Source: Comamonadaceae bacterium (GTDB lineage: Bacteria; Pseudomonadota; Gammaproteobacteria; Burkholderiales; Burkholderiaceae_C). From it: a DNA stretch of 53,491 bases. Below are positions 1 through 53,491 of this stretch, in pieces. Every line of letters starts with the position of its first letter. Position 1 is the stretch's first letter. A program made the position numbers and the translations under genes. Where the stretch lies: positions 1 to 53,491 of the forward strand of contig CANHXV010000001.1 of assembly GCA_947464665.1 (NCBI GenBank), written 5' to 3'. The notes below the pieces were generated by a model that saw only the letters and a program-made list of their open reading frames with translations, did not search any database and had not been told where the DNA came from.

Positions 1-371
1 ACATCAATGACTTGATGCCAATCTTCTTTGGACATATTGAAGAAAAATCGATCGCGCAAAATGCCTGCGTTGTTGATCACGCAATCGATGCGCCCATAAG
101 TGTCTACGGCCAGTTGCACCATGCGTGCCGCCGCATCCCAATCCGCCACGCTTTCACCATTGGCTATGGCTTCTCCCCCAGCAGCCTTGATTTCATCAAC
201 CACGCTTTGGGCACGCTTGTTGTCTGTGCCAACACCGTCCAAAGAGGCACCTAAATCGTTGACCACGACCTTGGCACCTTCGCGGCCCAATGCAAGTGCA
301 AATTCACGGCCAATACCGCCGCCTGCCCCTGTGACCAAGACGACTTTATCTTTGGCAAATCCTGACTTCAT
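1..371 (-). CDS. SDR family oxidoreductase (runs off the window edge; 3' part missing)
   Basis: Not in the ORF track. Manual translation from ATG at 371 gives MKSGFAKDKVVLVTGAGGGIGREFALALGREGAKVVVNDLG...INNAGILRD, with TGxxxGIG and NNAG motifs. The ATG overlaps the stop of the upstream gene (ATGA). Confidence 0.93.
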   Translation of the reverse strand, partial: MKSGFAKDKVVLVTGAGGGIGREFALALGREGAKVVVNDLGASLDGVGTDNKRAQSVVDEIKAAGGEAIANGESVADWDAAARMVQLAVDTYGRIDCVINNAGILRDRFFFNMSKEDWHQVID

Positions 372-1165
372 TTTTCGTCATCCTGTTTGGGCCGCATGTG
401 TTCAGTGGCCACTTCTTCAATGCGATGCCATACCTCTTGCGCCATGGGGTTGCGCGATTCTTCTAAGATGTGTCCCACCAAGCCCACCGCGCGCGCCATC
501 ACGCCCAAACCGCGACAAATCTTCCAATCAAACCCCATCTCGCAGCAAAGTGCACCAATGGCACCTGTCGCGTTCATCGGCATGGGTTTACCTGAGACCA
601 AACTGGCTTGGGCAGCCACGGCGTCCATCAGCTTGAGATAAGGTCCATCGAATCCGGTTTCCACTGCAATTTGCTTCAGACGGGGTGTGCGGGGATCAAT
701 TGGCTTGTGAAAAGGATGCCCAATTCCCGGCACTATGGCACCGCGGCTTTTGTAAGAATCGACCACCTTCACCGCCAAGGCTTGGAGGTCCTGCTGAGGT
801 TCTTTAGAAGGCATGGTTTCATAAAGGAGCTTGGCAGCACCCTCAATGCTGCCCACAAACACGGTGCCTAAACCATTCAAGCCGGCCGCCACGGCGCCTT
901 GTAGCGACTCTGGTGCCCCCAAATAGGTCATGCGGGCCACCAAAGCGCTAGGTGTAATGCCGTGCTCAACCAGAGTAACCACCATGGCGTTGAACATGCG
1001 AGATTCATTGGGATTGGGAAAACGGCCTGTCAGCTCCAAAAAGCCCATGTCTCCTAAGTTCAGGTGGCCTAGAATTTCATTGGGGAAATCCTTGCCAAAG
1101 AGTGTGATGCTCGAGGCGTCGCTCCACCCAATGTCTGTCCGTATACTCTTTTGCTTGCGTGCCAC
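368..1165 (-). CDS. Citryl-CoA lyase / citrate synthase-like protein
   Basis: Motifs LVEHGITPSAL, GIGHPFHKPIDPR, NATGAIG and RAVGLVGH. Start moved to GTG at 1165, which has an AGGAGG RBS upstream (ORF track extends to 1240). Confidence 0.85.
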   Translation of the reverse strand: MARKQKSIRTDIGWSDASSITLFGKDFPNEILGHLNLGDMGFLELTGRFPNPNESRMFNAMVVTLVEHGITPSALVARMTYLGAPESLQGAVAAGLNGLGTVFVGSIEGAAKLLYETMPSKEPQQDLQALAVKVVDSYKSRGAIVPGIGHPFHKPIDPRTPRLKQIAVETGFDGPYLKLMDAVAAQASLVSGKPMPMNATGAIGALCCEMGFDWKICRGLGVMARAVGLVGHILEESRNPMAQEVWHRIEEVATEHMRPKQDDEK

Positions 1166-1259
1166 TCTTGGCCTCCTGTCCTTTGGATGACCTATCCTAT
1201 GCCGGTGAATGCCAGACAACAAGTCAAATAATCTGAGCAATTGTTAAAAGGAAATTCAA

Positions 1260-2147
1260 ATGCGAGTGAATCTCAAGGTGTTATCGACCTTTCTGGCCGT
1301 GGCAGAGAACGAGAGCTTTCGCAAGGCCGCAGAGCAAACCAATATCTCTTTGCCAGCTGTGAGCATGCAGATCAAGCAGTTGGAGGAACGCTTGGGTGTG
1401 GCTTTGCTGCAGCGCACCACCCGCAAAGTGGTGCTAACCCATGAAGGCGAAAAGTTAATGATCAGCACGCGCAAAGCGATGGCCGAAATTGATGCTGCAC
1501 TGTTAAGCATTGAGCAAGCGGCCAATGCGCAACAAGGCAATTTGGTTTTTGCATGTGTGCCGACAGTGGCAAGTACCCGCCTGCCCACACTGGTGACCGA
1601 ATTTGCCAGAAACTATCCAGGGATTTCTGTGGGCATTCGAGAAACGGCTCAACCTGAATTGTTGGAAGCCATTCGAAAAAGAGAGGTTGACTTTGGCATT
1701 GGGCCCATGCCAGAAAAAATAGGGGTATTTCAATGCACACCTCTGTTTGAAGACCCTTACGTGGCCTTGGTCCCAGAAGACCATCCACTGGCCGATAAAA
1801 ACGGAGTTTCTTTAAGGGAACTCACCAAAATCTCACCTTCTCTGTTGATGCTGGGTTCTTCACAATTCCAACAACAATTGAATGAAGTCCTCCTCAAAAA
1901 CAAGATCAGTCTTGAGCGCAATTACGACTTCACGCACGTCAGTACCATGGCCGCCATGATTGAAGCGGGCTTAGGTGTGGGCATTTTGCCAAAGGTGGCA
2001 GTGCCTCGACAGACGTCTCTCAAAGTGGTCAATATCGTTCGCCCCGTCATGTCTCGCACCATTGCCATTATTTCAATGCGAGGCCATTCTTTGTCGACGG
2101 CCTCCCAGCGTTTCGTTGATATGTGCAATGAGGTTTTAAAAGCCTAA
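1260..2147 (+). CDS. LysR family transcriptional regulator
   Basis: N-terminal HTH (SFRKAAE...SLPAVSMQIKQLEERLGVALLQRTTRKV), 295 aa, divergent from the lyase/SDR genes. Confidence 0.96.
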   Translation: MRVNLKVLSTFLAVAENESFRKAAEQTNISLPAVSMQIKQLEERLGVALLQRTTRKVVLTHEGEKLMISTRKAMAEIDAALLSIEQAANAQQGNLVFACVPTVASTRLPTLVTEFARNYPGISVGIRETAQPELLEAIRKREVDFGIGPMPEKIGVFQCTPLFEDPYVALVPEDHPLADKNGVSLRELTKISPSLLMLGSSQFQQQLNEVLLKNKISLERNYDFTHVSTMAAMIEAGLGVGILPKVAVPRQTSLKVVNIVRPVMSRTIAIISMRGHSLSTASQRFVDMCNEVLKA

Positions 2148-2148
2148 T

Positions 2149-3636
2149 TTAATTGCGCAAAAAAGCGGGCAATTCATCCAAGATGAGGGTCTTGGTTTCT
2201 AGGTATGGCAACAACCCCTCCACCCCGCCCTCGCGGCCCAGGCCAGATTGTTTGAAGCCGCCAAAGGCAATGCTGAAATCACTGCGAAAAGCATTTTGGC
2301 CCACTGTTCCAGTTCGCAGTTGACGGCCGATGGCGTAGGCCCGCTCGGCATCGTGTGTGAACACAGATGCATTAAGACCATAGACTGAATCGTTGGCTGT
2401 CAAAACGGCGGCTTGTTCGTTCTCCACTGGAATAACCGACAGTACAGGCCCAAAAATTTCTTCCCGTGCAATGACTGAATTGTTGGAAATATTGCCGAAT
2501 ACAGTTGGCTCCACAAAATGACCGCGCGGGGTGTGCTGCGGCCGTTTACCACCCGTCACCAGCTTGCCTCCACCATCACAGCCTTTTGCAATGAAGCCCT
2601 CAACCCGCTCACGATGTTTGGCTGTGGCCAAAGGACCCATGCCAGTTTGCGCATCAAAGGGGTCGCCCACTTTAATTTGACCAAAATGATTCGCCATGGC
2701 TTCAAGCAATTGAGACTGCCGATGTTTAGAAACAATGATGCGTGTTAACGAAGAACAGGCTTGACCTGTGAGATAGGTTGCACTTTTGGAAAGTGACTGG
2801 GCCACCAAGTCAAGGTCATAGTCATCGAGAACAATGCCTGCAGATTTTCCGCCCAACTCTAAGGTAACACGCGCAATTCGTTCGCCGCAGATGGAGGCAA
2901 TTCGCTTGCCTGCCAGAGTTGAGCCAGTGAACGAAACTTTATCAACCCCTGAATGGCGCACCAAGTATTCAGACACTTGTCGGTCTGCGGTGAGCACATT
3001 GAAAACGCCAGGCGGAAGACCTGCTGCTTCACAAATTTCAGCCATCAAATAAGGTGAGCTTGGCGCCTCGGGTGAGGCTTTCAAAACCACAGCACAACCG
3101 GCCATGAGCGCAGGTGCAACTTTGAAAGTCATCAGCCGCAGTGGGCCATTCCAAGGAATGATGCAAGCAGCTACACCCACTGGTTCTCGAACCAGCAATC
3201 CAAAATTACCGCCGCCTTTGGGGTGATGCTTTTCTATGAAGGGAAATGTGTCGGCCAAACTGGCGTAATAGCGATAAGCATCACCCAGCGTTTTGGCTGT
3301 GACGCGAGCAGCGCTGTTCACCACGCCGGACTCAGTGGTCCAAACGCGGGCTAAATCTTCGCTACGACGGTCTAACTCATCAGCAATGGCGCGCATGTAA
3401 ACGGCCCGTTCGGCAGGCGTCATGCGGGGCCAGGGCCCTTCGTCAAATGCTTTTCGAGCAGCGGCCACTGCGCGGTCGACGTCGACCTCCTCCGCTTCCG
3501 GCACACTCAAAAAAGGATCCTCAGTCGCTGAATCAATGACTTGGATCCTGCGCGAACCTGAGGGCGCAATCCATTGGCCCCCAATAAAGAGCTTGTCTGG
3601 GTGAGCAAGATGAAAGGGACTCAAGTCAGTGCGCAT
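2149..3636 (-). CDS. Aldehyde dehydrogenase
   Basis: IIPWNGP, FTGST, LELGGKS, catalytic GQAC and EEIFGPV motifs. Confidence 0.96.
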   Translation of the reverse strand: MRTDLSPFHLAHPDKLFIGGQWIAPSGSRRIQVIDSATEDPFLSVPEAEEVDVDRAVAAARKAFDEGPWPRMTPAERAVYMRAIADELDRRSEDLARVWTTESGVVNSAARVTAKTLGDAYRYYASLADTFPFIEKHHPKGGGNFGLLVREPVGVAACIIPWNGPLRLMTFKVAPALMAGCAVVLKASPEAPSSPYLMAEICEAAGLPPGVFNVLTADRQVSEYLVRHSGVDKVSFTGSTLAGKRIASICGERIARVTLELGGKSAGIVLDDYDLDLVAQSLSKSATYLTGQACSSLTRIIVSKHRQSQLLEAMANHFGQIKVGDPFDAQTGMGPLATAKHRERVEGFIAKGCDGGGKLVTGGKRPQHTPRGHFVEPTVFGNISNNSVIAREEIFGPVLSVIPVENEQAAVLTANDSVYGLNASVFTHDAERAYAIGRQLRTGTVGQNAFRSDFSIAFGGFKQSGLGREGGVEGLLPYLETKTLILDELPAFLRN

Positions 3637-3672
3637 GGCAAATCAATCAATTAAAAATGAAGGCAAAACAAT

Positions 3673-4647
3673 TTAAGGTTTGAGTCCGAGTTCTTGCACC
3701 AAGGTAGCCGTAGCGGGACTTTCAAGTTGTACCGATTTTGCAAGCTCAACACCATCACGCCAATTGGTTTGAACACCCAAGCTCAACAATTTGTCTTTCA
3801 CCGCATCGGAAGTCACCGAAGCTTGCACATCGGATTGAATCTTCTTCAGCAAAGCGGGTGTCATGCCACGCGGTGCCAGCATGATATGCGATAGGCTGAC
3901 GCGCTGGTCTTTCATTCCGAGTTCTAGCAAGGTTGGCACATTGGGCAAGGTGCTCAAGCGACTGGGTGTGGTCACTGCCAAGGCTTTGAATTTGCCGTTT
4001 TGAATAAAGGGTAGATTGTTGGGAACAGCATCGACCGCCAATTGAATTTCACCGCCCATGAGGGCTTTGGTGGTGTCTGGGCCACTCTTGTAAGGCACCC
4101 AAGTGAATTTGATTTTTGCCTGCCGCGCAAATTGCTCTAAAAGCAGTTGTGTCACTGTTGCAGGACCGCCAGCATTCAAATCACTGGGCCGCGCTTTGGC
4201 CATGTCTATCAGGTCATTCAAGTTTTTGGCAGGCGATGTATCGCTCACCAACAACAACATGGGCACCGAGGTGAGTTGGCCTACATAGGTGAAATCATTG
4301 ACAGGATCGTAAGGCACTTTCGCCAGGGTGTGGGGCGTCAATGTCAGGGTGCTGTTGATGGCCATCAGCAAGGTGTACCCGTCTGGCGCTGCGCGCAGAA
4401 CTTCAGCGGCCGCAATAACGGTATCGCCACCAGGTTTGTTGTCTACCAAGACTTGTTGGCCCCAACGCTGTGACAAGTCTTGGGCAATGACCCGCGCTGT
4501 GACATCTGCCGTCCCGCCGGCACCAAAAGGAATGACCAAGCGCACGGTCCGATTAGGCCAAGATTGGGCTGCAGCGTTTAAACCAAAGATCAGCATCGAA
4601 GCACTTAGCAAGGCACCCAACAAGGTCTTGAATTGTTTTTTCATCAT
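3673..4647 (-). CDS. Bug/TctC tripartite tricarboxylate transporter substrate-binding protein
   Basis: Signal peptide, then WPNRTVRLVIPFGAGGTADV, VDNKPGG, APDGYTLL and VPYKSG. Confidence 0.94.
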   Translation of the reverse strand: MMKKQFKTLLGALLSASMLIFGLNAAAQSWPNRTVRLVIPFGAGGTADVTARVIAQDLSQRWGQQVLVDNKPGGDTVIAAAEVLRAAPDGYTLLMAINSTLTLTPHTLAKVPYDPVNDFTYVGQLTSVPMLLLVSDTSPAKNLNDLIDMAKARPSDLNAGGPATVTQLLLEQFARQAKIKFTWVPYKSGPDTTKALMGGEIQLAVDAVPNNLPFIQNGKFKALAVTTPSRLSTLPNVPTLLELGMKDQRVSLSHIMLAPRGMTPALLKKIQSDVQASVTSDAVKDKLLSLGVQTNWRDGVELAKSVQLESPATATLVQELGLKP

Positions 4648-4890
4648 GTCTCCAAGGTTGAAAAATTTTTCCTAGCAACTTTGAGGCTTGCAGGAAACGT
4701 ATCAAGCAGTATCCAAAGTTTGATGGCGACTGTGAATTCACTTTTACTGAAGAATTGTTCAGACTAAGGCGCCCTATCGCTTTAAGCATCATGCCAATAA
4801 GGCAATTTAATCATTGAACAAAGGTTAAGGAAATTCGACTTGTACCCAAGCGCATAGGGGGATAGCATTTGGGTTTTTGATTTCAAAGTC

Positions 4891-5952
4891 ATGCCCATGA
4901 AGAGCTATCAAATCGTAGACTGGGGTCAACCCTTAGAAGCTAGGCAAGTCGACATGCCCGTACCTCGTGGAAACGAGGTGTTGGTTAAAGTGGGCGCTGC
5001 TGGTTTGTGCCACAGCGACATCCACCTGCGCGATGGCTACTTCGATTTGGGTGGTGGCAAAAGACTCACTGCAGCCCAGTACGGCGCCAAAATGCCCATG
5101 ACCTTGGGTCATGAAATAGCCGGTACGGTGTTTCAGGTGGGCGAAGGCGTAAAGCAGGCCTGGACGGGTGCCAACGTGCTGGTCTACCCTTGGATTGGGT
5201 GTGGCAAGTGTGATGCATGCCAAGATTTGCGCGATACCGACTGCGAAGCCCAACGCAGCTTAGGCGCCAAAGCTGATGGTGGCTTTAGCGAATATGTGCT
5301 GGTACCCGATGCCAGATACCTGATTGACATTGGCCAGCTCGATATGCATGCTTCAGCCACTTTGGCATGCTCTGGCCTGACGGCATTTGGCGCCCTGAAA
5401 AAAATGCCCCCCATGAAACCCACCGATCGCATTTTGCTCATTGGCGCAGGCGGTTTGGGACTCTCTGCTCTGGCTGCAGCACGTCTAGTGACCAAGGCAG
5501 GTTTGGTGGTGGCCGACATTGACCCCATCAAATTGGAAGCCGCCAAACAACAAGGCGCCGATGTTATTTTTGACAATCGCACACCCGACACAGCGGCTGC
5601 ACTCAAGGCTGCAGCGGGTGGCCCTATTCGAGGTGTGATTGACTTTGTGGGCAGCGGAACAACAGCTTCGCTGGCCATGGGTGTAGCCGTCAAAGGCACT
5701 GTCATTGTGGTGGTGGGATTGATGGGTGGGAGCTTAGAAATTGCCTTGCCCTTGCTTTCACCGCGCAACCTTACCATTCGGGGCTCTCACGTAGGCACAT
5801 TCGATGAGCTCAAAGAGCTGGTGGAGTTTTCAAGAAATGGCCAGCTTCCTGGCATTCCTCTCACACGCCGACCCATGAGCGAAGTGAATGAGGCATTGAG
5901 CGATTTAGAGAACGGCAAGTCCGTAGGCAGGATTGTGCTTACCCCCAACTAA
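4891..5952 (+). CDS. Zn-dependent alcohol dehydrogenase (MDR family)
   Basis: GLCHSD, GHE, structural Zn motif CGKCDAC...C, and GAGGLG. Confidence 0.95.
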   Translation: MPMKSYQIVDWGQPLEARQVDMPVPRGNEVLVKVGAAGLCHSDIHLRDGYFDLGGGKRLTAAQYGAKMPMTLGHEIAGTVFQVGEGVKQAWTGANVLVYPWIGCGKCDACQDLRDTDCEAQRSLGAKADGGFSEYVLVPDARYLIDIGQLDMHASATLACSGLTAFGALKKMPPMKPTDRILLIGAGGLGLSALAAARLVTKAGLVVADIDPIKLEAAKQQGADVIFDNRTPDTAAALKAAAGGPIRGVIDFVGSGTTASLAMGVAVKGTVIVVVGLMGGSLEIALPLLSPRNLTIRGSHVGTFDELKELVEFSRNGQLPGIPLTRRPMSEVNEALSDLENGKSVGRIVLTPN

Positions 5953-5996
5953 GTATGTCTAAGCTGGTTTTTTCAAAGCTTCAGATGTAAGACAAC

Positions 5997-6803
5997 TTAA
6001 TTCCAAGCCAACTGCCTTGAAATCATGCCGCACGTCGACAACAACTGTTGCGCGTGTTCTATGACCTTGCTTTCCATCCGATGCCTGGGCCCTGCAACGG
6101 CCACGGCCAAGGTTTCTGAGTTGACATTCAAAAAGGCAGACACGGCCCACACATCGGTTACGTTTTCACCGCGGGTCACAAAGTAGCCGCGCTTTCTGCT
6201 GGCCAAAATATCGGCAATCAAATCGTCTGCTGTTGTGATGGTGTTTTCGGTAATGCGTTTGAAATCTCGACCCAAGAGTTGACTGCGCAATTCAGCTTCT
6301 TTCAGACTGCCCATCAAGGCTTTGCCAATGGCACTCGCGTGCAAGGGTTTGAACTCTCCTGACTTAGACGAATACCTGATGGAGTTCAGGCTCTCAAACA
6401 CTTGCAAATAAATCACAGAATTGCCTTGACGCTTGCCCAAAATAATTGTCTCTTGGGTACTGTCCCGCAGCCGCTCCAACATTGGCATGACGTTCTCCAC
6501 AAAGGGGTCATGCGCATGAATATCACGGGCCACATCCAGCAAACGCCTAGTTGGATACAAAGCACGGGGTCGCGTGAGTGAATACAAAAAACCCCGCGCG
6601 ATCAGCGTTGCCACGATGGCGTGGCAACTGCTTTTGGGAATGGCCGTCATTTCTGCTAACTCAGTAAGAGACAGCGGTTTTTGAACACGTTGAAATGCAT
6701 CCAAGATGTCCAACATGCGTCCGATCGCAGTTACGGCTGTACCTGATGCACTCACTTGTTCGATATTTGGAACAAGTTCTTTTAATGTTGATTTTCTTTT
6801 CAT
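5997..6803 (-). CDS. IclR family transcriptional regulator
   Basis: HTH LSLTELAEMTAIPKSSCHAIVATL and the IclR motif PLHASAIGKALM. The true start may be GTG at 6755. Confidence 0.95.
   Translation of the reverse strand: MKRKSTLKELVPNIEQVSASGTAVTAIGRMLDILDAFQRVQKPLSLTELAEMTAIPKSSCHAIVATLIARGFLYSLTRPRALYPTRRLLDVARDIHAHDPFVENVMPMLERLRDSTQETIILGKRQGNSVIYLQVFESLNSIRYSSKSGEFKPLHASAIGKALMGSLKEAELRSQLLGRDFKRITENTITTADDLIADILASRKRGYFVTRGENVTDVWAVSAFLNVNSETLAVAVAGPRHRMESKVIEHAQQLLSTCGMISRQLAWN
6754..6777. promoter_or_regulatory. Candidate IclR operator, second copy
   Basis: Palindrome ACTTGTTC-GATATTTG-GAACAAGT, 60 bp from the similar site at 6816. Confidence 0.6.
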
Positions 6804-6815
6804 TTAAATTAAAGT

Positions 6816-6835
6816 TTGTTCGATTTATCGAACAA
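6816..6835. promoter_or_regulatory. Candidate IclR operator (PcaR/PobR-box-like)
   Basis: Perfect palindrome TTGTTCGAT-TT-ATCGAACAA between the divergent IclR and crotonase genes. Resembles the PcaR/PcaU-type GTTCGATAATCGCAC box with one extra central base. Confidence 0.75.
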
Positions 6836-6877
6836 CTATTCTTGCATGTGAATTATTGAAATATACCATCTCTTCCA

Positions 6878-7687
6878 ATGCAACATTCAAATTCACCAGC
6901 ACCAACGTCAGGGCAAGCGGGCCAAATACAAACGCGAGAAACGCCAGAGGGCGCAGTTTGGCTCACCATTAACCGCGCAGAAAAGCACAACGCACTGGCA
7001 CGACAGGTACTTTTGGACTTGGCGGCCCATGTAAGAGCGCTGGGTCAACAAGCGCATGTGCGGTACATCGTCATCACTGGCGCCGGCGACAAATACTTTG
7101 CAGCTGGCGGTGACCTGCGAGAACTTACCAACGTGCGCGACGCACACGCTGTCCACACCATGATGACGGACGCTTTTGGTTCACTTCAAGCAATACGCCA
7201 ATGTCCAGTCCCGGTCATCGCACTGCTCAATGGCGATGCCATTGGCGGTGGGGGCGAGTTGGCGGCTGCCTGTGACATGCGCCTCATGGCATCGCATGCG
7301 CGGATCGGTTATATCCAAGCCAAGCTGGCCATCACCTCGGCATGGGGGGGCGGCCCCGATTTGTTCAAACTGGTGGGCCCCGCTCGTGCCATGCGCATGA
7401 TGACGCGCTGCGAACTGATTGACGCAGCCACCGCTCAATCTTGGGGTTTGGCCGACGCCATCCTTTCGGATGGCGTTGACGGGTCAGACATTGCAGCCTT
7501 TTTGAAACCGCTGAACCATTGCTCAACGCTTGTGCTTCGCGGCATCAAGGCACAAGCCATCGCCGCTCGTTCAAACAGCAGTTGGGCTGAGCACCGGGAT
7601 ATCGAAGAGCAACATTTGGTCCGCACTTGGTTGCATGACGACCATTGGGCAGCCGCAGAAAAGCTGCTCAAAAAAACCAGCGCTTAA
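6878..7687 (+). CDS. Crotonase-superfamily protein, possibly an acylmalonyl-CoA decarboxylase
   Basis: FAAGGDL and AIGGGGELAAACDMR motifs. The second catalytic Glu of hydratases is replaced (IGYIQAKLAITSAWGG). Confidence 0.9.
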   Translation: MQHSNSPAPTSGQAGQIQTRETPEGAVWLTINRAEKHNALARQVLLDLAAHVRALGQQAHVRYIVITGAGDKYFAAGGDLRELTNVRDAHAVHTMMTDAFGSLQAIRQCPVPVIALLNGDAIGGGGELAAACDMRLMASHARIGYIQAKLAITSAWGGGPDLFKLVGPARAMRMMTRCELIDAATAQSWGLADAILSDGVDGSDIAAFLKPLNHCSTLVLRGIKAQAIAARSNSSWAEHRDIEEQHLVRTWLHDDHWAAAEKLLKKTSA

Positions 7688-7715
7688 CAAATCAATTTTT
7701 CAAAGGTGAACAGCA

Positions 7716-9317
7716 GTGGCATCATTTTCTGAACCTCAGCTCGACAAGGTCAGTCGAAGTGGCATTGAAATTCCCGCCAGCGTCGACGCTGGCGCTGTGA
7801 ACGCCGACAAAATTGGCAAGGCAGGAGAATACCCATTCACTCGCGGTATTTTTCCAGATGGCTATCAAGGCCGCTTGTGGACCATTCGGCAGTACTCTGG
7901 TTTTGGAACTGCAGAAGAGTCGAATGAGCGCTACAAATTTCTTTTAGCCCAGGGCCAAACAGGCTTGTCGGTTGCGCTCGATTTACCAACACAGTGCGGC
8001 TACGACCCCACTCACCCCATGGCCAGACCCGAGATTGGGAAAGTGGGCGTGTCACTGTCGAATCTCTCTGAAGCAGAAATTCTCTTCAAAGACTTAGACC
8101 TTTCCAAAATATCCACGTCCTTCACCATCAACGGTACGGCCGCCATCATCTACGCCATGTATTTGGCTGTGGCCGACAAGCAAGGTGTGCACCGCTCCAA
8201 ACTGACTGGCACCATTCAAAATGATATTTTGAAGGAATACGTGGCACGAGGCACTTGGATTTTTCCGGTCAAGCCTTCTATGCGTCTCATTGCCGATTCC
8301 ATTTTGTATTCCAACGACGAAACACCGCGCTTCAACCCCATCAGCATTGCGGGCGCACACGTTCGAGATGCAGGTGCGACGGCTGCTGAAGAAATGGCCT
8401 ATACCTTGGCCAATGGCTTGGCGTATGTTGATGAATTGAACAGCCGCGGCGGAGACATTGAAAAGTTTGCAAAGCGCTTGTCCTTCTTTTTCTATGTTCA
8501 CATGGACTTCTTTGAGGAGATTGCCAAGTTCCGCGCGGGACGCCGAATTTGGGCCAAGCTGATGAAGGAACGCTATGGTGCTCAAGATCCCAAAGCACAA
8601 CACTTTCGATTTGGTGTGGTCTGCGGTGGTTCTTCCTTAGTGGCGCCGCAAGCCTACAACAATGTGGTGCGAGTGGCCGTTGAAACCATGGCCGCAGTAT
8701 TTGGAGGCGCACAGTCTATTTTTACATGTGCCATGGACGAAGCCTTCCAAATTCCAACCGAGTTCAGTGCCGAACTGGCTGTGCGCACACAGCAAATCAT
8801 TGCCTATGAGTCAGGCATCGCTCGAAGCGTCGACCCCTTGGGTGGAAGCTACGTGCTGGAGCAATACACCGACAAGATGGAAGAAACCATTTTGGGCATC
8901 ATGCATGAGATTGATGCCTATGGCGGCGTAACCAAAGCAATTGAAGATGGATGGCTACAACTTCGTTTGGCCAGACGTGGTTTAGAAAGAAAAGTCGATA
9001 CGGACAGTGGTAAGAATGTGGTGGTGGGTCAAAACCATTTTCGCAAAGCCGATGAAGAGATTGGTGTCGGTGATGTTTTCAAACTCGATCCCACCGTCGC
9101 ACAACGCGCGTTAGAAAAATTTGAACGCACACTCAATTCCCGTGATCAAGTGCAAGTGGACCATTCATTGGCTCAACTTTCAAAAGCGGCTGCAGATGAC
9201 AAAGTCAATGTCATGCCTTACCTCGTCGACTGCTGTCATGCCTACGCTACTGTGGGTGAGATGGTGGCTTGTCTGAAAAAAGAATGGGGCGAATTTCAGG
9301 AGCCCGTCAATTTATGA
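7716..9317 (+). CDS. B12-dependent acyl-CoA mutase, large (substrate-binding) subunit
   Basis: GEYPFTRG, WTIRQYSGF, GLSVALDLPTQ, TIQNDILKEY and DPLGGSY. GTG start. Confidence 0.95.
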   Translation: MASFSEPQLDKVSRSGIEIPASVDAGAVNADKIGKAGEYPFTRGIFPDGYQGRLWTIRQYSGFGTAEESNERYKFLLAQGQTGLSVALDLPTQCGYDPTHPMARPEIGKVGVSLSNLSEAEILFKDLDLSKISTSFTINGTAAIIYAMYLAVADKQGVHRSKLTGTIQNDILKEYVARGTWIFPVKPSMRLIADSILYSNDETPRFNPISIAGAHVRDAGATAAEEMAYTLANGLAYVDELNSRGGDIEKFAKRLSFFFYVHMDFFEEIAKFRAGRRIWAKLMKERYGAQDPKAQHFRFGVVCGGSSLVAPQAYNNVVRVAVETMAAVFGGAQSIFTCAMDEAFQIPTEFSAELAVRTQQIIAYESGIARSVDPLGGSYVLEQYTDKMEETILGIMHEIDAYGGVTKAIEDGWLQLRLARRGLERKVDTDSGKNVVVGQNHFRKADEEIGVGDVFKLDPTVAQRALEKFERTLNSRDQVQVDHSLAQLSKAAADDKVNVMPYLVDCCHAYATVGEMVACLKKEWGEFQEPVNL

Positions 9318-9730
9318 GCAACAACACACAAACCATGCCCTTGGCGGGGCGCCGTATTTTGATCGGCAAACCAGGACTAGATGGTCATGACATTGGTGCA
9401 AAAATAATCGCCTTAACGCTTCGCGATGCCGGCGCAGAAGTCATCTACACAGGTTTGCGACGAAGCCCATTGCAAATTGCACAAGTTGCAATTGACGAAG
9501 GTGTGGATGCTGTGGGTCTCAGCATTTTGTCGGGTAGTCACAAAGAGTTGGTAGAAAACGTCATGGCTGAATTGAAAAATCTCAAGGCCGACAGCGTCAA
9601 GGTTTTTGTGGGCGGGACCATTCCCAAATCTGACCATGCGTTCCTCAGTCAGCTGGGAGTTGCTGCTGTATTTACTGCTGATATGTCCTTGGAAGAAGTC
9701 GTACAAGAACTAGCGATTCAACTTTCATGA
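9314..9730 (+). CDS. Acyl-CoA mutase small subunit (cobalamin-binding domain)
   Basis: KPGLDGHDIGAK (DxHxxG), GLSILSGSH and VGGTIP. ATG at 9314 overlaps the large-subunit TGA. Confidence 0.95.
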   Translation: MSNNTQTMPLAGRRILIGKPGLDGHDIGAKIIALTLRDAGAEVIYTGLRRSPLQIAQVAIDEGVDAVGLSILSGSHKELVENVMAELKNLKADSVKVFVGGTIPKSDHAFLSQLGVAAVFTADMSLEEVVQELAIQLS

Positions 9731-10896
9731 ACAAGCCAACGGGTTTTTCCGCTGGGCCGCTGGCGGGCATTCGCATCATTGAAGTTGGCCACATGTTGGC
9801 TGGGCCTTATTGCGGCTTGTTACTGGCTGACATGGGGGCAGAAGTTATCAAAATCGAACCTCGCAATGGCGACATTGCGCGTCACGTTAGCCCTCACTTT
9901 ATTGGCCCCCACAACGCCTACTTTGCAAGTTTGAACAGAAACAAGCAAAGCATTGTGTTAGATCTGGCAAGTCATGAGGGGCGGCAGGAACTTGAAAAAT
10001 TAGTCTCCAACTCTCACGCGCTGATCACCAATTTACGACCGTCAGCCATACGCAAACTGGGACTGACCTACGACAGCCTCGGCATGCACAATCAGAAGTT
10101 TGTGTGCGTTGCACTCACTGGTTACGGACTAGAAGGCCCCTATTCAGAAAATCCAGCATATGACTACGTCATACAAGCTCTTACAGGCGTGATGTCACTG
10201 ACTGGGGACCCCTCAGCGCCACCCACCAAGGCTGGCTATTCGGCTGTAGACAACTCAGCCGGCATGGTGGCAGCCATGGGGCTTTTGGCAAAAATTGTAG
10301 AAGGAAAGGGCGGCCAAGTGGATGTGGCGATGTATGACGTGATGTTGTCACAGCTCAACTATTTGGTGGGTGCATCCCTGAATGCAAACGAAGAGATTAA
10401 ACGTTACGCTCATTCATCACACCCCTACATGGTGCCTGCGCAAATTTTTCTAACCGCTAAAGGCTGGCTAACGTTGTTCATCACCCATGACAAATTTTGG
10501 GCAAAATTTTGTCATGAAATTGGAAAACCTGAGTGGATTACAGACGAAGTATTTGCAAGTATGGCATCAAGACGTCAGAACAGAGATGTCGTGTTAACAG
10601 CCATCATGGCCATTCTAAAGACTCAAAGCGCTGAAATTTGGGTCAAGCGTTTGGCACCGCTAGGGCTGGTCGTTTCCGAAGTGAGCACACTTAACCAGGC
10701 GCTAGACAGCGAACTCACATCAGCACGCGGACTTGTGGTTAATCTCGTCAACGACTCGGGAGAGCAAACGCTTCCTTTGCGCGCCATTGGAAGCCTTGTA
10801 CGATTTAATGGGTATCAACCTCAATACCGATTGCCACCCTTGCTTGACGAACATCACGAAGTCATTCTTGGAAAGCCCAAGGAGGCTCTAACTTGA
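9727..10896 (+). CDS. Family III (CaiB/BaiF) CoA-transferase
   Basis: GPLAGIRIIE, AGPYCGLLLADMGAEVIKIE, LNRNKQSI, NLRP and AYDYVIQA. Confidence 0.95.
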   Translation: MNKPTGFSAGPLAGIRIIEVGHMLAGPYCGLLLADMGAEVIKIEPRNGDIARHVSPHFIGPHNAYFASLNRNKQSIVLDLASHEGRQELEKLVSNSHALITNLRPSAIRKLGLTYDSLGMHNQKFVCVALTGYGLEGPYSENPAYDYVIQALTGVMSLTGDPSAPPTKAGYSAVDNSAGMVAAMGLLAKIVEGKGGQVDVAMYDVMLSQLNYLVGASLNANEEIKRYAHSSHPYMVPAQIFLTAKGWLTLFITHDKFWAKFCHEIGKPEWITDEVFASMASRRQNRDVVLTAIMAILKTQSAEIWVKRLAPLGLVVSEVSTLNQALDSELTSARGLVVNLVNDSGEQTLPLRAIGSLVRFNGYQPQYRLPPLLDEHHEVILGKPKEALT

Positions 10897-11822
10897 GCGA
10901 TTCTGAGCAACGCACAAAGCTGAATCGATTTGCATTGGGACGCCAATTGACAGCCCTGGCAAATACCAGTCCGCAGGAGATGCTGGACAAAATGCCGTCT
11001 GATGCCGCAAAGCATCAAGCCCAGCGTATTGGCCTGACGGGTGCGCCGGGCTCCGGCAAAAGCACATTGGGCGGTCAGCTTGCAATGCACCGCCTCATTC
11101 GAGAAAGTGCTGTGCAACGATTAGGTATTTTGGCCATAGACCCCAGCAGTCCAAAATCCGGTGGCGCTATCTTAGGCGATCGAATCCGCATGGATGAATT
11201 ACCAGGGAGCGCTGAACTGTTCATTCGCTCGCTAGGCTCAAGAAGTACTGCCGACGGACTGACAGACAACCTTCCAGAAATGCTGGACCTCATGGACAGC
11301 TTTGAATTTGATGAAGTCTTGATTGAAACCGTTGGCGTCGGCCAGGTCGAATATGCAGTGCGTTTACAAGTCGACACGCTGGTGTTGGTTCTTTTACCCA
11401 ACAGCGGCGACATGGTGCAAGCCATGAAATCAGGCATCATGGAAATGCCCGACATCTTTGTGGTCAACAAATCTGACCTTTCAGGTGCAGATCGAACTGC
11501 CGCAGACATTGAGCGAATCACAGCTTTGAGAAAAATAACCAAGGTGCAATGGCACCCTCAAGTGCTATTGGTTTCAAATTCCAAACCGGAAAGTATTGTG
11601 GCGCTGTCAAAAGAAATTGACCGTCACCAAAATTGGCTTATCACTTCGGGTGAACAACAAAAAATTCAAATTGATCGGGCGCGCTACAGGCTTCGACGAA
11701 TTATCGAACGTCGGGTGCAGCAGGTCATTGATGAACTTGGCGACACAGACATGAAACAAGCATTACCCGAGCAGTTTGAAAAGGTCATCAGCAAACTCCG
11801 AGGGGCACGAAATTCAATTTAA
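10893..11822 (+). CDS. meaB: MeaB/ArgK G-protein chaperone of B12 mutases
   Basis: GAPGSGKST, DPSSPKSGGAILGDRIRM, ETVGVGQ and NKSD, adjacent to the mutase genes. Confidence 0.92.
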   Translation: MSDSEQRTKLNRFALGRQLTALANTSPQEMLDKMPSDAAKHQAQRIGLTGAPGSGKSTLGGQLAMHRLIRESAVQRLGILAIDPSSPKSGGAILGDRIRMDELPGSAELFIRSLGSRSTADGLTDNLPEMLDLMDSFEFDEVLIETVGVGQVEYAVRLQVDTLVLVLLPNSGDMVQAMKSGIMEMPDIFVVNKSDLSGADRTAADIERITALRKITKVQWHPQVLLVSNSKPESIVALSKEIDRHQNWLITSGEQQKIQIDRARYRLRRIIERRVQQVIDELGDTDMKQALPEQFEKVISKLRGARNSI

Positions 11823-12442
11823 TGCTTGGCTGCCAACTCTGGCGCCACGCCATCTGGCAAAGGATACGCATCGACATTGAGGGACATTGAAACCAATGTG
11901 TAGTAACTCATGGTGGCCATAAGGTCAACAACGCCACGCTCACCAAAATGTTTCGTAACTTCGGCAAACGTTGAATCACTGACTTTTCGAGTTTGAATTA
12001 ACTCATTGCAAAATTCAAAGACAGAATTGACATCTGCGGGCAAGTTCTTGGGCTTCGGCGTTTGATTTGCAATCGCTTTAATCAGCGCCACTGGCAGGCC
12101 AGCTTCTTCAGCAATTCGGCGATGGGCCCACCATACAAATTGGGCCGTTCAATCACGCGCCACCAGCAAAATGGCCAACTCATTGAGTGCGAGAGGCAAA
12201 GACGAATTGAAGCGAGTGTGGGCCCCAAACGACTGCGCAAGATGTCCTACTTCAGGACTTCGCAACAAGACGTTGTAAGGGCCTTGCATGTTGCCACGCT
12301 TCCCGCCCAAAACAGCACGGGTCATTTGTTGCTGTTAAGGCGACATGGTTTCCCATGTCAGGGGCTTGAAGCGATTGCCTCTTAATTCAAACGGTGGCAC
12401 CTGATACGGACTCTGCTGCATGTTTTCAGATGCGTTGGTCAT
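11819..12442 (-). pseudogene. Carboxymuconolactone decarboxylase (CMD/AhpD) family pseudogene
   Basis: One 208-codon frame from ATG 12442 reads ...RFKPLTWETMSP*QQQ...GPYNVLLRSPE...NELAILLVARD*TAQFVWWAH...FGERGVVDL. In-frame stops at 12335-12337 (TAA) and 12149-12151 (TGA, where Trp is expected). Confidence 0.88.
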
Positions 12443-12449
12443 GAATACT

Positions 12450-13274
12450 TTAAATGGGTTGATCGCCTTGCAGCGTAATCCGGTGCAAGACGCGGCGGAA
12501 GCCATGATAGTCGTTCACGGGATTGTGCTGTGCGCAACGGTTGTCCCAAAATGCGACTGCATCTGGCTCCCAAGACCATCGGCAGGTGAACTCAGGCTTG
12601 ACTTGATGCTCAAACAAAAAGGACAACAAGGATGCGCTTTCCTTGTCTGTTAAGCCTTCAATGCCAGCGGTGTGCGCCACATTGACGTAGAGCGCTTTGC
12701 GGCCAGTCTCGGGGTGAGTGCGAACCACAGGATGCGAACTACTGAAACTTTTGGGGGAAGATTCAATGCCATCTGACTTGATACGATCTTCCCTGGTTTT
12801 GGAAACATCTGCTTTGGCCGAGGTGTTGACTCCCTTCAAGCCATGTAACAAACGTTGCATGGTGTCTGACAAGGCCTCGTAAGCGGCATATTGGCAAGCA
12901 AACAAGGTGTCACCGCCATAAGGGGGAATTTCTTTCGAAAGCAACATCGAACCCATGGGCGGTATATCTAAATAAGCAGTGTCAGAGTGCCATACACCAC
13001 CAAAGTTGACCTTCTCGTGTTCTAACTTTTTCACTTCGATGATTTGCGGAAAGTCTTCGAAGCCTTTGACGAAGGGATATTCAATGGGCTCGCCCATGGC
13101 TTTGGCAAAGTTCATGAATTGTTGCGAAGTGAGCGCTTGATTGCGAAAAAATATGACGCTGTTTTTTAAAAATACATCACGAACTTCTTTCGTTAAATCT
13201 GGCGACATGGATTGCGTTAAATCAACCCCAGAAATTTCAGCGCCCAAGCTACCCGCAATTCTTTTGATTTTCAT
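12450..13274 (-). CDS. TauD/TfdA family Fe(II)/2-oxoglutarate dioxygenase
   Basis: LGAEISGVDL, WHSD, GGDTLF, HPVVRTHPETGRKALYVN and WDNRCAQH. Confidence 0.95.
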   Translation of the reverse strand: MKIKRIAGSLGAEISGVDLTQSMSPDLTKEVRDVFLKNSVIFFRNQALTSQQFMNFAKAMGEPIEYPFVKGFEDFPQIIEVKKLEHEKVNFGGVWHSDTAYLDIPPMGSMLLSKEIPPYGGDTLFACQYAAYEALSDTMQRLLHGLKGVNTSAKADVSKTREDRIKSDGIESSPKSFSSSHPVVRTHPETGRKALYVNVAHTAGIEGLTDKESASLLSFLFEHQVKPEFTCRWSWEPDAVAFWDNRCAQHNPVNDYHGFRRVLHRITLQGDQPI

Positions 13275-13500
13275 AGCCAATTTTCTCGAACTTAATTAAA
13301 CAGCAGTCGAACCCGTAATGCTGGATCAACTCTGCGATTGGGTTTTTATTCTAATACCGATTTTTTGTTATAACAGAAGTGCCAAGGATGCAGTGGATTG
13401 GCTACTGACCTGCCATCTTTAGACGAACCAATGATGGATAATTAGTACGTTTTTTTGACCCTGACCGAGTGTGTTGAAAATCAGTTACCAGAAGCAGTCC

Positions 13501-14349
13501 TCAAATTTCTAAGTTATCAATGAGACGGGTGTTCCCCAACTTGGCCGCGCCCAGAACCACCAGCGCATCTCCTGTTTGTGGTGCCCGCAGGTCAGAGCGC
13601 CGACGCACGGTGAGGTAGTCTGGTTGCCAGCCTCTTTTGCGAAGACCTTCTATGGCTTTGTCTTCTAAGTCGGGTAAATGGGCTTGCAGTGAGTTTGCAA
13701 AGACCTGTGCGTTTTGGCCCAGTTTGCGCAGAGCAATTGACAGGTACAGAGCCTCGGCCCTTTCACTATCATTCAGGTACCCATTACGTGAACTTAGTGC
13801 CAGCCCGTCGGCGTCGCGACAAGTCTCTGCCCCTTGGATGGTGATGGGCAAAGCGAACTGGCGCACCATTTGCTGAATGACTAAAAGTTGCTGGTAGTCC
13901 TTCTTGCCAAACACGGCAGAGCCTTGGGCTTTGCCCGCAAACACGGCCATAAAGAGCTTCATCACCACGGTGGATACGCCGGTAAAAAAACCAGGACGAA
14001 AGTGACCTTCCAAGATGTCGGCCAAGGCCGGATCGGCATGGACTTTGACGACCTGGGGCTCGGGATACAGATCGTTTTCGCGCGGTGCAAACAGAACATC
14101 GCAGCCGGCGGCTTTCAGTTGAGCGCAGTCGTTTTCCCAGGTGCGTGGGTAACTGTCAAAGTCTTCATGCGGTAAGAACTGAAGCCGGTTGACAAAAATA
14201 CTGGCTACGATGCAGTCGCCAAGTGGCTTGGCTTGGTTGATCAGCGCGATGTGCCCAGCATGCAGATTACCCATGGTGGGCACAAAAGCCGGGTGTTGCG
14301 CACTGGCCAGATGTTTGCGAAGTTCGGCAACAGAGTGGACGATATGCAT
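13501..14349 (-). CDS. panC: Pantoate--beta-alanine ligase
   Basis: FVPTMGNLHAGH, SIFVNRLQF, RPGFFTGV, FGKKDYQQ, LALSSRN and RLIDN. Confidence 0.97.
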   Translation of the reverse strand: MHIVHSVAELRKHLASAQHPAFVPTMGNLHAGHIALINQAKPLGDCIVASIFVNRLQFLPHEDFDSYPRTWENDCAQLKAAGCDVLFAPRENDLYPEPQVVKVHADPALADILEGHFRPGFFTGVSTVVMKLFMAVFAGKAQGSAVFGKKDYQQLLVIQQMVRQFALPITIQGAETCRDADGLALSSRNGYLNDSERAEALYLSIALRKLGQNAQVFANSLQAHLPDLEDKAIEGLRKRGWQPDYLTVRRRSDLRAPQTGDALVVLGAAKLGNTRLIDNLEI

Positions 14350-14478
14350 TTAAAAAATCCAAAAATTAGTCCTCAAGAGGACTTACCTAGCGTGCACTCA
14401 TATCGTTTCGTGAGCAAAATATGATCAGAATTGTAAAACACATTAGAAGCCTCGCCCGTGCCAACTTTAGGCACCGTT

Positions 14479-15282
14479 TTATGGGGCAAGAAAATAGTCT
14501 ACAAGTTTCGATATTTGCCCAAGCATCATTTCACGCCCTTTTACAACCTCACACCCGCAGTCTTGCGCAAGTTTTATGAGGGGTGTGATCTCAGGCATCA
14601 CGATGGCATCAAACACAACTAAATCCTTGTTGAAAGTTTCTACTGCCAATGGCAGCCTTGCGTCGCTTAGCATGCCAACAGGGGAGGCGTTCATCAAAAC
14701 ATCGATGTCATCACAACGAGGGGTGCCCACGTCTACGACAGTTTGAGGACTGATTTGCTTGACCAACTGCATCATCTGTTCAGACCTGCGTTCATTTAAA
14801 TCGAACAGTCTCATCAGGCTGGGTTTTTCATGAGCCACAGCGACGCAGATGGCCGAGCCAGCGCCTCCAAGGCCAATCAGTTGAATGCGTTTGTTTGTCA
14901 GTGAGATGCCACGACGTTTAAAGGCTTCCACGCAGCCCAGGCCATCAAATATTTCACCACACCAATCGCCATGACTTTGGCGCTTGATTGCATTGATTGC
15001 TCTTACCAGCGAAGCTTGTTGGCCCAGAGTCTTGGTCAATCCTAGCGCTTTGACTTTGTATGGAATGGTAAAAATCAGACCGTCAAGATTGCGAATTTGC
15101 ATGATTTCTGGGATGACATGATCGAAATCACTCTGGGCGATGTGAATGGGAATCATCACAGCGTTATAGGGTCGTTGATGGAATTCCCATGTCACCATTT
15201 CGGGAGATCTGACCTGTTCAATAGGATCACCGACGATGCCAAACACGCGCGTTTTACCGTTGATGAAGTCGACTTGGTTCAT
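14479..15282 (-). CDS. Shikimate dehydrogenase family protein (not canonical AroE)
   Basis: GDPIEQVRSP, TIPYK, GLGGAG and NASPVGM. The usual NTD motif is replaced by IFD. Confidence 0.88.
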   Translation of the reverse strand: MNQVDFINGKTRVFGIVGDPIEQVRSPEMVTWEFHQRPYNAVMIPIHIAQSDFDHVIPEIMQIRNLDGLIFTIPYKVKALGLTKTLGQQASLVRAINAIKRQSHGDWCGEIFDGLGCVEAFKRRGISLTNKRIQLIGLGGAGSAICVAVAHEKPSLMRLFDLNERRSEQMMQLVKQISPQTVVDVGTPRCDDIDVLMNASPVGMLSDARLPLAVETFNKDLVVFDAIVMPEITPLIKLAQDCGCEVVKGREMMLGQISKLVDYFLAP

Positions 15283-15486
15283 AAGACAATTTCCTTGTTA
15301 CCAATGACGTGGCCGCTGCGCAAGCTCAGGCATCAGGTTAGTCCGTTCAACGCAGAAGCGAACGAACAGTTAGGCCAGCGTTAAAGCACCGCGTGCAAGA
15401 TACATATCGCCAAACGCCAAACGCCTACCGCAGGGACGACTTAGGAGACTTTAATACAACTCATCTACCTCTGCTCATTTCGCTAG

Positions 15487-15594
15487 GTGCGTCTGGTGCC
15501 ACCTTTCTATATGATCCTTCTTGGACTGCTGTTACTGATTGCGTTGATGCTATCAGTTAGCACGGTATTACCCGATGCCATATTTGGCAAGTAG
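15487..15594 (+). pseudogene. Possible C-terminal remnant of a TRAP large permease (DctM-like)
   Basis: Frame VRLVPPFYMILLGLLLLIALMLSVSTVLPDAIFGK* resembles DctM C-termini. Its stop overlaps the AGGAG RBS of the aldolase gene, and the frame is closed upstream by TAG. Confidence 0.45.
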
Positions 15595-15605
15595 GAGTTC
15601 GCAGT

Positions 15606-16379
15606 ATGCACGCTACTATCCGCAAAGACGCCCTGACCGGCCGCTTGCTAACAGGCACTTGGCTGAGTCTTGGCCATGCCGCCGCCGCCGAGATGGCGGC
15701 GCAGGCCGGCTTTGACTGGCTTCTTATCGACCACGAACATGGTGTCAGCGATTGGCGCGAACTGGAACATCAATTGCAGGCTGCTGCAGCTGGCGGTAGC
15801 GCTGCAACTGTCTTGCGCGTGGGGGCCGTTGACGCTACGGTCTTCAAGCGAGCGTTTGATCTTGGTGTTCACGGATTGATGGTGCCTGATGTTCGCGATG
15901 CGCGAACCGCGTTGCAAGTGGTGGACTTTTCCAGGGTGCCTCCGCTTGGACAACGTGGCGCTGCGACTTCCACGCGCAATAGTGCCTATGGCCGGGACTA
16001 CACAAAATACGTCGCCACCATCAACGATAGACTGTGGCTAATGGCGCAGATCGAGTCAAGCGAAGGGCTGGCGCAGGCTGAGGCGATTGCTGCGGTCGAC
16101 GGTATCGACGTGCTTTTTGTCGGGCCCACTGATCTAGGTATTGCGCTGGGATTGGGGGCTGGAACCCCTTCAGATCCGAAGTTTCGCGACGTGCTTTTAC
16201 AAGTGGTAAAAGCTGCAACTCTGCATGGTAAGGCAGCCGGAGTGCTGGCACGTGACGCAGCGCAGGCACAAGAATATCTGGCTCTTGGATACAGCGTCAT
16301 ATCGATGGGTTCTGACCGCGGCATTTTGGCGCAGGGTATGCGTCAGTGCGCCCAACAACTTCGGAAACTAGTGTCATGA
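15606..16379 (+). CDS. HpcH/HpaI family aldolase
   Basis: FDWLLIDHEHG, LRV, PPLGQRG, QIES and FVGPTDL. Confidence 0.93.
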   Translation: MHATIRKDALTGRLLTGTWLSLGHAAAAEMAAQAGFDWLLIDHEHGVSDWRELEHQLQAAAAGGSAATVLRVGAVDATVFKRAFDLGVHGLMVPDVRDARTALQVVDFSRVPPLGQRGAATSTRNSAYGRDYTKYVATINDRLWLMAQIESSEGLAQAEAIAAVDGIDVLFVGPTDLGIALGLGAGTPSDPKFRDVLLQVVKAATLHGKAAGVLARDAAQAQEYLALGYSVISMGSDRGILAQGMRQCAQQLRKLVS

Positions 16380-17833
16380 GTTCGCGCAGACGAGGCGACG
16401 AACTGTTGACGGTTGATCTGGGTACACAGAGCCTACGTCTGGTTGCCTATGACAATACTGGTAGCAGACAGTGGGCTTGGTCGGCGCCCGTAGATTCTCA
16501 CATCGATGGCGATGTTTATGAGCAGTCTCCTGAGCAATGGGAGTCACTGCTGTTGCAAGGATTACAAGAAGCGCAACATGCTGGTGTTAAGCCCTTAGCG
16601 ATAGCTGCGGCAGGTACTTTGGCAGGCTACGTGGCGGTGGGTTCCGACGGCCGCTCGTTGGGAGCTGCCACGATGTACCCCGACCGACGCGCGACAGGTC
16701 AAGTCAGTCGCGTTTCTCAGGTGCTGCGTGCTGTGGGAAACGACGATGGACTTCGCGTGCACGCCGCAGACCCTTTACCGCAATGGCTAGACTTGGTCGC
16801 GCGCACTCCCGAAAAGGCGCGCCACACCAGTCACTTTTTGGACTCTACCGGCTGGCTCAATCACCTGCTAAGCGGAGAGTCAACGCTTAACGCCTTTACC
16901 GGACTTCGACTTTACGACGCTAACGTACGCAAGGCCTTATCCGTGGATAACGCGCCTTTTGGACGCATTGTCAAAGTGGGACAAGAGGTCGGTGAGATGC
17001 GGCCCGAGCTGGTTGCACGCTTCGACTTTGGCCGTGTCCGAGTGATCTCAGCCGCGTTCGATAGCAAGAGTGCCTATCTTGGGGCTGGCTTGTTCTCGCC
17101 TGGGGAAGCTGTAGATATCTCTGGCACAGTCAGTTCCCTTGGGGTCTTGTGGCAACAAAGAATTGACGATCCAGATCGACGCATCTACAGCGTCCCCTTT
17201 GTTGGTCAGCATCTAGTTCGCGGGTCGACGGCAGCTGCTGGTAGTTCCTTGGAATGGATGTGCCGAAACCTGTTATGTGAAGATCCAATAGCGCTTGAGC
17301 AGCTTGCTTCCCAGGCGCCTCCAGGCGCCAACGGACTGACTTTTTTGCCTTACCTATCTGGTGAGCGTTCACCTCTTTGGAATCCTTGGGCAAGCGGTGC
17401 CATGCTTGGACTTCGCTTGAGCAGCAATTCAGCCGACTTTGCGCGCGCGGTCTTTGAGGGTCTGGCTTTCTCAGTGGGCCATATTGCTGACGTGATGCGA
17501 GGCTGCGGCGTTGAAATGCAAAGCGTGCGATTGGCAGGTGGTTTGGCGCGCAGTTCACTTCTAGGGCAAATCAAAGCCGACGTTTTGCGAGTTCCAGTCG
17601 CACCCTTCGTTGACCATGAACTTACTTCTCAGGGCTTGGCTGCGATCCTGGCCGTGGCCACCGGGCAGGCGGTCGACTTGGTCCAAGCCAGTAGGCGACT
17701 CAACACGATCGAGCGCTGGGTCGAACCGCAGCAGTCAACACGCGCAGCATATCGCGATGCTTACGAGCGCTATAGATCCGCTTCGGCATGCTTGGAGCCC
17801 AGCTACGTCAGCTCAATGAAACCCATGATTTGA
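16376..17833 (+). CDS. FGGY family carbohydrate kinase (xylulokinase-like)
   Basis: VDLGTQSLR, FLPYLSGERSPLW, RAVFEGLAF and GGLARS...QIKADVL. ATG overlaps the aldolase stop. Confidence 0.9.
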   Translation: MSSRRRGDELLTVDLGTQSLRLVAYDNTGSRQWAWSAPVDSHIDGDVYEQSPEQWESLLLQGLQEAQHAGVKPLAIAAAGTLAGYVAVGSDGRSLGAATMYPDRRATGQVSRVSQVLRAVGNDDGLRVHAADPLPQWLDLVARTPEKARHTSHFLDSTGWLNHLLSGESTLNAFTGLRLYDANVRKALSVDNAPFGRIVKVGQEVGEMRPELVARFDFGRVRVISAAFDSKSAYLGAGLFSPGEAVDISGTVSSLGVLWQQRIDDPDRRIYSVPFVGQHLVRGSTAAAGSSLEWMCRNLLCEDPIALEQLASQAPPGANGLTFLPYLSGERSPLWNPWASGAMLGLRLSSNSADFARAVFEGLAFSVGHIADVMRGCGVEMQSVRLAGGLARSSLLGQIKADVLRVPVAPFVDHELTSQGLAAILAVATGQAVDLVQASRRLNTIERWVEPQQSTRAAYRDAYERYRSASACLEPSYVSSMKPMI

Positions 17834-17965
17834 AAAAGTAAGCTGCGGATTGCACGGACTGCTAAGTCCTTGTGCGTCCACCCCAAATAAGGGTAGATAC
17901 TGGAGACGTCGTTTACAGTTCGTCACATTCACATCGTAAAGCCCTAGGCCCTTTCCGGAGACACC

Positions 17966-18472
17966 ATGACACATTCCCTCAAATCATCGTTGGCCATCTT
18001 ATCGAGCCTGTTACTCGCCTTACCCATATTTGCGCAGCACTCACATGGCAAGGGTGCGCTCCAACTTAGTTTGAACGGCGATGTCCTGCAAGGCCAGTGG
18101 ACCATGCCAATGGAAGCCTTGCTTGGTTTTGAACATTTGCCCAAAACAGCTGCTCAAACTGATGCCATGAACCAGTTGCAGAGATCTTTGCAAAACGCAA
18201 GTTATTTCATTGAATTGCCTGTGGAGGCAAAGTGTCAGCAACTTGAAGTGAAGGCTGAATCAGACATGTTTCAGGGCATCAAAGGCAAAGGGCACAGTGA
18301 TTTGAACTATGCTTTCAAATTTAAGTGTGCCAACCCTCAAGCGTTGACTAAATTTGGTTTTCCCTTTTTCAAGTCGCACGTCCGTTCAAACCAGTTGAAG
18401 TTGGAATGGGTGTCGCAGGGCGCTCAAAAAGCTGCAACGGTGCGTTCCAGTAAACCATCTTTTTCACCATGA
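17966..18472 (+). CDS. zrgA: ZrgA/DUF2796 periplasmic zinc-uptake protein
   Basis: Signal peptide, HSHG, PMEALLGFEH and HSDL..Y.F.C. First gene of a zrgABCD-like unit. Confidence 0.8.
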   Translation: MTHSLKSSLAILSSLLLALPIFAQHSHGKGALQLSLNGDVLQGQWTMPMEALLGFEHLPKTAAQTDAMNQLQRSLQNASYFIELPVEAKCQQLEVKAESDMFQGIKGKGHSDLNYAFKFKCANPQALTKFGFPFFKSHVRSNQLKLEWVSQGAQKAATVRSSKPSFSP

Positions 18473-19173
18473 CAGTTGCCGCACTTGAGTTGGAGAACAT
18501 TGAGTTTTCTTGGGCTCCACAAACCAAGCCCTTGTTTGCCATTGCAGAGTTGACTTTGCAGCAAGGTGAAACTTTGTTCATTGGTGGCCCAAGCGGTTGC
18601 GGAAAAACAAGCTTGCTCAGCTTGATCACAGGCATTCAAGTACCGCAGCAGGGCACTTGTAGGGTCTTGGGAACGACAATGAACCAGCTGTCGCCTTCCG
18701 ATCGCGATCGGTTCAGAGGCGAGCATCTAGGCCTCATATTTCAGCAGTTCAATTTATTGCCATTTTTAACAGTTCAAGAAAACATTGAATTGCCTAGCAA
18801 GCTGTTTGACAGGCGGTTCAAGAAATCAAGGCAACTTTTTGGCTGTGTTCAGAAACATGTAGACAGCCTTTGTGACGCACTTCATTTGGAGCCAGCATTG
18901 CGTCAGCGGCCGGCCAATCTTTTGTCTGTTGGCGAGCAGCAACGAGTGGCAGCTGCCAGAGCACTTTTGGGTTGCCCCTCACTGATTGTGGCCGACGAGC
19001 CTACCTCTGCATTAGATGAAGACAACAAAATAGATTTTTTGAATCTGTTGTTGTCAACAGCCAGTGCCCAAAACACCAGTGTGATCACGGTCAGTCATGA
19101 CATGCGAATCGCTTCCCAATTTGACCGTGTATTTTTAATGCCAACCCAGGAGCCTCAACATGTTTTGGCTTAA
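18469..19173 (+). CDS. ABC transporter ATP-binding protein (ZrgB-like)
   Basis: GPSGCGKT, FQQFNLLPFL, LSVGEQQR and ADEPTSALD. Confidence 0.93.
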   Translation: MTVAALELENIEFSWAPQTKPLFAIAELTLQQGETLFIGGPSGCGKTSLLSLITGIQVPQQGTCRVLGTTMNQLSPSDRDRFRGEHLGLIFQQFNLLPFLTVQENIELPSKLFDRRFKKSRQLFGCVQKHVDSLCDALHLEPALRQRPANLLSVGEQQRVAAARALLGCPSLIVADEPTSALDEDNKIDFLNLLLSTASAQNTSVITVSHDMRIASQFDRVFLMPTQEPQHVLA

Positions 19174-20461
19174 TTTGGCTTGGAAGAGTGCTTGGTCTCG
19201 AAAGTACTCGCTCAGCTTAGTGGCGTTGTCTGTATGCCTATCGGTCATTATTTTGTTGGGTGTGCAGCAAATCCGCGCAGATGCCAAGCAGAGCTTTTCT
19301 AATGCATTAAGTGGCGTTGATTTAGTGGTGGGGCCTCGAGGAAGCCAGACCGACTTGCTTTTGTACAGTGTGTTTCAACTGGGTACGCCTACCCAAAATA
19401 TGTCTTACACAGATTTGCAACGAATCAATCAATTGCCAGCTGTCGCCTGGACCATACCCATACAGTTGGGTGACTCGTTTGATGGCTTTCCTGTCATGGG
19501 AACTTCCCTAGAGTTTTTCAAGCACTACCAATCTTCTGGTAAGGACTTGTCATTTCAAGTGGGTCAGGCCTTTGAGGATCCGCAGGCCAATCCTGGTTCT
19601 TTGATGCAAGTGGTCATTGGTTCTGAGGTGGCGAATTCTAAAAAATTAAAACTCAATGACACATTTGCATTGACGCATGGATACAAAGCGATTGAAGAGA
19701 CAGTTCATACGGACCATCCATTTAAATTGGTGGGCATCTTAAAACCTACAGGCACACCCTTGGACAGATCGGTATTGATAAGTTTAGAGGCCTTTGAAGC
19801 GCTTCACATTGGTTGGGGCATCGGTTTGAGGCCTTCAGCGTTTGATGCCAAACCAGATCTTCAAAAGGATCTGCCAAGTGTTGCTGAACTCAAACCTTCT
19901 GAGTTAACAGCGGTTTGGGTGGGACTGCATTCTCGTGCAACAGTTTTTTCAGCCCGCAAAGCCATTGAAAGCTTGAGACTCAACTCGACTTCGGTACCAC
20001 TTATGGCCGTCTTGCCTGGTGTGGCATTGGATGAGCTGTGGCAAATTGTTCGTGTCGTTGAAAACGCACTCATCGTGATGGGTGCATTGGTGGCTGTGTG
20101 TTCATTGTTAGGTGTTGTTTCGGTACTTTTAGTGGGCTTGTCAGCGCGTCGCAAAGAATTGGCCATCTACCGTTCATTGGGTGCTAGGCCGGCTTCAATT
20201 TTCATGACTGTTGTATGGGAAACTTTCTTAGTATGCGGTGTAGCCATTGCGGCAGGCGTGATGGGTGCACAATTTTTAATCTTTGTATTTCAAGACTATT
20301 TGCTGCAGGGTTTTGGCATCCAAACCCAGAATGGTTGGCCTGGTGTTGATGCTTGGTATAGCATTGGCTTATTGTTGTGCTGTGCGTTACTGGCCAGCAC
20401 CTTGCCTGCTTGGCGTGCCTATCGCATGTCCTTGTCGGACGGCCTAAATCCACCTAACTGA
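19160..20461 (+). CDS. MacB/FtsX-type ABC permease (ZrgC-like)
   Basis: DLVVGPRGSQTDLLLYSVF, PIQLGDS, GILKPTGTP.D and LPAWRAYRMSLSDGL. Confidence 0.88.
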   Translation: MFWLNLAWKSAWSRKYSLSLVALSVCLSVIILLGVQQIRADAKQSFSNALSGVDLVVGPRGSQTDLLLYSVFQLGTPTQNMSYTDLQRINQLPAVAWTIPIQLGDSFDGFPVMGTSLEFFKHYQSSGKDLSFQVGQAFEDPQANPGSLMQVVIGSEVANSKKLKLNDTFALTHGYKAIEETVHTDHPFKLVGILKPTGTPLDRSVLISLEAFEALHIGWGIGLRPSAFDAKPDLQKDLPSVAELKPSELTAVWVGLHSRATVFSARKAIESLRLNSTSVPLMAVLPGVALDELWQIVRVVENALIVMGALVAVCSLLGVVSVLLVGLSARRKELAIYRSLGARPASIFMTVVWETFLVCGVAIAAGVMGAQFLIFVFQDYLLQGFGIQTQNGWPGVDAWYSIGLLLCCALLASTLPAWRAYRMSLSDGLNPPN

Positions 20462-21069
20462 TGGCTACTTCTTGCAATATATCTGCCATGTTAAGCAATT
20501 TTTTAAAATTCAATGTCACCAAACTGTGCGTAGTTGTTTGTCATTTTCTTTTGTTCGTATCTGCTTTTGCACAAACCCCCGGTTATCAAAAAATCACATG
20601 GGACGATTTATTGAACGAGGAGTGGTATCAGCAGATGAAAAAAGAAATGGGCACTTATGGTCGCATGGCTTTTTTGAAGGATGGCTCGGAAGAGGCTGAA
20701 AAACTGATGGCCAGCATGCGCTCAAAGTTAGACGAAGCACCCATTTCAACCAAATACATCAATCAAAAAATTCGAATGCCAGGCTTTGTAGTGCCTCTGG
20801 ATGCTGTCCGAAACGGACAGCGAGAGTTTTTATTGGTGCCATATTTTGGCGCATGCATTCATACACCTCCTCCGCCAGCCAATCAAATCGTATTGGTCAC
20901 ACCGCATCCCAAACTCAACTTGTCAAAAACACTGGAGTCGATGGATGTGATTTGGGTGGAGGGCCTACTCAAGGAGGCCAGAACTAAAACGGCCTCGGGT
21001 GTTTCTGGCTACACTTTAGAGGCAGTTAAGATTTACCCATACACCGCCTTGCACAATACTAAAAAGTAG
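20461..21069 (+). CDS. DUF3299 protein (ZrgD-like)
   Basis: ITWDDL, PGFVVPLD and EFLLVPYFGACIHTPPPPANQIV. Confidence 0.88.
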   Translation: MATSCNISAMLSNFLKFNVTKLCVVVCHFLLFVSAFAQTPGYQKITWDDLLNEEWYQQMKKEMGTYGRMAFLKDGSEEAEKLMASMRSKLDEAPISTKYINQKIRMPGFVVPLDAVRNGQREFLLVPYFGACIHTPPPPANQIVLVTPHPKLNLSKTLESMDVIWVEGLLKEARTKTASGVSGYTLEAVKIYPYTALHNTKK

Positions 21070-21308
21070 AAACGTTAGTTAAACAAGGTCCGTGAATTTT
21101 TTGAAACTTCCGCATTGACTGCCATACCACTGCAGATTGCTTGTAACCTGTTGATCCATCGAATTTCCATTTATTCAAGCGGGTCATCGTGTCGATGCTT
21201 GAAGCACTGAACATCCTTGTGTGAGTAATTCTCATGTGACCATGTTGATGTCTAGGGTTTTTACTAGGAAGAAAATCATAGATATTTTTACTGAGGTGTG
21301 TATAGTTA

Positions 21309-21323
21309 TTCAAGTTACTTGAA
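21309..21323. promoter_or_regulatory. Candidate operator palindrome upstream of the large catabolic cluster
   Basis: Perfect TTCAAGT-T-ACTTGAA about 45 bp upstream of ATG 21367. Confidence 0.55.
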
Positions 21324-21366
21324 AATAGTGAATGTTTCTGGAATCAAAATTGATGGAGCTTTCTGC

Positions 21367-22593
21367 ATGTCTGAAGACAACCTAATTGAGAAAATCACCG
21401 AAAACCGCCTGCCTCACTACGAGCCCTATGGCTGGCACCATTGGCCAGAGCACCCTTGGCTGGCGTATCAGTTTCGGCGCGGTTTAGGCGAAACCCAAGA
21501 GGGGGGTGGCTCGGTCAGTGAAGTATTCCAAGCAGCCAGTCGTATGATTCCAGGTGATCTGGAAAGTTGGCACAAGGAGTGGATGCACATTGGTGATCGC
21601 AATTGGAATCGTGGTTGCGAAGAAGAGCGTTTGGGTCACATCAAGACGGCCATGAATTGCTACTTACGGGCTGCAGACTACTACCGTCAGGCTGAGTTTT
21701 TCCTAAAGCCTGATGACCCGAGACGCTTGCCAACATTCGAAAAGATGGAGGCGTGCAGTAAAAAATTCATTTCGCATTTGAATCCTGCCGGTGAGGCTGT
21801 TGAGATTCCTTACGAAAACGGCGTCACTATTTGCGGCTACTTCGTGCGTGCGCCTTTCCCAGATAAGCGTCAACCCGTATTAATTTGCATGGGCGGTCTT
21901 GATTCAATCAAGGACGAAATGTGGTTCATGCAAGCCCATGGCGCTGTCCAGCGCGGCATCTCGGTATTGATGATTGACGGCCCTGGACAGGGCGGTACTT
22001 TGCGTCGCCACAATGTGGTCAACAGGGTTGACACCGAAGTGCCGATTGGTCGGTGCATTGACTGGCTCGAGAAACGTGATGACGTAGATCCCAAGCGCAT
22101 CGCTGTTGCAGGCTCCAGCCTCGGCGGTTATTACGCTGCACGTGCAGGTTGTTACGAGCCGCGCCTTGCAGCTTGCATTGCGCATGGGGCTATTTGGGCC
22201 ATTACCGACCTCTGGGGTAATGCATCGGAAGACCACGGCCTGGCTGAACACATCAAGTGGGTTTTTGGCAAGCCAACCATGAAAGCCTCCATGGAAAAGG
22301 CGAGGGAGTTTACGCTGGATGGGCATCTTGATCATATGAAATGCCCGTTCCTGGTCATGCACGGTGGGCACGATGTGCTGACCGTCTCGCAAGCCAAGAA
22401 AGTCTATGACTACGGCAAGTCCAAGGGGGTGAATGTGACCCTGCGCTTGTTGTCTGAAGAGGAAACAGGTGCGGAGCATTGCCAGCATGACAACCCGACC
22501 ATTGGTCAGGAAATCCTGGCCGATTGGCTGGCCGACTGTTTTGGCATCGATCAGAAGAAAATGTTGAGTACTTCCCACAACCCTATGATCTGA
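21367..22593 (+). CDS. Alpha/beta hydrolase, 2,6-dihydroxypseudooxynicotine hydrolase/FrsA-like
   Basis: LRAADYYR.AEF, GGLDS, DGPGQG, nucleophile elbow GSSLGG, HGGHD and EHCQ. ATG 21367 follows a GGAG RBS. Confidence 0.85.
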   Translation: MSEDNLIEKITENRLPHYEPYGWHHWPEHPWLAYQFRRGLGETQEGGGSVSEVFQAASRMIPGDLESWHKEWMHIGDRNWNRGCEEERLGHIKTAMNCYLRAADYYRQAEFFLKPDDPRRLPTFEKMEACSKKFISHLNPAGEAVEIPYENGVTICGYFVRAPFPDKRQPVLICMGGLDSIKDEMWFMQAHGAVQRGISVLMIDGPGQGGTLRRHNVVNRVDTEVPIGRCIDWLEKRDDVDPKRIAVAGSSLGGYYAARAGCYEPRLAACIAHGAIWAITDLWGNASEDHGLAEHIKWVFGKPTMKASMEKAREFTLDGHLDHMKCPFLVMHGGHDVLTVSQAKKVYDYGKSKGVNVTLRLLSEEETGAEHCQHDNPTIGQEILADWLADCFGIDQKKMLSTSHNPMI

Positions 22594-22600
22594 GGCCGTC

Positions 22601-23245
22601 ATGAACTTCGGTGTAGACAAAGTTAAAGCGGCTGTCATTGCGATCGATTTGCATCGGGGTCATATGGACCTTTCTGTGGCCACCATGCCTGTCAAGACTC
22701 AAGCCCAAGCCGATCGAGTGCTGGGTAATGCTGCCAAATTGTTTGCTTGGTGCCGCGAGCAGGATTGGCCGATCATTCACTTGGTAACGACTTACCGAGA
22801 TGTTCCTGAAATTCGGTCCAATCCGTTTTGGAGAACGCGTGCAGATGATCCTCATGCCACGCGAAAAAATGTTGAGCGCCACAATTTGCAGGGATCGCCA
22901 GGCTGCACGGTGATGTCGCAAGTGATCGACCCGAAAAAAGACTGGATCGTCAACACAAAAAAACGCTACGATTGCTTTGTGGGAACCGATTTAGATTTCA
23001 CTTTGAAAGCCCACGGCATCAACACACTTATCATTACAGGTGTCAATACCAACAGTTGTGTGCTCTCAACAGTCGCTGCGGCTTGTTCTAAGGATTATGC
23101 TGTGATCGTCCCCAGTGACTGTGTCGATACCATGGACGATCCTTCTTTGCACGATGCGGCATTGTTGTGTATTCGCACAGCACTTGGTTTTGTCATGACC
23201 AGTTCGGAAATGATGTCTGTCAATGAGTTGAAAAAATCTCCATGA
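22601..23245 (+). CDS. Isochorismatase-family cysteine hydrolase
   Basis: Asp-Lys-Cys triad in IDLH, KKRYDCF and GVNTNSCV. Confidence 0.92.
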   Translation: MNFGVDKVKAAVIAIDLHRGHMDLSVATMPVKTQAQADRVLGNAAKLFAWCREQDWPIIHLVTTYRDVPEIRSNPFWRTRADDPHATRKNVERHNLQGSPGCTVMSQVIDPKKDWIVNTKKRYDCFVGTDLDFTLKAHGINTLIITGVNTNSCVLSTVAAACSKDYAVIVPSDCVDTMDDPSLHDAALLCIRTALGFVMTSSEMMSVNELKKSP

Positions 23246-23931
23246 ACTTTCGTTCACAGGCCAAGAACAAAATTCAGGCGAATGAGCCTGTATTAGCCAT
23301 CAACACTTTTGCTGGTGGTTTTGATGTGGCCGATTTGGTTTCCAAACTTGGCATTGATATCTTGTTCATCGATTGCGAGCGTGCGGGGATTGGCATTGAC
23401 ATGGTTGGACCTATGGCGCGGGCTGCACAACGCCATGGCGCTGCGGCGGTTGTTCGCAGCAAGACTCGTTATGTAGAGGATTGGGTGAGCTATCTTGATC
23501 GGGGTATTGATGGCTTGGTCATTCCTCGAGTGGAGACTGCGCAAGAAGCACAATTGATTTTGGAGACTGTCAGCTACGCATGCGGCAGTAAGGCGAAGGA
23601 CATGATCATCATTCCCCAGATCGAATCCGAGGCGGGGCTTAAAAACATAGATCAAATTCTGGCTGTTAAAGGATTTGACCTGTTCCTCATTGGACCTTAT
23701 GACCTGTCACACAGCATGGGTTTTGGCGGTGACATCACAATCACAGAAGTTCAGCAAGCGCTAGACCACATCGCTTTGAAAATCAAGGAACATGGGGAGC
23801 GTTTTGGTCTGCCAGTCACCCTGGCAAACGCCAAGGCTTGGCAAAAAAAAGGTGCTATTTTTAACTTTCACAGTTTGGAAGCACTCATCAAGCCAAGTCT
23901 TGAGGCATTGAAAAAGGAAATAGCGTGCTGA
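23242..23931 (+). CDS. HpcH/HpaI aldolase-like protein (atypical)
   Basis: FIDCER, VVR, PRVET, PQIES and IGPYDLS. Has Arg at the DxEH His position and lacks the PP.G.RG loop. Confidence 0.82.
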   Translation: MNFRSQAKNKIQANEPVLAINTFAGGFDVADLVSKLGIDILFIDCERAGIGIDMVGPMARAAQRHGAAAVVRSKTRYVEDWVSYLDRGIDGLVIPRVETAQEAQLILETVSYACGSKAKDMIIIPQIESEAGLKNIDQILAVKGFDLFLIGPYDLSHSMGFGGDITITEVQQALDHIALKIKEHGERFGLPVTLANAKAWQKKGAIFNFHSLEALIKPSLEALKKEIAC

Positions 23932-24395
23932 ATGTCAAAGAACATAAACTGATCAAGGTGGCCTTGGAAGGTTATGCCCCCACAGCAAGCCTCACTGAGG
24001 TGCGAGTCCGCGGCCATTCCTTTGTGATTGATGAGCCACCCTACCGCCACGGTACTGATGTGGGGCCAACGCCTTTGGAAACTTTGCTAGGCGCCTTGAT
24101 TGGTTGCACCAACGTGATTGCGCGTCGCATAGCAATTGAGATGAAGATCGATTTGAAGATTGACAAAATTGATGTGCTGGGCCATCTGGATCACCGGGGC
24201 ATAGACAGAGTGGCGGATGTACCCGTTCCGTTTCCCACCATTGAATTGAAGGTAAAGGCCACCACATTCGGGACCGAGCAGGAAATGCGCCTATTGCGTG
24301 AAGACCTGAACAAGCGATGCCCTATGTCTGTGATCTTGAAACAGGCGGGCAGTCAAATCGTTGAGAGTTGGGAAATTAACTACGTCAAGAAATGA
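23925..24395 (+). CDS. OsmC/Ohr family protein
   Basis: IDEPP..HGTDVGPTPLETLLGALIGC and RCP, giving two conserved Cys. Confidence 0.88.
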   Translation: MLNVKEHKLIKVALEGYAPTASLTEVRVRGHSFVIDEPPYRHGTDVGPTPLETLLGALIGCTNVIARRIAIEMKIDLKIDKIDVLGHLDHRGIDRVADVPVPFPTIELKVKATTFGTEQEMRLLREDLNKRCPMSVILKQAGSQIVESWEINYVKK

Positions 24396-24407
24396 AGGAG
24401 TGACGAC

Positions 24408-25292
24408 ATGACCATGATTCCTAGGGAGCGTGCGCCTTACAGTGCTATCGTCGATCGTCCAAAAATGAAATTACCCGACAACGGGAAGATCATTGTTTGG
24501 ACCATTGTTAACTTGGAGGTTTGGGACATTAGCAAACCCATGGCTCGCCAAGTCATTCCCGCCCCTACCGGAGCGGTTCTCTTGCCCGATGTGCCCAACT
24601 GGAGTTGGCACGAATACGGCATGCGCGTCGGATTCTGGCGCTTTCACGACCTTTACCAAAAGTTGGGCATAAAGCCAACGCTGTCCATCAATGCCCGCGT
24701 TTGCGAAGACTACCCCCGAGTTGCGCAAGCCTGCCTTGATGCCGGTTGGGAATTCATGGGCCACAGTTACCAACAAGGACCTATTCATCTTGAGCCTGAT
24801 CAGCCAGCAATGATCAAGCGGTCTCTGGACGTGATTGAAAAATTCACTGGTAAACGGCCAGTTGGGTGGCTTGGCCCCGGCCTGACCCAAACCAATGAAA
24901 CCCCGGACCATCTGGCTGCGGCGGGCATCAAATACATTGGCGACTGGGTTTACGACGAAGAGCCGACAGAGATCCAAACCGAAAATGGCCCGCTCATTAC
25001 CATTCCTTATACCGTTGAAAACAATGATATTCCGATGATGGCTGTTCAGCACCATGAGGCTTCTTACTGGACGCAAAAGTGCATCGATACTTTTGATCGC
25101 CTATACGAGGAAGGCTCAGATCGCCCTCGCGTGATGGCGATTGCCATCCACCCTTACATTTCCGGGCAGCCTTTCCGCATCAAATACCTCGAAGAGGTCT
25201 ATCAGCACATGGCCAAACACACGGGTGTCATGCATTGGAATGGTGAGCAAATTCTCGACTGGTATCAAACCGCCAGAAAGACAGCCAAGTGA
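24408..25292 (+). CDS. Polysaccharide deacetylase (CE4)/PuuE-like amidohydrolase 1
   Basis: VNLEVW, NWSWHEYGMRVGFWR, WEFMGHSY, GWLGPGL and IHPYISGQPFR. Confidence 0.9.
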   Translation: MTMIPRERAPYSAIVDRPKMKLPDNGKIIVWTIVNLEVWDISKPMARQVIPAPTGAVLLPDVPNWSWHEYGMRVGFWRFHDLYQKLGIKPTLSINARVCEDYPRVAQACLDAGWEFMGHSYQQGPIHLEPDQPAMIKRSLDVIEKFTGKRPVGWLGPGLTQTNETPDHLAAAGIKYIGDWVYDEEPTEIQTENGPLITIPYTVENNDIPMMAVQHHEASYWTQKCIDTFDRLYEEGSDRPRVMAIAIHPYISGQPFRIKYLEEVYQHMAKHTGVMHWNGEQILDWYQTARKTAK

Positions 25293-25987
25293 TGAACTTC
25301 GCAGTTCAAGTGCCAGAAGTCGTTGCAGTTCCGGTTGCAGGGACTGGCACATTTTTTCCAGTCAGAAGAATATATTGTGTGGGGCGTAATTATCTGGAGC
25401 ATATTCGCGAAATGAAGGAGGCGGATGAGCGTGATCCGCCGTTCTTCTTTCAGAAGCCGCGTGACGCACTTGTTCTCAACGGTCAGTTGGTTCCCTATCC
25501 ACCCCAAACGAATGACTTCCAGTTTGAAGTCGAGTTGGTCGTAGCCATTGGTAAGTCTGGTAGAGCTATCAGTAAAGAAAAGGCGCTGGATCATATTTTT
25601 GGGTACGCGGTGGGCTTTGATATGACACGACGTGATCGCCAACGTGAATCTGGAAAAAATGGTTTGCCATGGGAAATTGGCAAAAGTTTCGATGCTTGTG
25701 CACCTTGTGGAAACTTGCGCACGGTTGCCGATGTTGGGCACATCGACCATGGGCGAATTGCAGTGTCGGTCAATGGACAAGTTAAACAGGATTCACTGAT
25801 TGAAAAAATGATCTGGAATGTGCCCGAGATTGTGAGTAACCTGTCTCATTTGTATGATTTGGTGGAGGGCGATCTAATCTACTCTGGAACACCGGCAGGT
25901 GTTGCGCCCGTTCTAACCGGCGACATTCTCCGAGGTACGGTTGATGGATTAATCGATCTGGAAATCACTATTGGTACAAGGACCTGA
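25289..25987 (+). CDS. Fumarylacetoacetate hydrolase family (acylpyruvate/fumarylpyruvate hydrolase-like)
   Basis: RRIYCVGRNY..H, PFFFQKP, EVELVV, DMTRRD, WEIGKSFD and SGTPAGV. Confidence 0.93.
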   Translation: MMNFAVQVPEVVAVPVAGTGTFFPVRRIYCVGRNYLEHIREMKEADERDPPFFFQKPRDALVLNGQLVPYPPQTNDFQFEVELVVAIGKSGRAISKEKALDHIFGYAVGFDMTRRDRQRESGKNGLPWEIGKSFDACAPCGNLRTVADVGHIDHGRIAVSVNGQVKQDSLIEKMIWNVPEIVSNLSHLYDLVEGDLIYSGTPAGVAPVLTGDILRGTVDGLIDLEITIGTRT

Positions 25988-25991
25988 TCAC

Positions 25992-26858
25992 ATGAAGCCT
26001 CTGGAAAGAATCAAGTACTCTCCGATCAATGCTCGAAAGCCGTTAAAGCTGCCAGGTGGAGCACGCATGGTGGTCTGGAATATCGTGAACATTGAAGAGT
26101 GGGACATCGATCAAACGATGCCTAGAACGGTACTGACACCCCCGGCAGGTGGCTCTCCAATGCCGGATATTCCCAACTGGGCGTGGCATGAATACGGTAA
26201 CAGGGTTGGTTTCTGGCGGATGTTAAAGGTACTGGATGAACTCGACATCAAGGCAGTGCTTGCTATCAATGGTTCCGCCATCAAAGCCTATGAACCTATT
26301 TCTCAGGCCGCGCTAGACAGGGCATGGGAATTCATGGGCCATGGGTATACCCAGAGAAATATGCAGAAGGTTGAAAACGAGCAGGAAGACATTGCCAAAA
26401 CAACCGAGGCGATCAGGGCATTCACTGGAAAACGTCCGCGCGGTTGGTTGGGTCCTGGCTTGACTGAAACCTGGCATACGCCGGATTTGTTATCTGAGAA
26501 TGGATATGAGTACGTCTGTGATTGGGTACTCGATGACCAGCCTGTTGTCTTGAAAACGCGCCATCAACCTATTGTCAATGTGCCGTACACGCAAGAGTGC
26601 AACGACGTGGCGATGATGCTGATTCAGCACCATACTGCCTCTGAATACTACAGACGTGGCATCGATCAATTTGAGCAAATTTACGAAGACTCAGTCGATT
26701 CTGCCCGCGTGATGGCCTTGGTGGTTCATCCTTACATCATGGGTGCGCCGCACAGGCTCAAATACTACAAGCAATTGTTGACGGAAATTCGTCAGCGCAA
26801 AGATGTTTTGTTCTGGACGGGCGAGCAGATTCTTGACTGGTATGGGTCGCAGGTTTAG
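25992..26858 (+). CDS. Polysaccharide deacetylase (CE4)/PuuE-like amidohydrolase 2
   Basis: VNIEEW, NWAWHEYGNRVGFWR, WEFMGHGY, GWLGPGL and VHPYIMGAPHR. Paralog of 24408..25292. Confidence 0.9.
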   Translation: MKPLERIKYSPINARKPLKLPGGARMVVWNIVNIEEWDIDQTMPRTVLTPPAGGSPMPDIPNWAWHEYGNRVGFWRMLKVLDELDIKAVLAINGSAIKAYEPISQAALDRAWEFMGHGYTQRNMQKVENEQEDIAKTTEAIRAFTGKRPRGWLGPGLTETWHTPDLLSENGYEYVCDWVLDDQPVVLKTRHQPIVNVPYTQECNDVAMMLIQHHTASEYYRRGIDQFEQIYEDSVDSARVMALVVHPYIMGAPHRLKYYKQLLTEIRQRKDVLFWTGEQILDWYGSQV

Positions 26859-26974
26859 CAGTATGAATACGGTCAATCAAAAGAGAATTTTTGTGCTTTG
26901 CGTAAACGCTAATTGCTGAGGTTCAGTGGTGGTTTTAAAGTGACGAAAGTCTTAATTTAAAGGATGAATCTGCT

Positions 26975-27832
26975 GTGTCAATGACGATATTTCAACTCCT
27001 CAATGGGGCAACCTTTGCAGCTTTGCTGTTCGTTGTCGCCAGTGGGTTCACACTGATTTTTGGACTCATGCGAATTGTGAATTTGGCGCATGGTGCCCTT
27101 TATCTTTTTGGCGGCTATTTAGGCTTGACCGTAGCCAACTTCACGGGCAATTTCTTTTTGGGGGCAATTGGTGCTGCAATCGGTATTGCACTGACAGGCT
27201 TCATCATTGACTTTGGTCTGCTGAGGTTTGTGCGCGGAGTTGAACTCAGACAGGTGCTACTGACACTGGGTGTAGCCTTTGTGCTCAACGATCTGTCTTT
27301 GGTTTTGTGGGGTGGTGATACCTTCAGCATTCAGGTGCCCGCCTTCCTTGATGGCCCTGCAGAATTTGGAAACATGACCTATCCCATTTACCGATTGTTT
27401 GTACTCTTAGTCGGCGTCGTGATTTTCATCTCACTCAGTCTCTTGATCACCAAAACTCGACTCGGTGCCTTGATCCGAGCAGGCGTGGACGATGCAGAAA
27501 CCGTCTCTGCCATGGGTGTGGACATTCGACGGGTGTTCATCTACACCTTCATGCTGGGTTCTGCCCTTGCCGGATTGGGCGGTGTGATGGGAGGTGCATT
27601 TTTGACGCTGTATCCTACGGCCGACTCCGAAATTCTGGTCTATAGCCTGGCGGTTGTGATCATTGGCGGACGTGGCAGCTTGATTGGCGCTGCGGTTGGA
27701 AGTTTGTTGGTGGGCATGCTGTCTACCTTCGGACAAGTCTGGTTTCCAGAATTGGCTTATTTCGTCATTTTTGGCCCCATGGCCATTCTTTTGGCATTCA
27801 GGCCCTTGGGTCTTTTTGGAAAGGTGGCCTAA
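26975..27832 (+). CDS. HAAT (LivH-like) ABC permease
   Basis: GFTLIFGLMRIVNLAHG, TRLGALIRA and IIGGRGSLIGA. Confidence 0.94.
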   Translation: MSMTIFQLLNGATFAALLFVVASGFTLIFGLMRIVNLAHGALYLFGGYLGLTVANFTGNFFLGAIGAAIGIALTGFIIDFGLLRFVRGVELRQVLLTLGVAFVLNDLSLVLWGGDTFSIQVPAFLDGPAEFGNMTYPIYRLFVLLVGVVIFISLSLLITKTRLGALIRAGVDDAETVSAMGVDIRRVFIYTFMLGSALAGLGGVMGGAFLTLYPTADSEILVYSLAVVIIGGRGSLIGAAVGSLLVGMLSTFGQVWFPELAYFVIFGPMAILLAFRPLGLFGKVA

Positions 27833-28765
27833 ATGTTGGTCAACAAAAAACAAACGGTCTATGTCATCCTGGCCTTGATTGTCTTGGCACTTATTCCCAC
27901 GCTGTTGCCCGGATATAAAACCAGCATTGCTACCGAAATACTCATTTTTTCCATACTGGCGATGTCGGTAGACATCATGGCGGGATTCACTGGAAGAACT
28001 TCCTTGTGCCACGGTGCCATCTTTGGTGTGGCCACTTACGTGGTCCTGCACTACGTCACGGTGGTTGGTGGCTCAGTCTGGTTGGGCGCTTTATTAGGCA
28101 TATTGGCTGCTATGCTAATTTCGATGATCTTTGCCGCGTTGGCGATCAGAACATCGGGCGTGTATTTTATTTTGCTGACCTTGGCGCTGGGCATGATTGT
28201 GTGGGGTGTGTGTCTCCGCTGGACTTCTGTGACTGGCGGTGAAAACGGCATTCGAGGCAGTGTTGCACCCGAGTGGTTGCTCAATAAAAAAAATCTTTAC
28301 TACTTTGTTGCAGCCTGCTTTGCCGTGGTCACGCTTTGCATGTGGAAGTTTGTCAATTCACCCTTTGGCCTGACCTTGAAGGGGATTCGAGACAGTGAGT
28401 CACGCATGCGAACATTGGGATACAACGTTCCGTTGCACTTGTTCATCGGCTTTGTCGTGTCCGGATTCTTTGCGGGCGTTGCGGGAGCTTTGTACGCCTT
28501 CTTCAACAGCTTTGTCAGTCCTTCCACCGTGGCTTTGGCTCAGTCCGTAGAAGGCTTGTTAATGGCCATTGTGGGAGGCGTGGGTACTTTATTCGGCGCC
28601 ATCATTGGGGCCATTCTGGTCATTTCTCTGGAAAATTTTGTCAGTTTGTACACCGAGCGCTGGTTGATGGTACTGGGATTTATGTTCATCTTCACGATGA
28701 TCTTTGCCCCAACCGGATTCCTTGGCGCTGCCCGTATTTTCATTAAATCATTTGAGAAGAAGTGA
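27833..28765 (+). CDS. HAAT (LivM-like) ABC permease
   Basis: GVYFILLTLA, TGGENG, SPFGLTLKGIRDSE and GGVGTLFGA. Confidence 0.94.
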   Translation: MLVNKKQTVYVILALIVLALIPTLLPGYKTSIATEILIFSILAMSVDIMAGFTGRTSLCHGAIFGVATYVVLHYVTVVGGSVWLGALLGILAAMLISMIFAALAIRTSGVYFILLTLALGMIVWGVCLRWTSVTGGENGIRGSVAPEWLLNKKNLYYFVAACFAVVTLCMWKFVNSPFGLTLKGIRDSESRMRTLGYNVPLHLFIGFVVSGFFAGVAGALYAFFNSFVSPSTVALAQSVEGLLMAIVGGVGTLFGAIIGAILVISLENFVSLYTERWLMVLGFMFIFTMIFAPTGFLGAARIFIKSFEKK

Positions 28766-28815
28766 GTTAGTCGTCGTTGTTTTCCCTTTGTTTATTTACT
28801 AATCAGGAGTGCATC

Positions 28816-30072
28816 ATGGAACGTAGAAATTTTGTTAAATCCGTCGGTTTGACTGTGGCTGCAGGCGCTGCACCATGGCTTAATACTGCGCAAGCCCAAA
28901 CAGGGCCTATTCGCATTGGTTTGTTGTCGCCTCTTACCGGGGTTTTGGCTGCTGGCGGCAAAGAACTGGTAGAGGGCTTTGAGTTGTATTGGAAGCAAAA
29001 TGGTTTGACCTTGGCAGGACGTCAGGTCGAGATCGTGATTGAAGACGATGGCTCCAACCCAGACATGGCCTTGCAAAAATCACGTCGACTGGTTGAGCAG
29101 CGAAATGTGCACTTCCTGATGGGTAGCGTGCTGGCCAACACGGGTCTGGCCATCTCGGAATATGCCCGCTCTAGCGGAACACCTTATTTCATTCCAGTTG
29201 TAGCTGCAGACGATTTGACGCAGCGTAAAGCGGTACCCAACATTGTTCGTGTGGCTGGGTACTCTGCAAGTCAGATGCCACGCCCCTTGGCAGAGTATGC
29301 CTACAACGTCAAGAAAGTTCGCAAGATCGTGACGATTTCGCAAGACTACACATTCGGACATGAGCAATGCGGTGGCTTTTGCCAGACATTCTCCGAATTG
29401 GGAGGTCAGGTCATTCAGCAGTTCTGGCATCCCATCAACACGGCAGACTTCAGCCCCTACTTGGCGCAAATCAGAAATGCCGGCGCCGATGCTGTCTTTG
29501 TGATGGAAACGGGTGCCGATGCCAACCGCTTTATCAAGCAGTATCAGAACTTTGGCCTGCAGGGTAAGTTACCCATGTTCGGCGCCATGAATTTGACGGA
29601 TCAGTCGGTCATTCGCACACTTGGTGCCGAGGCGGGGGGCATCATTTCTTCAGCCCACTTTGCTGAAGGCTCTGACATTGCTGCGACCAAGAAATTCGTT
29701 GCCGAATACAACGAGGCTTTTGCTAAATTGCCCTCTATTTATGGCTTTTCTCACTATTCGGGCGCAATGTGGATTGCCGAAGCGATCAAGAAAATCAACG
29801 GCAGGGTAGAGGACAAGACGGCATTCCTCAATGCAGTTAAGTCGACCGAATTGACCAATTCCCCATTGGGCCGTCCTGTCAAATTAGACAAGTATGGCAA
29901 TCCAGTCTACGACGTATTTATTCGTGAGACAAAAGTGCGGCCTGATGGCAAGTACTGGAACGTTCCAATCGAAGTTTATCCAGGCGTTTCGCAGTTTGGA
30001 AAGTACGACCCTGAGGTTTACATGAAGCAACCCTCTTACAGTCGTGATTTCCAAGGGATCAAGAAGTCCTGA
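28816..30072 (+). CDS. HAAT ABC substrate-binding protein with Tat signal
   Basis: MERRNFVK twin-arginine signal after an AGGAG RBS, IRIGLLSPLTG, EDDGSNPD and DYTFGHE. Confidence 0.93.
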   Translation: MERRNFVKSVGLTVAAGAAPWLNTAQAQTGPIRIGLLSPLTGVLAAGGKELVEGFELYWKQNGLTLAGRQVEIVIEDDGSNPDMALQKSRRLVEQRNVHFLMGSVLANTGLAISEYARSSGTPYFIPVVAADDLTQRKAVPNIVRVAGYSASQMPRPLAEYAYNVKKVRKIVTISQDYTFGHEQCGGFCQTFSELGGQVIQQFWHPINTADFSPYLAQIRNAGADAVFVMETGADANRFIKQYQNFGLQGKLPMFGAMNLTDQSVIRTLGAEAGGIISSAHFAEGSDIAATKKFVAEYNEAFAKLPSIYGFSHYSGAMWIAEAIKKINGRVEDKTAFLNAVKSTELTNSPLGRPVKLDKYGNPVYDVFIRETKVRPDGKYWNVPIEVYPGVSQFGKYDPEVYMKQPSYSRDFQGIKKS

Positions 30073-30103
30073 TCGTTTGATCTAAAACCATTGAAGCAAG
30101 CCA

Positions 30104-30139
30104 GCCAGTGTGTCTGAGTTAGTTATCAGGCGCACTGGC
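30104..30139 (+). other. Intercistronic stem-loop after the substrate-binding protein gene
   Basis: GCCAGTGTGTCTGA pairs with TCAGGCGCACTGGC (14 bp including G-U pairs). No U-tract, so more likely an mRNA-stabilising hairpin than a terminator. Confidence 0.6.
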
Positions 30140-30156
30140 CATTCAGGGATATCTTT

Positions 30157-30912
30157 GTGACGAATTCCATTCTTTCTCTTCGAAACGTCAGTGTCACCTT
30201 TGGTGCGTTACGGGCGGTGGACGGGGTGACCTTGTCGGTACCCGCAGGCCAGAGGCGGGCCATTATTGGCCCCAATGGTGCCGGTAAAACCACATTGTTC
30301 AATGCCATTGCTGGGGTGGTTCCCATTTCTAGTGGAGACGTTCACTTTGATGGTGTTGACATGACGCGTTTCACGACCAACAAACGGGCAAGTCTGGGAA
30401 TTTCGCGAACATTTCAGATCACAAATTTGTTTCCACAGTTGTCTGTCCAGGAAAATATTCGCTTGGCAGTTTGCGGGCTTTCAAGTCGAAAATTTTCTTT
30501 ATTTGGCAGCGGTCAGCCAAATCCTGCAGAAAAAGAAGCCATTGAGTTGGCACTTGAAAATTCGCAGTTGATTGAGCAGCGTAAAACGGAGGTCAAAACC
30601 TTGTCTTACGGTGAACAGCGACAACTGGAAATGGCCATGGCACTGGTTCAGAAACCTAAATTGCTGCTGCTAGATGAGCCAGCTGCCGGGTTGTCGCCTG
30701 CAGAGCGGGTCAAAATGGCCGATGTCATCAACGCCCTGCCAAGAGATCTCACACTTATTTTGATTGAACACGATATGGACCTTGCCTTGGGTTTGGTTGA
30801 CTACGTCACGTGCCTGCATTTCGGGCAAGTGCTCACAGGCGGTACACCTGACGAGATACGTGTCGATGAAAAGGTCCAAGAGGTTTACTTGGGAAAGCCG
30901 CGCCATGCTTGA
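30157..30912 (+). CDS. HAAT ABC ATP-binding protein (LivG-like)
   Basis: GPNGAGKTT, RTFQ, LSYGEQR and LDEPAAG. Confidence 0.95.
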   Translation: MTNSILSLRNVSVTFGALRAVDGVTLSVPAGQRRAIIGPNGAGKTTLFNAIAGVVPISSGDVHFDGVDMTRFTTNKRASLGISRTFQITNLFPQLSVQENIRLAVCGLSSRKFSLFGSGQPNPAEKEAIELALENSQLIEQRKTEVKTLSYGEQRQLEMAMALVQKPKLLLLDEPAAGLSPAERVKMADVINALPRDLTLILIEHDMDLALGLVDYVTCLHFGQVLTGGTPDEIRVDEKVQEVYLGKPRHA

Positions 30913-31609
30913 AATTAATGATCTGCACAGTTACTACGGTGACGCCCACATTTTGCGCGGCGTCAACATGAAGGTGTCGAAAGGCAAGGTTGTCGCTTTG
31001 TTAGGGCGTAACGGCATGGGGAAGACCACGCTGATCCGTTCAATCATGGGCTTGAATCCCCCACGGATTAGCAAAGGCAGTGTCAAATACGATGGGCACG
31101 AACTGGTGGGTCTAAGCCCGCATGTGATCGCATCTAAGCGCATAGGATTTGTTCCGCAAGGAAGGCGCCTTTTTGCATCGCTGACCGTCACCGAACACTT
31201 GACGGTTTTTGCCTCTCAAAATCCTGACAGCAAATGGACCATGAAGAGGATGTACGAGCTGTTTCCTCGTCTTGAAGAGCGCAAGAACAACTTGGGCAAC
31301 CAGCTCTCCGGTGGAGAGCGACAAATGTTGGCGGTAGCCAGAGCCCTGATGACTGATCCTGAAATGTTGTTGATGGATGAGCCCACCGAAGGCTTGGCGC
31401 CTGTCATGGTTCAACACTTGGAAGAAATCGTCGCCGAGTTGGGTAAAGCCGGTTTGGGGATCTTATTGGTTGAACAGAATCTCTACAGCGCCTTGTCAGT
31501 GGCCAATGAGGTCTACCTGATGGAGACGGGCGAAATTGTTCATCACTGCCTTCCCAATGAGTTGATGAATGACCGTGACACCATGCAGCGGTTCCTCGGT
31601 GTTCGGTAA
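30905..31609 (+). CDS. HAAT ABC ATP-binding protein (LivF-like)
   Basis: GRNGMGKTT, VPQGRRLF, LSGGERQM and MDEPTEGLAP. Confidence 0.95.
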   Translation: MLEINDLHSYYGDAHILRGVNMKVSKGKVVALLGRNGMGKTTLIRSIMGLNPPRISKGSVKYDGHELVGLSPHVIASKRIGFVPQGRRLFASLTVTEHLTVFASQNPDSKWTMKRMYELFPRLEERKNNLGNQLSGGERQMLAVARALMTDPEMLLMDEPTEGLAPVMVQHLEEIVAELGKAGLGILLVEQNLYSALSVANEVYLMETGEIVHHCLPNELMNDRDTMQRFLGVR

Positions 31610-31627
31610 ACCTCGAACTAGAAAGCT

Positions 31628-33046
31628 ATGACAGATCAATTCGCGAATTTGGGTGTGTGTGATGCGGCCAGCGCAATTGCACGAGGCGAGGTCAGCTCGG
31701 AAAGATTGACGAAAGTTTCTTTAGACCGTTTGCAGACGCTGGGTTCAAAATTGAATTGCGTAGCTTCTCTGCAGGTAGACGCAGCATTGGATGCTGCACG
31801 CAGGGCCGATGTTCTCAGATCCAAAGGGCAAGCTTTAGGTCTTTTGCATGGCGTACCTATGGCGCACAAGGAGTTGTTTTACAGGCAAGGTCGAAAAACC
31901 AATGATGGTTCTATCATCACGAAAGACTTCATCCCGCAAGAGACCTCAACAGCTTTGACACGCTTGGACAAAGCCGGAGCCATTGATCTTGGCCTTTTGC
32001 ACATGGCAGAATTTGCCATGAGTCCTACAGGTTTTAATTTGCATTATGGCCACGTGAGAAATCCCTGGAATACGGATGCTTGCCCCGGAGGATCTTCGAG
32101 TGGTTCTGGTGCAGCAGTAGCAGCCAGATTAACTTACGCCTCTTTGGGCACCGATACAGGAGGATCGATTCGTCATCCGTCGGCAATGTGCGGCGTCACT
32201 GGCCTAAAACCAACCTGGTCTAGGGTAAGCTCGTTTGGGGTCATGCCCTTGTCTAAATCACTAGACTGCGTTGGCCCATTGGCCAGAAGCGCACGCGATT
32301 GTGCTCGTTTATTGACGGTTGTGGCAGGACATGATCCCTTGGACAATTCAAGTAGTCTAGAGGCTGTTCCAGATTACGAGAGCATGTTGGAAGGCGACTT
32401 ACGTGGCATGAAAATAGCCGTACCTGGAGGCTATTACCGCGAGCACCTTGATGCTGGCGTAGCAAGTTGTATCGTAGAGGCTGAACGTGTTTTCACAAGC
32501 TTGGGAGCTGCCATCATTCGGACTGAACCTCCGAACATGACAGACATCAACCGTTTGATGTCGATTGTGCTGACGGTGGAGGCTGCATCTCTCCACAAGC
32601 ACTGGATTGAGACACGGCGTCAAGATTACGCGGAGCAAGTTCTTGCGCGTTTCATGCCTGGCTTTGATTTCACAGGTATTGATTACTACGAAGCCATCAG
32701 CGCGAGGAGGGAATGTGCGCTCAAGTGGGTGGGCATGACGATGGGTGATGCCGATTGTGCTTTGCTTCCCACGATACCGGTCCAGGTTCCCAGCATCGCT
32801 GAAACCACTCAGGGTGACTGGAGTGTCATCTCCAAAAAAATTGCCACCATCACGCATTGCAACCGTGCCATCAATTATTTGGGACTGCCTGCACTGAGTG
32901 TTCCTGCAGGATTTGTGAATGCGATGCCCGTGGCGTTTCAGTTGGTTGGCCGGGCGTTTGACGAAGGCAAGTTGTTAAAGATGGGTCATGCATTTCAGAC
33001 CATGACCCAGTGGCATCAGGCTGTGCCGGCATCGTACATGTCTTGA
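31628..33046 (+). CDS. Amidase-signature family amidase
   Basis: LHGVPMAHK, PGGSSSGSG and GTDTGGSIR (Ser-cisSer-Lys triad). Confidence 0.94.
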   Translation: MTDQFANLGVCDAASAIARGEVSSERLTKVSLDRLQTLGSKLNCVASLQVDAALDAARRADVLRSKGQALGLLHGVPMAHKELFYRQGRKTNDGSIITKDFIPQETSTALTRLDKAGAIDLGLLHMAEFAMSPTGFNLHYGHVRNPWNTDACPGGSSSGSGAAVAARLTYASLGTDTGGSIRHPSAMCGVTGLKPTWSRVSSFGVMPLSKSLDCVGPLARSARDCARLLTVVAGHDPLDNSSSLEAVPDYESMLEGDLRGMKIAVPGGYYREHLDAGVASCIVEAERVFTSLGAAIIRTEPPNMTDINRLMSIVLTVEAASLHKHWIETRRQDYAEQVLARFMPGFDFTGIDYYEAISARRECALKWVGMTMGDADCALLPTIPVQVPSIAETTQGDWSVISKKIATITHCNRAINYLGLPALSVPAGFVNAMPVAFQLVGRAFDEGKLLKMGHAFQTMTQWHQAVPASYMS

Positions 33047-33059
33047 CCCCCTCAAATGA

Positions 33060-33968
33060 ATGGATACTTTGTCCCGCATGACAACAGTTGGCGTAATTGG
33101 ATTAGGTGTGATGGGTCTTGCCATGGCTCAGAACTTGAGTCGGTCAGGTTTTACGGTGTATGGCTACGACATCGACGCCAAACGTAAAAAATTATTCAAG
33201 CAGGCCAACGGATCCGTTTGTCGTTCTGTTCAAGAGCTGGCAGGATACGTTGATGTGCTGATCACGTCTTTGCCATCGGCACAAGCGCTGATGACGGTGT
33301 GTGGTTTGCTAGCAGAATCGCAAGTTCGAAAACTGACAGTGATCGAAACAAGCACCTTGCAGATCAAGGAAAAAATAGCTGCAAAGCGCCTGCTGATTCC
33401 AGCCCAAATGGTGATGCTCGACTGTCCTTTATCGGGGACCGGATCACAGGCGAAAACGAAAGACTTGGTGGTGTACGGAAGTGGTCAAATCGCCGCCTTC
33501 AAAAAGGTCAGGCTTGTCTTGCAAGGCTTTTCCCGAAATCAGTTTTATCTAGGCGCCTTTGGCAATGGCATGAAGCTGAAAATGATTGCTAATTATTTGG
33601 TGGCTGTTCACAACGCAGCAACTGCTGAAGCCTTGGTATTGGCGGAGAGGGCCAACTTAGATCTGGAACTTGTACTCGCCGCCATTGGCGACAGCGCGGG
33701 GCAATCCAAGATGTGGCAAATCAGAGGCCCTCGCATGGTGACGGCTGATTATTCGCCCATGATGTCGATGCACCTATGGCAAAAAGACATGGGCATCATC
33801 TCTCAATTTGTTGCGGATTCAGGCGCACCGTCTCCGGTATTTGATCAAGCTCGTGCCCTTTACGACTTGGCATATCAGGCTGGTTATGGTGACAGTGATA
33901 GTTCTGTCATTCACCGTATTCTGAAATCTATGCCCCATGCGTCATTCAAAGCCACCTCGGAGGATTGA
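33060..33968 (+). CDS. Beta-hydroxyacid dehydrogenase (3-hydroxyisobutyrate dehydrogenase family)
   Basis: IGLGVMG, IETST, DCPLSG, KMIAN and KDM. Confidence 0.92.
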   Translation: MDTLSRMTTVGVIGLGVMGLAMAQNLSRSGFTVYGYDIDAKRKKLFKQANGSVCRSVQELAGYVDVLITSLPSAQALMTVCGLLAESQVRKLTVIETSTLQIKEKIAAKRLLIPAQMVMLDCPLSGTGSQAKTKDLVVYGSGQIAAFKKVRLVLQGFSRNQFYLGAFGNGMKLKMIANYLVAVHNAATAEALVLAERANLDLELVLAAIGDSAGQSKMWQIRGPRMVTADYSPMMSMHLWQKDMGIISQFVADSGAPSPVFDQARALYDLAYQAGYGDSDSSVIHRILKSMPHASFKATSED

Positions 33969-34050
33969 ATGCATCGAAACTGCCATCTTTTCCCACTGAG
34001 CACCTGGCAACAAATGACTTGCGACGTCTTGACTTATCGAGTTTGATTCC

Positions 34051-34539
34051 TTGACCAAAATACATTTCAATGGTGAATGGAAAACGGTCGAGGTCATTGA
34101 ACAGACGCCGCTGCTCTATGTTTTACGGCAGCAACTTGATTGTCAAAGTGTGCGCTTTGGTTGTGGGAGTGGTCACTGTGGCTCATGCACTGTTGGTTTG
34201 AATGGAATGGCGGTTCAGTCGTGTGACACCCCTTTGGGGGCTGTTGAGAATCAAAGCGTAGAAACCGTCGACTATTTGATCTCTGGCAAAATAGGTTCTG
34301 AGGTGTATCAGTCATTCATCGATGTACAGGCGGCGCAGTGCGGCTATTGCATTAATGGCATCCTGGTCTCTTTGGTACTGATGTTTCGACAAAACCTTGC
34401 GCCTGATCGCGACAAGATTCTCAGCGTACTAGATCGCCATTTATGCCGTTGCGGAACGCATACAAGAATTCTCAGGGCGGTTGATCTGGCAAAAAAGCGC
34501 TTGGCTGCCTTGGCGCCACAAGATTTGGATTGTGCTTGA
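34051..34539 (+). CDS. 2Fe-2S subunit of a molybdenum hydroxylase (NicA/IorA-like)
   Basis: RFGCGSGHCGSC, QAAQCGYCING and HLCRCGTH. Confidence 0.92.
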   Translation: MTKIHFNGEWKTVEVIEQTPLLYVLRQQLDCQSVRFGCGSGHCGSCTVGLNGMAVQSCDTPLGAVENQSVETVDYLISGKIGSEVYQSFIDVQAAQCGYCINGILVSLVLMFRQNLAPDRDKILSVLDRHLCRCGTHTRILRAVDLAKKRLAALAPQDLDCA

Positions 34540-34582
34540 TGAGGTGCCTTTATCAATCAAACCTGTTGTTAGAAGGCCCGAG

Positions 34583-36685
34583 ATGATGCAGATCTCGTTG
34601 CCAATGGGGATCGTGAAAAATCCTGTCCTTCATCAATGGTTGTCGTTTGAAACGCAACATACCATCACCTTGCATTCCGGTAAAGTCGAATTGGGCCAAG
34701 GTGTTGAGATCGCGCTTCAACAAATCGCCTGTGATGCATTGGGAGTTGATCCAGATCAGCTTCAATTCGAGGGTGGAAATACGCTGCATGGCCCTGATGA
34801 GGGCCACACAGCAGGCAGTCAGTCCATCGATCAAGGGGGTCATGCGGTGCGCATGGCATGCTTGTTTGCACGTCAAATTTTTTATCAATCTGCAGCCGAT
34901 GAGTTGGGTGTCGCACCAGATCTCATCGAACTTGAGCGGGGAATTTTCTCAAGCAAAGGGTCGGACAAGTCCTGTACCTATTGGTCCTTGCTGCACCGGG
35001 TTAATTTGATGCAGCCGATCAGTCCATCAATGCAAACAGCGCCTAGCAGATGGGTCGGTCAAAGTGTCAAAAGGCCAGACTTTGTTCAGAAGTTGTCTGG
35101 CGCAGGCTTTATCCACGATTTCAGTTTGCCCGGTATGTTACATGCCAGAATGATTCGTGGACCTATAGGTGAGTCGACCATTGATTTTGTGGATCTGCCA
35201 GCCATTGGCCGTCTTGCTGGGATCCAACATGTGATTCATTCAAAGGACTTTTTGGCGGTAGTGGGCCCCAAGGAAGATGAATTGGTCAAAGCAACAGACA
35301 AAGCTCGCGCTTTTGTTCGGTTCTCATTGAAAAGTCCGCTACCCATCGCTTCAGAGACGGAAGCCCTGCTGACGAGTTTGGCAGGCGAATCAAAAACCGT
35401 TCATCAGACGGGTGAGCGACAGGCGGTGAGTCTGTCGCATGAGGCTCGCTATTCAAGGCCCTACATTGCCCACGGATCGATCGGTCCATCCTGTGCATTG
35501 GCACAGTGGGTCAGTGGGCAAATGAAAGTTTGGTCGCATACGCAGGGTGTTTTTCCGTTGCGTTCCGATTTGGCCAAAGCATTCCATCTGACGCTGGATG
35601 CGGTTCAGGTATTTCATATGCACGGTTCGGGCTGTTACGGTCACAATGGTGCTGACGACGTCGCATTCGACGCGGCATTTATATCCTTCAAGTTGGGTGT
35701 GCCTATTCGCATGTTGTGGATGCGTGAAGATGAAATGACGGCATCTCCCTTGGGCGCACCCAGTCTGGTCAACATACGCGCAGGTGTTGATTCAGCAGGA
35801 CGAATTTCCGAATGGCATCTTTCGGTATGGAGTCATTCGCATCTGACGCGCCCAGGAGGCGCAGGTGTCAATCTATTGGGTGCATGGCAGGTGGAAGGAG
35901 GATCGGACAAGCCGACCCCTTCCGATTTGCCTTTGCCTGCGGGTGGCGGGCATCGCAATGCGGTTGCCTTCTATGACTTTGCTCACCAACAAGTCGACTA
36001 TGGCTTCATTCCTGACTCGACCCTGCGCACTTCGGCTTTGCGCAGTTTGGGCTCGTATGTCAATTTGTTTGCCATTGAATCATTCATGGATGAAATGGCA
36101 GAAAAAGCGTCCGTGGACGCCTTGGACTTTCGTTTGCAGCATCTGAGCGATTCACGTGCGGTGGCAGTTCTTACAAAGCTGGGAGCAGTCTGTGGGTGGG
36201 GCCATCAAGGTGAAGCAGACGGTTTGCATGGTTTGGGCTTGGGATTTGGCCGTTACAAAAACCTGTCAGGCTATTGTGCGGTGGCAGCGCTGATTCGTGT
36301 TGACGAAAAAATCACCGTTGAAAAAATTTGGGCTGTTGTCGATGTCGGCCTTGTAGTCAATCCAGATGGTTTGATCAATCAAATTGAGGGTGGTATCGTT
36401 CAGTCTTTAAGTTGGACGCTCAAAGAGCAAGTGACTTGGGACTCAGAGGGCATCACTTCGCGGACATGGGCTGAATATCCCATCATCTCTTTCAGTGAAA
36501 CTCCAGAGGTCGAAGTCCATGTGATTGATCGTCCGGATTGCCTGAGCTTGGGCAGCGGAGAAGTGGCAGCAGGCCCGGTTGCCGCTGCTATTGGGAATGC
36601 CTTGTACAGAGCAATTGGCATTCGAGCCAGACATTTGCCCTTGACACCGGCGCGTCTGACCCAAATGATTCTGACGTCTCAATAG
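34583..36685 (+). CDS. Molybdopterin-binding subunit (NicB/IorB-like, no cytochrome c domain)
   Basis: SGKVELGQG, TAGSQS, RPYIAHGSIGPSCALA, GSGCYGHNGADD, LRSLG..NLFAIESFMDE, NQIEGG and GSGE. No CxxCH. Start uncertain (34532-34604). Confidence 0.9.
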   Translation: MMQISLPMGIVKNPVLHQWLSFETQHTITLHSGKVELGQGVEIALQQIACDALGVDPDQLQFEGGNTLHGPDEGHTAGSQSIDQGGHAVRMACLFARQIFYQSAADELGVAPDLIELERGIFSSKGSDKSCTYWSLLHRVNLMQPISPSMQTAPSRWVGQSVKRPDFVQKLSGAGFIHDFSLPGMLHARMIRGPIGESTIDFVDLPAIGRLAGIQHVIHSKDFLAVVGPKEDELVKATDKARAFVRFSLKSPLPIASETEALLTSLAGESKTVHQTGERQAVSLSHEARYSRPYIAHGSIGPSCALAQWVSGQMKVWSHTQGVFPLRSDLAKAFHLTLDAVQVFHMHGSGCYGHNGADDVAFDAAFISFKLGVPIRMLWMREDEMTASPLGAPSLVNIRAGVDSAGRISEWHLSVWSHSHLTRPGGAGVNLLGAWQVEGGSDKPTPSDLPLPAGGGHRNAVAFYDFAHQQVDYGFIPDSTLRTSALRSLGSYVNLFAIESFMDEMAEKASVDALDFRLQHLSDSRAVAVLTKLGAVCGWGHQGEADGLHGLGLGFGRYKNLSGYCAVAALIRVDEKITVEKIWAVVDVGLVVNPDGLINQIEGGIVQSLSWTLKEQVTWDSEGITSRTWAEYPIISFSETPEVEVHVIDRPDCLSLGSGEVAAGPVAAAIGNALYRAIGIRARHLPLTPARLTQMILTSQ

Positions 36686-36787
36686 AGGAAGCGCAGTCTA
36701 AATTTCCATACCTGTTTCAATACGCCAATGGATTTCGATTCGACGGCATGTCAAATGTTAATTTTTCTTTGAAAGTTTGTTTGAACT

Positions 36788-37963
36788 ATGTTTTATACCT
36801 GCTCTTCTTCTTGTCAAAACACCTCTCACCGCCATTCACCCAGCGATGGGGCAGCGGGGATGTTTTCCTTACCCAGACAGACAGCTGCTTCAGCAGCGGC
36901 ATCCAAGCGGTCGCCTTCTTCTAAACCCTTGCCCAGCAAGGTGCTCAAACGAATCTCCCCCGCGAAGGTGGTAGATGTGCATTGCCATTACCTCAGTCCA
37001 GTTGTGGGTGCTAAATATGCGCATTTACACCCTGCCAAGCACGATGCCACCGCTGTTTACGCAACGGAATTGTCGCGACAAGTGAACATGAAGCAGATTC
37101 AGGAACGCGGGGCTAAGTTCAACCAAGTAGAGGTCAGGATCAAGGACATGGACAAGATGGGGATCGATCTCCAAGTGATCTCGCCAGCACCCATTCAATA
37201 CTTTTACTTTACCGAGCCTCAACTCGGTGCCCGCATATCTCGTGACATCAATGAGAGTATTGCGATGGTTGTTGAGCAACGACCTGATCGTTTTGTAGGG
37301 ATGGGCACGATTCCCCTGCAAGATGTTGAATTGGCTATCCAAGAGTTGGAGTATGCCGTTAACGTTCTGGGACTGCGCGGCGTTGAAATCTGCACCAATG
37401 TGAATGGCAAAAATTTGACTGATCCCGAATTGAAGCTGGAAAAGTTTTTTGCAAAAGCCGAGAGCATGGGGATCGTTCTTTTTTTACATCCCATGGGGTT
37501 TTCCGAAGGTCAGCGTTTTGTTGAGCATTACTTCAACAACGTCATGGGCAATCCTCTTGAAACAAGTTTGGCTTTGGGGCATCTTATTTTTGATGGCGTA
37601 CTGGCGCGGTATCCTAAGTTGAAAATTTTGGCCTCACACGGCGGTGGCTACATTGCGAGCTATTGGGCGCGAATGGACCATGCCTGGAAGGCCCGTGCAG
37701 ATGCTCGCACGGTCATCCAAAAAAAGCCCTCCAGTTACTTGGAAAAAATTTACTTTGACAGCATCACCCACGATTCACAAATTTTGGGCAATCTCGTTGA
37801 CCGTTATGGTGCCCAGCGCATTCTTCTAGGAACCGATTACCCTTTTGACATGGGTGAAGACCATCCAATCAAGTTGATCGAAAGCGTCCGCCACTTGAGT
37901 GAAAAAGATCGAACTTTCATCAAGGGCGGCAATGCCATGAAGCTCTTCAAGATCAAGGCTTAA
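36788..37963 (+). CDS. Amidohydrolase_2 family (ACMSD-like decarboxylase/hydrolase)
   Basis: DVHCH, MDKMGIDLQVISP, FLHPMG, SHGGG and LGTDYPFDM. Confidence 0.9.
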   Translation: MFYTCSSSCQNTSHRHSPSDGAAGMFSLPRQTAASAAASKRSPSSKPLPSKVLKRISPAKVVDVHCHYLSPVVGAKYAHLHPAKHDATAVYATELSRQVNMKQIQERGAKFNQVEVRIKDMDKMGIDLQVISPAPIQYFYFTEPQLGARISRDINESIAMVVEQRPDRFVGMGTIPLQDVELAIQELEYAVNVLGLRGVEICTNVNGKNLTDPELKLEKFFAKAESMGIVLFLHPMGFSEGQRFVEHYFNNVMGNPLETSLALGHLIFDGVLARYPKLKILASHGGGYIASYWARMDHAWKARADARTVIQKKPSSYLEKIYFDSITHDSQILGNLVDRYGAQRILLGTDYPFDMGEDHPIKLIESVRHLSEKDRTFIKGGNAMKLFKIKA

Positions 37964-38001
37964 GTCAAAGAGTCGAAAACGCACTGAACTAGGGAGAGAA
38001 T

Positions 38002-39180
38002 GTGATAGATGACAAATGGAACGCTTTTGTTCCTGGTGAAAAATTTTTAATCCAAGAGCAAGCAAATGGGTCATTGGCTGGCTTGACCATGTCAGTCAAG
38101 GATTTATTTGACATCGCAGGACACCCTACAGGCGCTGGCAACCCTGATTGGCGCTCATCTCACGCAGTGCCGCTACAACATGCTGATCTGGTTCAGACGC
38201 TTTTCAATGCAGGCGCCGGCTTCGTCGGTAAAACCATCACAGAAGAGTTGGCTTACAGTTTGGTGGGCGAAAATGCGCACTACGGAACGCCAATGAACCC
38301 GCACAACCCGGATTGCATACCCGGTGGATCAAGCTCTGGTGCAGCCGCTGCCGCAGGTGCAGGACTTTGTGATTTTTCGATCGGAACCGACACAGCTGGC
38401 TCGATCCGCTTGCCTGCAAGCTTTTGTGGTCTTTGGGGATTCAGACCTTCTCATGGCGTCTTACCCATCAAGGGCCTGGTTCCGCTTTCGCCCAGTTTTG
38501 ATACGCCAGGCTGGATGTCCAAATCATTTGATCCTTTTTTTCGCGTGGGCTCAGCCCTTTTGCCGCCTGATCAAAATGCCAGTGAGTTAGCTCATTTGAA
38601 GCTGGCTTTCCCTGAGGATATCTGGCGGCTTGTTCATCCTGGTTTTGATGCAGTATTGAAACCAATCACTGATCGAATCGCAAGCTTGTTCAATGGTGTG
38701 GTCAATGACAAGCTTTCCCAAGCTCAATTGATTGAATGGCAAGAAGCTTTCCGCTTTGTACAAGGCCATGAAGCCTGGTCAGTGCATGGCGCCTGGATTC
38801 GCAGCCAAAATCCTCATTTTGGTCCGGGTATCAAGGAGCGGTTTGAGTGGGCATCCACAATCGATGATGAGCAGGCAAAAGCTGCTCGAATCGATACCCT
38901 TAAAAATGCCAATCGGGTGAGCGCCTATTTAGAGGGGGCGGTCATTTGCATGCCAACAGTCTCCTACTTGGCCCCGCAAAAAGGCCATGCCAGCAGCGCT
39001 GAAGATCGTACCAATGCAATGAGTTTGTTGTGCATCGCTTCCTTGGCAGGTTCGCCGCAGATCACCATGCCACTGGCCGTTCTTGACGGCAAAGCTGTGG
39101 GTTTATCTTTGCTGAGTCGCCGCTTTAGTGATCGGCAACTCTTGTCACTGGCTCAAAAGATTCAGAGTTTGTTGAGCTGA
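38002..39180 (+). CDS. Amidase-signature family amidase (short type)
   Basis: VKDLFD, GENAHYGTP, PGGSSSG and GTDTAGSIR. GTG start with a GGAG RBS. Confidence 0.93.
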   Translation: MIDDKWNAFVPGEKFLIQEQANGSLAGLTMSVKDLFDIAGHPTGAGNPDWRSSHAVPLQHADLVQTLFNAGAGFVGKTITEELAYSLVGENAHYGTPMNPHNPDCIPGGSSSGAAAAAGAGLCDFSIGTDTAGSIRLPASFCGLWGFRPSHGVLPIKGLVPLSPSFDTPGWMSKSFDPFFRVGSALLPPDQNASELAHLKLAFPEDIWRLVHPGFDAVLKPITDRIASLFNGVVNDKLSQAQLIEWQEAFRFVQGHEAWSVHGAWIRSQNPHFGPGIKERFEWASTIDDEQAKAARIDTLKNANRVSAYLEGAVICMPTVSYLAPQKGHASSAEDRTNAMSLLCIASLAGSPQITMPLAVLDGKAVGLSLLSRRFSDRQLLSLAQKIQSLLS

Positions 39181-39214
39181 TCTTTGCTGATTACTTGCTA
39201 GAAGCAACGGCAAA

Positions 39215-39961
39215 TTAGAAAGTGGGTGGGGTACTTACCCAGAGCACACGCGTGGTCTGTTTTCCAGGATTGCGATAGGAATGAGGCTCTTCGGAACGGT
39301 AGACAAATGAATCGCCCGAGTGAAGTAAATACTGCACGCCGCTGACAGTCAATTCAAACACACCGCTCAGCACATAGCCCACTTCTTCTCCTTCATGGGT
39401 CAGGACACCATCACTGCCACCACCGGGCTCAAGTATGTGCAAATTGCCTTCCAGTAAATGGCCCAAATTAGCAGGGATGAGCCGTTCCAGTCGAGAGCCA
39501 TTGGCATCAATGCGAAATGTGGAGCGATCCTTGGCGCGCGTGACCACGCCATGATCGGCTCGTGATTCGCTGAACAAGGCGGTGATGGTGATATCCAAGC
39601 TGTGAACAATCCGGTGCAGTAAGGTCAGAGATAACTGGGCTTTGCCGTTTTCCACTTTGGAGAGCATGCTCTCAGAACAAAGCGTACGCTCCGCCAGGTC
39701 CTTAAGTGTCAAACCTTTGATGTGCCGTAAATTTCGGATACGTCGACCTATGTCATCACCGTAAAGAGCCTGCTCTTTCATGGCCGTGTTGGGGGAGAGT
39801 TTTAAACCAGATGGACGCGAACGTGGTTTGGTGACTGACTTGGAAGTTGCAACATGGGCACCAGGCGTCTTTTGCTTTGCTTTTTTCTCAACTGGCGCAC
39901 CGCTTGAGTTTTGATGTTCGTTGGCTTTTTTGAGCATTTTTTGGGGTGTGGCTGATGGCAT
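39215..39961 (-). CDS. XRE-HTH plus cupin transcriptional regulator (PuuR-like)
   Basis: IGRRIRNLR...LTLKDLA...SESMLSKVENG, and cupin motifs HEGEEVGYVLSG and GDSF...PHSYRNPG. Lys-rich N-terminal extension. Confidence 0.92.
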   Translation of the reverse strand: MPSATPQKMLKKANEHQNSSGAPVEKKAKQKTPGAHVATSKSVTKPRSRPSGLKLSPNTAMKEQALYGDDIGRRIRNLRHIKGLTLKDLAERTLCSESMLSKVENGKAQLSLTLLHRIVHSLDITITALFSESRADHGVVTRAKDRSTFRIDANGSRLERLIPANLGHLLEGNLHILEPGGGSDGVLTHEGEEVGYVLSGVFELTVSGVQYLLHSGDSFVYRSEEPHSYRNPGKQTTRVLWVSTPPTF

Positions 39962-40145
39962 CAAGTCAAAGAATTTAGGCGCTTAAAAACAAGCATTTAA
40001 AAAGCAAAAAGACTTGAAAAGGAAATGATTTCACAGCCCAAGGCTTGCTGAACCTAGATTACCAGTTGCACATTTATTGACACACAGGATTTAACCACAT
40101 TGTTGTGATTTTTTTTGATTTGTGCCGCATAACATTGTGAACGCT

Positions 40146-40170
40146 CTAGGCCCAAACGCATTGGGCCTAG
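40146..40170. terminator. Hairpin downstream of the enolase-family gene
   Basis: Perfect 10-bp inverted repeat CTAGGCCCAA-acgca-TTGGGCCTAG, 29 nt past the stop at 40199. No clear U-tract. Confidence 0.5.
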
Positions 40171-40198
40171 GGTCTTTGCCCAGTATGGTAATTCGTGG

Positions 40199-41392
40199 TC
40201 AGCGGCTGACCCGAACCACGGCATCGGCACGTTGGTGCAGATCGGGCAGCAACTCCAGCCCCAAACCTGGCTTGTCGTTCAGGCTGATCATGCCGTTCTT
40301 CACTTGCGGCAATTCGGTCACCAGCTCCTTGTACCAGCCAGAATAAAAGGCACGCACGCTTTCCTGGATCAGCGCATTGGGCGCGTGCAACGACAAGTGC
40401 GTGGACGCAGCCCACACCACCGGCCCTGTGCAGTCGTGCGGGGCCACAGGCAGCTGCCAGGCGTCGGCCATGGCAGCGATTTTGCGTGCCTCTGTCAGGC
40501 CTCCGCACCAGCTCAAATCGAGCATGACGACGCCTGCTACGCCAGTTTGCAAATAATCCTTGAAACCCCATTTGTAACTCAGCGTTTCGCTCGCACAAAT
40601 CAACGCCTTGCAGTCCACCGCATACTGCTTGAGCAAATCGAGGCTGTCCATGCGAATCGCGTCCTCGTGCCAGAAGGTGTCGAACTCTTGCAGGGCACGT
40701 GAAATCTTTTGCGCCATGGGCAAGCGCCACAGGCTGTGGAACTCGACCATGATGTCCATCTTGTCGCCCACAGCATTGCGTATTTTTCGAAACGGCTCCA
40801 ACGCGGTGTTCAGGTCTTGCGGGCTGATGTATTGTCCGTGCGACTTTTCAGCAGCCACATCAAAGGGCCAAATCTTCATGCCCGTGATGCCTTCGCTCAA
40901 AAGCGACTCGGCCACCTCGTCGGCGCGGTGCAAAAAGCCTTGCAGGTCTTCGTAAGGCCCGGCGCCCTGCCCCAAGCCCCAGTTACTGCTGGTCTGGTTC
41001 ACGTTGCTGCGGATGTATTGGTAGCCCGCGCAGGTGTTGTAGACGCGAATTTCGTCGCGGCTTTTGCCGCCCAAAGCGGTGTACAACGGCATGCCAGCGG
41101 CTTTGCCAAAAATGTCCCACAGCGCGATGTCCACCGCCGAATTTCCGCGAGTCTCAACACCGGACCCACGCCAACCCAGATAGCCCGTGATGTCGCGCTG
41201 GCGTGACTCGATGGCCAGTGGATCCTGGCCCACCAGTTTGGGCGCGACCCATTCGTGCAAATACGCCTCCACCGCCTGCGCGCCCATGAAGGTTTCACCC
41301 AGGCCCATCAGGCCCTCGTCAGTGTGCAGACGCACCCAGATGATGTTGGGAAATTCACCCAAGCGGATAGTTTCGAGTTGTGTGATTTTCAT
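40199..41392 (-). CDS. Mandelate racemase/enolase superfamily protein (probable sugar-acid dehydratase)
   Basis: GLGET, SAVDIALWD, LGGKSR, KIWPF, MVEFH, WHED, ASET and APHDC. Start refined to ATG 41392. Confidence 0.92.
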   Translation of the reverse strand: MKITQLETIRLGEFPNIIWVRLHTDEGLMGLGETFMGAQAVEAYLHEWVAPKLVGQDPLAIESRQRDITGYLGWRGSGVETRGNSAVDIALWDIFGKAAGMPLYTALGGKSRDEIRVYNTCAGYQYIRSNVNQTSSNWGLGQGAGPYEDLQGFLHRADEVAESLLSEGITGMKIWPFDVAAEKSHGQYISPQDLNTALEPFRKIRNAVGDKMDIMVEFHSLWRLPMAQKISRALQEFDTFWHEDAIRMDSLDLLKQYAVDCKALICASETLSYKWGFKDYLQTGVAGVVMLDLSWCGGLTEARKIAAMADAWQLPVAPHDCTGPVVWAASTHLSLHAPNALIQESVRAFYSGWYKELVTELPQVKNGMISLNDKPGLGLELLPDLHQRADAVVRVSR

Positions 41393-41414
41393 GGCAGCAC
41401 CCATTTCAGTCGTT

Positions 41415-41446
41415 AAAAAAGCCCCACAGCGTGCGGCTGTGGAGCT
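41415..41446 (-). terminator. Rho-independent terminator/attenuator between dctP and the dehydratase gene
   Basis: Minus strand reads AGCTCCACAGC-cgcac-GCTGTGGGGCT-TTTTT. Confidence 0.7.
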
Positions 41447-41478
41447 GGGTGGCTCAGCAAAAGGCTGAGCGCGAGGGA

Positions 41479-42486
41479 TCAACCACCGCGTGCTTTTCTC
41501 AATTCATCTTGCACCACCTTGATGGCGTCGGCTCCGATCGAGTCCTTGTGCTTGTCGTAAACCGAAGCAACTTTGGCACGAATGCGGTTTTGCTCTGCAG
41601 AGTTGACTTCGTTGACCTGCATGCCCTTGGTCTTCAGGCTCGCCAATGATTTTTCATTCAAAGCGCGGTTGGCAGCGCGTTGCACTTTCTGACCTTCCAT
41701 GGCGGCTTCACGCAACACAGCCTGCTCTTGGGGGTTGAGTTGGTCCCACAGTTTCTTGCTGTAAAGAACCAGGAAAGGCGTGTAGGCGTGGCGCGTCACA
41801 CTCAGGTACTTTTGCACTTCATTGAACTTGGAGGTTTCAATGGTCACAAAGGGGTTTTCCTGACCGTCAATGGTCTTGGTTTCCAAAGCTGTGAACACTT
41901 CGCCAAATGCCATGGGAACGGCGTTGGTGCCCAAAGTTTTGAAGGTGTCCAGGAAGATGTTGTTTTGCATGACGCGCACTTTGACGCCATCAAAGTCTTC
42001 CAGTTTGGTCACTGGGCGCTTGCTGTTTGTGAGGTTGCGAAAACCGTTTTCCCAATACGCCAAGTTCACCAAGCCTGCAGCTTCGAGCTTGGCATTGAAG
42101 TACCTGCCAGCTGCACCGTCGAGCACGGCATCAGCTTCTTTTTCATTGGCAAACAAGAAAGGCAAATCGAACACACCCAGCTCTTTGATGATGCCCACCA
42201 GCGGTGAGCTGGAGGTACACACCATCTCTTGGGTACCTGCACGCAAGGCTTGGGTGGCAGGCAAGTCGCCGCCCGCAGCGCCGCCCCAGAAGGCGGTGAT
42301 CTTCATCTTGCCACCGGTCTTGGCAGCCAAGACTTCTTGCATTTTCTTGACACCTAAGCCCACTGGGTGGTCTTCGTTCACGCCGTTCGTGAACTTGATG
42401 TTGCGATCGGCAAACTGCGCCATGGCGCTCGATACCACCAGGAATGTGCCCGCGATCAGGGTCACCAGATTTCTGCGTTTCAACAT
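41479..42486 (-). CDS. dctP: TRAP transporter substrate-binding protein
   Basis: FDLPFLF, WENGFRN, KVRV, MAFGEVFTAL and IDGQENP. Confidence 0.95.
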   Translation of the reverse strand: MLKRRNLVTLIAGTFLVVSSAMAQFADRNIKFTNGVNEDHPVGLGVKKMQEVLAAKTGGKMKITAFWGGAAGGDLPATQALRAGTQEMVCTSSSPLVGIIKELGVFDLPFLFANEKEADAVLDGAAGRYFNAKLEAAGLVNLAYWENGFRNLTNSKRPVTKLEDFDGVKVRVMQNNIFLDTFKTLGTNAVPMAFGEVFTALETKTIDGQENPFVTIETSKFNEVQKYLSVTRHAYTPFLVLYSKKLWDQLNPQEQAVLREAAMEGQKVQRAANRALNEKSLASLKTKGMQVNEVNSAEQNRIRAKVASVYDKHKDSIGADAIKVVQDELRKARGG

Positions 42487-42521
42487 GAATGTCTCCTTTA
42501 AAAAAACACAGGGTTAAGAAA

Positions 42522-43820
42522 TCATCTCAGCATCCATTTCATCGGCTCGATGACGATGGAGGGCAAAGCAATCAACAAAGCCAGCACGCCCAGTTGCGCC
42601 CACAAGAAGGGTAAGACTCCCTTGAAAGCGGTGTCCATGTTGATTTTGGCCACACCGCACACAACGTTGAGTACCGTACCCACCGGTGGGGTGATCAAAC
42701 CGATGGCGTTGTTCATGATGAACAGAACACCAAAATAAACGGGGTCAATGCCCGCCTTGATCACCAGCGGCATCAGTACGGGTGTCAGAATCAGCACCGT
42801 GGGTGTGAAGTCCAGCGCCGTTCCCACCACAATGACCAAGAGCATCAACACCACCATGAGCAAGGTCTTGTTGCCCATGAGTGGCTCCATCATACGGGCC
42901 ACTTCGGCCGGAATGTTGGCCACCGTGATGAGCCATGCGCTGACCATGGCGGCTGCCACCAAAAACATGATGACGGAGGTGGTCTTGCCGGCTGCCAAAA
43001 TCAAGCCGTAGAGCTTGGACCATTCCAATTCGCGGTAAATGAACGCGCCCACCACAAAGCTGTAAACCGCAGCCACCACGGCCGCCTCGGTCGGGGTGAA
43101 TACACCGAATTTCATGCCGCCGATGATGAACACCGGCAAACCCAGCGCCAAAATACCTTGACGCGTGGCCTGCAATTTTTCGGCAAGTTTCATGCGAGGT
43201 CCCGGCTGCACGTTTTCACGCTTGGCGACCCACCACCACGTCAAGCCAATCGCGACCCCCATCAACAGGCCCGGCACAATGCCCGCCAAGAATAATTTGG
43301 TGATGGACACATTGGCCGCCACACCAAAGATGATGAAGCCGATCGAAGGAGGGATCACCGGCGCGATGATACCGCCGGAGGCGATCAAGCCGGCCGAGCG
43401 TCCCACGTTATAGCCGGCTCGCTTCATCATGGGGATCAACAAGGCTGCCAAGGCTGCGGTATCTGCCACCGCAGAGCCTGACAGGGAGGCCATGATGACC
43501 GCTGCCATCACTGCCACGTAACCCAAGCCCCCACGGAAATGTCCGACCCAGGCCATGGCCAGGTTCACGATGCGGCGGCTCAAACCACCCGCGTTCATAA
43601 ACTCACCAGCCAACAAGAAAAACGGCACGGCCAACAGCGGGAAGTTGTCTGCCCCGTCGACAAAACGCTGCGCCAAAATTTGGCTGTCGAAAGCGTTGAT
43701 CATGCCGTTGCTGGCCATGTAGGCCATTAGGCTCAAACCACACACCAACAAGGCGTAGGCAATGGGCATGCCCAGTGCCATGGCACCCAGCAAGCTGAAA
43801 ACAAAAACGGCGATGGTCAT
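42522..43820 (-). CDS. dctM: TRAP transporter large permease
   Basis: LAVPFFLLAGEFM, SGSAVAD, IPPS, TPTEA and GLITPPVG. Confidence 0.96.
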   Translation of the reverse strand: MTIAVFVFSLLGAMALGMPIAYALLVCGLSLMAYMASNGMINAFDSQILAQRFVDGADNFPLLAVPFFLLAGEFMNAGGLSRRIVNLAMAWVGHFRGGLGYVAVMAAVIMASLSGSAVADTAALAALLIPMMKRAGYNVGRSAGLIASGGIIAPVIPPSIGFIIFGVAANVSITKLFLAGIVPGLLMGVAIGLTWWWVAKRENVQPGPRMKLAEKLQATRQGILALGLPVFIIGGMKFGVFTPTEAAVVAAVYSFVVGAFIYRELEWSKLYGLILAAGKTTSVIMFLVAAAMVSAWLITVANIPAEVARMMEPLMGNKTLLMVVLMLLVIVVGTALDFTPTVLILTPVLMPLVIKAGIDPVYFGVLFIMNNAIGLITPPVGTVLNVVCGVAKINMDTAFKGVLPFLWAQLGVLALLIALPSIVIEPMKWMLR

Positions 43821-44368
43821 GCGCGGCCTCGCAATTCAGGCTCGATCTCGGCAAGGACCACTTTGTCTTCCGAGTCAACCACCAGTACCAGATCCGCCTC
43901 AGCCAGTTGCCCAGTCAACAATTGGAATAACTTGTGCAGGTTCATGATGCCCATCACGAAGGCTGTCACATAGCCAATGCCATAAATCCAAATCATTGAG
44001 ATACCTACCACCACCGAGATGTTGGTCACCTGCAAGTCGTGCATTTTCCAGGTGCCCCAAAAGAAAAGAACGTTGCAGCCGAGCATCATCGCTTCACTCA
44101 ATAAAAAGCACAGCTTTTTACCGCCAAGGGGCAAGCGGCGCACCAGCGTGTCCACACCCAAATGGCCTTTTTCGCGCATGGCCACCATGGCCCCGATGTA
44201 GGTCAGCCAAATGAAGCAGTAGCGCGACATCTCGTCAGAGATTGAAATGCCCGAGTTGAAACCATAGCGCAGCACCACGTTGCCAAACACCATGATGACC
44301 ATGGCCACCAGACAGGCCACCACCAGAAACTCCAGCAGTTTGAAAAAAGCGTTGATCATTTTTTGCAT
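43817..44368 (-). CDS. dctQ: TRAP transporter small permease
   Basis: NVVLRYGFN, DEMSRY, WLTYIGA and HLGVD. Confidence 0.94.
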   Translation of the reverse strand: MQKMINAFFKLLEFLVVACLVAMVIMVFGNVVLRYGFNSGISISDEMSRYCFIWLTYIGAMVAMREKGHLGVDTLVRRLPLGGKKLCFLLSEAMMLGCNVLFFWGTWKMHDLQVTNISVVVGISMIWIYGIGYVTAFVMGIMNLHKLFQLLTGQLAEADLVLVVDSEDKVVLAEIEPELRGRA

Positions 44369-44382
44369 GCGTGTCTATCGGC

Positions 44383-44520
44383 TCAGGCCACTGCCTTGAT
44401 CACTTTTTTGACCGCTTTCTTGGCGGCGTGTTGATGGGGCCTCGCGCCTACCGCAGAGCGACCAGACAAAAAGGCCTGGCCCCATAAATCAAGGATGTTT
44501 TTGTGATAATTATCAGTCAT
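44383..44520 (-). pseudogene. 45-aa ORF, possibly an internally deleted FadR/GntR regulator
   Basis: MTDNYHKNILDLWGQAFLSGRSAVGARPHQHAAKKAVKKVIKAVA*. The first ~25 aa resemble the first helix of FadR-type regulators. It ends 14 nt before the dctQ start. Confidence 0.45.
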
Positions 44521-44542
44521 GGGGGAATGGATAGGGCAACCT

Positions 44543-44555
44543 ATCATAGGATGAT
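44543..44555. promoter_or_regulatory. Candidate GntR/FadR-type operator
   Basis: Palindrome ATCAT-AGG-ATGAT about 22 nt upstream of the 45-aa ORF and TRAP operon. Confidence 0.45.
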
Positions 44556-44677
44556 TGATCACCCGAGATAGACTCTGGTTAACCCTAGTCCCAGTCGTCT
44601 TGGCGTCTAGGGTTTGCCCGAGGTCGCTTTCTCAGATGCTCCACTGCTTGTTGTGTCCGACGTCAGCACGTGATCGG

Positions 44678-45145
44678 TCAGCCAAAGCCCAAAGGCAATG
44701 CCGTTTTATAACGCACCTGCTTGAGCGCAAAGCTGGATCTAATTTTCTCGACGCCCGGAATGGGTGAGAGCTGCTCCAATATAAATTTTTCGAGCGCTTG
44801 GATGTCTTTGACCGCCACTCGCAATAAGTAGTCGCTGTCTCCCGTCATCAAATAACACTCCATCACTTCATCGTGTTGAGCAATATGAGCTTCAAAGTCT
44901 GCCAAAGCTTCTTTGCTCTGGGTTTTCAGGCTGATTGATATAAAAACCGTGAGCCCCAAGCCCAAAGCACTTGCGTTTGCGAGTGCAACGTATTTTTCAA
45001 TGACCCCTGCGGTTTCCAGTGCTTTGACTCGCGCTAGGCAAGGGGAAGGCGAGAGGCCAATTTTTCGAGCAAGTTCGACATTGGTCAAACTGCCGTCTCG
45101 CTGTAAATGGTCCAATATCCGTAAATCTGTTTTATCTAAATTCAT
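44678..45145 (-). CDS. Lrp/AsnC regulator (MdeR-like)
   Basis: LDKTDLRILDHLQRDGSLTNVELA..IGLSPSPCLARVK and ECYLMTGDSDYLL. Start refined to ATG 45145. Divergent from mdeB. Confidence 0.94.
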   Translation of the reverse strand: MNLDKTDLRILDHLQRDGSLTNVELARKIGLSPSPCLARVKALETAGVIEKYVALANASALGLGLTVFISISLKTQSKEALADFEAHIAQHDEVMECYLMTGDSDYLLRVAVKDIQALEKFILEQLSPIPGVEKIRSSFALKQVRYKTALPLGFG

Positions 45146-45247
45146 ATGCTGATAATTTAATTTATTCGGAATTTTATGCTTTGAATAGTTTATTTTATAG
45201 ATGAAATTGATAGCATATTTTATCAATTGACAATTAAAGTTCTGTCT

Positions 45248-47848
45248 ATGAATACATCCATTGACATGACCGCATTTGCCCAAGACGCCAATCCCGAAGA
45301 AACCGCTGAGTGGCGAGATGCATTGCTATCTTTGCTTGAAGTTGAGGGCCCAGAACGTGTCAACCAAATTTTGAACAGTTTGACGGCTATTGCTAGGCAG
45401 CAAAGGACAGGTTGGCAACCTGATCTCAATACGCCATATGCCAATACTATTTCTGTCGACGAACAACCAGAGTTCCCAGGAGATATTCAAATCGAAGAAC
45501 GCTTAACGTCCATCATGCGTTGGAATGCATTGGCCATGGTTGTTCGCGCTAACCAAGCCTATGGAGAATTGGGCGGGCATATCGCAAGCTATGCCAGCGT
45601 CGCAGATTTGTTTGAAACCGGCTTCCACCATTTCTTTCAAGCACGTACCCCAGAACATGGCGGTGACTTGGTTTTTTTTCAACCTCACAGTGCGCCAGGT
45701 GTTTATGCGCGGGCATTCCTAGAGGGGCGTTTAACGGAAGAAGACTTGTTGCATTACCGCCAAGAAATCAATGTGCAAAAAATTGGTGCACGAGGACTGT
45801 CGAGTTACCCGCATCCTTGGTTGATGCCCGATTTTTGGCAGTTTCCTACAGGGTCTATGGGCCTGGGGCCCATCAGTTCGATCTACCACGCACGCTTCAT
45901 GCGTTATTTGACGCACCGCAATTTGTTGCAGTGCGATGGTCGGAAGGTTTGGGGCGTCTTTGGTGATGGTGAAATGGACGAACCCGAAAGCATGAGTGCT
46001 TTGACCTTGGCTGCACGCGAACGGCTAGATAACTTGGTGTGGGTGGTCAATTGCAATTTACAGCGATTAGATGGCCCGGTGCGGGGTAATGGAAGAATCA
46101 TTGATGAACTGGAAAAATTATTTTCTGGCGCCGGTTGGAAGGTCATCAAATTGGTGTGGGGAAGTGACTGGGATGGTTTGTTTGCGCGCGACACCACGGG
46201 TGCCTTGCTGAAGGCATTTGCCCAAACTGTGGACGGGCAAATGCAAACATTTGCTGCCAAAAACGGGCGTTACAACCGCGAAAATTTCTTTGGACAAAAC
46301 GAAGACTTAAAACGCTTAGCTGAAGGAATGACCGACGAACAAATCGATCGTTTAAAACGCGGAGGCCATGATGTCGTGAAGATTTATTCTGCTTATGCTG
46401 CCGCGCTTGCGCATCAAGGTCAGCCGGTTGTTATTTTGGCGCATACAAAAAAAGGTTTTGGAATGGGCAGTGCGGGTCAAGGAAAGATGACGACGCATAG
46501 CCATAAAAAATTTGATGAACAAGAATTGATTGAATATCGCAACCGATTCAATTTACCGTTGACAGACGAACAAGCAAAAAGTTTGGCGTTCTACAAACCT
46601 GAGCCAAACAGTGCAGAGATGTCTTATCTGTTAAAGCATCGCCAAGATCTTGGTGGCAGCATGCCAAAACGCGAAACTCATTGCGCAATTTTGCCTGTTC
46701 CCCCATTAGAGACATATGCCCAGTTTGCAATTGCAGCAGATGGCAAAGAGATGAGTACAACCATGGCTTTTGTACGCATGTTGGCCAACTTGTTGAAAGA
46801 TCCTGTCTTAGGAAAACGCTTGATTCCAATCGTGGCAGATGAAGCACGCACCTTTGGTATGGCAAATTTGTTCAAGCAAGTTGGAATCTACAGCAGTGTC
46901 GGGCAACGTTATGCACCAGAAGATATCGGCTCTGTGCTGAGTTACCGCGAAGCCTTAGATGGCCAAATTTTAGAGGAGGGTATCAGCGAAGCTGGCGCTA
47001 TTGCAAGTTGGACCGCCGCTGCAACCAGTTACAGCGTGCACGGTTTAGCGATGCTGCCTTTTTATATTTATTACTCAATGTTTGGTTTCCAGAGAGTGGG
47101 TGATGCCATTTGGGCTGCTGCTGATCAAAGAGCCAGAGGCTTTTTGTTGGGCGCAACGTCTGGCAGAACCACTTTGGGCGGCGAAGGTTTGCAACATCAA
47201 GATGGCAGCAGCCATCTGGTGGCTGCAACCATTCCCAATTGCAAAGCGTATGACCCTGCTTTTGCAGGAGAGTTGGCCATCATTTTGGATGCAGGAATGC
47301 GTGAAATGGTAGAGCAACAGGTGGATGTTTTTTATTACGTCACCCTCATGAACGAGAACTACTCAAATCCAGATATATCTCTGCAAAATGCCCACGGCGT
47401 ACTCCGCGGGGCTTACCATTTTGCTAACTTCACACCTGAAAACAGCAATCCCAAACAATTTGTGACTTTGATGGGGTCTGGTGCCATTTTGCTAGAAGTG
47501 CTAACTGCAGCTAAGACCTTGGTTGCACTAGACATCGATGTCGAGGTCATCAGCGTGACAAGTTGGAGTGAGTTAGCGCGTGATGGTCTGACATGCATTG
47601 ACCAAAGTCCACAGACCGTGCCTTACCTAACAAACTTATTGTCGAAACGCAAAGGCCCCGTATTGGCTGCTTCAGATTATGTATGCGCTGTGACAGAATG
47701 CGTTAGAGCTTATGTTCCAGCAGACCGAACGTATAAAACCTTAGGCACAGATGGATTTGGTCGGAGCGATACGCGTGCAGCATTGCGCAATTTTTTTGGT
47801 GTTGACGCGGCCGCCATCGTCAGAGGTGTCAAGCTCATGTTGAAGTGA
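45248..47848 (+). CDS. mdeB: AceE-type 2-oxoacid dehydrogenase E1 paralog (MdeB-like)
   Basis: GGHIASYAS, FPTGSMGLGP, TPP motif GDGEMDEPE...NCNLQRLDGP, YIYYSMFGFQR and GEGLQHQDG. Divergent Lrp regulator and no adjacent aceF/lpd. Confidence 0.85.
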   Translation: MNTSIDMTAFAQDANPEETAEWRDALLSLLEVEGPERVNQILNSLTAIARQQRTGWQPDLNTPYANTISVDEQPEFPGDIQIEERLTSIMRWNALAMVVRANQAYGELGGHIASYASVADLFETGFHHFFQARTPEHGGDLVFFQPHSAPGVYARAFLEGRLTEEDLLHYRQEINVQKIGARGLSSYPHPWLMPDFWQFPTGSMGLGPISSIYHARFMRYLTHRNLLQCDGRKVWGVFGDGEMDEPESMSALTLAARERLDNLVWVVNCNLQRLDGPVRGNGRIIDELEKLFSGAGWKVIKLVWGSDWDGLFARDTTGALLKAFAQTVDGQMQTFAAKNGRYNRENFFGQNEDLKRLAEGMTDEQIDRLKRGGHDVVKIYSAYAAALAHQGQPVVILAHTKKGFGMGSAGQGKMTTHSHKKFDEQELIEYRNRFNLPLTDEQAKSLAFYKPEPNSAEMSYLLKHRQDLGGSMPKRETHCAILPVPPLETYAQFAIAADGKEMSTTMAFVRMLANLLKDPVLGKRLIPIVADEARTFGMANLFKQVGIYSSVGQRYAPEDIGSVLSYREALDGQILEEGISEAGAIASWTAAATSYSVHGLAMLPFYIYYSMFGFQRVGDAIWAAADQRARGFLLGATSGRTTLGGEGLQHQDGSSHLVAATIPNCKAYDPAFAGELAIILDAGMREMVEQQVDVFYYVTLMNENYSNPDISLQNAHGVLRGAYHFANFTPENSNPKQFVTLMGSGAILLEVLTAAKTLVALDIDVEVISVTSWSELARDGLTCIDQSPQTVPYLTNLLSKRKGPVLAASDYVCAVTECVRAYVPADRTYKTLGTDGFGRSDTRAALRNFFGVDAAAIVRGVKLMLK

Positions 47849-47895
47849 TATGGACTGGGCAACCTTGTCGCGCTGATTGCCGCCAAAGACTTTTA

Positions 47896-47946
47896 AGTGA
47901 CTCATCAGCATTTGGCCTCAGGCTCAAGTCCTGGTGTGCCCAATCA
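47896..47946 (+). mobile_element. Decayed 3' half of a tRNA with CAT anticodon (Ile2/Met), att-site-like scar
   Basis: AGTGA-CTCATCA-GCATT (anticodon arm), TGGCC (variable loop), TCAGG-CTCAAGT-CCTGG (T arm) and TGTGCCC-AATCA (acceptor 3' strand with eroded ACCA). No D arm or 5' half upstream. Confidence 0.65.
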
Positions 47947-48049
47947 TCATCATGAAGTCAATGATTTAGGGCCGTGACTTTCATCGTTTAAGGGTCTGTG
48001 CTTTGAAGAGTGATCATGCAGGTGTGTTGAATTTTTCGTCTCTGAATTC

Positions 48050-48068
48050 TTGCCACAAAACTGTAACG
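48050..48068 (+). promoter_or_regulatory. Pho box (upstream copy)
   Basis: TTGCCAC-AAAA-CTGTAAC, with half-sites 11 bp apart, upstream of phoX. Confidence 0.65.
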
Positions 48069-48140
48069 CTGTTGAAAAAATTGTGCAATGCAAGTTCTAG
48101 GGAGAACCACGCAGTAACTTTTTTTAAGAGCTTACGTTGA

Positions 48141-48170
48141 TCGTCACATAAATGTAACAGCGACTGTTCA
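48141..48170 (+). promoter_or_regulatory. Pho box (three half-sites)
   Basis: TCGTCAC-ATAA-ATGTAAC-AGCG-ACTGTTCA. The first two half-sites are 11 bp apart and the third is offset by one base. About 30 nt before the phoX start. Confidence 0.75.
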
Positions 48171-48201
48171 GAATTAAGTTTCTTAACCAAAGGAGCTTTA
48201 C

Positions 48202-50496
48202 GTGTCTCACTCATTCGACCCTATCGACAACACTTCCAACAACGAGCACTTCCAAGAAGTTCTCAAAAACGCGCTGAGCAACCCCTCGCGTCGGTCTATT
48301 TTGCGCGGCGGTTTGGGTTTGGCATCCATGTTTGCTTTGCCCATGTTGCCTGGCTGCGGCGGCTCTTCCACCGCAGCGAGCACTGGATTGCCTGCTTTGG
48401 CCAGCAGCAGCCTAATGAAATTCACACCGGTCGCCAAGAGCATTGCCGACCAAGTTTGGGTCCCCGCAGGCTACACCGCCAAAGTTCTGCATGCCACTGG
48501 CGATACCATCAAAGCAGGTGTAACTGCCTACTCCAATGCAGGCGCCGAAGACGCTGAAAGCTGGGCCAACCGCGTGGGTGACCAGCATGACGGCACTGAG
48601 ATTTTCTACATCGGCTCCAACGGCAAATCCAAAGGCAGCTACAGCTACGCAGCTGGCGATAAAGCCGTTCTTGCCGTCAACAATGAAAGCTCGGCAGAAG
48701 CGCACTTGCTGCATCCGACCGGCCAAACCTCTGGCGCCGCCATCGGTAAAAAATTCGACCAATTCGGCTCCTGGCCCATGGGTGTTCGTCCTGCGTCTGA
48801 AGCCATCAAAGAAATTTTGTCGCACGGCGTCACGCTGGTGGAAGTGAACTTGGACGCGGGTGGCAAGCCCATCGGCTACAACGCAACATCTTCTTTGAAC
48901 CGCAGAATCACTCCTGAAACCGTCATGACGGTGACGGGCCCTGCTGCTGAGTTGGCCAATTTGAAAGCCATGATGGTCACCAAATTTGACCCCACGGGCA
49001 CCACCACGCGCGGCACGCTGAACAACTGCGGCACTGGCATCACCCCGTGGGGCACCTTGATCACTTGTGAAGAAAACTGGGCCACCTACTTCACCATGCC
49101 AGCGGGCGCAACGGTGCCCACCGACGCTAAGTTGATCGCCTCACGCACACGCTATGGTGTTCAGACCACCGCCACTTCAGCCACCGCCACGACCTCGCGT
49201 ACGCAAGGCTGGCACACGGTGACCGATGCTGACCCCACATCTAGGTTTGCCCGTTGGAACGTGTCCGCTTCGGGCGCGACTGCAGCTGCTGACTTCCGCA
49301 ACGAGCCACAAACCTTTGGCTACAACGTTGAAATCGATCCAGCCAATCCCGCCTCTGTGCCTTCAAAACGCATGGCCATGGGCCGCTTTGCTCATGAGGC
49401 CGCTGTTTGCGGTATCCCAGTGGTCGGTAAGCCCTTGGCCTTCTACATGGGCTGCGATTCACGCAACGAATACATCTACAAATTTGTCAGCACCAAGACC
49501 TGGGACGCAGCCGACATTGGTGGTGGCATCGCAGCAGGCGATAAATACCTCACCGAGGGCAAGTTGTACGCCGCCAAGTTCGACGAAACGGGCAAAGGTG
49601 AGTGGTTGGAACTCAGCATCAACAACCCTTTGATCAAGGCCGCTGCTTTCGGCTTTGCCAGCCAGGCCGAAGTGTTGGTGCACACGCGAGTTGCCGCAGA
49701 CGCCGCAGGCGCAACCAAAATGGACAGGCCAGAGTGGGGCGCGGTCAACCACGCAAACGGCGAGATCTATTTTGCATTGACCAACAATACTGCAGCAAAC
49801 AGAGTGCCAGGCAAGACCGATGCCGCCAACCCACGCGCTTACAAAGACAACGACGGCCTGGGTCGGGATGGAAATCCCAACGGACACATCATTCGTTTCA
49901 GAGAAACCAATAACATGGCAGAGGCCACCACCTTCACCTGGGACATTTTCTTGTTCGGTGCAGAAGAAGATTCATCTTCAGTCAACGTCAATCTTTCTGG
50001 TCTGACTGCAGCCAACTCTTTCTCCTCGCCAGATGGCTTGTGGTTCAGCAAGTCCACCGGCATTTGCTGGATCCAGACCGACGACGGCGCTTTCACCGAC
50101 GAAACCAATTGCATGTTGGTTGCCGCTGTACCAGGCACCGTGGGCGATGGTGGTGCCTTCACCGTCAGAAACGCCGTAACAGTGGCTGGCGCAACTCAGA
50201 CAGCTGCCCAAAACACCTTCGTGGGTGGTATCTTGGGTGAGTCACGCTTGCGCCGTTTCTTGGTTGGCCCCAAGGGCGCAGAAGTAACGGGCATCACTGA
50301 GACCGCCGACGGCAAAGCGATTTTTGTGGGTATTCAGCACCCCGCTGAAGAAGCCGCGGCTTATAACGACGGCACAAAAGGCGTCTGGCCTACCAATGCC
50401 AACAACGGCGTGGGTGGCGTTTACGGTGCAGGTACCCGTGCACGTTCAGCCACCATCGTCATCACCAAAGACGATGGCGGAATGATCGGGCTTTGA
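48202..50496 (+). CDS. phoX: PhoX family alkaline phosphatase, Tat-exported, probable lipoprotein
   Basis: SRRSIL Tat motif and LPGC lipobox, GDQHDG, GTLNNC..G.TPWGT..TCEEN, GRFAHE, KMDRPEW, SPDGL, WIQTD and IQHP. AAGGAG RBS and Pho boxes upstream. Confidence 0.95.
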   Translation: MSHSFDPIDNTSNNEHFQEVLKNALSNPSRRSILRGGLGLASMFALPMLPGCGGSSTAASTGLPALASSSLMKFTPVAKSIADQVWVPAGYTAKVLHATGDTIKAGVTAYSNAGAEDAESWANRVGDQHDGTEIFYIGSNGKSKGSYSYAAGDKAVLAVNNESSAEAHLLHPTGQTSGAAIGKKFDQFGSWPMGVRPASEAIKEILSHGVTLVEVNLDAGGKPIGYNATSSLNRRITPETVMTVTGPAAELANLKAMMVTKFDPTGTTTRGTLNNCGTGITPWGTLITCEENWATYFTMPAGATVPTDAKLIASRTRYGVQTTATSATATTSRTQGWHTVTDADPTSRFARWNVSASGATAAADFRNEPQTFGYNVEIDPANPASVPSKRMAMGRFAHEAAVCGIPVVGKPLAFYMGCDSRNEYIYKFVSTKTWDAADIGGGIAAGDKYLTEGKLYAAKFDETGKGEWLELSINNPLIKAAAFGFASQAEVLVHTRVAADAAGATKMDRPEWGAVNHANGEIYFALTNNTAANRVPGKTDAANPRAYKDNDGLGRDGNPNGHIIRFRETNNMAEATTFTWDIFLFGAEEDSSSVNVNLSGLTAANSFSSPDGLWFSKSTGICWIQTDDGAFTDETNCMLVAAVPGTVGDGGAFTVRNAVTVAGATQTAAQNTFVGGILGESRLRRFLVGPKGAEVTGITETADGKAIFVGIQHPAEEAAAYNDGTKGVWPTNANNGVGGVYGAGTRARSATIVITKDDGGMIGL

Positions 50497-50641
50497 TTCA
50501 ATGATAGGCGTTTCAACGGATAGGCGTTCAACCACTTGTGGCCAAGTACCGTACCGTTGAAACTCCTTCAATCCTTTAGGTGGATTCTCAGTGTGAGTTA
50601 ATTTTCCCCACGAGAATTCCGCCACATAAGGAGAGATTAAC

Positions 50642-50679
50642 AAACCCTCACTTGGATATTTCTTCGTGGGGGTTTTTTT
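50642..50679 (+). terminator. Rho-independent terminator downstream of phoX
   Basis: AAACCCTCAC pairs with GTGGGGGTTT, followed by a T-run. Confidence 0.65.
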
Positions 50680-50768
50680 CGGATTGTTTTTGATCTTCAG
50701 ATTATGGATTCAGGTCTTTTTACATTCTTAAGATACAAATAATGCGGTAAAAAAACGAGCTAATTCAC

Positions 50769-51818
50769 ATGTTTTCTCTCCAACCATTTTTATGGCGGTC
50801 CTTTGGAGTGCTCGCCATACTATTTTTTTTAGCGGCTTGTGGCGGTTCAGGTGCGGGGCCTAATGCCCTCACAGGCTCTGGTAATCAGACACCACCTGCT
50901 GCCGGTGCAGTTGTTTTAAAGCCGCCTGTTTTGTCTTTCACTGACACGGGCCTGAACGTGACCGACGGTGTCACACGCAATGGGATGTGGGCCGTCGAAA
51001 GCGTGGGAATTGATTGGGAATTCTCCCTGGACCAAGGCGCCAGTTGGACGCGCGGTTCAGGGGCCTCGTTTGAAGTCAAAGGCGACGGCGCCAAAATGAT
51101 TTGGGTGCGTGCACGGGACGACGCGGGCAACACCTCCGAGATCGTGTATGTCAACTGCGTTTTGGACACTACGGCACCTGCAGCTGTGGGCATCGCCGTT
51201 CAATCCGAGGGCGTGACCAACACATTGAAACTGTCGGGCATTGAACCGGGTGCTCGCTGGGAATACTCACTTGACGAGCAACGCTCATGGGCTGCAGGTA
51301 AAGGTGCCGCGCTTGGTATGTTGGGCAACAACTTGAGCAGGGTTTGGTTGCGCCAAGTTGATTTGGCCGGCAACGTTTCTGTTGCCCAAGGTTTTGACTT
51401 GCAAAATCCAAGCATGATGGTGCATGAAGCTGCAGGTGACCCTTTGCAGCCCAGCTTCTTGACAGCTGGATTGGAAACGTATGTGATCCATGGCGTTGTG
51501 GTGCGCGGTGATGCCGACTACGTGCGCTGGGATATTCCAAAAGGGCAACAGTTGGTGTCGCTCAAGTTGGTGCAGTACGTGTCGGAGGACGGCATTGCCT
51601 TTTATGCTTTGCAGCCAAACCGGGTATTTGATGCGGGGTTCGATGTCTCTCGCATGCTGGTGTATGGCCACATGGGGCCAACTGATTTGGCGCGTAATGT
51701 GTTAGCTGATGTACCCAAATCAAAACTCGGCGAGGGTGCCATGACGCTCTGGTTTCAGCAAACTGGATCACTGCCTACAAACTACGCCATCGAGCTTATT
51801 TTGACGGCCGCTGAATAA
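50769..51818 (+). CDS. Hypothetical lipoprotein with two Ig-like repeats
   Basis: Lipobox LAAC, then two copies of WE(F/Y)SLD...SW..G.G...W(V/L)R..D.AGN.S. Confidence 0.75.
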   Translation: MFSLQPFLWRSFGVLAILFFLAACGGSGAGPNALTGSGNQTPPAAGAVVLKPPVLSFTDTGLNVTDGVTRNGMWAVESVGIDWEFSLDQGASWTRGSGASFEVKGDGAKMIWVRARDDAGNTSEIVYVNCVLDTTAPAAVGIAVQSEGVTNTLKLSGIEPGARWEYSLDEQRSWAAGKGAALGMLGNNLSRVWLRQVDLAGNVSVAQGFDLQNPSMMVHEAAGDPLQPSFLTAGLETYVIHGVVVRGDADYVRWDIPKGQQLVSLKLVQYVSEDGIAFYALQPNRVFDAGFDVSRMLVYGHMGPTDLARNVLADVPKSKLGEGAMTLWFQQTGSLPTNYAIELILTAAE

Positions 51819-51890
51819 GTCCCAGTTTGGCATTTTGTTGGCCCTCGTCACAAGTCCTTGTCAATCGTGCCTTGAGGTGAATCGCCAAGC

Positions 51891-52673
51891 TTAGCGAAGG
51901 CGCCACTTCAAGCCCACTTGTAGTCTGTTGTTTCGTGGTTCATAGTCGCCCCTGGCAAGTCCGGGAGCAACAGTCACCCAACTGACATCCGAGTTGTCCA
52001 CCCATGTCCAGCGTGCATAAGGTTCCACCTCCCCTGTGGATGTATTGACTTTCTGACTGATTTGAAGGTAAACGCCCTTGCGCTGTTGGTTCGTGACATC
52101 TTGAAAATTGGGGTTGACTTGTGACAAGCGGGAAACATGCTCTCCCCACAAAAGCCAACCTGCATCCACCGCCCAAGGCTGAGCGCTGGCCGAGTGCCAA
52201 CGCACAGGTAACCACACTTGGGTAGACAGTCGGTCATAGCCCCCAAAACCCAAACTGGTCGTGCCTCGAAAAAAATTGGCATGGTTGTGCAAAGCCAGAC
52301 CGAATTGCCACTGGGGTTGGGCTGTTGACGCTCGGAGAGCTAGCCAGTGGGTGTCGACGTTCAGCACAGAGTTCAAACGTCCCGACTGCACGCTGCTGTA
52401 GTTTTGTAAGCCCAGATGCGCATTCGCTTCAAAGGTGAACGGTCCCAATTTTTGGCTTTGCCAATGCACGCCGAGTTCGGGGCCTTTCAAGTTCATTTGC
52501 GATTCGCTGTAATCCTGCCAACCTGCGCTTAGCTGCCAAGCACCCAAAGCTTGCACAGACTGCGCTTGGACCGGAAGGATGGCCCCGATAAAGACCCAAG
52601 CTGTGCATAGGCTCAAGAGCTGAGACTGATGGAGGAGACTCAAACACCGAATGTTGTGAAAAATCCAAAACAT
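51891..52673 (-). CDS. Hypothetical outer-membrane beta-barrel protein
   Basis: Signal peptide (...PVQA), alternating amphipathic strands, aromatic-rich sequence and C-terminal LQVGLKWRLR. Confidence 0.65.
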   Translation of the reverse strand: MFWIFHNIRCLSLLHQSQLLSLCTAWVFIGAILPVQAQSVQALGAWQLSAGWQDYSESQMNLKGPELGVHWQSQKLGPFTFEANAHLGLQNYSSVQSGRLNSVLNVDTHWLALRASTAQPQWQFGLALHNHANFFRGTTSLGFGGYDRLSTQVWLPVRWHSASAQPWAVDAGWLLWGEHVSRLSQVNPNFQDVTNQQRKGVYLQISQKVNTSTGEVEPYARWTWVDNSDVSWVTVAPGLARGDYEPRNNRLQVGLKWRLR

Positions 52674-52889
52674 GTCAAACCTTTAAACACCATTGGACCC
52701 ATTGTGGCGTTTGCCTTTGACGGTTTCAAGACAAGGGAAATAAAGCCTGGGCATTGTCTTTGATCCATTTAATCTAAAGATGAAACAGCTGTTTGAAGTC
52801 CTCCCACACTATGCTTCCATAGATGGTTTAGGATTACAGAACTTTACTTCGCTTCACAAAAAGTAAGAAACAAACTTTTAAGGAAAAAA

Positions 52890-53282
52890 ATGTTCAGTCA
52901 TGTCATGGTCGGTACCAACGATCTAGAAGCATCTAGAAAGTTTTATGACGCTGTTTTGAATACATTGGGAATTCCACCCGGCGTGTTCAACAACGGCACT
53001 CGTTATTTCTACCGCACTTCAAAAGGTTCTTTTTCCATCACCCAACCCATCGATGGGCAGCCTGCAACGCCTGCCAATGGTGGAACGATTGGATTTCTAG
53101 CAGAGTCAGCTGAGCAAGTTCTTGCGTTTCATGCCGCTGGCATTGCCAATGGTGGAACGACATGCGAAGACCCACCAGGACCCAGAGAAGGTCCATTTGG
53201 TTCTTTGAATCTTGCCTACCTTCGCGATCCGGCAGGTAATAAGATTTGCGCTTTGCACCGACCCCCTAAGCCACCTCAATAA
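52890..53282 (+). CDS. VOC/glyoxalase family protein
   Basis: FSHVMVGTNDLEASRKFYDAVL, NGGTIGF and YLRDPAGNKICA. AAGGA RBS. Confidence 0.93.
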   Translation: MFSHVMVGTNDLEASRKFYDAVLNTLGIPPGVFNNGTRYFYRTSKGSFSITQPIDGQPATPANGGTIGFLAESAEQVLAFHAAGIANGGTTCEDPPGPREGPFGSLNLAYLRDPAGNKICALHRPPKPPQ

Positions 53283-53303
53283 AAGGGCAGGCCTTACGTT
53301 TTT

Positions 53304-53333
53304 AAAGCTACTCATCCGAGTAGCTTTTTTTTT
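53304..53333 (+). terminator. Rho-independent terminator
   Basis: AAAGCTACTC-atcc-GAGTAGCTTT followed by a T-run, after the VOC gene. Confidence 0.88.
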
Positions 53334-53491
53334 GCTTTTTTAAATTGTATAAATGATTGAGATTTGCCCCTTCACTTTCGTTCACAAGCGCGGTGGCAGT
53401 TTTCTAGCAACTAAGCGCAAGCGCCAAGTGCATGTCAATCTTCAAAGAATTTGACAAAGTCTTATCAGTGTTTTCCCTTGAATTTTGAATG

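Follow-up and report, generated by a model that had tools for sequence, protein, structure and literature searches.

The window analysed here, a stretch of 53,491 nucleotides from a Comamonadaceae bacterium (contig CANHXV010000001.1), carries a regulatory gene divergent from a module of five co-oriented genes. The genes, delimited as open reading frames and assigned to families, and the accompanying sites are the following:

5997-6803, minus strand: iclR, an IclR-family regulator, divergent from the module
6754-6777, no strand: second inverted repeat with the same core as the main palindrome, lying within the 5' part of iclR; possible operator for autoregulation
6816-6835, no strand: palindrome TTGTTCGATTTATCGAACAA with a TTC-N8-GAA core, candidate IclR operator
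6839-6852, no strand: weaker site after the main palindrome
6878-7687, plus strand: crotonase-fold protein of the ECHDC1 (ethylmalonyl-CoA decarboxylase) subfamily, assigned by signature and trees
7716-9317, plus strand: mutA, large subunit of an acyl-CoA mutase with its own mutase branch; GTG start
9314-9730, plus strand: mutB, B12-binding small subunit with an intact DxHxxG motif; its ATG start overlaps the mutA stop
9727-10896, plus strand: family III CoA-transferase (Pfam CoA_transf_3 and the aligned catalytic Asp)
10893-11822, plus strand: meaB, MeaB-type G-protein chaperone of the mutase; TTG start

The last four genes overlap by their stop and start codons (ATGA for mutA/mutB and for mutB/CoA-transferase, TTGA for CoA-transferase/meaB) and 28 nt separate the crotonase gene from mutA. 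This content and layout, as well as the absence of any epimerase, carboxylase or acyl-CoA dehydrogenase gene from the operon, had been given in a preliminary description of this DNA and are borne out by the reading frames, junctions and family assignments. The same genome also encodes a canonical methylmalonyl-CoA mutase (MCM) and IcmF, so that the operon mutase is a specialised paralogue. Among metatranscriptome contigs, 5 of 10 runs contained 5-11% of the words; in 4 runs, scattered short pieces lay over iclR, mutB, the CoA-transferase gene and meaB, with only short loose-ended pieces for mutA and none for the crotonase gene, and neither transcription nor an operon transcript is thereby demonstrated.

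The palindrome at 6816-6835 had been noticed before and is real; its second copy at 6754-6777 was found here. The TTC-N8-GAA core occurs in all 21 divergent IclR/crotonase spacers, at 52 sites in total, where 1000 mononucleotide shuffles gave a mean of 0.86 and at most 6; the divergent count leaves out L160, a near-copy of the window. Of 27 upstream regions in the co-oriented arrangement, 18 carry the core, which was defined after inspection of the same sequences. In many loci the module has an adjoining IclR orthologue (42-73% identical), either divergent or co-oriented. A sigma-70 scan of the iclR-crotonase spacer returned no promoter. Through these sites the regulator would keep the operon repressed as long as neither the acid nor its CoA ester is present.

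The module is a real and widely conserved bacterial operon. Its gene order, whose conservation across genomes had been left to be checked, is repeated in alpha-, beta- and gamma-proteobacteria. In a sample of 80 metagenome loci, some of them near-duplicates and each counted only where its flank sufficed, the crotonase gene lies directly upstream in 55/64 and is missing there in 9/64, mutB is present in 61/61, meaB in 36/42 and the CoA-transferase gene in 42/56 (missing in 14/56), the complete set of five being found in 21/37. A syntenic, self-contained module is supported, the crotonase and the CoA-transferase each being absent from a minority of loci; one genome with a crotonase-less locus encodes a crotonase orthologue elsewhere (E 6e-104). 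In a random sample of the family, the module was found in 2 of 400 other genomes and in none of the 3 of the same genus. The mutase branch spans Proteobacteria, Actinomycetota and Methylomirabilota. The actinobacterial loci lack an orthologous crotonase and carry an F420-dependent LLM oxidoreductase, and in the Methylomirabilota loci the mutase of this branch is accompanied by a crotonase from a separate lineage within the ECHDC1-type subfamily.

Many loci are flanked by carboxylate-type transporters (TTT, TRAP, TAXI) and an adenosyltransferase. No epimerase homologue was found in any of 106 loci. A 2-oxoglutarate/Fe(II) oxygenase adjoins the module in 9 of these 106, mostly together with aldehyde and short-chain dehydrogenases, and further neighbours are TauD proteins (two unrelated groups, about 30% alike), amidases and citryl-CoA-lyase-like genes. 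Clustering of the open reading frames around 105 loci, combined with family scans, indicated no single substrate compound. A sulfonated substrate, an idea drawn from the TauD and LLM proteins, was abandoned in view of the hydrophobic mutase pocket and of the lack of orthology among the TauDs.

The MM_CoA_mutase barrel, the B12-binding domain with DxHxxG (Asp23, His25 and Gly28 of MutB in 88/88 aligned loci) and the MeaB partner identify an AdoCbl-dependent acyl-CoA mutase. In P. shermanii numbering, the window mutase retains Y89, T166, Q197, R207, H244 and E370 and carries the substitutions S241A, Y243A, E247D, H328G, Q330V, H364F and N366C. It thus shares with methylmalonyl-CoA mutases, ScpA included, the carboxylate clamp Tyr89/Arg207 (97/97 and 102/102 aligned loci), but where their pocket has Tyr243, His328, Gln330, His364 and Asn366 it has Ala, Gly, Val, Phe and Cys. 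The rebuilt pocket is invariant within the clade (G328 in 102/102, V330 and F364 in 101/101, Cys or Ala at 366 in 101/101); the 62 non-clade split mutases of the same genome scan all retain Y243/H328/Q330/H364/N366. Judged by its residues, the new pocket is more hydrophobic than that of MCM. The signature of isobutyryl-, 2-hydroxyisobutyryl- and pivalyl-CoA mutases (Phe, Ile or Leu at 89; Gln or Asn at 207) is absent. In a quick tree, a branch with an SH-aLRT of 98 separates the 37 clade rows from the Iaa, hydroxyisobutyryl, pivalyl, IcmF and split MCM sequences. Y243, Q330 and N366 are adenosyl contacts as well, so that substitutions there do not necessarily imply a larger substrate.

Two other kinds of mutase share part of these changes. 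G328 and the loss of N366 are common to the clade and to an Ecm-like protein (L252, unannotated), and the loss of H328, Q330 and N366 is common to the clade and to the Iaa mutase; since both take substituted succinyl-CoAs, these changes were counted in favour of a substituted succinate as substrate. Ethylmalonyl-CoA mutase (Ecm/MeaA, the subject of Erb et al. 2008) is a single chain with Gly328 and Pro366 that keeps Tyr243 and Gln330, and works in assimilation with an epimerase. The window mutase does not carry that signature: beyond the kept Y89/R207 clamp and the loss of N366, only Gly328-Val329 is shared with L252 as reference, and this Ecm-like protein, 35% identical, is unlike it single-chain and retains Y243, E247 and Q330. 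The locus L231, an iaa-type cluster by its gene content, combines a family III transferase with a mutase that has Y89/R207 and an opened pocket. The Iaa mutase is 42-45% identical to the present one but retains Y243, has I328, G/A330 and N287, and forms a separate branch. Identity with the Iaa phenylsuccinyl-/benzylmalonyl-CoA mutase was rejected on account of the different branch and pocket and of the operon having no IaaF; the best IaaF-like neighbours are only 24-35% identical, and no hydantoinase or molybdo-enzyme is conserved around the module. The auxin module of Aromatoleum aromaticum (IaaL, IaaGH, IaaF) nevertheless resembles this operon in its CoA-transferase, split B12 mutase, decarboxylation and substituted succinate, although its decarboxylation is oxidative, by an acyl-CoA dehydrogenase (PMC8360864).

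Among the mutase groups sampled, this one alone combines Y243A, E247D and Q330V. Positions 243, 247 and 330 lie near the cofactor, and the rebuilt pocket might redirect the adenosyl radical towards a longer-diacid shift of the glutarate or adipate type or towards an elimination. This is very unlikely: Y89, T166, Q197, R207, H244 and E370 are unchanged, which fixes the thioester-carboxylate spacing as in MCM, and pivalyl-type and Iaa mutases also change some of these positions. Taken together, the residue and tree comparisons support a mutase adapted to a dicarboxylyl-CoA different from methylmalonyl-CoA.

The crotonase has Glu127, Gln147, Trp156 and Trp251. Glu127, Gln/His147 and both tryptophans are found in 91/91 operon crotonases, and the same four positions are conserved in 119/119 ECHDC1-family matches; it is from these alignments that the subfamily signature (one Glu, Gln/His, two Trp) was taken. 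Where the two-glutamate enoyl-CoA hydratases have their second glutamate, the protein has Gln147, and it thus does not conform to that class. In the tree, the operon crotonases, ECHDC1 and related bacterial proteins lie on one side of a branch (SH-aLRT 99); a grouping with the two-glutamate hydratases is rejected (p-AU 0.014), as is, weakly, one with ScpB (p-AU 0.041). Signature and tree placement therefore assign the protein to the ECHDC1 subfamily. It is 25-34% identical to animal ECHDC1, and the operon crotonases form a separate branch with His for Asn at position 256. The animal protein is a metabolite-repair enzyme (PMC8473548, PMC6717113 and PMC8780949), whereas the bacterial relative is encoded next to a mutase in one operon.

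Other comparisons are less specific. With the operon crotonase profile, some two-glutamate hydratases score 180-185 bits, at or above the ECHDC1 rows (131-185), so that ECHDC1 does not stand out by profile score alone. Foldseek with a confident model (pLDDT 94.5) returned generic crotonases only, an Atlas search unnamed enoyl-CoA hydratase clusters, and among solved structures the best sequence and fold matches are hydratases. Together with the breadth of the bacterial subfamily, the invariance of His256 in the operon (91/91) where ECHDC1 mostly has Asn (97/119), and the actinobacterial loci that have the F420 oxidoreductase and lack this crotonase, these matches would suit another role, in which a hydratase, isomerase or hydrolase with one glutamate supplies the mutase with its substrate and enzymes elsewhere handle the mutase product. 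Such a role is nonetheless unlikely. The second glutamate is absent throughout, the four-residue signature and both trees tie the protein to ECHDC1, the Methylomirabilota loci pair the mutase with another lineage of the same subfamily, and a malonyl-CoA decarboxylase relative beside a mutase forming a malonyl-CoA is the simpler fit. Decarboxylation of a substituted malonyl-CoA is thus the most likely activity predicted for the crotonase. The preliminary description called it a decarboxylase and held that a lack of synteny in other genomes, or hydratase activity only, would refute the pathway; on both points the outcome favours that description as far as sequence tests reach.

The remaining enzyme is a family III CoA-transferase by its Pfam domain and by Asp175, found in 65/65 sequences and aligned to the catalytic Asp of that family. 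It scores below the cut-off of every named NCBIfam equivalog and is 29% identical to an IaaL-like transferase.

The likeness to the E. coli 'sleeping beauty' locus proposed at the outset holds by analogy but not by descent. Like scpA-argK-scpB-scpC, the operon unites a mutase, a MeaB-type GTPase, a predicted crotonase-fold decarboxylase and a CoA-transferase with no epimerase; MutA is 43.5% identical to ScpA and MeaB 35% to ArgK. A second succinate-to-propionate operon is, however, highly improbable. ScpA is a single chain with the canonical Y243/H328/Q330/H364/N366 pocket, of which this split mutase retains none, and the genome already has a canonical MCM. The crotonase groups with ECHDC1 and is 23% identical to ScpB, which falls outside that group, and ScpC has no significant match to the module's transferase; neither protein is an orthologue of its E. 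coli counterpart.

We consider it reasonably probable that the operon degrades an imported succinate with hydrophobic substituents through CoA activation, rearrangement and decarboxylation; gene content and order, residue signatures, tree positions and the conserved operator are observed, and the individual catalytic steps, the direction of flux and the class of substrate are inferred. The imported acid would be activated by the CoA-transferase and then converted by the B12 mutase, through a shift of the thioester group, into a substituted malonyl-CoA; from this the ECHDC1-type crotonase would release CO2, yielding an acyl-CoA for beta-oxidation, with MeaB loading and protecting the B12 cofactor of the mutase. 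The substrate is likely non-polar and exceeds succinate in size or branching; among the candidates are methyl-, dialkyl-, isopropyl- or cycloalkyl-succinates in which ordinary beta-oxidation is blocked. Of the substituted-succinate module first envisaged, the syntenic unit, a mutase for another dicarboxylyl-CoA and a likely decarboxylase are supported; the novelty of the route and an 'unbranched' product are not, since several candidate substrates yield branched acyl-CoAs.

Stereochemistry has to be accommodated. Mouse ECHDC1 decarboxylates ethyl- and methylmalonyl-CoA and is reported to act on the (S)-isomers (PMC8780949), whereas characterised mutases use the (R)-isomers (PMC5719088). With no epimerase in the loci, either the enzyme would have to tolerate the (R)-isomer, or an epimerase would have to act in trans, or the product would have to be non-epimerisable. 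The opposite direction of flux, in which a substituted malonate (possibly dimethyl- or ethylmalonate from methyl oxidation) is activated and converted to a substituted succinyl-CoA while the decarboxylase clears the isomer unusable by the mutase, would make use of this mismatch by splitting a racemic malonyl-CoA between two exits. Such mutases can run both ways, IaaGH being called reversible (PMC8360864) and MatBQ running from malonyl to succinyl (PMC5719088); moreover, the 2-oxoglutarate/Fe(II) oxygenase beside some modules and the loci missing the crotonase would agree with it. We regard it as rather unlikely, because a B12 mutase and its chaperone would add little if the malonyl-CoA could simply be decarboxylated, because irreversible decarboxylation would draw flux away from the mutase, and because the loci have no conserved dehydrogenase, hydratase or lyase dedicated to a substituted succinyl-CoA.

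A bolder version of the degradative route, which we put forward as rather unlikely, leads through a quaternary carbon. The mutase would take a disubstituted succinyl-CoA, Y243A making room for the extra group, with 2,2- or 2,3-dimethylsuccinate or the C4 ester of methylsuccinate as candidates. A fully substituted malonyl-CoA would neither need nor allow an epimerase, and this would account for the lack of an epimerase gene in every one of the 106 loci. In mice, knockout of ECHDC1 leads to accumulation of 2,2-dimethylmalonyl-CoA, a compound of exactly this kind.

The order of reactions is precedented, and the operon does not constitute a new kind of system. Jost 2015 reportedly predicts uncharacterised mutase classes and may mention this branch. 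A literature search, with gaps in key papers, returned no study of the branch or of its ECHDC1-type partner. By description rather than by sequence, the MatBQ/ActD alkylmalonyl-CoA mutases resemble it in the B12-dependent interconversion of long-alkyl malonyl- and succinyl-CoAs, although MatBQ is biosynthetic and works with a carboxylase and an epimerase (PMC5719088); the alkylsuccinate route of anaerobic alkane degradation has a comparable B12 mutase step (Wilkes et al. 2002, as cited in PMC8360864). The 'undescribed catabolic route' of the preliminary description consequently narrows, in view of this and of IaaL/IaaGH/IaaF, to what still looks undescribed: this branch of mutases, the compound it acts on and the non-oxidative step of ECHDC1 type.

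To our knowledge, only a handful of acyl-CoA mutase specificities have been characterised, and each new one showed how bacteria degrade branched skeletons that block beta-oxidation. The mutase branch is found in cultured, tractable strains, so its substrate should be findable; non-pathogenic carriers of the module are Cupriavidus necator, Hydrogenophaga, Paraburkholderia caribensis and Sulfitobacter dubius, to which Mycolicibacterium smegmatis would be added if its MSMEG_4881 belongs to the branch. A mutase taking bulky diacids would be useful in biocatalysis, and the module would provide a first pathway role for bacterial relatives of the animal repair enzyme. If the quaternary-carbon version is true, it would represent a new mutase reaction and a general route for gem-dimethyl terpenoid or carotenoid fragments, with a catabolic role for bacterial ECHDC1 relatives.

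The module most likely takes an imported succinate that bears a non-polar group, through its CoA ester and a substituted malonyl-CoA, to an acyl-CoA. The preliminary description had placed six genes with iclR divergent from the other five, an arrangement borne out by open reading frame and family analysis of the window:

5997-6803, minus strand, iclR, facing away from the crotonase gene
6754-6777, second copy of the palindrome, same core
6816-6835, palindrome upstream of the crotonase gene, candidate IclR operator
6878-7687, plus strand, crotonase
7716-9317, plus strand, mutA, mutase large subunit
9314-9730, plus strand, mutB, B12-binding small subunit
9727-10896, plus strand, family III CoA-transferase
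10893-11822, plus strand, meaB

The last four genes do overlap by their stop and start codons, as first described (ATGA, ATGA and TTGA at the three junctions), the spacing from crotonase to mutA is 28 nt, and the GC content of the module (0.50) matches that of its flanks (0.51-0.52). A TauD-family dioxygenase gene (12450-13280, minus strand) converges on meaB; its orthologues, 70% identical, adjoin the module in loci L105 and L113. Upstream of iclR (368-5952) lie a citryl-CoA-lyase-like gene, LysR, an aldehyde dehydrogenase, a TTT binding protein and a zinc alcohol dehydrogenase, a block not kept together with the module in the other loci compared. The genome, 66% complete, also carries a canonical methylmalonyl-CoA mutase (MCM) with meaB on contig C61, an IcmF-type fusion on contig C114 and a PduO-type adenosyltransferase.

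MutA residues were mapped by alignment onto the P. shermanii MCM, whose numbering is used here. Because Y89, T166, Q197, R207, H244 and E370 are retained, MutA should, judging from its sequence, bind a dicarboxylyl-CoA. It carries the substitutions S241A, Y243A, E247D, H328G, Q330V, H364F and N366C, found in all of the best 120 homologues listed and in every locus of the clade, where position 366 is C or A. G328, V330 and F364 are invariant wherever aligned in the 106 loci; positions 241-247 were fixed by the search pattern in 80 metagenome loci and are informative for the remaining loci only. The scan also recovered 62 split mutases outside the clade, all of which retain Y243, H328, Q330, H364 and N366. 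In a quick IQ-TREE phylogeny, a branch with SH-aLRT 98 separates 37 clade rows from split MCMs, IcmF and the hydroxyisobutyryl-, pivalyl- and Iaa-type mutases; the pivalyl and hydroxyisobutyryl labels are assigned from residues 89 and 207.

Other mutase loci were encountered. Locus L232 (G651:C32:6000-25252; mutase in L211) encodes a split mutase in which Y89/R207 go together with a third type of pocket (F328, G330, A366, S287). Its gene runs in the same direction as those for a carboxyltransferase, a TRAP transporter and an amidohydrolase, with CoA ligase genes flanking them, and the locus may represent a parallel module for substituted succinates that uses a biotin-type decarboxylase. On a plasmid of Shinella sp. 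WSD5-1 (L253:6086-12967), one unit comprises aminotransferase, mutB, meaB, mutA, crotonase and CoA ligase genes; its mutA has Val89/Gln207 and Asp247, a hydroxyisobutyryl-like variant linked to an amino acid. On a Diaphorobacter plasmid, a pivalyl-type mutase with its own meaB (L086:1-2151) precedes the module by about 10 kb.

The crotonase resembles ECHDC1, the animal ethylmalonyl-CoA decarboxylase. In all 91 operon crotonases the first catalytic glutamate (Glu127) is present and the second hydratase glutamate site is Gln or His; Trp156, Trp251 and His256 are invariant. A profile of these 91 was searched against 1.84 billion representatives, and the best 150 matches examined include a broad bacterial subfamily with this residue signature and the mollusc protein P0359 (E 1.8e-49). 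The relatives of P0359 carry the name ethylmalonyl-CoA decarboxylase, and 119 of 119 share the four-residue pattern Glu, Gln/His, Trp, Trp. Among matches P0247-P0396, a large subfamily of bacterial crotonases, with Bacillota and Actinomycetota members, bears the ECHDC1-like signature. In a 26-row tree, a branch at SH-aLRT 99 sets the operon crotonases, ECHDC1 and three bacterial relatives apart from the other rows; constraining the operon crotonases to group with two-glutamate hydratases was rejected (p-AU 0.014) and constraining them to group with ScpB weakly rejected (p-AU 0.041). A 58-row tree agrees on the ECHDC1 grouping with lower support (88-95). Against this link, raw profile scores fail to separate ECHDC1 from some ordinary hydratases, Foldseek matches are generic crotonases only, and His256 is replaced by Asn in most ECHDC1s.

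A synteny check had been proposed in the preliminary description, and the neighbourhood does recur. The best 120 MutA homologues are 84-98% identical and those named are mostly Burkholderiales. Annotated replicons of Diaphorobacter, Sulfitobacter, Paraburkholderia and Marinobacter repeat the five-gene order, with transporter genes (TTT, TAXI or TRAP) or an adenosyltransferase gene downstream; Ramlibacter and Billgrantia have the order too. A clade-specific pattern search matched at least 120 stretches of metagenome sequence, and 80 of these were retrieved. Among those with enough flank, counts that are not independent since near-copies are included, the crotonase lies directly upstream of mutA in 55/64, mutB is present in 61/61, the CoA-transferase in 42/56, meaB in 36/42 and all five genes in 21/37. 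Occurrence is patchy: among 400 other genomes in the sample of the family, 2 have the module. Of the gammaproteobacterial genomes with no crotonase at the locus, one was checked, and it has an orthologue elsewhere. A CoA-transferase-MeaB fusion in a single ORF occurs in two loci without crotonase (L129:3530-5380 and L143:4202-6046).

Actinobacterial members (L008, L010, L011, L014-L016, L021, L022) have the order mutA, mutB, F420 LLM oxidoreductase (TIGR03564, the MSMEG_4879 family) and CoA-transferase; no orthologous crotonase was found within the loci examined. They often include a CoA ligase, paired acyl-CoA dehydrogenases and P450s. To judge from gene order, MSMEG_4881-4878 of M. smegmatis may correspond to this unit and MSMEG_4881 is probably a clade member; in the literature searched, MSMEG_4881 is mentioned once, as an incidental mutation (PMC10066036).

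IclR would bind TTC-N8-GAA sites. This core, picked after inspecting the same sequences as were counted, is present in every one of the 21 divergent spacers (52 sites against a shuffled mean of 0.86) and in 18 of the 27 upstream regions from co-oriented loci (22 sites against 0.59), L160, a near-copy of the window, being left out.

The likeness to the E. coli 'sleeping beauty' (scp) operon drawn earlier holds for the proposed way of working, but the parts differ: ScpA is 43.5% identical to MutA and ArgK 35% to MeaB, whereas ScpB is only 23% identical to the crotonase and ScpC has no significant match to the CoA-transferase. Nor would the route be undescribed in kind, as had been suggested, since in the auxin-degradation pathway IaaL, IaaGH and IaaF turn an aryl-succinate into aryl-acryloyl-CoA through CoA transfer, B12 rearrangement and then an oxidative decarboxylation (PMC8360864). 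The benzoyl-CoA pathway marker was found in 12 of 301 order-level genomes, and nine of these 12, from several families, have the Iaa-type mutase group (L215-L220, L223-L225), with an iaa-type gene set in both neighbourhoods checked. Locus L231 contains CoA ligase, hydantoinase subunits, acyl-CoA dehydrogenase, mutase, molybdo-enzyme and family III transferase genes. The module itself is not an Iaa system: the Iaa-type mutase is only 42-45% identical to MutA and opens another wall (I328, G/A330, A364, C366, N287) while keeping Y243, and the transferases are 29% identical. An unannotated protein that we take to be like ethylmalonyl-CoA mutase (Ecm) has in common with the clade G328-V329 and the loss of N366 but retains Y243 and Q330. 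As MatBQ demonstrates, long-alkyl variants of such mutases occur in biosynthesis (PMC5719088).

In the pathway favoured here, the family III transferase, in which Asp175 is present in 65 of 65, would activate the imported succinate, the mutase would rearrange the CoA ester to a substituted malonyl-CoA, and decarboxylation without oxidation would yield the acyl-CoA and pull the reversible mutase step. Mouse ECHDC1 is reported to act on (S)-isomers (PMC8780949) and characterised mutases to use (R) (PMC5719088). No epimerase homologue was found in the 106 loci with one query sequence, and none at or above the family cut-off in the 66% complete genome. Three explanations would fit: the bacterial crotonase takes the (R)-isomer, an epimerase works in trans, or the malonyl-CoA is fully substituted and non-epimerisable. 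ScpB accepts (R) without an epimerase. C61 has, close to the canonical mutase, a weak epimerase match that scores 41 bits where the cut-off is 115, so epimerisation in trans could occur. The fully substituted option is retained because 2,2-dimethylmalonyl-CoA accumulates in ECHDC1-knockout mice (PMC8473548) and because position 243 is also altered in pivalyl-type mutases.

In the neighbourhood comparison, the genes adjoining the module named no substrate. The commonest extension, seen in 9 of 106 loci, is a 2OG-Fe(II) oxygenase, in most cases accompanied by aldehyde and short-chain dehydrogenases; this suggests oxidation of a precursor as an occasional source of the diacid. These oxygenases (L086, L092, L102, L112, L115, L119, L149, L154, L169) are 53-94% alike and encoded in the same direction as the module, and an ABC binding protein, an aldehyde dehydrogenase and an SDR often accompany them; the window's genome has a relative at only 30%. 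No study of this mutase branch was found in the literature searched, several primary papers lying outside that search. Overall, the module is real and conserved, a variation on a pathway type already described, with a function predicted from its genes.

Follow-up and report, generated by a model that had tools for sequence, protein, structure and literature searches.

What does a B12-dependent acyl-CoA mutase rearrange when seven residues of its substrate pocket have been replaced? The question is raised by a gene pair in a 53,491-nucleotide stretch of a Comamonadaceae assembly (GCA_947464665.1, contig CANHXV010000001.1; the window), which a first-pass annotation had taken to encode a mutase with a remodelled active site.

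An acyl-CoA mutase with a rewritten substrate pocket

The large, substrate-binding TIM-barrel subunit is encoded on the forward strand at 7716..9317 (533 amino acids, GTG start) and is joined by an ATGA overlap to the small, cobalamin-binding subunit (9314..9730, forward strand), which starts at the ATG at 9314 rather than at the TTG at 9269. The large subunit carries the TIGR00641/PF01642 domain (633 bits against the TIGR00641 cut-off of 303.8), and Foldseek placed its predicted model in the mutase fold (TM 0.83-0.84 to 4R3U and 1REQ), with 4R3U the closest PDB structure by both sequence and fold (TM 0.83); pLDDT in the model falls below 50 at 304-318 and 329-354. The small subunit is above the TIGR00640 cut-off, and the DxHxxG motif of its B12-binding domain reads DGHDIG. 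With MeaB encoded in the operon and Q197, H244 and E370 present, the pair is, judged by domain, fold and residues, a member of the AdoCbl-dependent acyl-CoA mutase family.

The motifs cited in the first-pass annotation, RQYSGF (7887-7904), KEYVARG (8232-8252), ISIAGAH (8340-8360), FGVVC (8610-8624) and IFTCA (8718-8732), all translate as it had read them, and alignment with our reference for the residue map, P. shermanii MutB (1REQ, numbered as chain position + 1), confirmed the rewritten active site. Six residues are unchanged (Y89=Y60, Q197=Q168, R207=R178, H244=H215, R326=R298 and E370=E342), including the Tyr and Arg said to bind the carboxylate, and seven are swapped (S241A, Y243A, G289Y, H328G, Q330V, H364F and N366C). 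The annotation was right about three rewritten motifs, but it missed G289Y and H364F, both of which restore bulk.

We retrieved 81 mutase rows (79 genome loci) with peptides outside the rewritten motifs (one exception, CAMDEAFQ, overlaps the end of IFTCA). The full rewritten set is found in 19 rows, and the other 62 have SGYH, H-x-Q and LHTN. On this split, the rewritten pocket reflects neither chance nor drift. Across the clade ORF rows covering each position, a small number of them duplicates of the window or one plasmid, Y89 (101/101), R207 (145/146) and E370 (102/102) are retained, as are H328G (141/142), Q330V (141/141) and H364F (102/102), and all seven pocket positions are held in their non-MCM state across phyla.

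Relative to generic split methylmalonyl-CoA mutases (MCMs), the summed side-chain change over eight pocket positions, a crude sum of approximate residue volumes, is -92 A3, compared to -84 A3 for Ecm-type and -197 A3 for IaaH-type mutases (about half the IaaH-type change), and the number of polar residues at these positions drops from 7 to 1. The change is one of shape and polarity more than of size, since G289Y and H364F restore bulk. The volume change is near that of Ecm-type and not IaaH-type mutases, which favours an alkyl rather than an aryl substituent. Thus, the earlier proposal of a substituted succinyl- or malonyl-CoA with a bulky alkyl or aryl group agrees with the carboxylate clamp and with the operon, but was too wide. 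In MCM, Y243, Q330 and N366 presumably touch the adenosyl group or shield radicals.

A separate and widespread clade

In trees built with IQ-TREE (LG+G4) and FastTree, the mutase falls in a distinct, well-supported clade (97/99 in IQ-TREE), set apart from MCM, HCM, PCM-type, Ecm-type and IaaGH-type enzymes and not clustering tightly with any characterised mutase. Pocket positions and trees together uphold the earlier view that it matches none of MCM, ICM, HCM or ECM, and the same holds for the PCM and IaaGH types. Members span at least three phyla (Proteobacteria, Actinomycetota and Methylomirabilota). In the window's family, 251 of 300 genomes have a mutase match at E<=1e-100, mostly at 42-45% identity, and only 2 of these belong to the clade; the window's own assembly also encodes a canonical MCM and IcmF.

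The clade shares with MCM (P. shermanii MutB 1REQ, human MMUT 2XIJ and E. coli ScpA) the TIM-barrel fold (TM 0.84) and the Y89/R207 clamp, but differs in its split subunits (41-44% identity) and in the replacement of all of Y243, H328, Q330, H364 and N366, and it does not group with ScpA/BhbA or with generic split MCMs. Our reference for ethylmalonyl-CoA mutase (Ecm/MeaA), a plasmid gene of Methylobacterium aquaticum (L225) that carries no annotation and that we take to be Ecm-type from its motifs, likewise has the clamp, H328G and a near-equal estimated volume change; however, it is 37% identical, has Y243, Q330 and P366, so that H328G is the only swap in common, and is separate in both trees, and the clade lacks a crotonyl-CoA carboxylase or methylsuccinyl-CoA dehydrogenase context. 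Mutases of the IaaGH type, which act on (2-aminophenyl)succinyl-/benzylmalonyl-CoA and are represented by iaa-like cluster genes assigned from gene content (L092-L099; 4 of 8 loci annotated), share split subunits, Y89/R207, replaced H328, Q330, H364 and N366, and a nearby family-III CoA-transferase. In contrast, they are only 41-45% identical, carry Y243, I328, G330, A364 and N287, form their own clade (100/100) with other motifs, and have hydantoinase and Mo-hydroxylase neighbours that are missing at the window cassette. HCM (2-hydroxyisobutyryl-CoA mutase HcmAB, 4R3U) and the PCM-type enzyme Xaut_5043, which we take to be pivalyl-CoA mutase, have the same split architecture with MeaB, and Y243 is also missing in the latter. 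At 34-45% identity, HCM, IcmF (4XC6) and the PCM type have I, F or L at Y89, and HCM and the PCM type have Q or N at R207 and no carboxylate clamp, whereas the clade retains both residues. Two further groups differ from the clade in gene context: the hexylmalonyl-CoA mutases MatBQ/ActD of matlystatin and actinonin biosynthesis, split enzymes for which a conversion of alkylmalonyl- to alkylsuccinyl-CoA has been proposed and whose biosynthetic clusters also hold CCR, epimerase and NRPS genes (PMC5719088, in part), and the (1-methylalkyl)succinyl-CoA mutases of alkane pathways.

A literature search found no characterised clade member; published mutase trees and supplements may already include the clade, and the accessible portions of PMC11599936, PMC2847961, PMC11659651 and PMC8669784 do not mention it.

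A compact operon with a crotonase-fold partner

The genes, which share overlapping start and stop codons, appear to form an IclR-controlled operon in the order crotonase, mutase large subunit, mutase small subunit, family-III CoA-transferase and MeaB. The small subunit adjoins the large one in 42/42 and 36/37 loci, and the CaiB/Frc CoA-transferase (9727..10896, forward strand) is downstream in 26/30 and 23/27. The MeaB-type GTPase chaperone (10893..11822, forward strand; TIGR00750 231.8 bits, just below the cut-off of 240.75) follows in 24 of 26 proteobacterial-type loci and in 0 of 25 others. This layout is constant, and a TctC, TRAP or ABC carboxylate transporter often comes next; three loci (L005, L115 and L152) have neither crotonase nor CoA-transferase beside the mutase. 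Isolates that bear the cassette include Diaphorobacter sp. HDW4B, Paraburkholderia caribensis MBA4 and Sulfitobacter dubius DSM 109990. Among 91 scanned proteobacterial neighbours (of 177 candidates), there was no acyl-CoA dehydrogenase or epimerase, and two thiolase-like genes occurred, each alone. Actinobacterial loci additionally carry an LLM reductase and acyl-CoA dehydrogenases, and in mycobacteria the F420 LLM reductase adjoins the mutase in 18 of 27 loci. A carboxyltransferase stands in place of the crotonase in only two mycobacterial loci (L008/L010). Genes for a 2OG-Fe oxygenase with a binding protein (7 loci), an FMN hydroxy-acid dehydrogenase (4) and a TauD-like protein (6) were set aside as pathway members because their occurrence is patchy, and none of the neighbours names a substrate. 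Four metatranscriptomes contained only pieces of 150-260 nt, at depth 2-11; these fell on iclR and on the genes for the small subunit, the CoA-transferase and MeaB, and none was specific to the mutase large subunit.

The crotonase-fold enzyme, which the earlier annotation left out, is a predicted malonyl-CoA-type decarboxylase (6878..7687, forward strand) with E127 as the first catalytic Glu and Gln147 at the position of the second, and lies immediately upstream of the mutase in 42 of 45 proteobacterial-type loci. E127 is found in 36/36 partner crotonases, Q147 in 35/36 (H in one) and W156 in 35/36, so that all 36 lack the second Glu of the canonical two-Glu hydratase pattern; opposite Q147, the hydratases LiuC and 3KQF carry Glu. 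The E. coli decarboxylase ScpB, 23% identical to the partner, likewise has only the first Glu in place. The nearest solved structures are all hydratases, and the cluster and Atlas names are generic; the partner may also resemble ECHDC1, another crotonase-fold malonyl-CoA decarboxylase.

The two genes also occur together across genomes. In the window's family, the clade mutase is present in 2 and the crotonase in 3 of 300 genomes, with both mutase genomes having the crotonase. In the mycobacterial family of genome G600, the same 18 of 121 genomes carry the two, which lie 80-160 kb apart in the 12 same-contig cases. Since the same 18 genomes hold both genes, the crotonase is likely to be a dedicated partner; one co-inherited large lipid-catabolic island could also yield the 18/18 match, and related genomes are not independent. 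The Gln/His+WGG crotonase subfamily extends beyond the cassette and is present without the mutase in genome G264. We conclude that this is a widespread branch of acyl-CoA mutases, with no characterised member found, that has a rebuilt pocket and a dedicated partner.

The IclR-family regulator (5997..6803, reverse strand; NCBIfam BhcR/PcaR-type matches below cut-off) is divergent from the operon; of 33 proteobacterial-type loci with sufficient flanking sequence, 23 have an IclR gene no more than 1.6 kb upstream. Two putative palindromic IclR operators, neither assigned a strand, are 60 bp apart: operator 1 at 6816..6835, and operator 2, with a GTTC-N8-GAAC core, at 6756..6775, overlapping the iclR ORF start. 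Of 14 divergent iclR/crotonase intergenic regions, the window's among them, 11 have a palindrome pair at 60-61 bp spacing, and a best palindrome with at most 5 mismatches occurs in 12/14 real versus 5/700 shuffled regions. Operator 2 is one of the two top PWM matches in the 1.9-Mb assembly, and the PWM scan of genome G000 gave no additional strong putative operator. A stricter pattern missed known sites in G024, G173 and G594 and made one unrelated match, and a scan for sigma-70 promoters and terminators gave matches at chance level.

A proposed route for branched succinates

The partner crotonase gives the best clue to the direction of the reaction. The E. coli scpA-argK-scpB-scpC operon combines a mutase, a MeaB-type GTPase, a crotonase-fold enzyme and a CoA-transferase (PMC3850637, in part), the same four kinds of enzyme as the window operon, which differs in its family-III CoA-transferase, its crotonase of low identity to ScpB, its own IclR and, often, a transporter. 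By analogy, we lean towards the reading that the window operon degrades a branched (alkyl-substituted) succinic acid by a mutase and then a decarboxylase, a route whose every reaction we infer (alkylsuccinate to its succinyl-CoA, to alkylmalonyl-CoA, to acyl-CoA and CO2). The CoA-transferase would activate the acid, the mutase would shift the thioester, and the crotonase-fold partner would remove CO2 from the resulting substituted malonyl-CoA, leaving a branched acyl-CoA for ordinary catabolism. In the pocket, Y89 and R207 would grip the free carboxylate, H328G, Q330V, N366C/A and Y243A would create an apolar cavity with room for the substituents of the carbon that bears the radical, and G289Y and H364F would partly refill it from neighbouring strands. 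Loss of CO2, being irreversible, would draw the mutase reaction forward, as in the scp operon, and would account for dehydrogenase, thiolase and epimerase not being fixed members. The top substrate candidates are 2,2-dimethylsuccinate (which would pass through isopropylmalonyl-CoA to isovaleryl-CoA), 2,3-dimethylsuccinate, and ethyl- or isopropylsuccinate. The F420 LLM reductase beside the mycobacterial mutase lies outside what the scp-like scheme explains.

Alternative readings

We considered that the reaction might run in reverse or that the partner might perform other chemistry, such that a substituted malonate or quaternary-carbon dicarboxylate is converted to a succinyl- or glutaryl-CoA. 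Examples would be dimethylmalonyl to methylsuccinyl, or 2,2-dimethylsuccinyl to 3-methylglutaryl, with the crotonase acting as a hydratase with one Glu, an isomerase, a C-C hydrolase or a thioesterase. Acyl-CoA mutases are reversible, Y243 is also replaced (by Gln) in Xaut_5043, which acts on a quaternary carbon, and both the hydratase structures nearest the crotonase and the reductase and dehydrogenases added at actinobacterial loci are compatible with this idea. We nonetheless regard it as unlikely, since the proteobacterial cassettes have no fixed dehydrogenase for enoyl-CoA formation, every partner crotonase lacks the second hydratase Glu, and a PCM-type gene was not found in any of 10 further clade-bearing genomes (best match 39% identity; several are incomplete MAGs). 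A link to pivalyl-CoA mutase was itself unsupported: PCM-like genes adjoin the cassette in L083 and L174, and occur in 9 of 300 genomes of the window's family.

It is more doubtful that the enzyme is an aryl- or cycloalkyl-succinyl-CoA mutase with IaaGH-like chemistry and a separately evolved pocket (phenylsuccinyl- to benzylmalonyl-CoA, or cyclohexane-1,2- to 1,1-dicarboxyl-CoA). IaaH-type enzymes have also lost H328, Q330, H364 and N366, and are the sister group in FastTree (SH-like 92), but this relation is unsupported by IQ-TREE, and they retain Y243 and lose about twice the volume. The CoA-transferase shares only 26% identity with its IaaL-type counterpart at locus L094, and the cassette has no iaa genes nearby. 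Of 5 cassette genomes, 3 gave strong matches to cyclohexanecarboxyl-CoA dehydrogenase (one of them above cut-off), but the enzyme was not found in G000 (66% complete), G594 or G597, and 26 of 200 family genomes have it in any case. Identity with IaaGH is ruled out by the different pocket, separate clade and divergent CoA-transferase. A bzdO-based look for Aromatoleum-like genomes gave 0/301. Decarboxylation in the iaa pathway is oxidative, via the acyl-CoA dehydrogenase IaaF (PMC8360864, in part).

Non-canonical AdoCbl radical chemistry, for instance elimination instead of a 1,2-thioester shift, would suit the joint replacement of Y243, Q330 and N366, the near loss of polar pocket residues and the F420 reductase attached in Actinomycetota; we think it very improbable, given that E370, H244, Q197, MeaB and the small subunit are all retained and that IaaH-type enzymes without Q330/N366 and PCM-type enzymes without Y243/N366 are still assigned as mutases. 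Least credible of all is a divergent but ordinary MCM in a second scp-like succinate/propionate operon: the database name (methylmalonyl-CoA mutase), the operon layout and the retained Y89, Q197, R207, H244 and E370 agree with it, but the assembly already has MCM and IcmF, the clade is rare among the mutase-bearing family genomes, the non-MCM pocket is fixed across phyla, and the score against the MCM equivalog model, which describes the fused form, is far under its cut-off (546 versus 876).

Implications

To our knowledge, few acyl-CoA mutase specificities have been described. With every addition (Ecm, HCM, PCM, IaaGH) came a pathway or a biocatalyst of use for chemically difficult skeleton rearrangements. 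The present clade spans at least three phyla under the name of methylmalonyl-CoA mutase, in a compact unit with a regulator, a putative operator and often a transporter, so that its substrate should be findable directly. The cassette would also assign a function to a large crotonase subfamily. A bolder version of the branched-succinate reading, which we put forward only tentatively, is that these enzymes form a new class that clears quaternary carbons, converting 2,2-dimethylsuccinyl-CoA through a tertiary radical to isopropylmalonyl-CoA, from which a new biotin-free crotonase family would release isovaleryl-CoA. If true, gem-dimethyl terpenoid fragments would have an unrecognised B12-dependent sink in bacteria of fresh water, the sea and soil, and the reaction would complete a lipid-catabolic island of environmental mycobacteria.

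A remodelled pocket in the mutase large subunit

The acyl-CoA mutase consists of a large subunit (533 aa; 7716-9317) and a cobalamin-binding subunit (138 aa; 9314-9730). Translation of the window reproduced, at the positions claimed, all five large-subunit motifs from which the first-pass annotation had proposed a new substrate class. Aligned with P. shermanii MutB (1REQ, whose numbering we use), the large subunit retains Y89, Q197, R207, H244, R326 and E370 and carries S241A, Y243A, G289Y, H328G, Q330V, H364F and N366C. The AlphaFold model (mean pLDDT 77, from a 21-sequence alignment) has an ordinary mutase barrel (TM 0.83-0.84 against 4R3U, human MMUT and 1REQ), in which the pocket substitutions alternate on or just after four successive strands (209-212, 255-260, 299-302 and 335-339). 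Given this alternation and known MCM structures, we infer that the substituted residues would face the substrate pocket. In a crude sum of side-chain volumes over eight pocket positions, the window enzyme differs from generic split MCM by -92 A3 (Ecm-type, -84 A3; IaaH-type, -197 A3), while polar residues at these positions fall from seven to one. The volume change, crude as it is, and the loss of polar residues together point to a pocket that would accommodate a small apolar alkyl group.

The substitutions mark a separate clade

Judged from sequence, the pocket substitutions mark a clade of their own. The best 120 homologues of the window mutase (84-98% identity) bear generic names only. Across 79 genome loci, which supplied 81 mutase rows, 19 rows carry the rewritten motif set and the other 62 have canonical motifs, and a metagenome scan with the AGAH motif returned at least 120 loci. 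We tallied residues over 148 pooled ORF rows among the matches listed, a few of them duplicates, counting each position where covered; Y243A is invariant there by construction, and one Streptomyces clade member has Ser at 243. Positions not used for selection were fixed (G328, 141/142; V330, 141/141; F364, 102/102), as were clamp and catalytic positions (Y89, 101/101; R207, 145/146; E370, 102/102); residue 366 varied (C48/A52/S2). Clade support was 97/99 with IQ-TREE (LG+G4; 26 of 65 rows) and 93 (SH-like) with FastTree on all 65 rows; FastTree favours IaaH-type enzymes as sister group (92), but IQ-TREE does not. Members come from Burkholderiales, Alphaproteobacteria, Gammaproteobacteria, Actinomycetota and Methylomirabilota, with patchy occurrence (2/300 genomes of the window's family; 18/121 in that of Mycolicibacter G600), and window DNA was detected in lake, freshwater, wastewater and estuary metagenomes, whereas RNA coverage of it was too sparse to interpret.

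We compared the enzyme with 4R3U, 1REQ, E. coli ScpA, Xanthobacter Xaut_5021 and Xaut_5043 (which we take to be HCM and PCM, respectively), the S. meliloti pSymB MCM (presumably BhbA) and an Ecm-type gene that we assigned by its motifs. The first-pass annotation had named clustering with a characterised mutase as a result that would refute its proposal. No such clustering was seen among these references and the iaa-like mutases described below, because IaaH-type mutases are 41-45% identical to the window enzyme, keep Y243 and form their own clade (100/100). The other pockets also differ: HCM and PCM-type enzymes have lost the Y89/R207 clamp that the window clade keeps, and H328G is the only pocket change shared with the motif-assigned Ecm-type reference. 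MatB/ActD (PMC5719088) and alkane-pathway mutases lay outside this sequence comparison, and the literature searched, outside which several key papers lie, yielded no characterisation of the clade.

A mutase with VSVCGYH, MIAGG and ALC motifs occupies 8 of 13 other split-mutase regions from family genomes. In all four annotated regions of this type it sits amid hydantoinase and Mo-hydroxylase subunits, which we take to be iaa cluster members, with varying extras (acyl-CoA dehydrogenase, family-III CoA-transferase, ligase, binding protein, thiolase). Their gene content agrees with the iaa cluster as far as PMC8360864 describes it. Such iaa-like indoleacetate clusters, with this mutase signature, occur in at least 8/300 genomes of the window's family (L092-L099; G272, G123, G047, G212, G103, G230, G246, G131). 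Two further unassigned split mutases, L091:8074-10044 (G022) and L100:7932-9608 (G013), keep Y89/R207 with other rewritten pockets (S328/S330/A366 and S243/A330/R364/A366, respectively), each near a CoA ligase. Two tandem PCM-like large subunits run in the cassette's direction at L174:10579-13947 with one MeaB in common, and an unassigned long-branch mutase adjoins the cassette at L125:4305-5957.

A conserved operon with a one-Glu crotonase

The operon (5997-11822) comprises a divergent iclR, crotonase, large subunit, small subunit, CoA-transferase and MeaB, with overlapping stop and start codons at its last three joints. The five-gene run from crotonase to MeaB recurs on four annotated plasmids, followed by a TctC or TRAP transporter on three and a cobalamin adenosyltransferase on one. 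Gene order was tallied across 104 other loci, each gene being scored wherever the flank was long enough. In proteobacterial-type loci the crotonase lies immediately upstream in 42/45, and the small subunit is present in 42/42, CoA-transferase in 26/30, MeaB in 24/26 and IclR in 23/33; the scanned neighbours of these loci include no dehydrogenase, epimerase or thiolase as a fixed member. The remaining loci have crotonase in 16/36, small subunit in 36/37, CoA-transferase in 23/27, an F420 LLM reductase (TIGR03564) in 18/27 and MeaB in 0/25. MSMEG_4881 is named a methylmalonyl-CoA mutase gene in PMC10066036, which, with the model name F420_MSMEG_4879, suggests M. smegmatis as a candidate cassette carrier.

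The iclR-crotonase gap holds two palindromes 60 bp apart, the two top PWM matches in the window's assembly; such a pair occurs in 11 of 14 divergent loci. The assembly additionally encodes canonical MCM, IcmF and adenosyltransferase, and methylmalonyl-CoA epimerase had no match above cut-off in it (66% complete).

Nearby, a TauD-family dioxygenase (12450-13280) has 70-71% identical orthologues flanking the cassette in L154 and L136; in L001, L087 and L143 the flanking TauD-like genes are less closely related. Upstream, 368-5952 encodes a citryl-CoA-lyase-family protein (PRK06224, above cut-off) together with LysR, an aldehyde dehydrogenase, a TctC-like receptor and a Zn alcohol dehydrogenase; these genes are not conserved neighbours of the cassette at other loci. 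Read from ORFs, 24408-26858 places an FAH-like gene between two paralogous polysaccharide-deacetylase-like ORFs within a long amidase/ABC/Mo-hydroxylase-like catabolic run, and 40199-44368 is a higher-GC (0.55), possibly acquired, block with a mandelate-racemase-like enolase and TRAP transporter.

The partner crotonase, which may resemble ECHDC1, gave a confident model (pLDDT 94) matching generic crotonases. In an alignment of 36 partners, the oxyanion-hole motifs persist and the first catalytic Glu is present in all, with Gln (35) or His (1) at the second hydratase Glu; W156, W251 and H256 are conserved. E. coli ScpB, which has the crotonase fold and decarboxylates methylmalonyl-CoA (PMC3850637), shows the same Glu presence and absence, yet just 23% identity. 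The partner follows the mutase in its distribution, occurring in 3/300 family genomes, including both mutase-bearing ones. Around G600, the identical 18/121 genomes carry crotonase and mutase, though 80-160 kb apart; this 18/18 co-occurrence may stem from a single shared island and related genomes. A large crotonase subfamily (L253-L256, P0121-P0270) also combines Gln/His at the second catalytic Glu with a WGG motif (E-Q-W or E-H-W in 122/150 representatives), and its mycobacterial members lie divergent from a ligase-amidohydrolase-FadD3-like module.

A proposed route for substituted succinates

The cassette follows the logic of the scp operon: it joins a CoA-transferase to a mutase with a carboxylate clamp and a crotonase with one catalytic Glu, and includes no redox enzyme. 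We lean towards a pathway in which a substituted succinate would be activated to its CoA ester, converted by a 1,2-thioester shift to a substituted malonyl-CoA and decarboxylated, the product entering general acyl-CoA catabolism. PCM-link and cyclohexane-link tests left the substrate range no narrower, and the route gives no role to the actinobacterial LLM reductase. Dimethyl-, ethyl- or isopropylsuccinate would give acyl-CoAs of branched-chain amino-acid type, which would require no additional dedicated genes. The mutase is a real, conserved and apparently uncharacterised subclass within a known enzyme family.

What the first reader, a model, noticed from the sequence alone, without database searches (positions are those of the whole stretch)
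21367..39961. 18-kb co-oriented cluster for degradation of an unidentified N-heterocycle
Seen in sequence: 18 same-strand genes plus a convergent XRE-cupin regulator. They encode a NicAB-like Mo hydroxylase, an ACMSD-like amidohydrolase, a DHPON-hydrolase-like alpha/beta hydrolase, two PuuE-like CE4 enzymes, a cysteine hydrolase, two amidases, an FAH-family hydrolase, an aldolase, a beta-hydroxyacid dehydrogenase, OsmC and a full HAAT ABC transporter. No ring-cleaving dioxygenase or flavin monooxygenase is present. Established knowledge: aerobic nicotinate and picolinate routes need such oxygenases (NicC/NicX type). Inference: after Mo-dependent hydroxylation the ring is opened hydrolytically. 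At least five C-N hydrolases suggest an N-rich substrate (pyrimidine, purine, pterin/lumazine or triazine-like) used as a nitrogen source. I cannot match this gene set to a described pathway.
Basis: partly seen in the sequence, partly recalled or inferred. Interest (0 to 1): 0.8.

Follow-up and report, generated by a model that had tools for sequence, protein, structure and literature searches.

The report
Oxygenase-free ring-breaking hydrolase operon
A block of 18 same-strand genes and a regulator, shared with many freshwater and soil bacteria, likely imports an as yet unidentified nitrogen-containing ring compound and is predicted to break it open with water rather than oxygen, a route I could not match to a published pathway.

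Summary
In detail: 18 co-oriented genes (21367-39180) and a convergent XRE-cupin gene, all families confirmed, none of a known oxygenase family. The block is one regulatory unit by sequence: a perfect palindrome, TTCAAGT-N-ACTTGAA, lies just behind the promoter, once per genome, and precedes the first gene in 12 of 14 XRE-bearing loci and 0 of 66 others. It is co-conserved across Alpha- and Betaproteobacteria but modular. The constant part is one PuuE-like CE4 hydrolase plus the ABC importer; the DHPON-hydrolase-like C-C hydrolase, cysteine hydrolase, second CE4 + FAH and amidase are frequent; the Mo hydroxylase (14 of 50 genomes) and ACMSD-like enzyme (16 of 50) are accessory. So Mo hydroxylation is not the obligatory first step, and nothing supports an N-rich substrate or nitrogen control. 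Best reading (0.45): trimming enzymes funnel substituted pyridine-type acids to a dioxo (cyclic imide or beta-dicarbonyl) ring that CE4 opens hydrolytically, as fungal HxnM does. The substrate is not identified; pyrimidine/ureide substrates and an unlinked or cryptic oxygenase remain live rivals. Ten literature searches found no described match. New variant of a known kind; interest 0.55.

The parts
21279..21306 (+). sigma-70-type promoter-like site (TAGATA-16-TATAGT)
   Evidence: consensus scan, no more sites than shuffles overall; conserved position in 7 aligned upstream regions
21309..21323 (.). perfect palindrome TTCAAGT-N-ACTTGAA, likely operator of the XRE-cupin regulator
   Evidence: only exact copy in G000; exact upstream of the first gene in 12 of 14 XRE loci, 0 of 24 GntR loci, 0 of 42 others; one exact copy per genome in 5 of 5 genomes
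21367..22593 (+). ABH: FrsA/DHPON-hydrolase-like serine hydrolase, likely retro-Claisen C-C hydrolase
   Evidence: 2jbw E 3e-27; Ser251/Asp336/His371 invariant in 38 sequences; Foldseek top hits SMU_737, DHPON hydrolase, Wdyg1p/Ayg1p, AntI, FrsA
22601..23245 (+). CysH: cysteine hydrolase (isochorismatase family), likely amidase
   Evidence: PF00857; Asp16/Lys/Cys153 present; BiuH and RutB models far below cut-off
23242..23931 (+). HpcH/HpaI-family aldolase, divergent; accessory
   Evidence: PF03328; TIGR02311 81.9 vs 368.8; 16 of 80 loci
23925..24395 (+). OsmC-like protein with both cysteines; accessory
   Evidence: PF02566; motifs; 11 of 80 loci
24408..25292 (+). CE4a: PuuE-like CE4 hydrolase; the most constant enzyme, likely ring-opening or deacylating
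   Evidence: PF01522, TIGR03212 below cut-off; Glu37/His119/His248 align with PuuE; 51 of 54 core loci; 41 of 101 family genomes at 62% identity or more
25289..25987 (+). FAH-family hydrolase of the fumarylpyruvate hydrolase/acylpyruvase type
   Evidence: 4maq E 7e-66, 6j5y, FAHD1; 31 of 54 core loci, never without CE4b
25992..26858 (+). CE4b: second PuuE-like CE4 hydrolase, separate clade, travels with FAH
   Evidence: 46% identical to CE4a; separate groups with SH-aLRT 95 and 96 in a quick tree of 52 rows; 38 of 54 core loci
26975..31609 (+). HAAT-type ABC importer: livH-, livM-like permeases, substrate-binding protein 28816-30072, two ATPases
   Evidence: nearest structures 4zpj, 4ey3, 4evq; 54-57 of 80 loci
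31628..33046 (+). Amid1: amidase-signature enzyme
   Evidence: PF01425; AtzE models below cut-off; Ser-Ser-Lys motifs present
33060..33968 (+). beta-hydroxyacid dehydrogenase; accessory
   Evidence: PF03446/PF14833
34051..36685 (+). two-subunit Mo hydroxylase (2Fe-2S subunit 34051-34539, Mo subunit 34586-36685); accessory
   Evidence: linked in 14 of 50 genomes
36788..37963 (+). AH2: ACMSD-like amidohydrolase-2 enzyme, likely decarboxylase; accessory
   Evidence: ACMSD E 3e-54; Foldseek ACMSD first; His65/His67/His234/His284/Asp350/Arg295 invariant in 13 sequences; linked in 16 of 50 genomes
38002..39180 (+). Amid2: PRK08310-type amidase; accessory
   Evidence: NF006169 445.8 bits over cut-off 391
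39215..39961 (-). XRE-cupin regulator, likely repressor of the operon
   Evidence: on the same contig as ABH in 11 of 50 genomes, and tracks with the palindrome

Best explanation
The block is a single-promoter, modular catabolic operon that likely imports an oxygenated six-membered N-heterocyclic acid, most likely of the pyridine type, and is predicted to open its ring by hydrolysis without an oxygenase. Shown by sequence: gene content, catalytic residues, one operator tied to the XRE gene, co-conservation and which genes are constant. Inferred: (1) three optional trimming enzymes convert substituted analogues to a common dioxo ring (cyclic imide such as the 2,6-dihydroxypyridine/glutaconimide type, or a 2,4-dioxo beta-dicarbonyl): the Mo pair hydroxylates next to ring nitrogen, AH2 removes a carboxyl group, ABH cuts a C-C bond next to a carbonyl (an acyl side chain, or the ring itself); (2) CE4a hydrolyses the ring imide or the N-acyl group; (3) CysH, Amid1/Amid2 and CE4b release ammonia or a small acyl group; (4) FAH, the aldolase and the dehydrogenase cut the 2,4-dioxo or hydroxy-oxo acid to pyruvate and small acids; (5) the substrate or an intermediate releases the XRE protein from its operator. 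The compound itself is not identified.
For: Operator-regulator coupling. Core composition in 54 loci: CE4a 51, CysH 48, CE4b 38, FAH 31. In 101 genomes of one alphaproteobacterial family the binding protein is in 16, ABH in 12, both in 11; 3 of 20 fetched CE4a regions show the full CE4a-FAH-CE4b-ABC-amidase operon in genomes with no ABH match (L152, L154, L155), so ABH is optional like the Mo pair and AH2. All characterised structural neighbours of ABH are C-C hydrolases on acylated hydroxy(hetero)arenes or FrsA (DHPON hydrolase function from PMC3891541, passages). CE4 imide opening of a pyridine-derived 2,6-dione is proposed for HxnM (PMC9304392, section 12); amidohydrolase-2 decarboxylation of a dihydroxypicolinate is shown for PicC (bioRxiv 10.1101/457895, passages); an FAH is proposed to cut 3-formylpyruvate in 4-hydroxypyridine breakdown (PMC7356986, passages). 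Where ABH + AH2 + a Mo enzyme occur without CE4a (L015, L018, L019) a PRK07236 flavin monooxygenase is near instead, a distant relative (32%) of an annotated 2,6-dihydroxypyridine hydroxylase. Among same-strand unlabelled neighbours of the 54 core loci (29 representatives, 27 scanned) one oxygenase was appended to the operon (a Rieske protein, L053). G065 (100% complete) has the cluster but no Hnr-like match, no PRK07236 over cut-off and no HsaA-like match; G028 has the core but no match to the LLM, PRK07236, HsaA-like or AH2 queries.
Against: No substrate evidence: every enzyme is 25-37% identical at best to a characterised one, except FAH. Aromatic dihydroxypyridines resist hydrolysis; in the described fungal and bacterial hydrolytic routes the ring is reduced first (PMC9304392) and no ring reductase is evident here. 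A luciferase-like monooxygenase is present elsewhere in 32 of 50 ABH genomes and next to the cluster in G029, G031, G047, G048; PRK07236 is over cut-off in 4 of 5 isolate genomes tested. CE4a occurs in 41 of 101 family genomes, mostly without the importer or ABH and in varied contexts, two of 20 opposite a flavin monooxygenase. Only four oxygenase-type or reductase queries were searched genome-wide, so other unlinked oxygenases are untested. G000 is 66% complete.
Confidence: 0.45

Rival explanations
1. Same hydrolytic logic, but the substrate is a pyrimidine- or ureide-type ring with two or more nitrogens (barbiturate, orotate, parabanate or another purine/pyrimidine oxidation product).
For: CE4a/b are nearest to PuuE allantoinase among solved structures; CysH is related to BiuH/RutB and Amid1 to AtzE, all below cut-off; CE4b + FAH also sit with a deaminase-type amidohydrolase in a six-gene plasmid operon; one locus appends a hydantoin-5-propionate amidohydrolase (L073).
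Against: PuuE Trp130 is Gln in both CE4s; no urease-, allophanate hydrolase- or deaminase-type gene in the cluster; the C-N hydrolases are not co-conserved; no sigma-54-type site at the promoter.
Confidence: 0.2
2. The cluster is a lower pathway: the ring is cleaved by an oxygenase encoded elsewhere (luciferase-like, PRK07236-type or HsaA-like), by other organisms, or by a cryptic oxygenase inside it (AH2), and the CE4s remove N-formyl or N-acyl groups from the open product.
For: A sister cluster with luciferase-like monooxygenase, flavin reductase, AH2, Mo enzyme and a related CE4 is common and sometimes fused to this one; CE4a is sister to CE4s from such clusters (SH-aLRT 97); KpiC shows an amidohydrolase-family dioxygenase exists (PMC7356986). 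Recalled, not read: PyrC and TgnD are CE4-type deformylases after flavin-dependent ring cleavage.
Against: The operator is single-copy, so no unlinked oxygenase shares the regulon; 18 of 50 ABH genomes have no LLM match; AH2 keeps the ACMSD metal and arginine residues, is amidohydrolase-2 whereas KpiC is amidohydrolase-1, and is absent from most copies.
Confidence: 0.2
3. The block is a mosaic of two or three short pathways for different, related compounds (CE4a + importer; CE4b + FAH; Mo pair + AH2 + dehydrogenase) gathered behind one promoter, not one linear route.
For: Each module occurs without the others; gene order is shuffled in L007; the Mo pair is lost or broken in 3 of 7 closest relatives (G003, G004, G005).
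Against: One importer, one operator; ABH and the importer co-occur in 11 of 12 ABH genomes against 5 of 89 others, also when unlinked (kin not independent).
Confidence: 0.1
4. The substrate is not an aromatic N-heterocycle but an acylated amide or a tetramic-acid-like natural product that ABH de-acylates.
For: ABH neighbours act on polyketides; 47-50% relatives sit near an acyl-homoserine lactonase and hydantoinase genes on a Variovorax plasmid.
Against: Repeated linkage to Mo hydroxylases of three types and to an ACMSD-like enzyme.
Confidence: 0.05

Closest known systems
Nicotine pyridine pathway of Arthrobacter (DHPON hydrolase, 2,6-dihydroxypyridine hydroxylase; PMC3891541, passages)
   Same: Mo hydroxylation plus an FrsA-like serine hydrolase with the same triad and fold (TM 0.70-0.73)
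   Different: About 25% identity; no 2,6-dihydroxypyridine hydroxylase-like gene in the cluster or in G000; two CE4s, a cysteine hydrolase and FAH instead
Aspergillus nidulans hxn nicotinate pathway (HxnS, HxnM, HxnN; PMC9304392, passages and section 12)
   Same: Mo hydroxylase, CE4 cyclic imide hydrolase for ring opening, amide hydrolysis afterwards
   Different: hxn uses flavin monooxygenases and ring reduction first; HxnM is HpPgdA-like whereas these CE4s are nearer PuuE (E 8e-23 vs 4e-13)
Arthrobacter kpi 4-hydroxypyridine pathway (PMC7356986, passages and section 3.4; supplement not seen)
   Same: deformylase step followed by an FAH-family hydrolase on an acylpyruvate
   Different: needs KpiA monooxygenase and KpiC dioxygenase; KpiB is a 295-aa alpha/beta hydrolase, not a CE4 or FrsA-like protein
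Alcaligenes pic picolinate pathway (PicC; bioRxiv 10.1101/457895, passages)
   Same: amidohydrolase-2 decarboxylase acting on a hydroxylated pyridine acid
   Different: PicC resembles gamma-resorcylate decarboxylase (45%), AH2 resembles ACMSD; pic uses oxygenases (search listing)
PuuE allantoinase / ureide pathways
   Same: CE4 fold with Glu, His, His catalytic residues
   Different: TIGR03212 108 and 106 bits vs 424.6; Trp130 replaced; no other purine catabolic gene
Lumichrome (PMC12746152, part 1 of 6 read) and homarine (PMC13236597, passages) pathways
   Same: hydrolytic opening of a pyrimidine ring and a xanthine-oxidase step (lumichrome); pyridine substrate (homarine)
   Different: lumichrome needs P450, Rieske and catechol dioxygenases; homarine uses a flavin oxygenase-like pair; neither gene set is here

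Membership tests
DHPON hydrolase-like C-C hydrolases | G-x-S-x-G nucleophile with Asp and His triad | tested here: met
   Ser251, Asp336, His371 align with 2jbw and are invariant
DHPON hydrolase-like C-C hydrolases | N-terminal helical domain plus alpha/beta hydrolase fold | tested here: met
   model pLDDT 82; Foldseek 2jbw E 3e-18, TMq 0.73
DHPON hydrolase (orthologue) | cleaves 3-acyl-2,6-dihydroxypyridine | not testable with these tools
   25% identity; needs assay
Nicotine pyridine pathway | 2,6-dihydroxypyridine hydroxylase downstream | tested here: not met
   none in cluster or G000; PRK07236 over cut-off in 0 of 5 close relatives
PuuE allantoinase | TIGR03212 over curated cut-off | tested here: not met
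   108.5 and 106.5 bits vs 424.6
PuuE allantoinase | Glu-His-Trp triad (numbering recalled) | tested here: not met
   Glu and His kept, Trp is Gln in both CE4s
ACMSD | HxH, His177, His228, Asp294 metal site and Arg239 | tested here: met
   equivalents invariant; residues named in bioRxiv 10.1101/457895 and PDB titles
ACMSD | substrate pocket and kynurenine-pathway context | tested here: not met
   YWLPW of human ACMSD is YFNNV here; no such genes in the cluster
BiuH / RutB cysteine hydrolases | NCBIfam cut-off | tested here: not met
   59 vs 370 and 58 vs 378 bits
AtzE amidohydrolase (Amid1) | NCBIfam cut-off | tested here: not met
   276 vs 461 and 426 bits
PRK08310 amidase (Amid2) | NCBIfam cut-off | tested here: met
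   445.8 vs 391 bits
Aerobic nic/pic maleamate pathways | flavin or Rieske monooxygenase and 2,5-dihydroxypyridine dioxygenase | tested here: not met
   no such family among 19 proteins; a genome-wide NicX search was not achieved
Nicotinate dehydrogenase NicAB | orthology to NicB and activity on nicotinate | tested here: inconclusive
   31-36% identity to long cytochrome-fused Mo subunits beside pncB; no model over cut-off
Reductive nicotinate pathway (Hnr, enamidase) | 6-hydroxynicotinate reductase | tested here: not met
   Hnr-like query (label recalled, no HMM hit) absent from cluster and G000, found in 2 of 5 close relatives
Operon (one transcript) | co-transcription | tested here: inconclusive
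   RNA contigs bridge several junctions but are unstranded and may hold DNA

The most novel reading that the evidence does not exclude
A widespread bacterial route that dismantles aromatic dihydroxypyridine-type rings with hydrolases only: interchangeable trimming enzymes (Mo hydroxylase, decarboxylase, serine C-C hydrolase) converge on one dioxo ring that a new PuuE-like CE4 subfamily opens, with no oxygenase and no ring reductase. It would supply genes for an orphan step such as citrazinate or 4,6-dihydroxypicolinate breakdown (orphan status recalled).
Probability: 0.3. Interest if true: 0.75.

Novelty: new variant of a known kind. Interest (0 to 1): 0.55.

Why it matters
The first gene has 3,054 relatives at E 1e-30 or better, one 90% cluster from Bradyrhizobium-type soil bacteria has 1,772 members, and near-identical sequence is present in 20 mostly river and freshwater metatranscriptome runs. 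A conserved, dedicatedly regulated uptake-and-hydrolysis system points to a common dissolved organic compound whose turnover is unassigned. If ring opening is oxygenase-free it adds a new way to break heteroaromatic rings and assigns functions to several uncharacterised subfamilies (two CE4 clades, an FrsA-like hydrolase, an ACMSD-like enzyme). The single-copy operator, two alternative regulators and one binding protein make the substrate directly screenable.

Tried and rejected
Literature: ten searches found no paper describing this gene set; the library omits most subscription journals, so this is not proof of absence. The Arthrobacter pyridine, Acinetobacter trigonelline, DHPON hydrolase primary and aromatic-acid binding-protein papers could not be read; statements on them are recalled. 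PMC4016543 held none of the terms sought. Lumichrome and homarine pathways rejected on gene content. Nicotinate link from Bradyrhizobium adjacency (L096-L098) set aside: unrelated genes intervene and it is seen in 3 related genomes only. The idea that the plasmid-operon amidohydrolase is KpiC-like was dropped: it is deaminase-type, KpiC is nearest enamidase. Sigma-54 scan: 14 sites in the window vs 9 expected, none at the promoter. Terminator scan uninformative. Composition: 50.2% GC vs 51.6% genome, no island signal. ESM Atlas gave only generic family names for ABH and CE4a. Three look-ups of earlier findings returned nothing. RNA gaps at 33-37 kb in X2 and X4 are no evidence. The CE4 tree is the quick tree only, 52 of 122 distinct sequences, with long branches. 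No complex prediction was run: a CE4a-CE4b pair would pass by likeness to PuuE.

Full report
Observation. The window holds 18 plus-strand genes from 21367 to 39180 and a convergent XRE-cupin gene at 39215-39961; intergenic gaps are -8 to 116 nt. Catalytic motifs are intact in ABH, CysH, both CE4s, both amidases, OsmC, the dehydrogenase and the Fe-S and Mo subunits. The closest records are Limnohabitans genomes (ABH 92-97% identical). The own assembly is 66% complete; cluster GC is 50.2% against 51.6%; ABH was found in 3 of 36 same-genus genomes, so the cluster is patchy.

One regulated unit. Seven aligned upstream regions share a promoter-like site followed by the palindrome TTCAAGT-N-ACTTGAA (window 21309-21323). 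It is the only exact copy in G000 and occurs exactly once in each of 5 other genomes. Among 80 loci it lies upstream of ABH exactly in 12 of 14 whose cluster carries the XRE gene (1 more with two mismatches, 1 without), in 0 of 24 with a divergent GntR and in 0 of 42 others; 16 of the 24 GntR loci have a TG(T/G)ATACA-type box instead. The XRE loci fall into few clades, so these are not independent. This ties the promoter at one end to the regulator 18 kb away and implies that no unlinked gene shares the regulon. Near-identical sequence is held by 20 metatranscriptome runs from 19 studies. In four runs laid, 30, 22, 28 and 26 of 30 bins over 20400-40300 had cover, against 17, 17, 13 and 13 of 30 over 1500-21400; one contig spans 28772-31992 (binding protein to Amid1). 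The runs were chosen for holding the first 10 kb, contigs are unstranded, and X1 also covers intergenic DNA, so this fits expression but does not show one transcript.

Conserved but modular. Of 364 genome stretches encoding an ABH relative the best 80 were kept. Within 10 kb of ABH: CE4a 57, CysH 57, ABC genes 54-57, CE4b 43, FAH 34, Amid1 20, AH2 18, aldolase 16, Fe-S 16, OsmC 11, dehydrogenase 10, XRE 8, Mo subunit 4, Amid2 2 of 80 (distal genes undercounted, some hits distant). In the 54 loci with both ABH and the permease: CE4a 51, CysH 48, CE4b 38, FAH 31, FAH never without CE4b. Whole-genome searches of 50 of these genomes put the Mo subunit within about 15 kb in 14 and AH2 within 20 kb in 16 (hand counts); G004 lacks the Mo pair in an otherwise complete cluster, G003 has it in three pieces and G005 with one stop. 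In an even draw of 101 genomes of one alphaproteobacterial family, ABH was in 12, the binding protein in 16 (11 shared) and CE4a at 62% identity or more in 41. Twenty CE4a regions were fetched: five show the CE4a-FAH-CE4b-ABC-amidase operon without an adjacent ABH, three of them in genomes with no ABH match; the other fifteen show CE4a alone or with CE4b in varied contexts. CE4b + FAH also form part of a six-gene operon on Streptomyces and Arthrobacter plasmids, with a variant in Variovorax. So CE4a plus the importer is the constant part; ABH, AH2 and the Mo pair are optional.

What the enzymes resemble. ABH has the DHPON hydrolase triad and fold; its characterised neighbours are DHPON hydrolase, Wdyg1p/Ayg1p, AntI and FrsA. 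DHPON hydrolase cuts the side chain from 2,6-dihydroxypseudooxynicotine (PMC3891541, passages). AH2 is nearest ACMSD by sequence and fold and keeps the metal site, with a different pocket; PicC shows this family decarboxylates a dihydroxypicolinate (bioRxiv 10.1101/457895, passages). FAH is of the fumarylpyruvate hydrolase/acylpyruvase type. The CE4s are PuuE-like but far below the PuuE cut-off, lack its tryptophan and form two separate groups; the fungal CE4 HxnM is proposed to open 3-hydroxypiperidine-2,6-dione (PMC9304392, section 12). The binding protein is nearest 4zpj, 4ey3 and 4evq; that the last two bind aromatic acids is recalled.

Mechanism. I read the block as a funnel: optional trimming by hydroxylation, decarboxylation or C-C hydrolysis to a dioxo ring, CE4 ring opening, amide hydrolysis, then FAH/aldolase/dehydrogenase cleavage. 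Two context clues favour a pyridine ring: where ABH, AH2 and a Mo enzyme occur without CE4a (L015, L018, L019), a PRK07236 monooxygenase is nearby, a 32% relative of an annotated 2,6-dihydroxypyridine hydroxylase; and asparaginase-type amide hydrolases are appended in two loci. All steps are inferred; no substrate is shown.

Against it. A luciferase-like monooxygenase of a sister cluster is present in 32 of 50 ABH genomes and adjacent in four; PRK07236 is over cut-off in 4 of 5 isolate genomes; one core locus appends an NdmA/SxtT-like Rieske oxygenase; KpiC shows that a hydrolase label can hide a dioxygenase (PMC7356986, section 3.4). Known hydrolytic routes act on reduced rings (PMC9304392) and no ring reductase is evident. 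On the other side, G065 (100% complete) lacks Hnr-like, PRK07236 and HsaA-like matches, G005 has no LLM match, and G028 lacks all of LLM, PRK07236, HsaA-like and AH2.

Novelty. Ten searches found no description of this gene set; public names of ABH relatives are generic. Lumichrome, homarine, kpi, pic, hxn and nicotine pathways share single steps but not the set. The kpi supplement could not be seen and might bear on how close KpiC or KpiD are to these proteins. Verdict: a real, regulated, widespread and apparently undescribed catabolic operon, a new variant of N-heterocycle catabolic clusters, substrate open; interest 0.55, 0.75 if oxygenase-free opening of an aromatic ring is shown.

Noticed in passing
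window 36788-36860; L007, L015, L048, L067, L071, L104, L122, L125: AH2 of the closer subgroup starts with a conserved Cys/His motif (MF..C...C....H.H) on a predicted disordered tail (9 of 13 aligned; pLDDT under 50), a possible metal-binding extension.
   Followed up: partly
L100-L106, L128-L142: A widespread sister cluster: luciferase-like monooxygenase, flavin reductase, HsaA-like oxygenase, TetR, AH2, Mo enzyme, two beta-hydroxyacid dehydrogenases, Gfo/Idh/MocA, CocE/NonD, a third CE4 type and a paralogous HAAT importer; substrate unknown.
   Followed up: partly
L084 7416-12909, L086 7073-12918, L085 14271-19422: Compact operon of regulator, TauE, PRK08204-like deaminase-type amidohydrolase, MFS, FAH and CE4b on Arthrobacter, Streptomyces and Variovorax plasmids; a simpler system for finding the CE4b + FAH substrate.
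   Followed up: partly
L096-L098, L121: In three Bradyrhizobium-type genomes the core lies 11-23 kb from a cluster with a cytochrome-fused Mo subunit, pncB and Hnr-/enamidase-like genes (labels recalled).
   Followed up: partly
L053 7971-8990; L070 10666-12171; L073 19274-20641; L048 18730-19746: Single loci append a NdmA/SxtT-like Rieske oxygenase, tricarballylate dehydrogenase TcuA, hydantoin-5-propionate amidohydrolase ErtD or an asparaginase after the importer.
   Followed up: partly
L150, L158, L159, L162, L164: A lone CE4a sits beside genes with FGE-sulfatase and histidine methyltransferase domains (ergothioneine-synthesis-like, label recalled), a distant FAH and, in four, a cupin protein.
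   Followed up: no
L099, L145; G130, G176, G205: Tandem pairs of ABH paralogues (61-70% identity) occur in several genomes; in L099 a one-mismatch operator and an XRE gene lie beside them.
   Followed up: no
G000 contigs C7 and C87: The own genome has six further CE4-type matches (34-38% for the best), two on C7 next to a cysteine hydrolase paralogue.
   Followed up: no
window 17966-21069 and 40199-44368: Flanks are unrelated: ZrgA, ABC, FtsX and DUF3299 genes upstream; a mandelate racemase-family gene and TRAP-like genes downstream.
   Followed up: no
L081 8258-16173: Two ABH relatives (32% and 47-50%) beside hydantoinase A/B, a phosphotransferase and an aminotransferase, 10 kb from an acyl-homoserine lactonase gene on a Variovorax plasmid.
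   Followed up: no
L007 2202-18340: Same gene set reshuffled: Mo pair divergent, AH2, Amid2 and XRE upstream of ABH, with a second near-palindrome after the operator.
   Followed up: no
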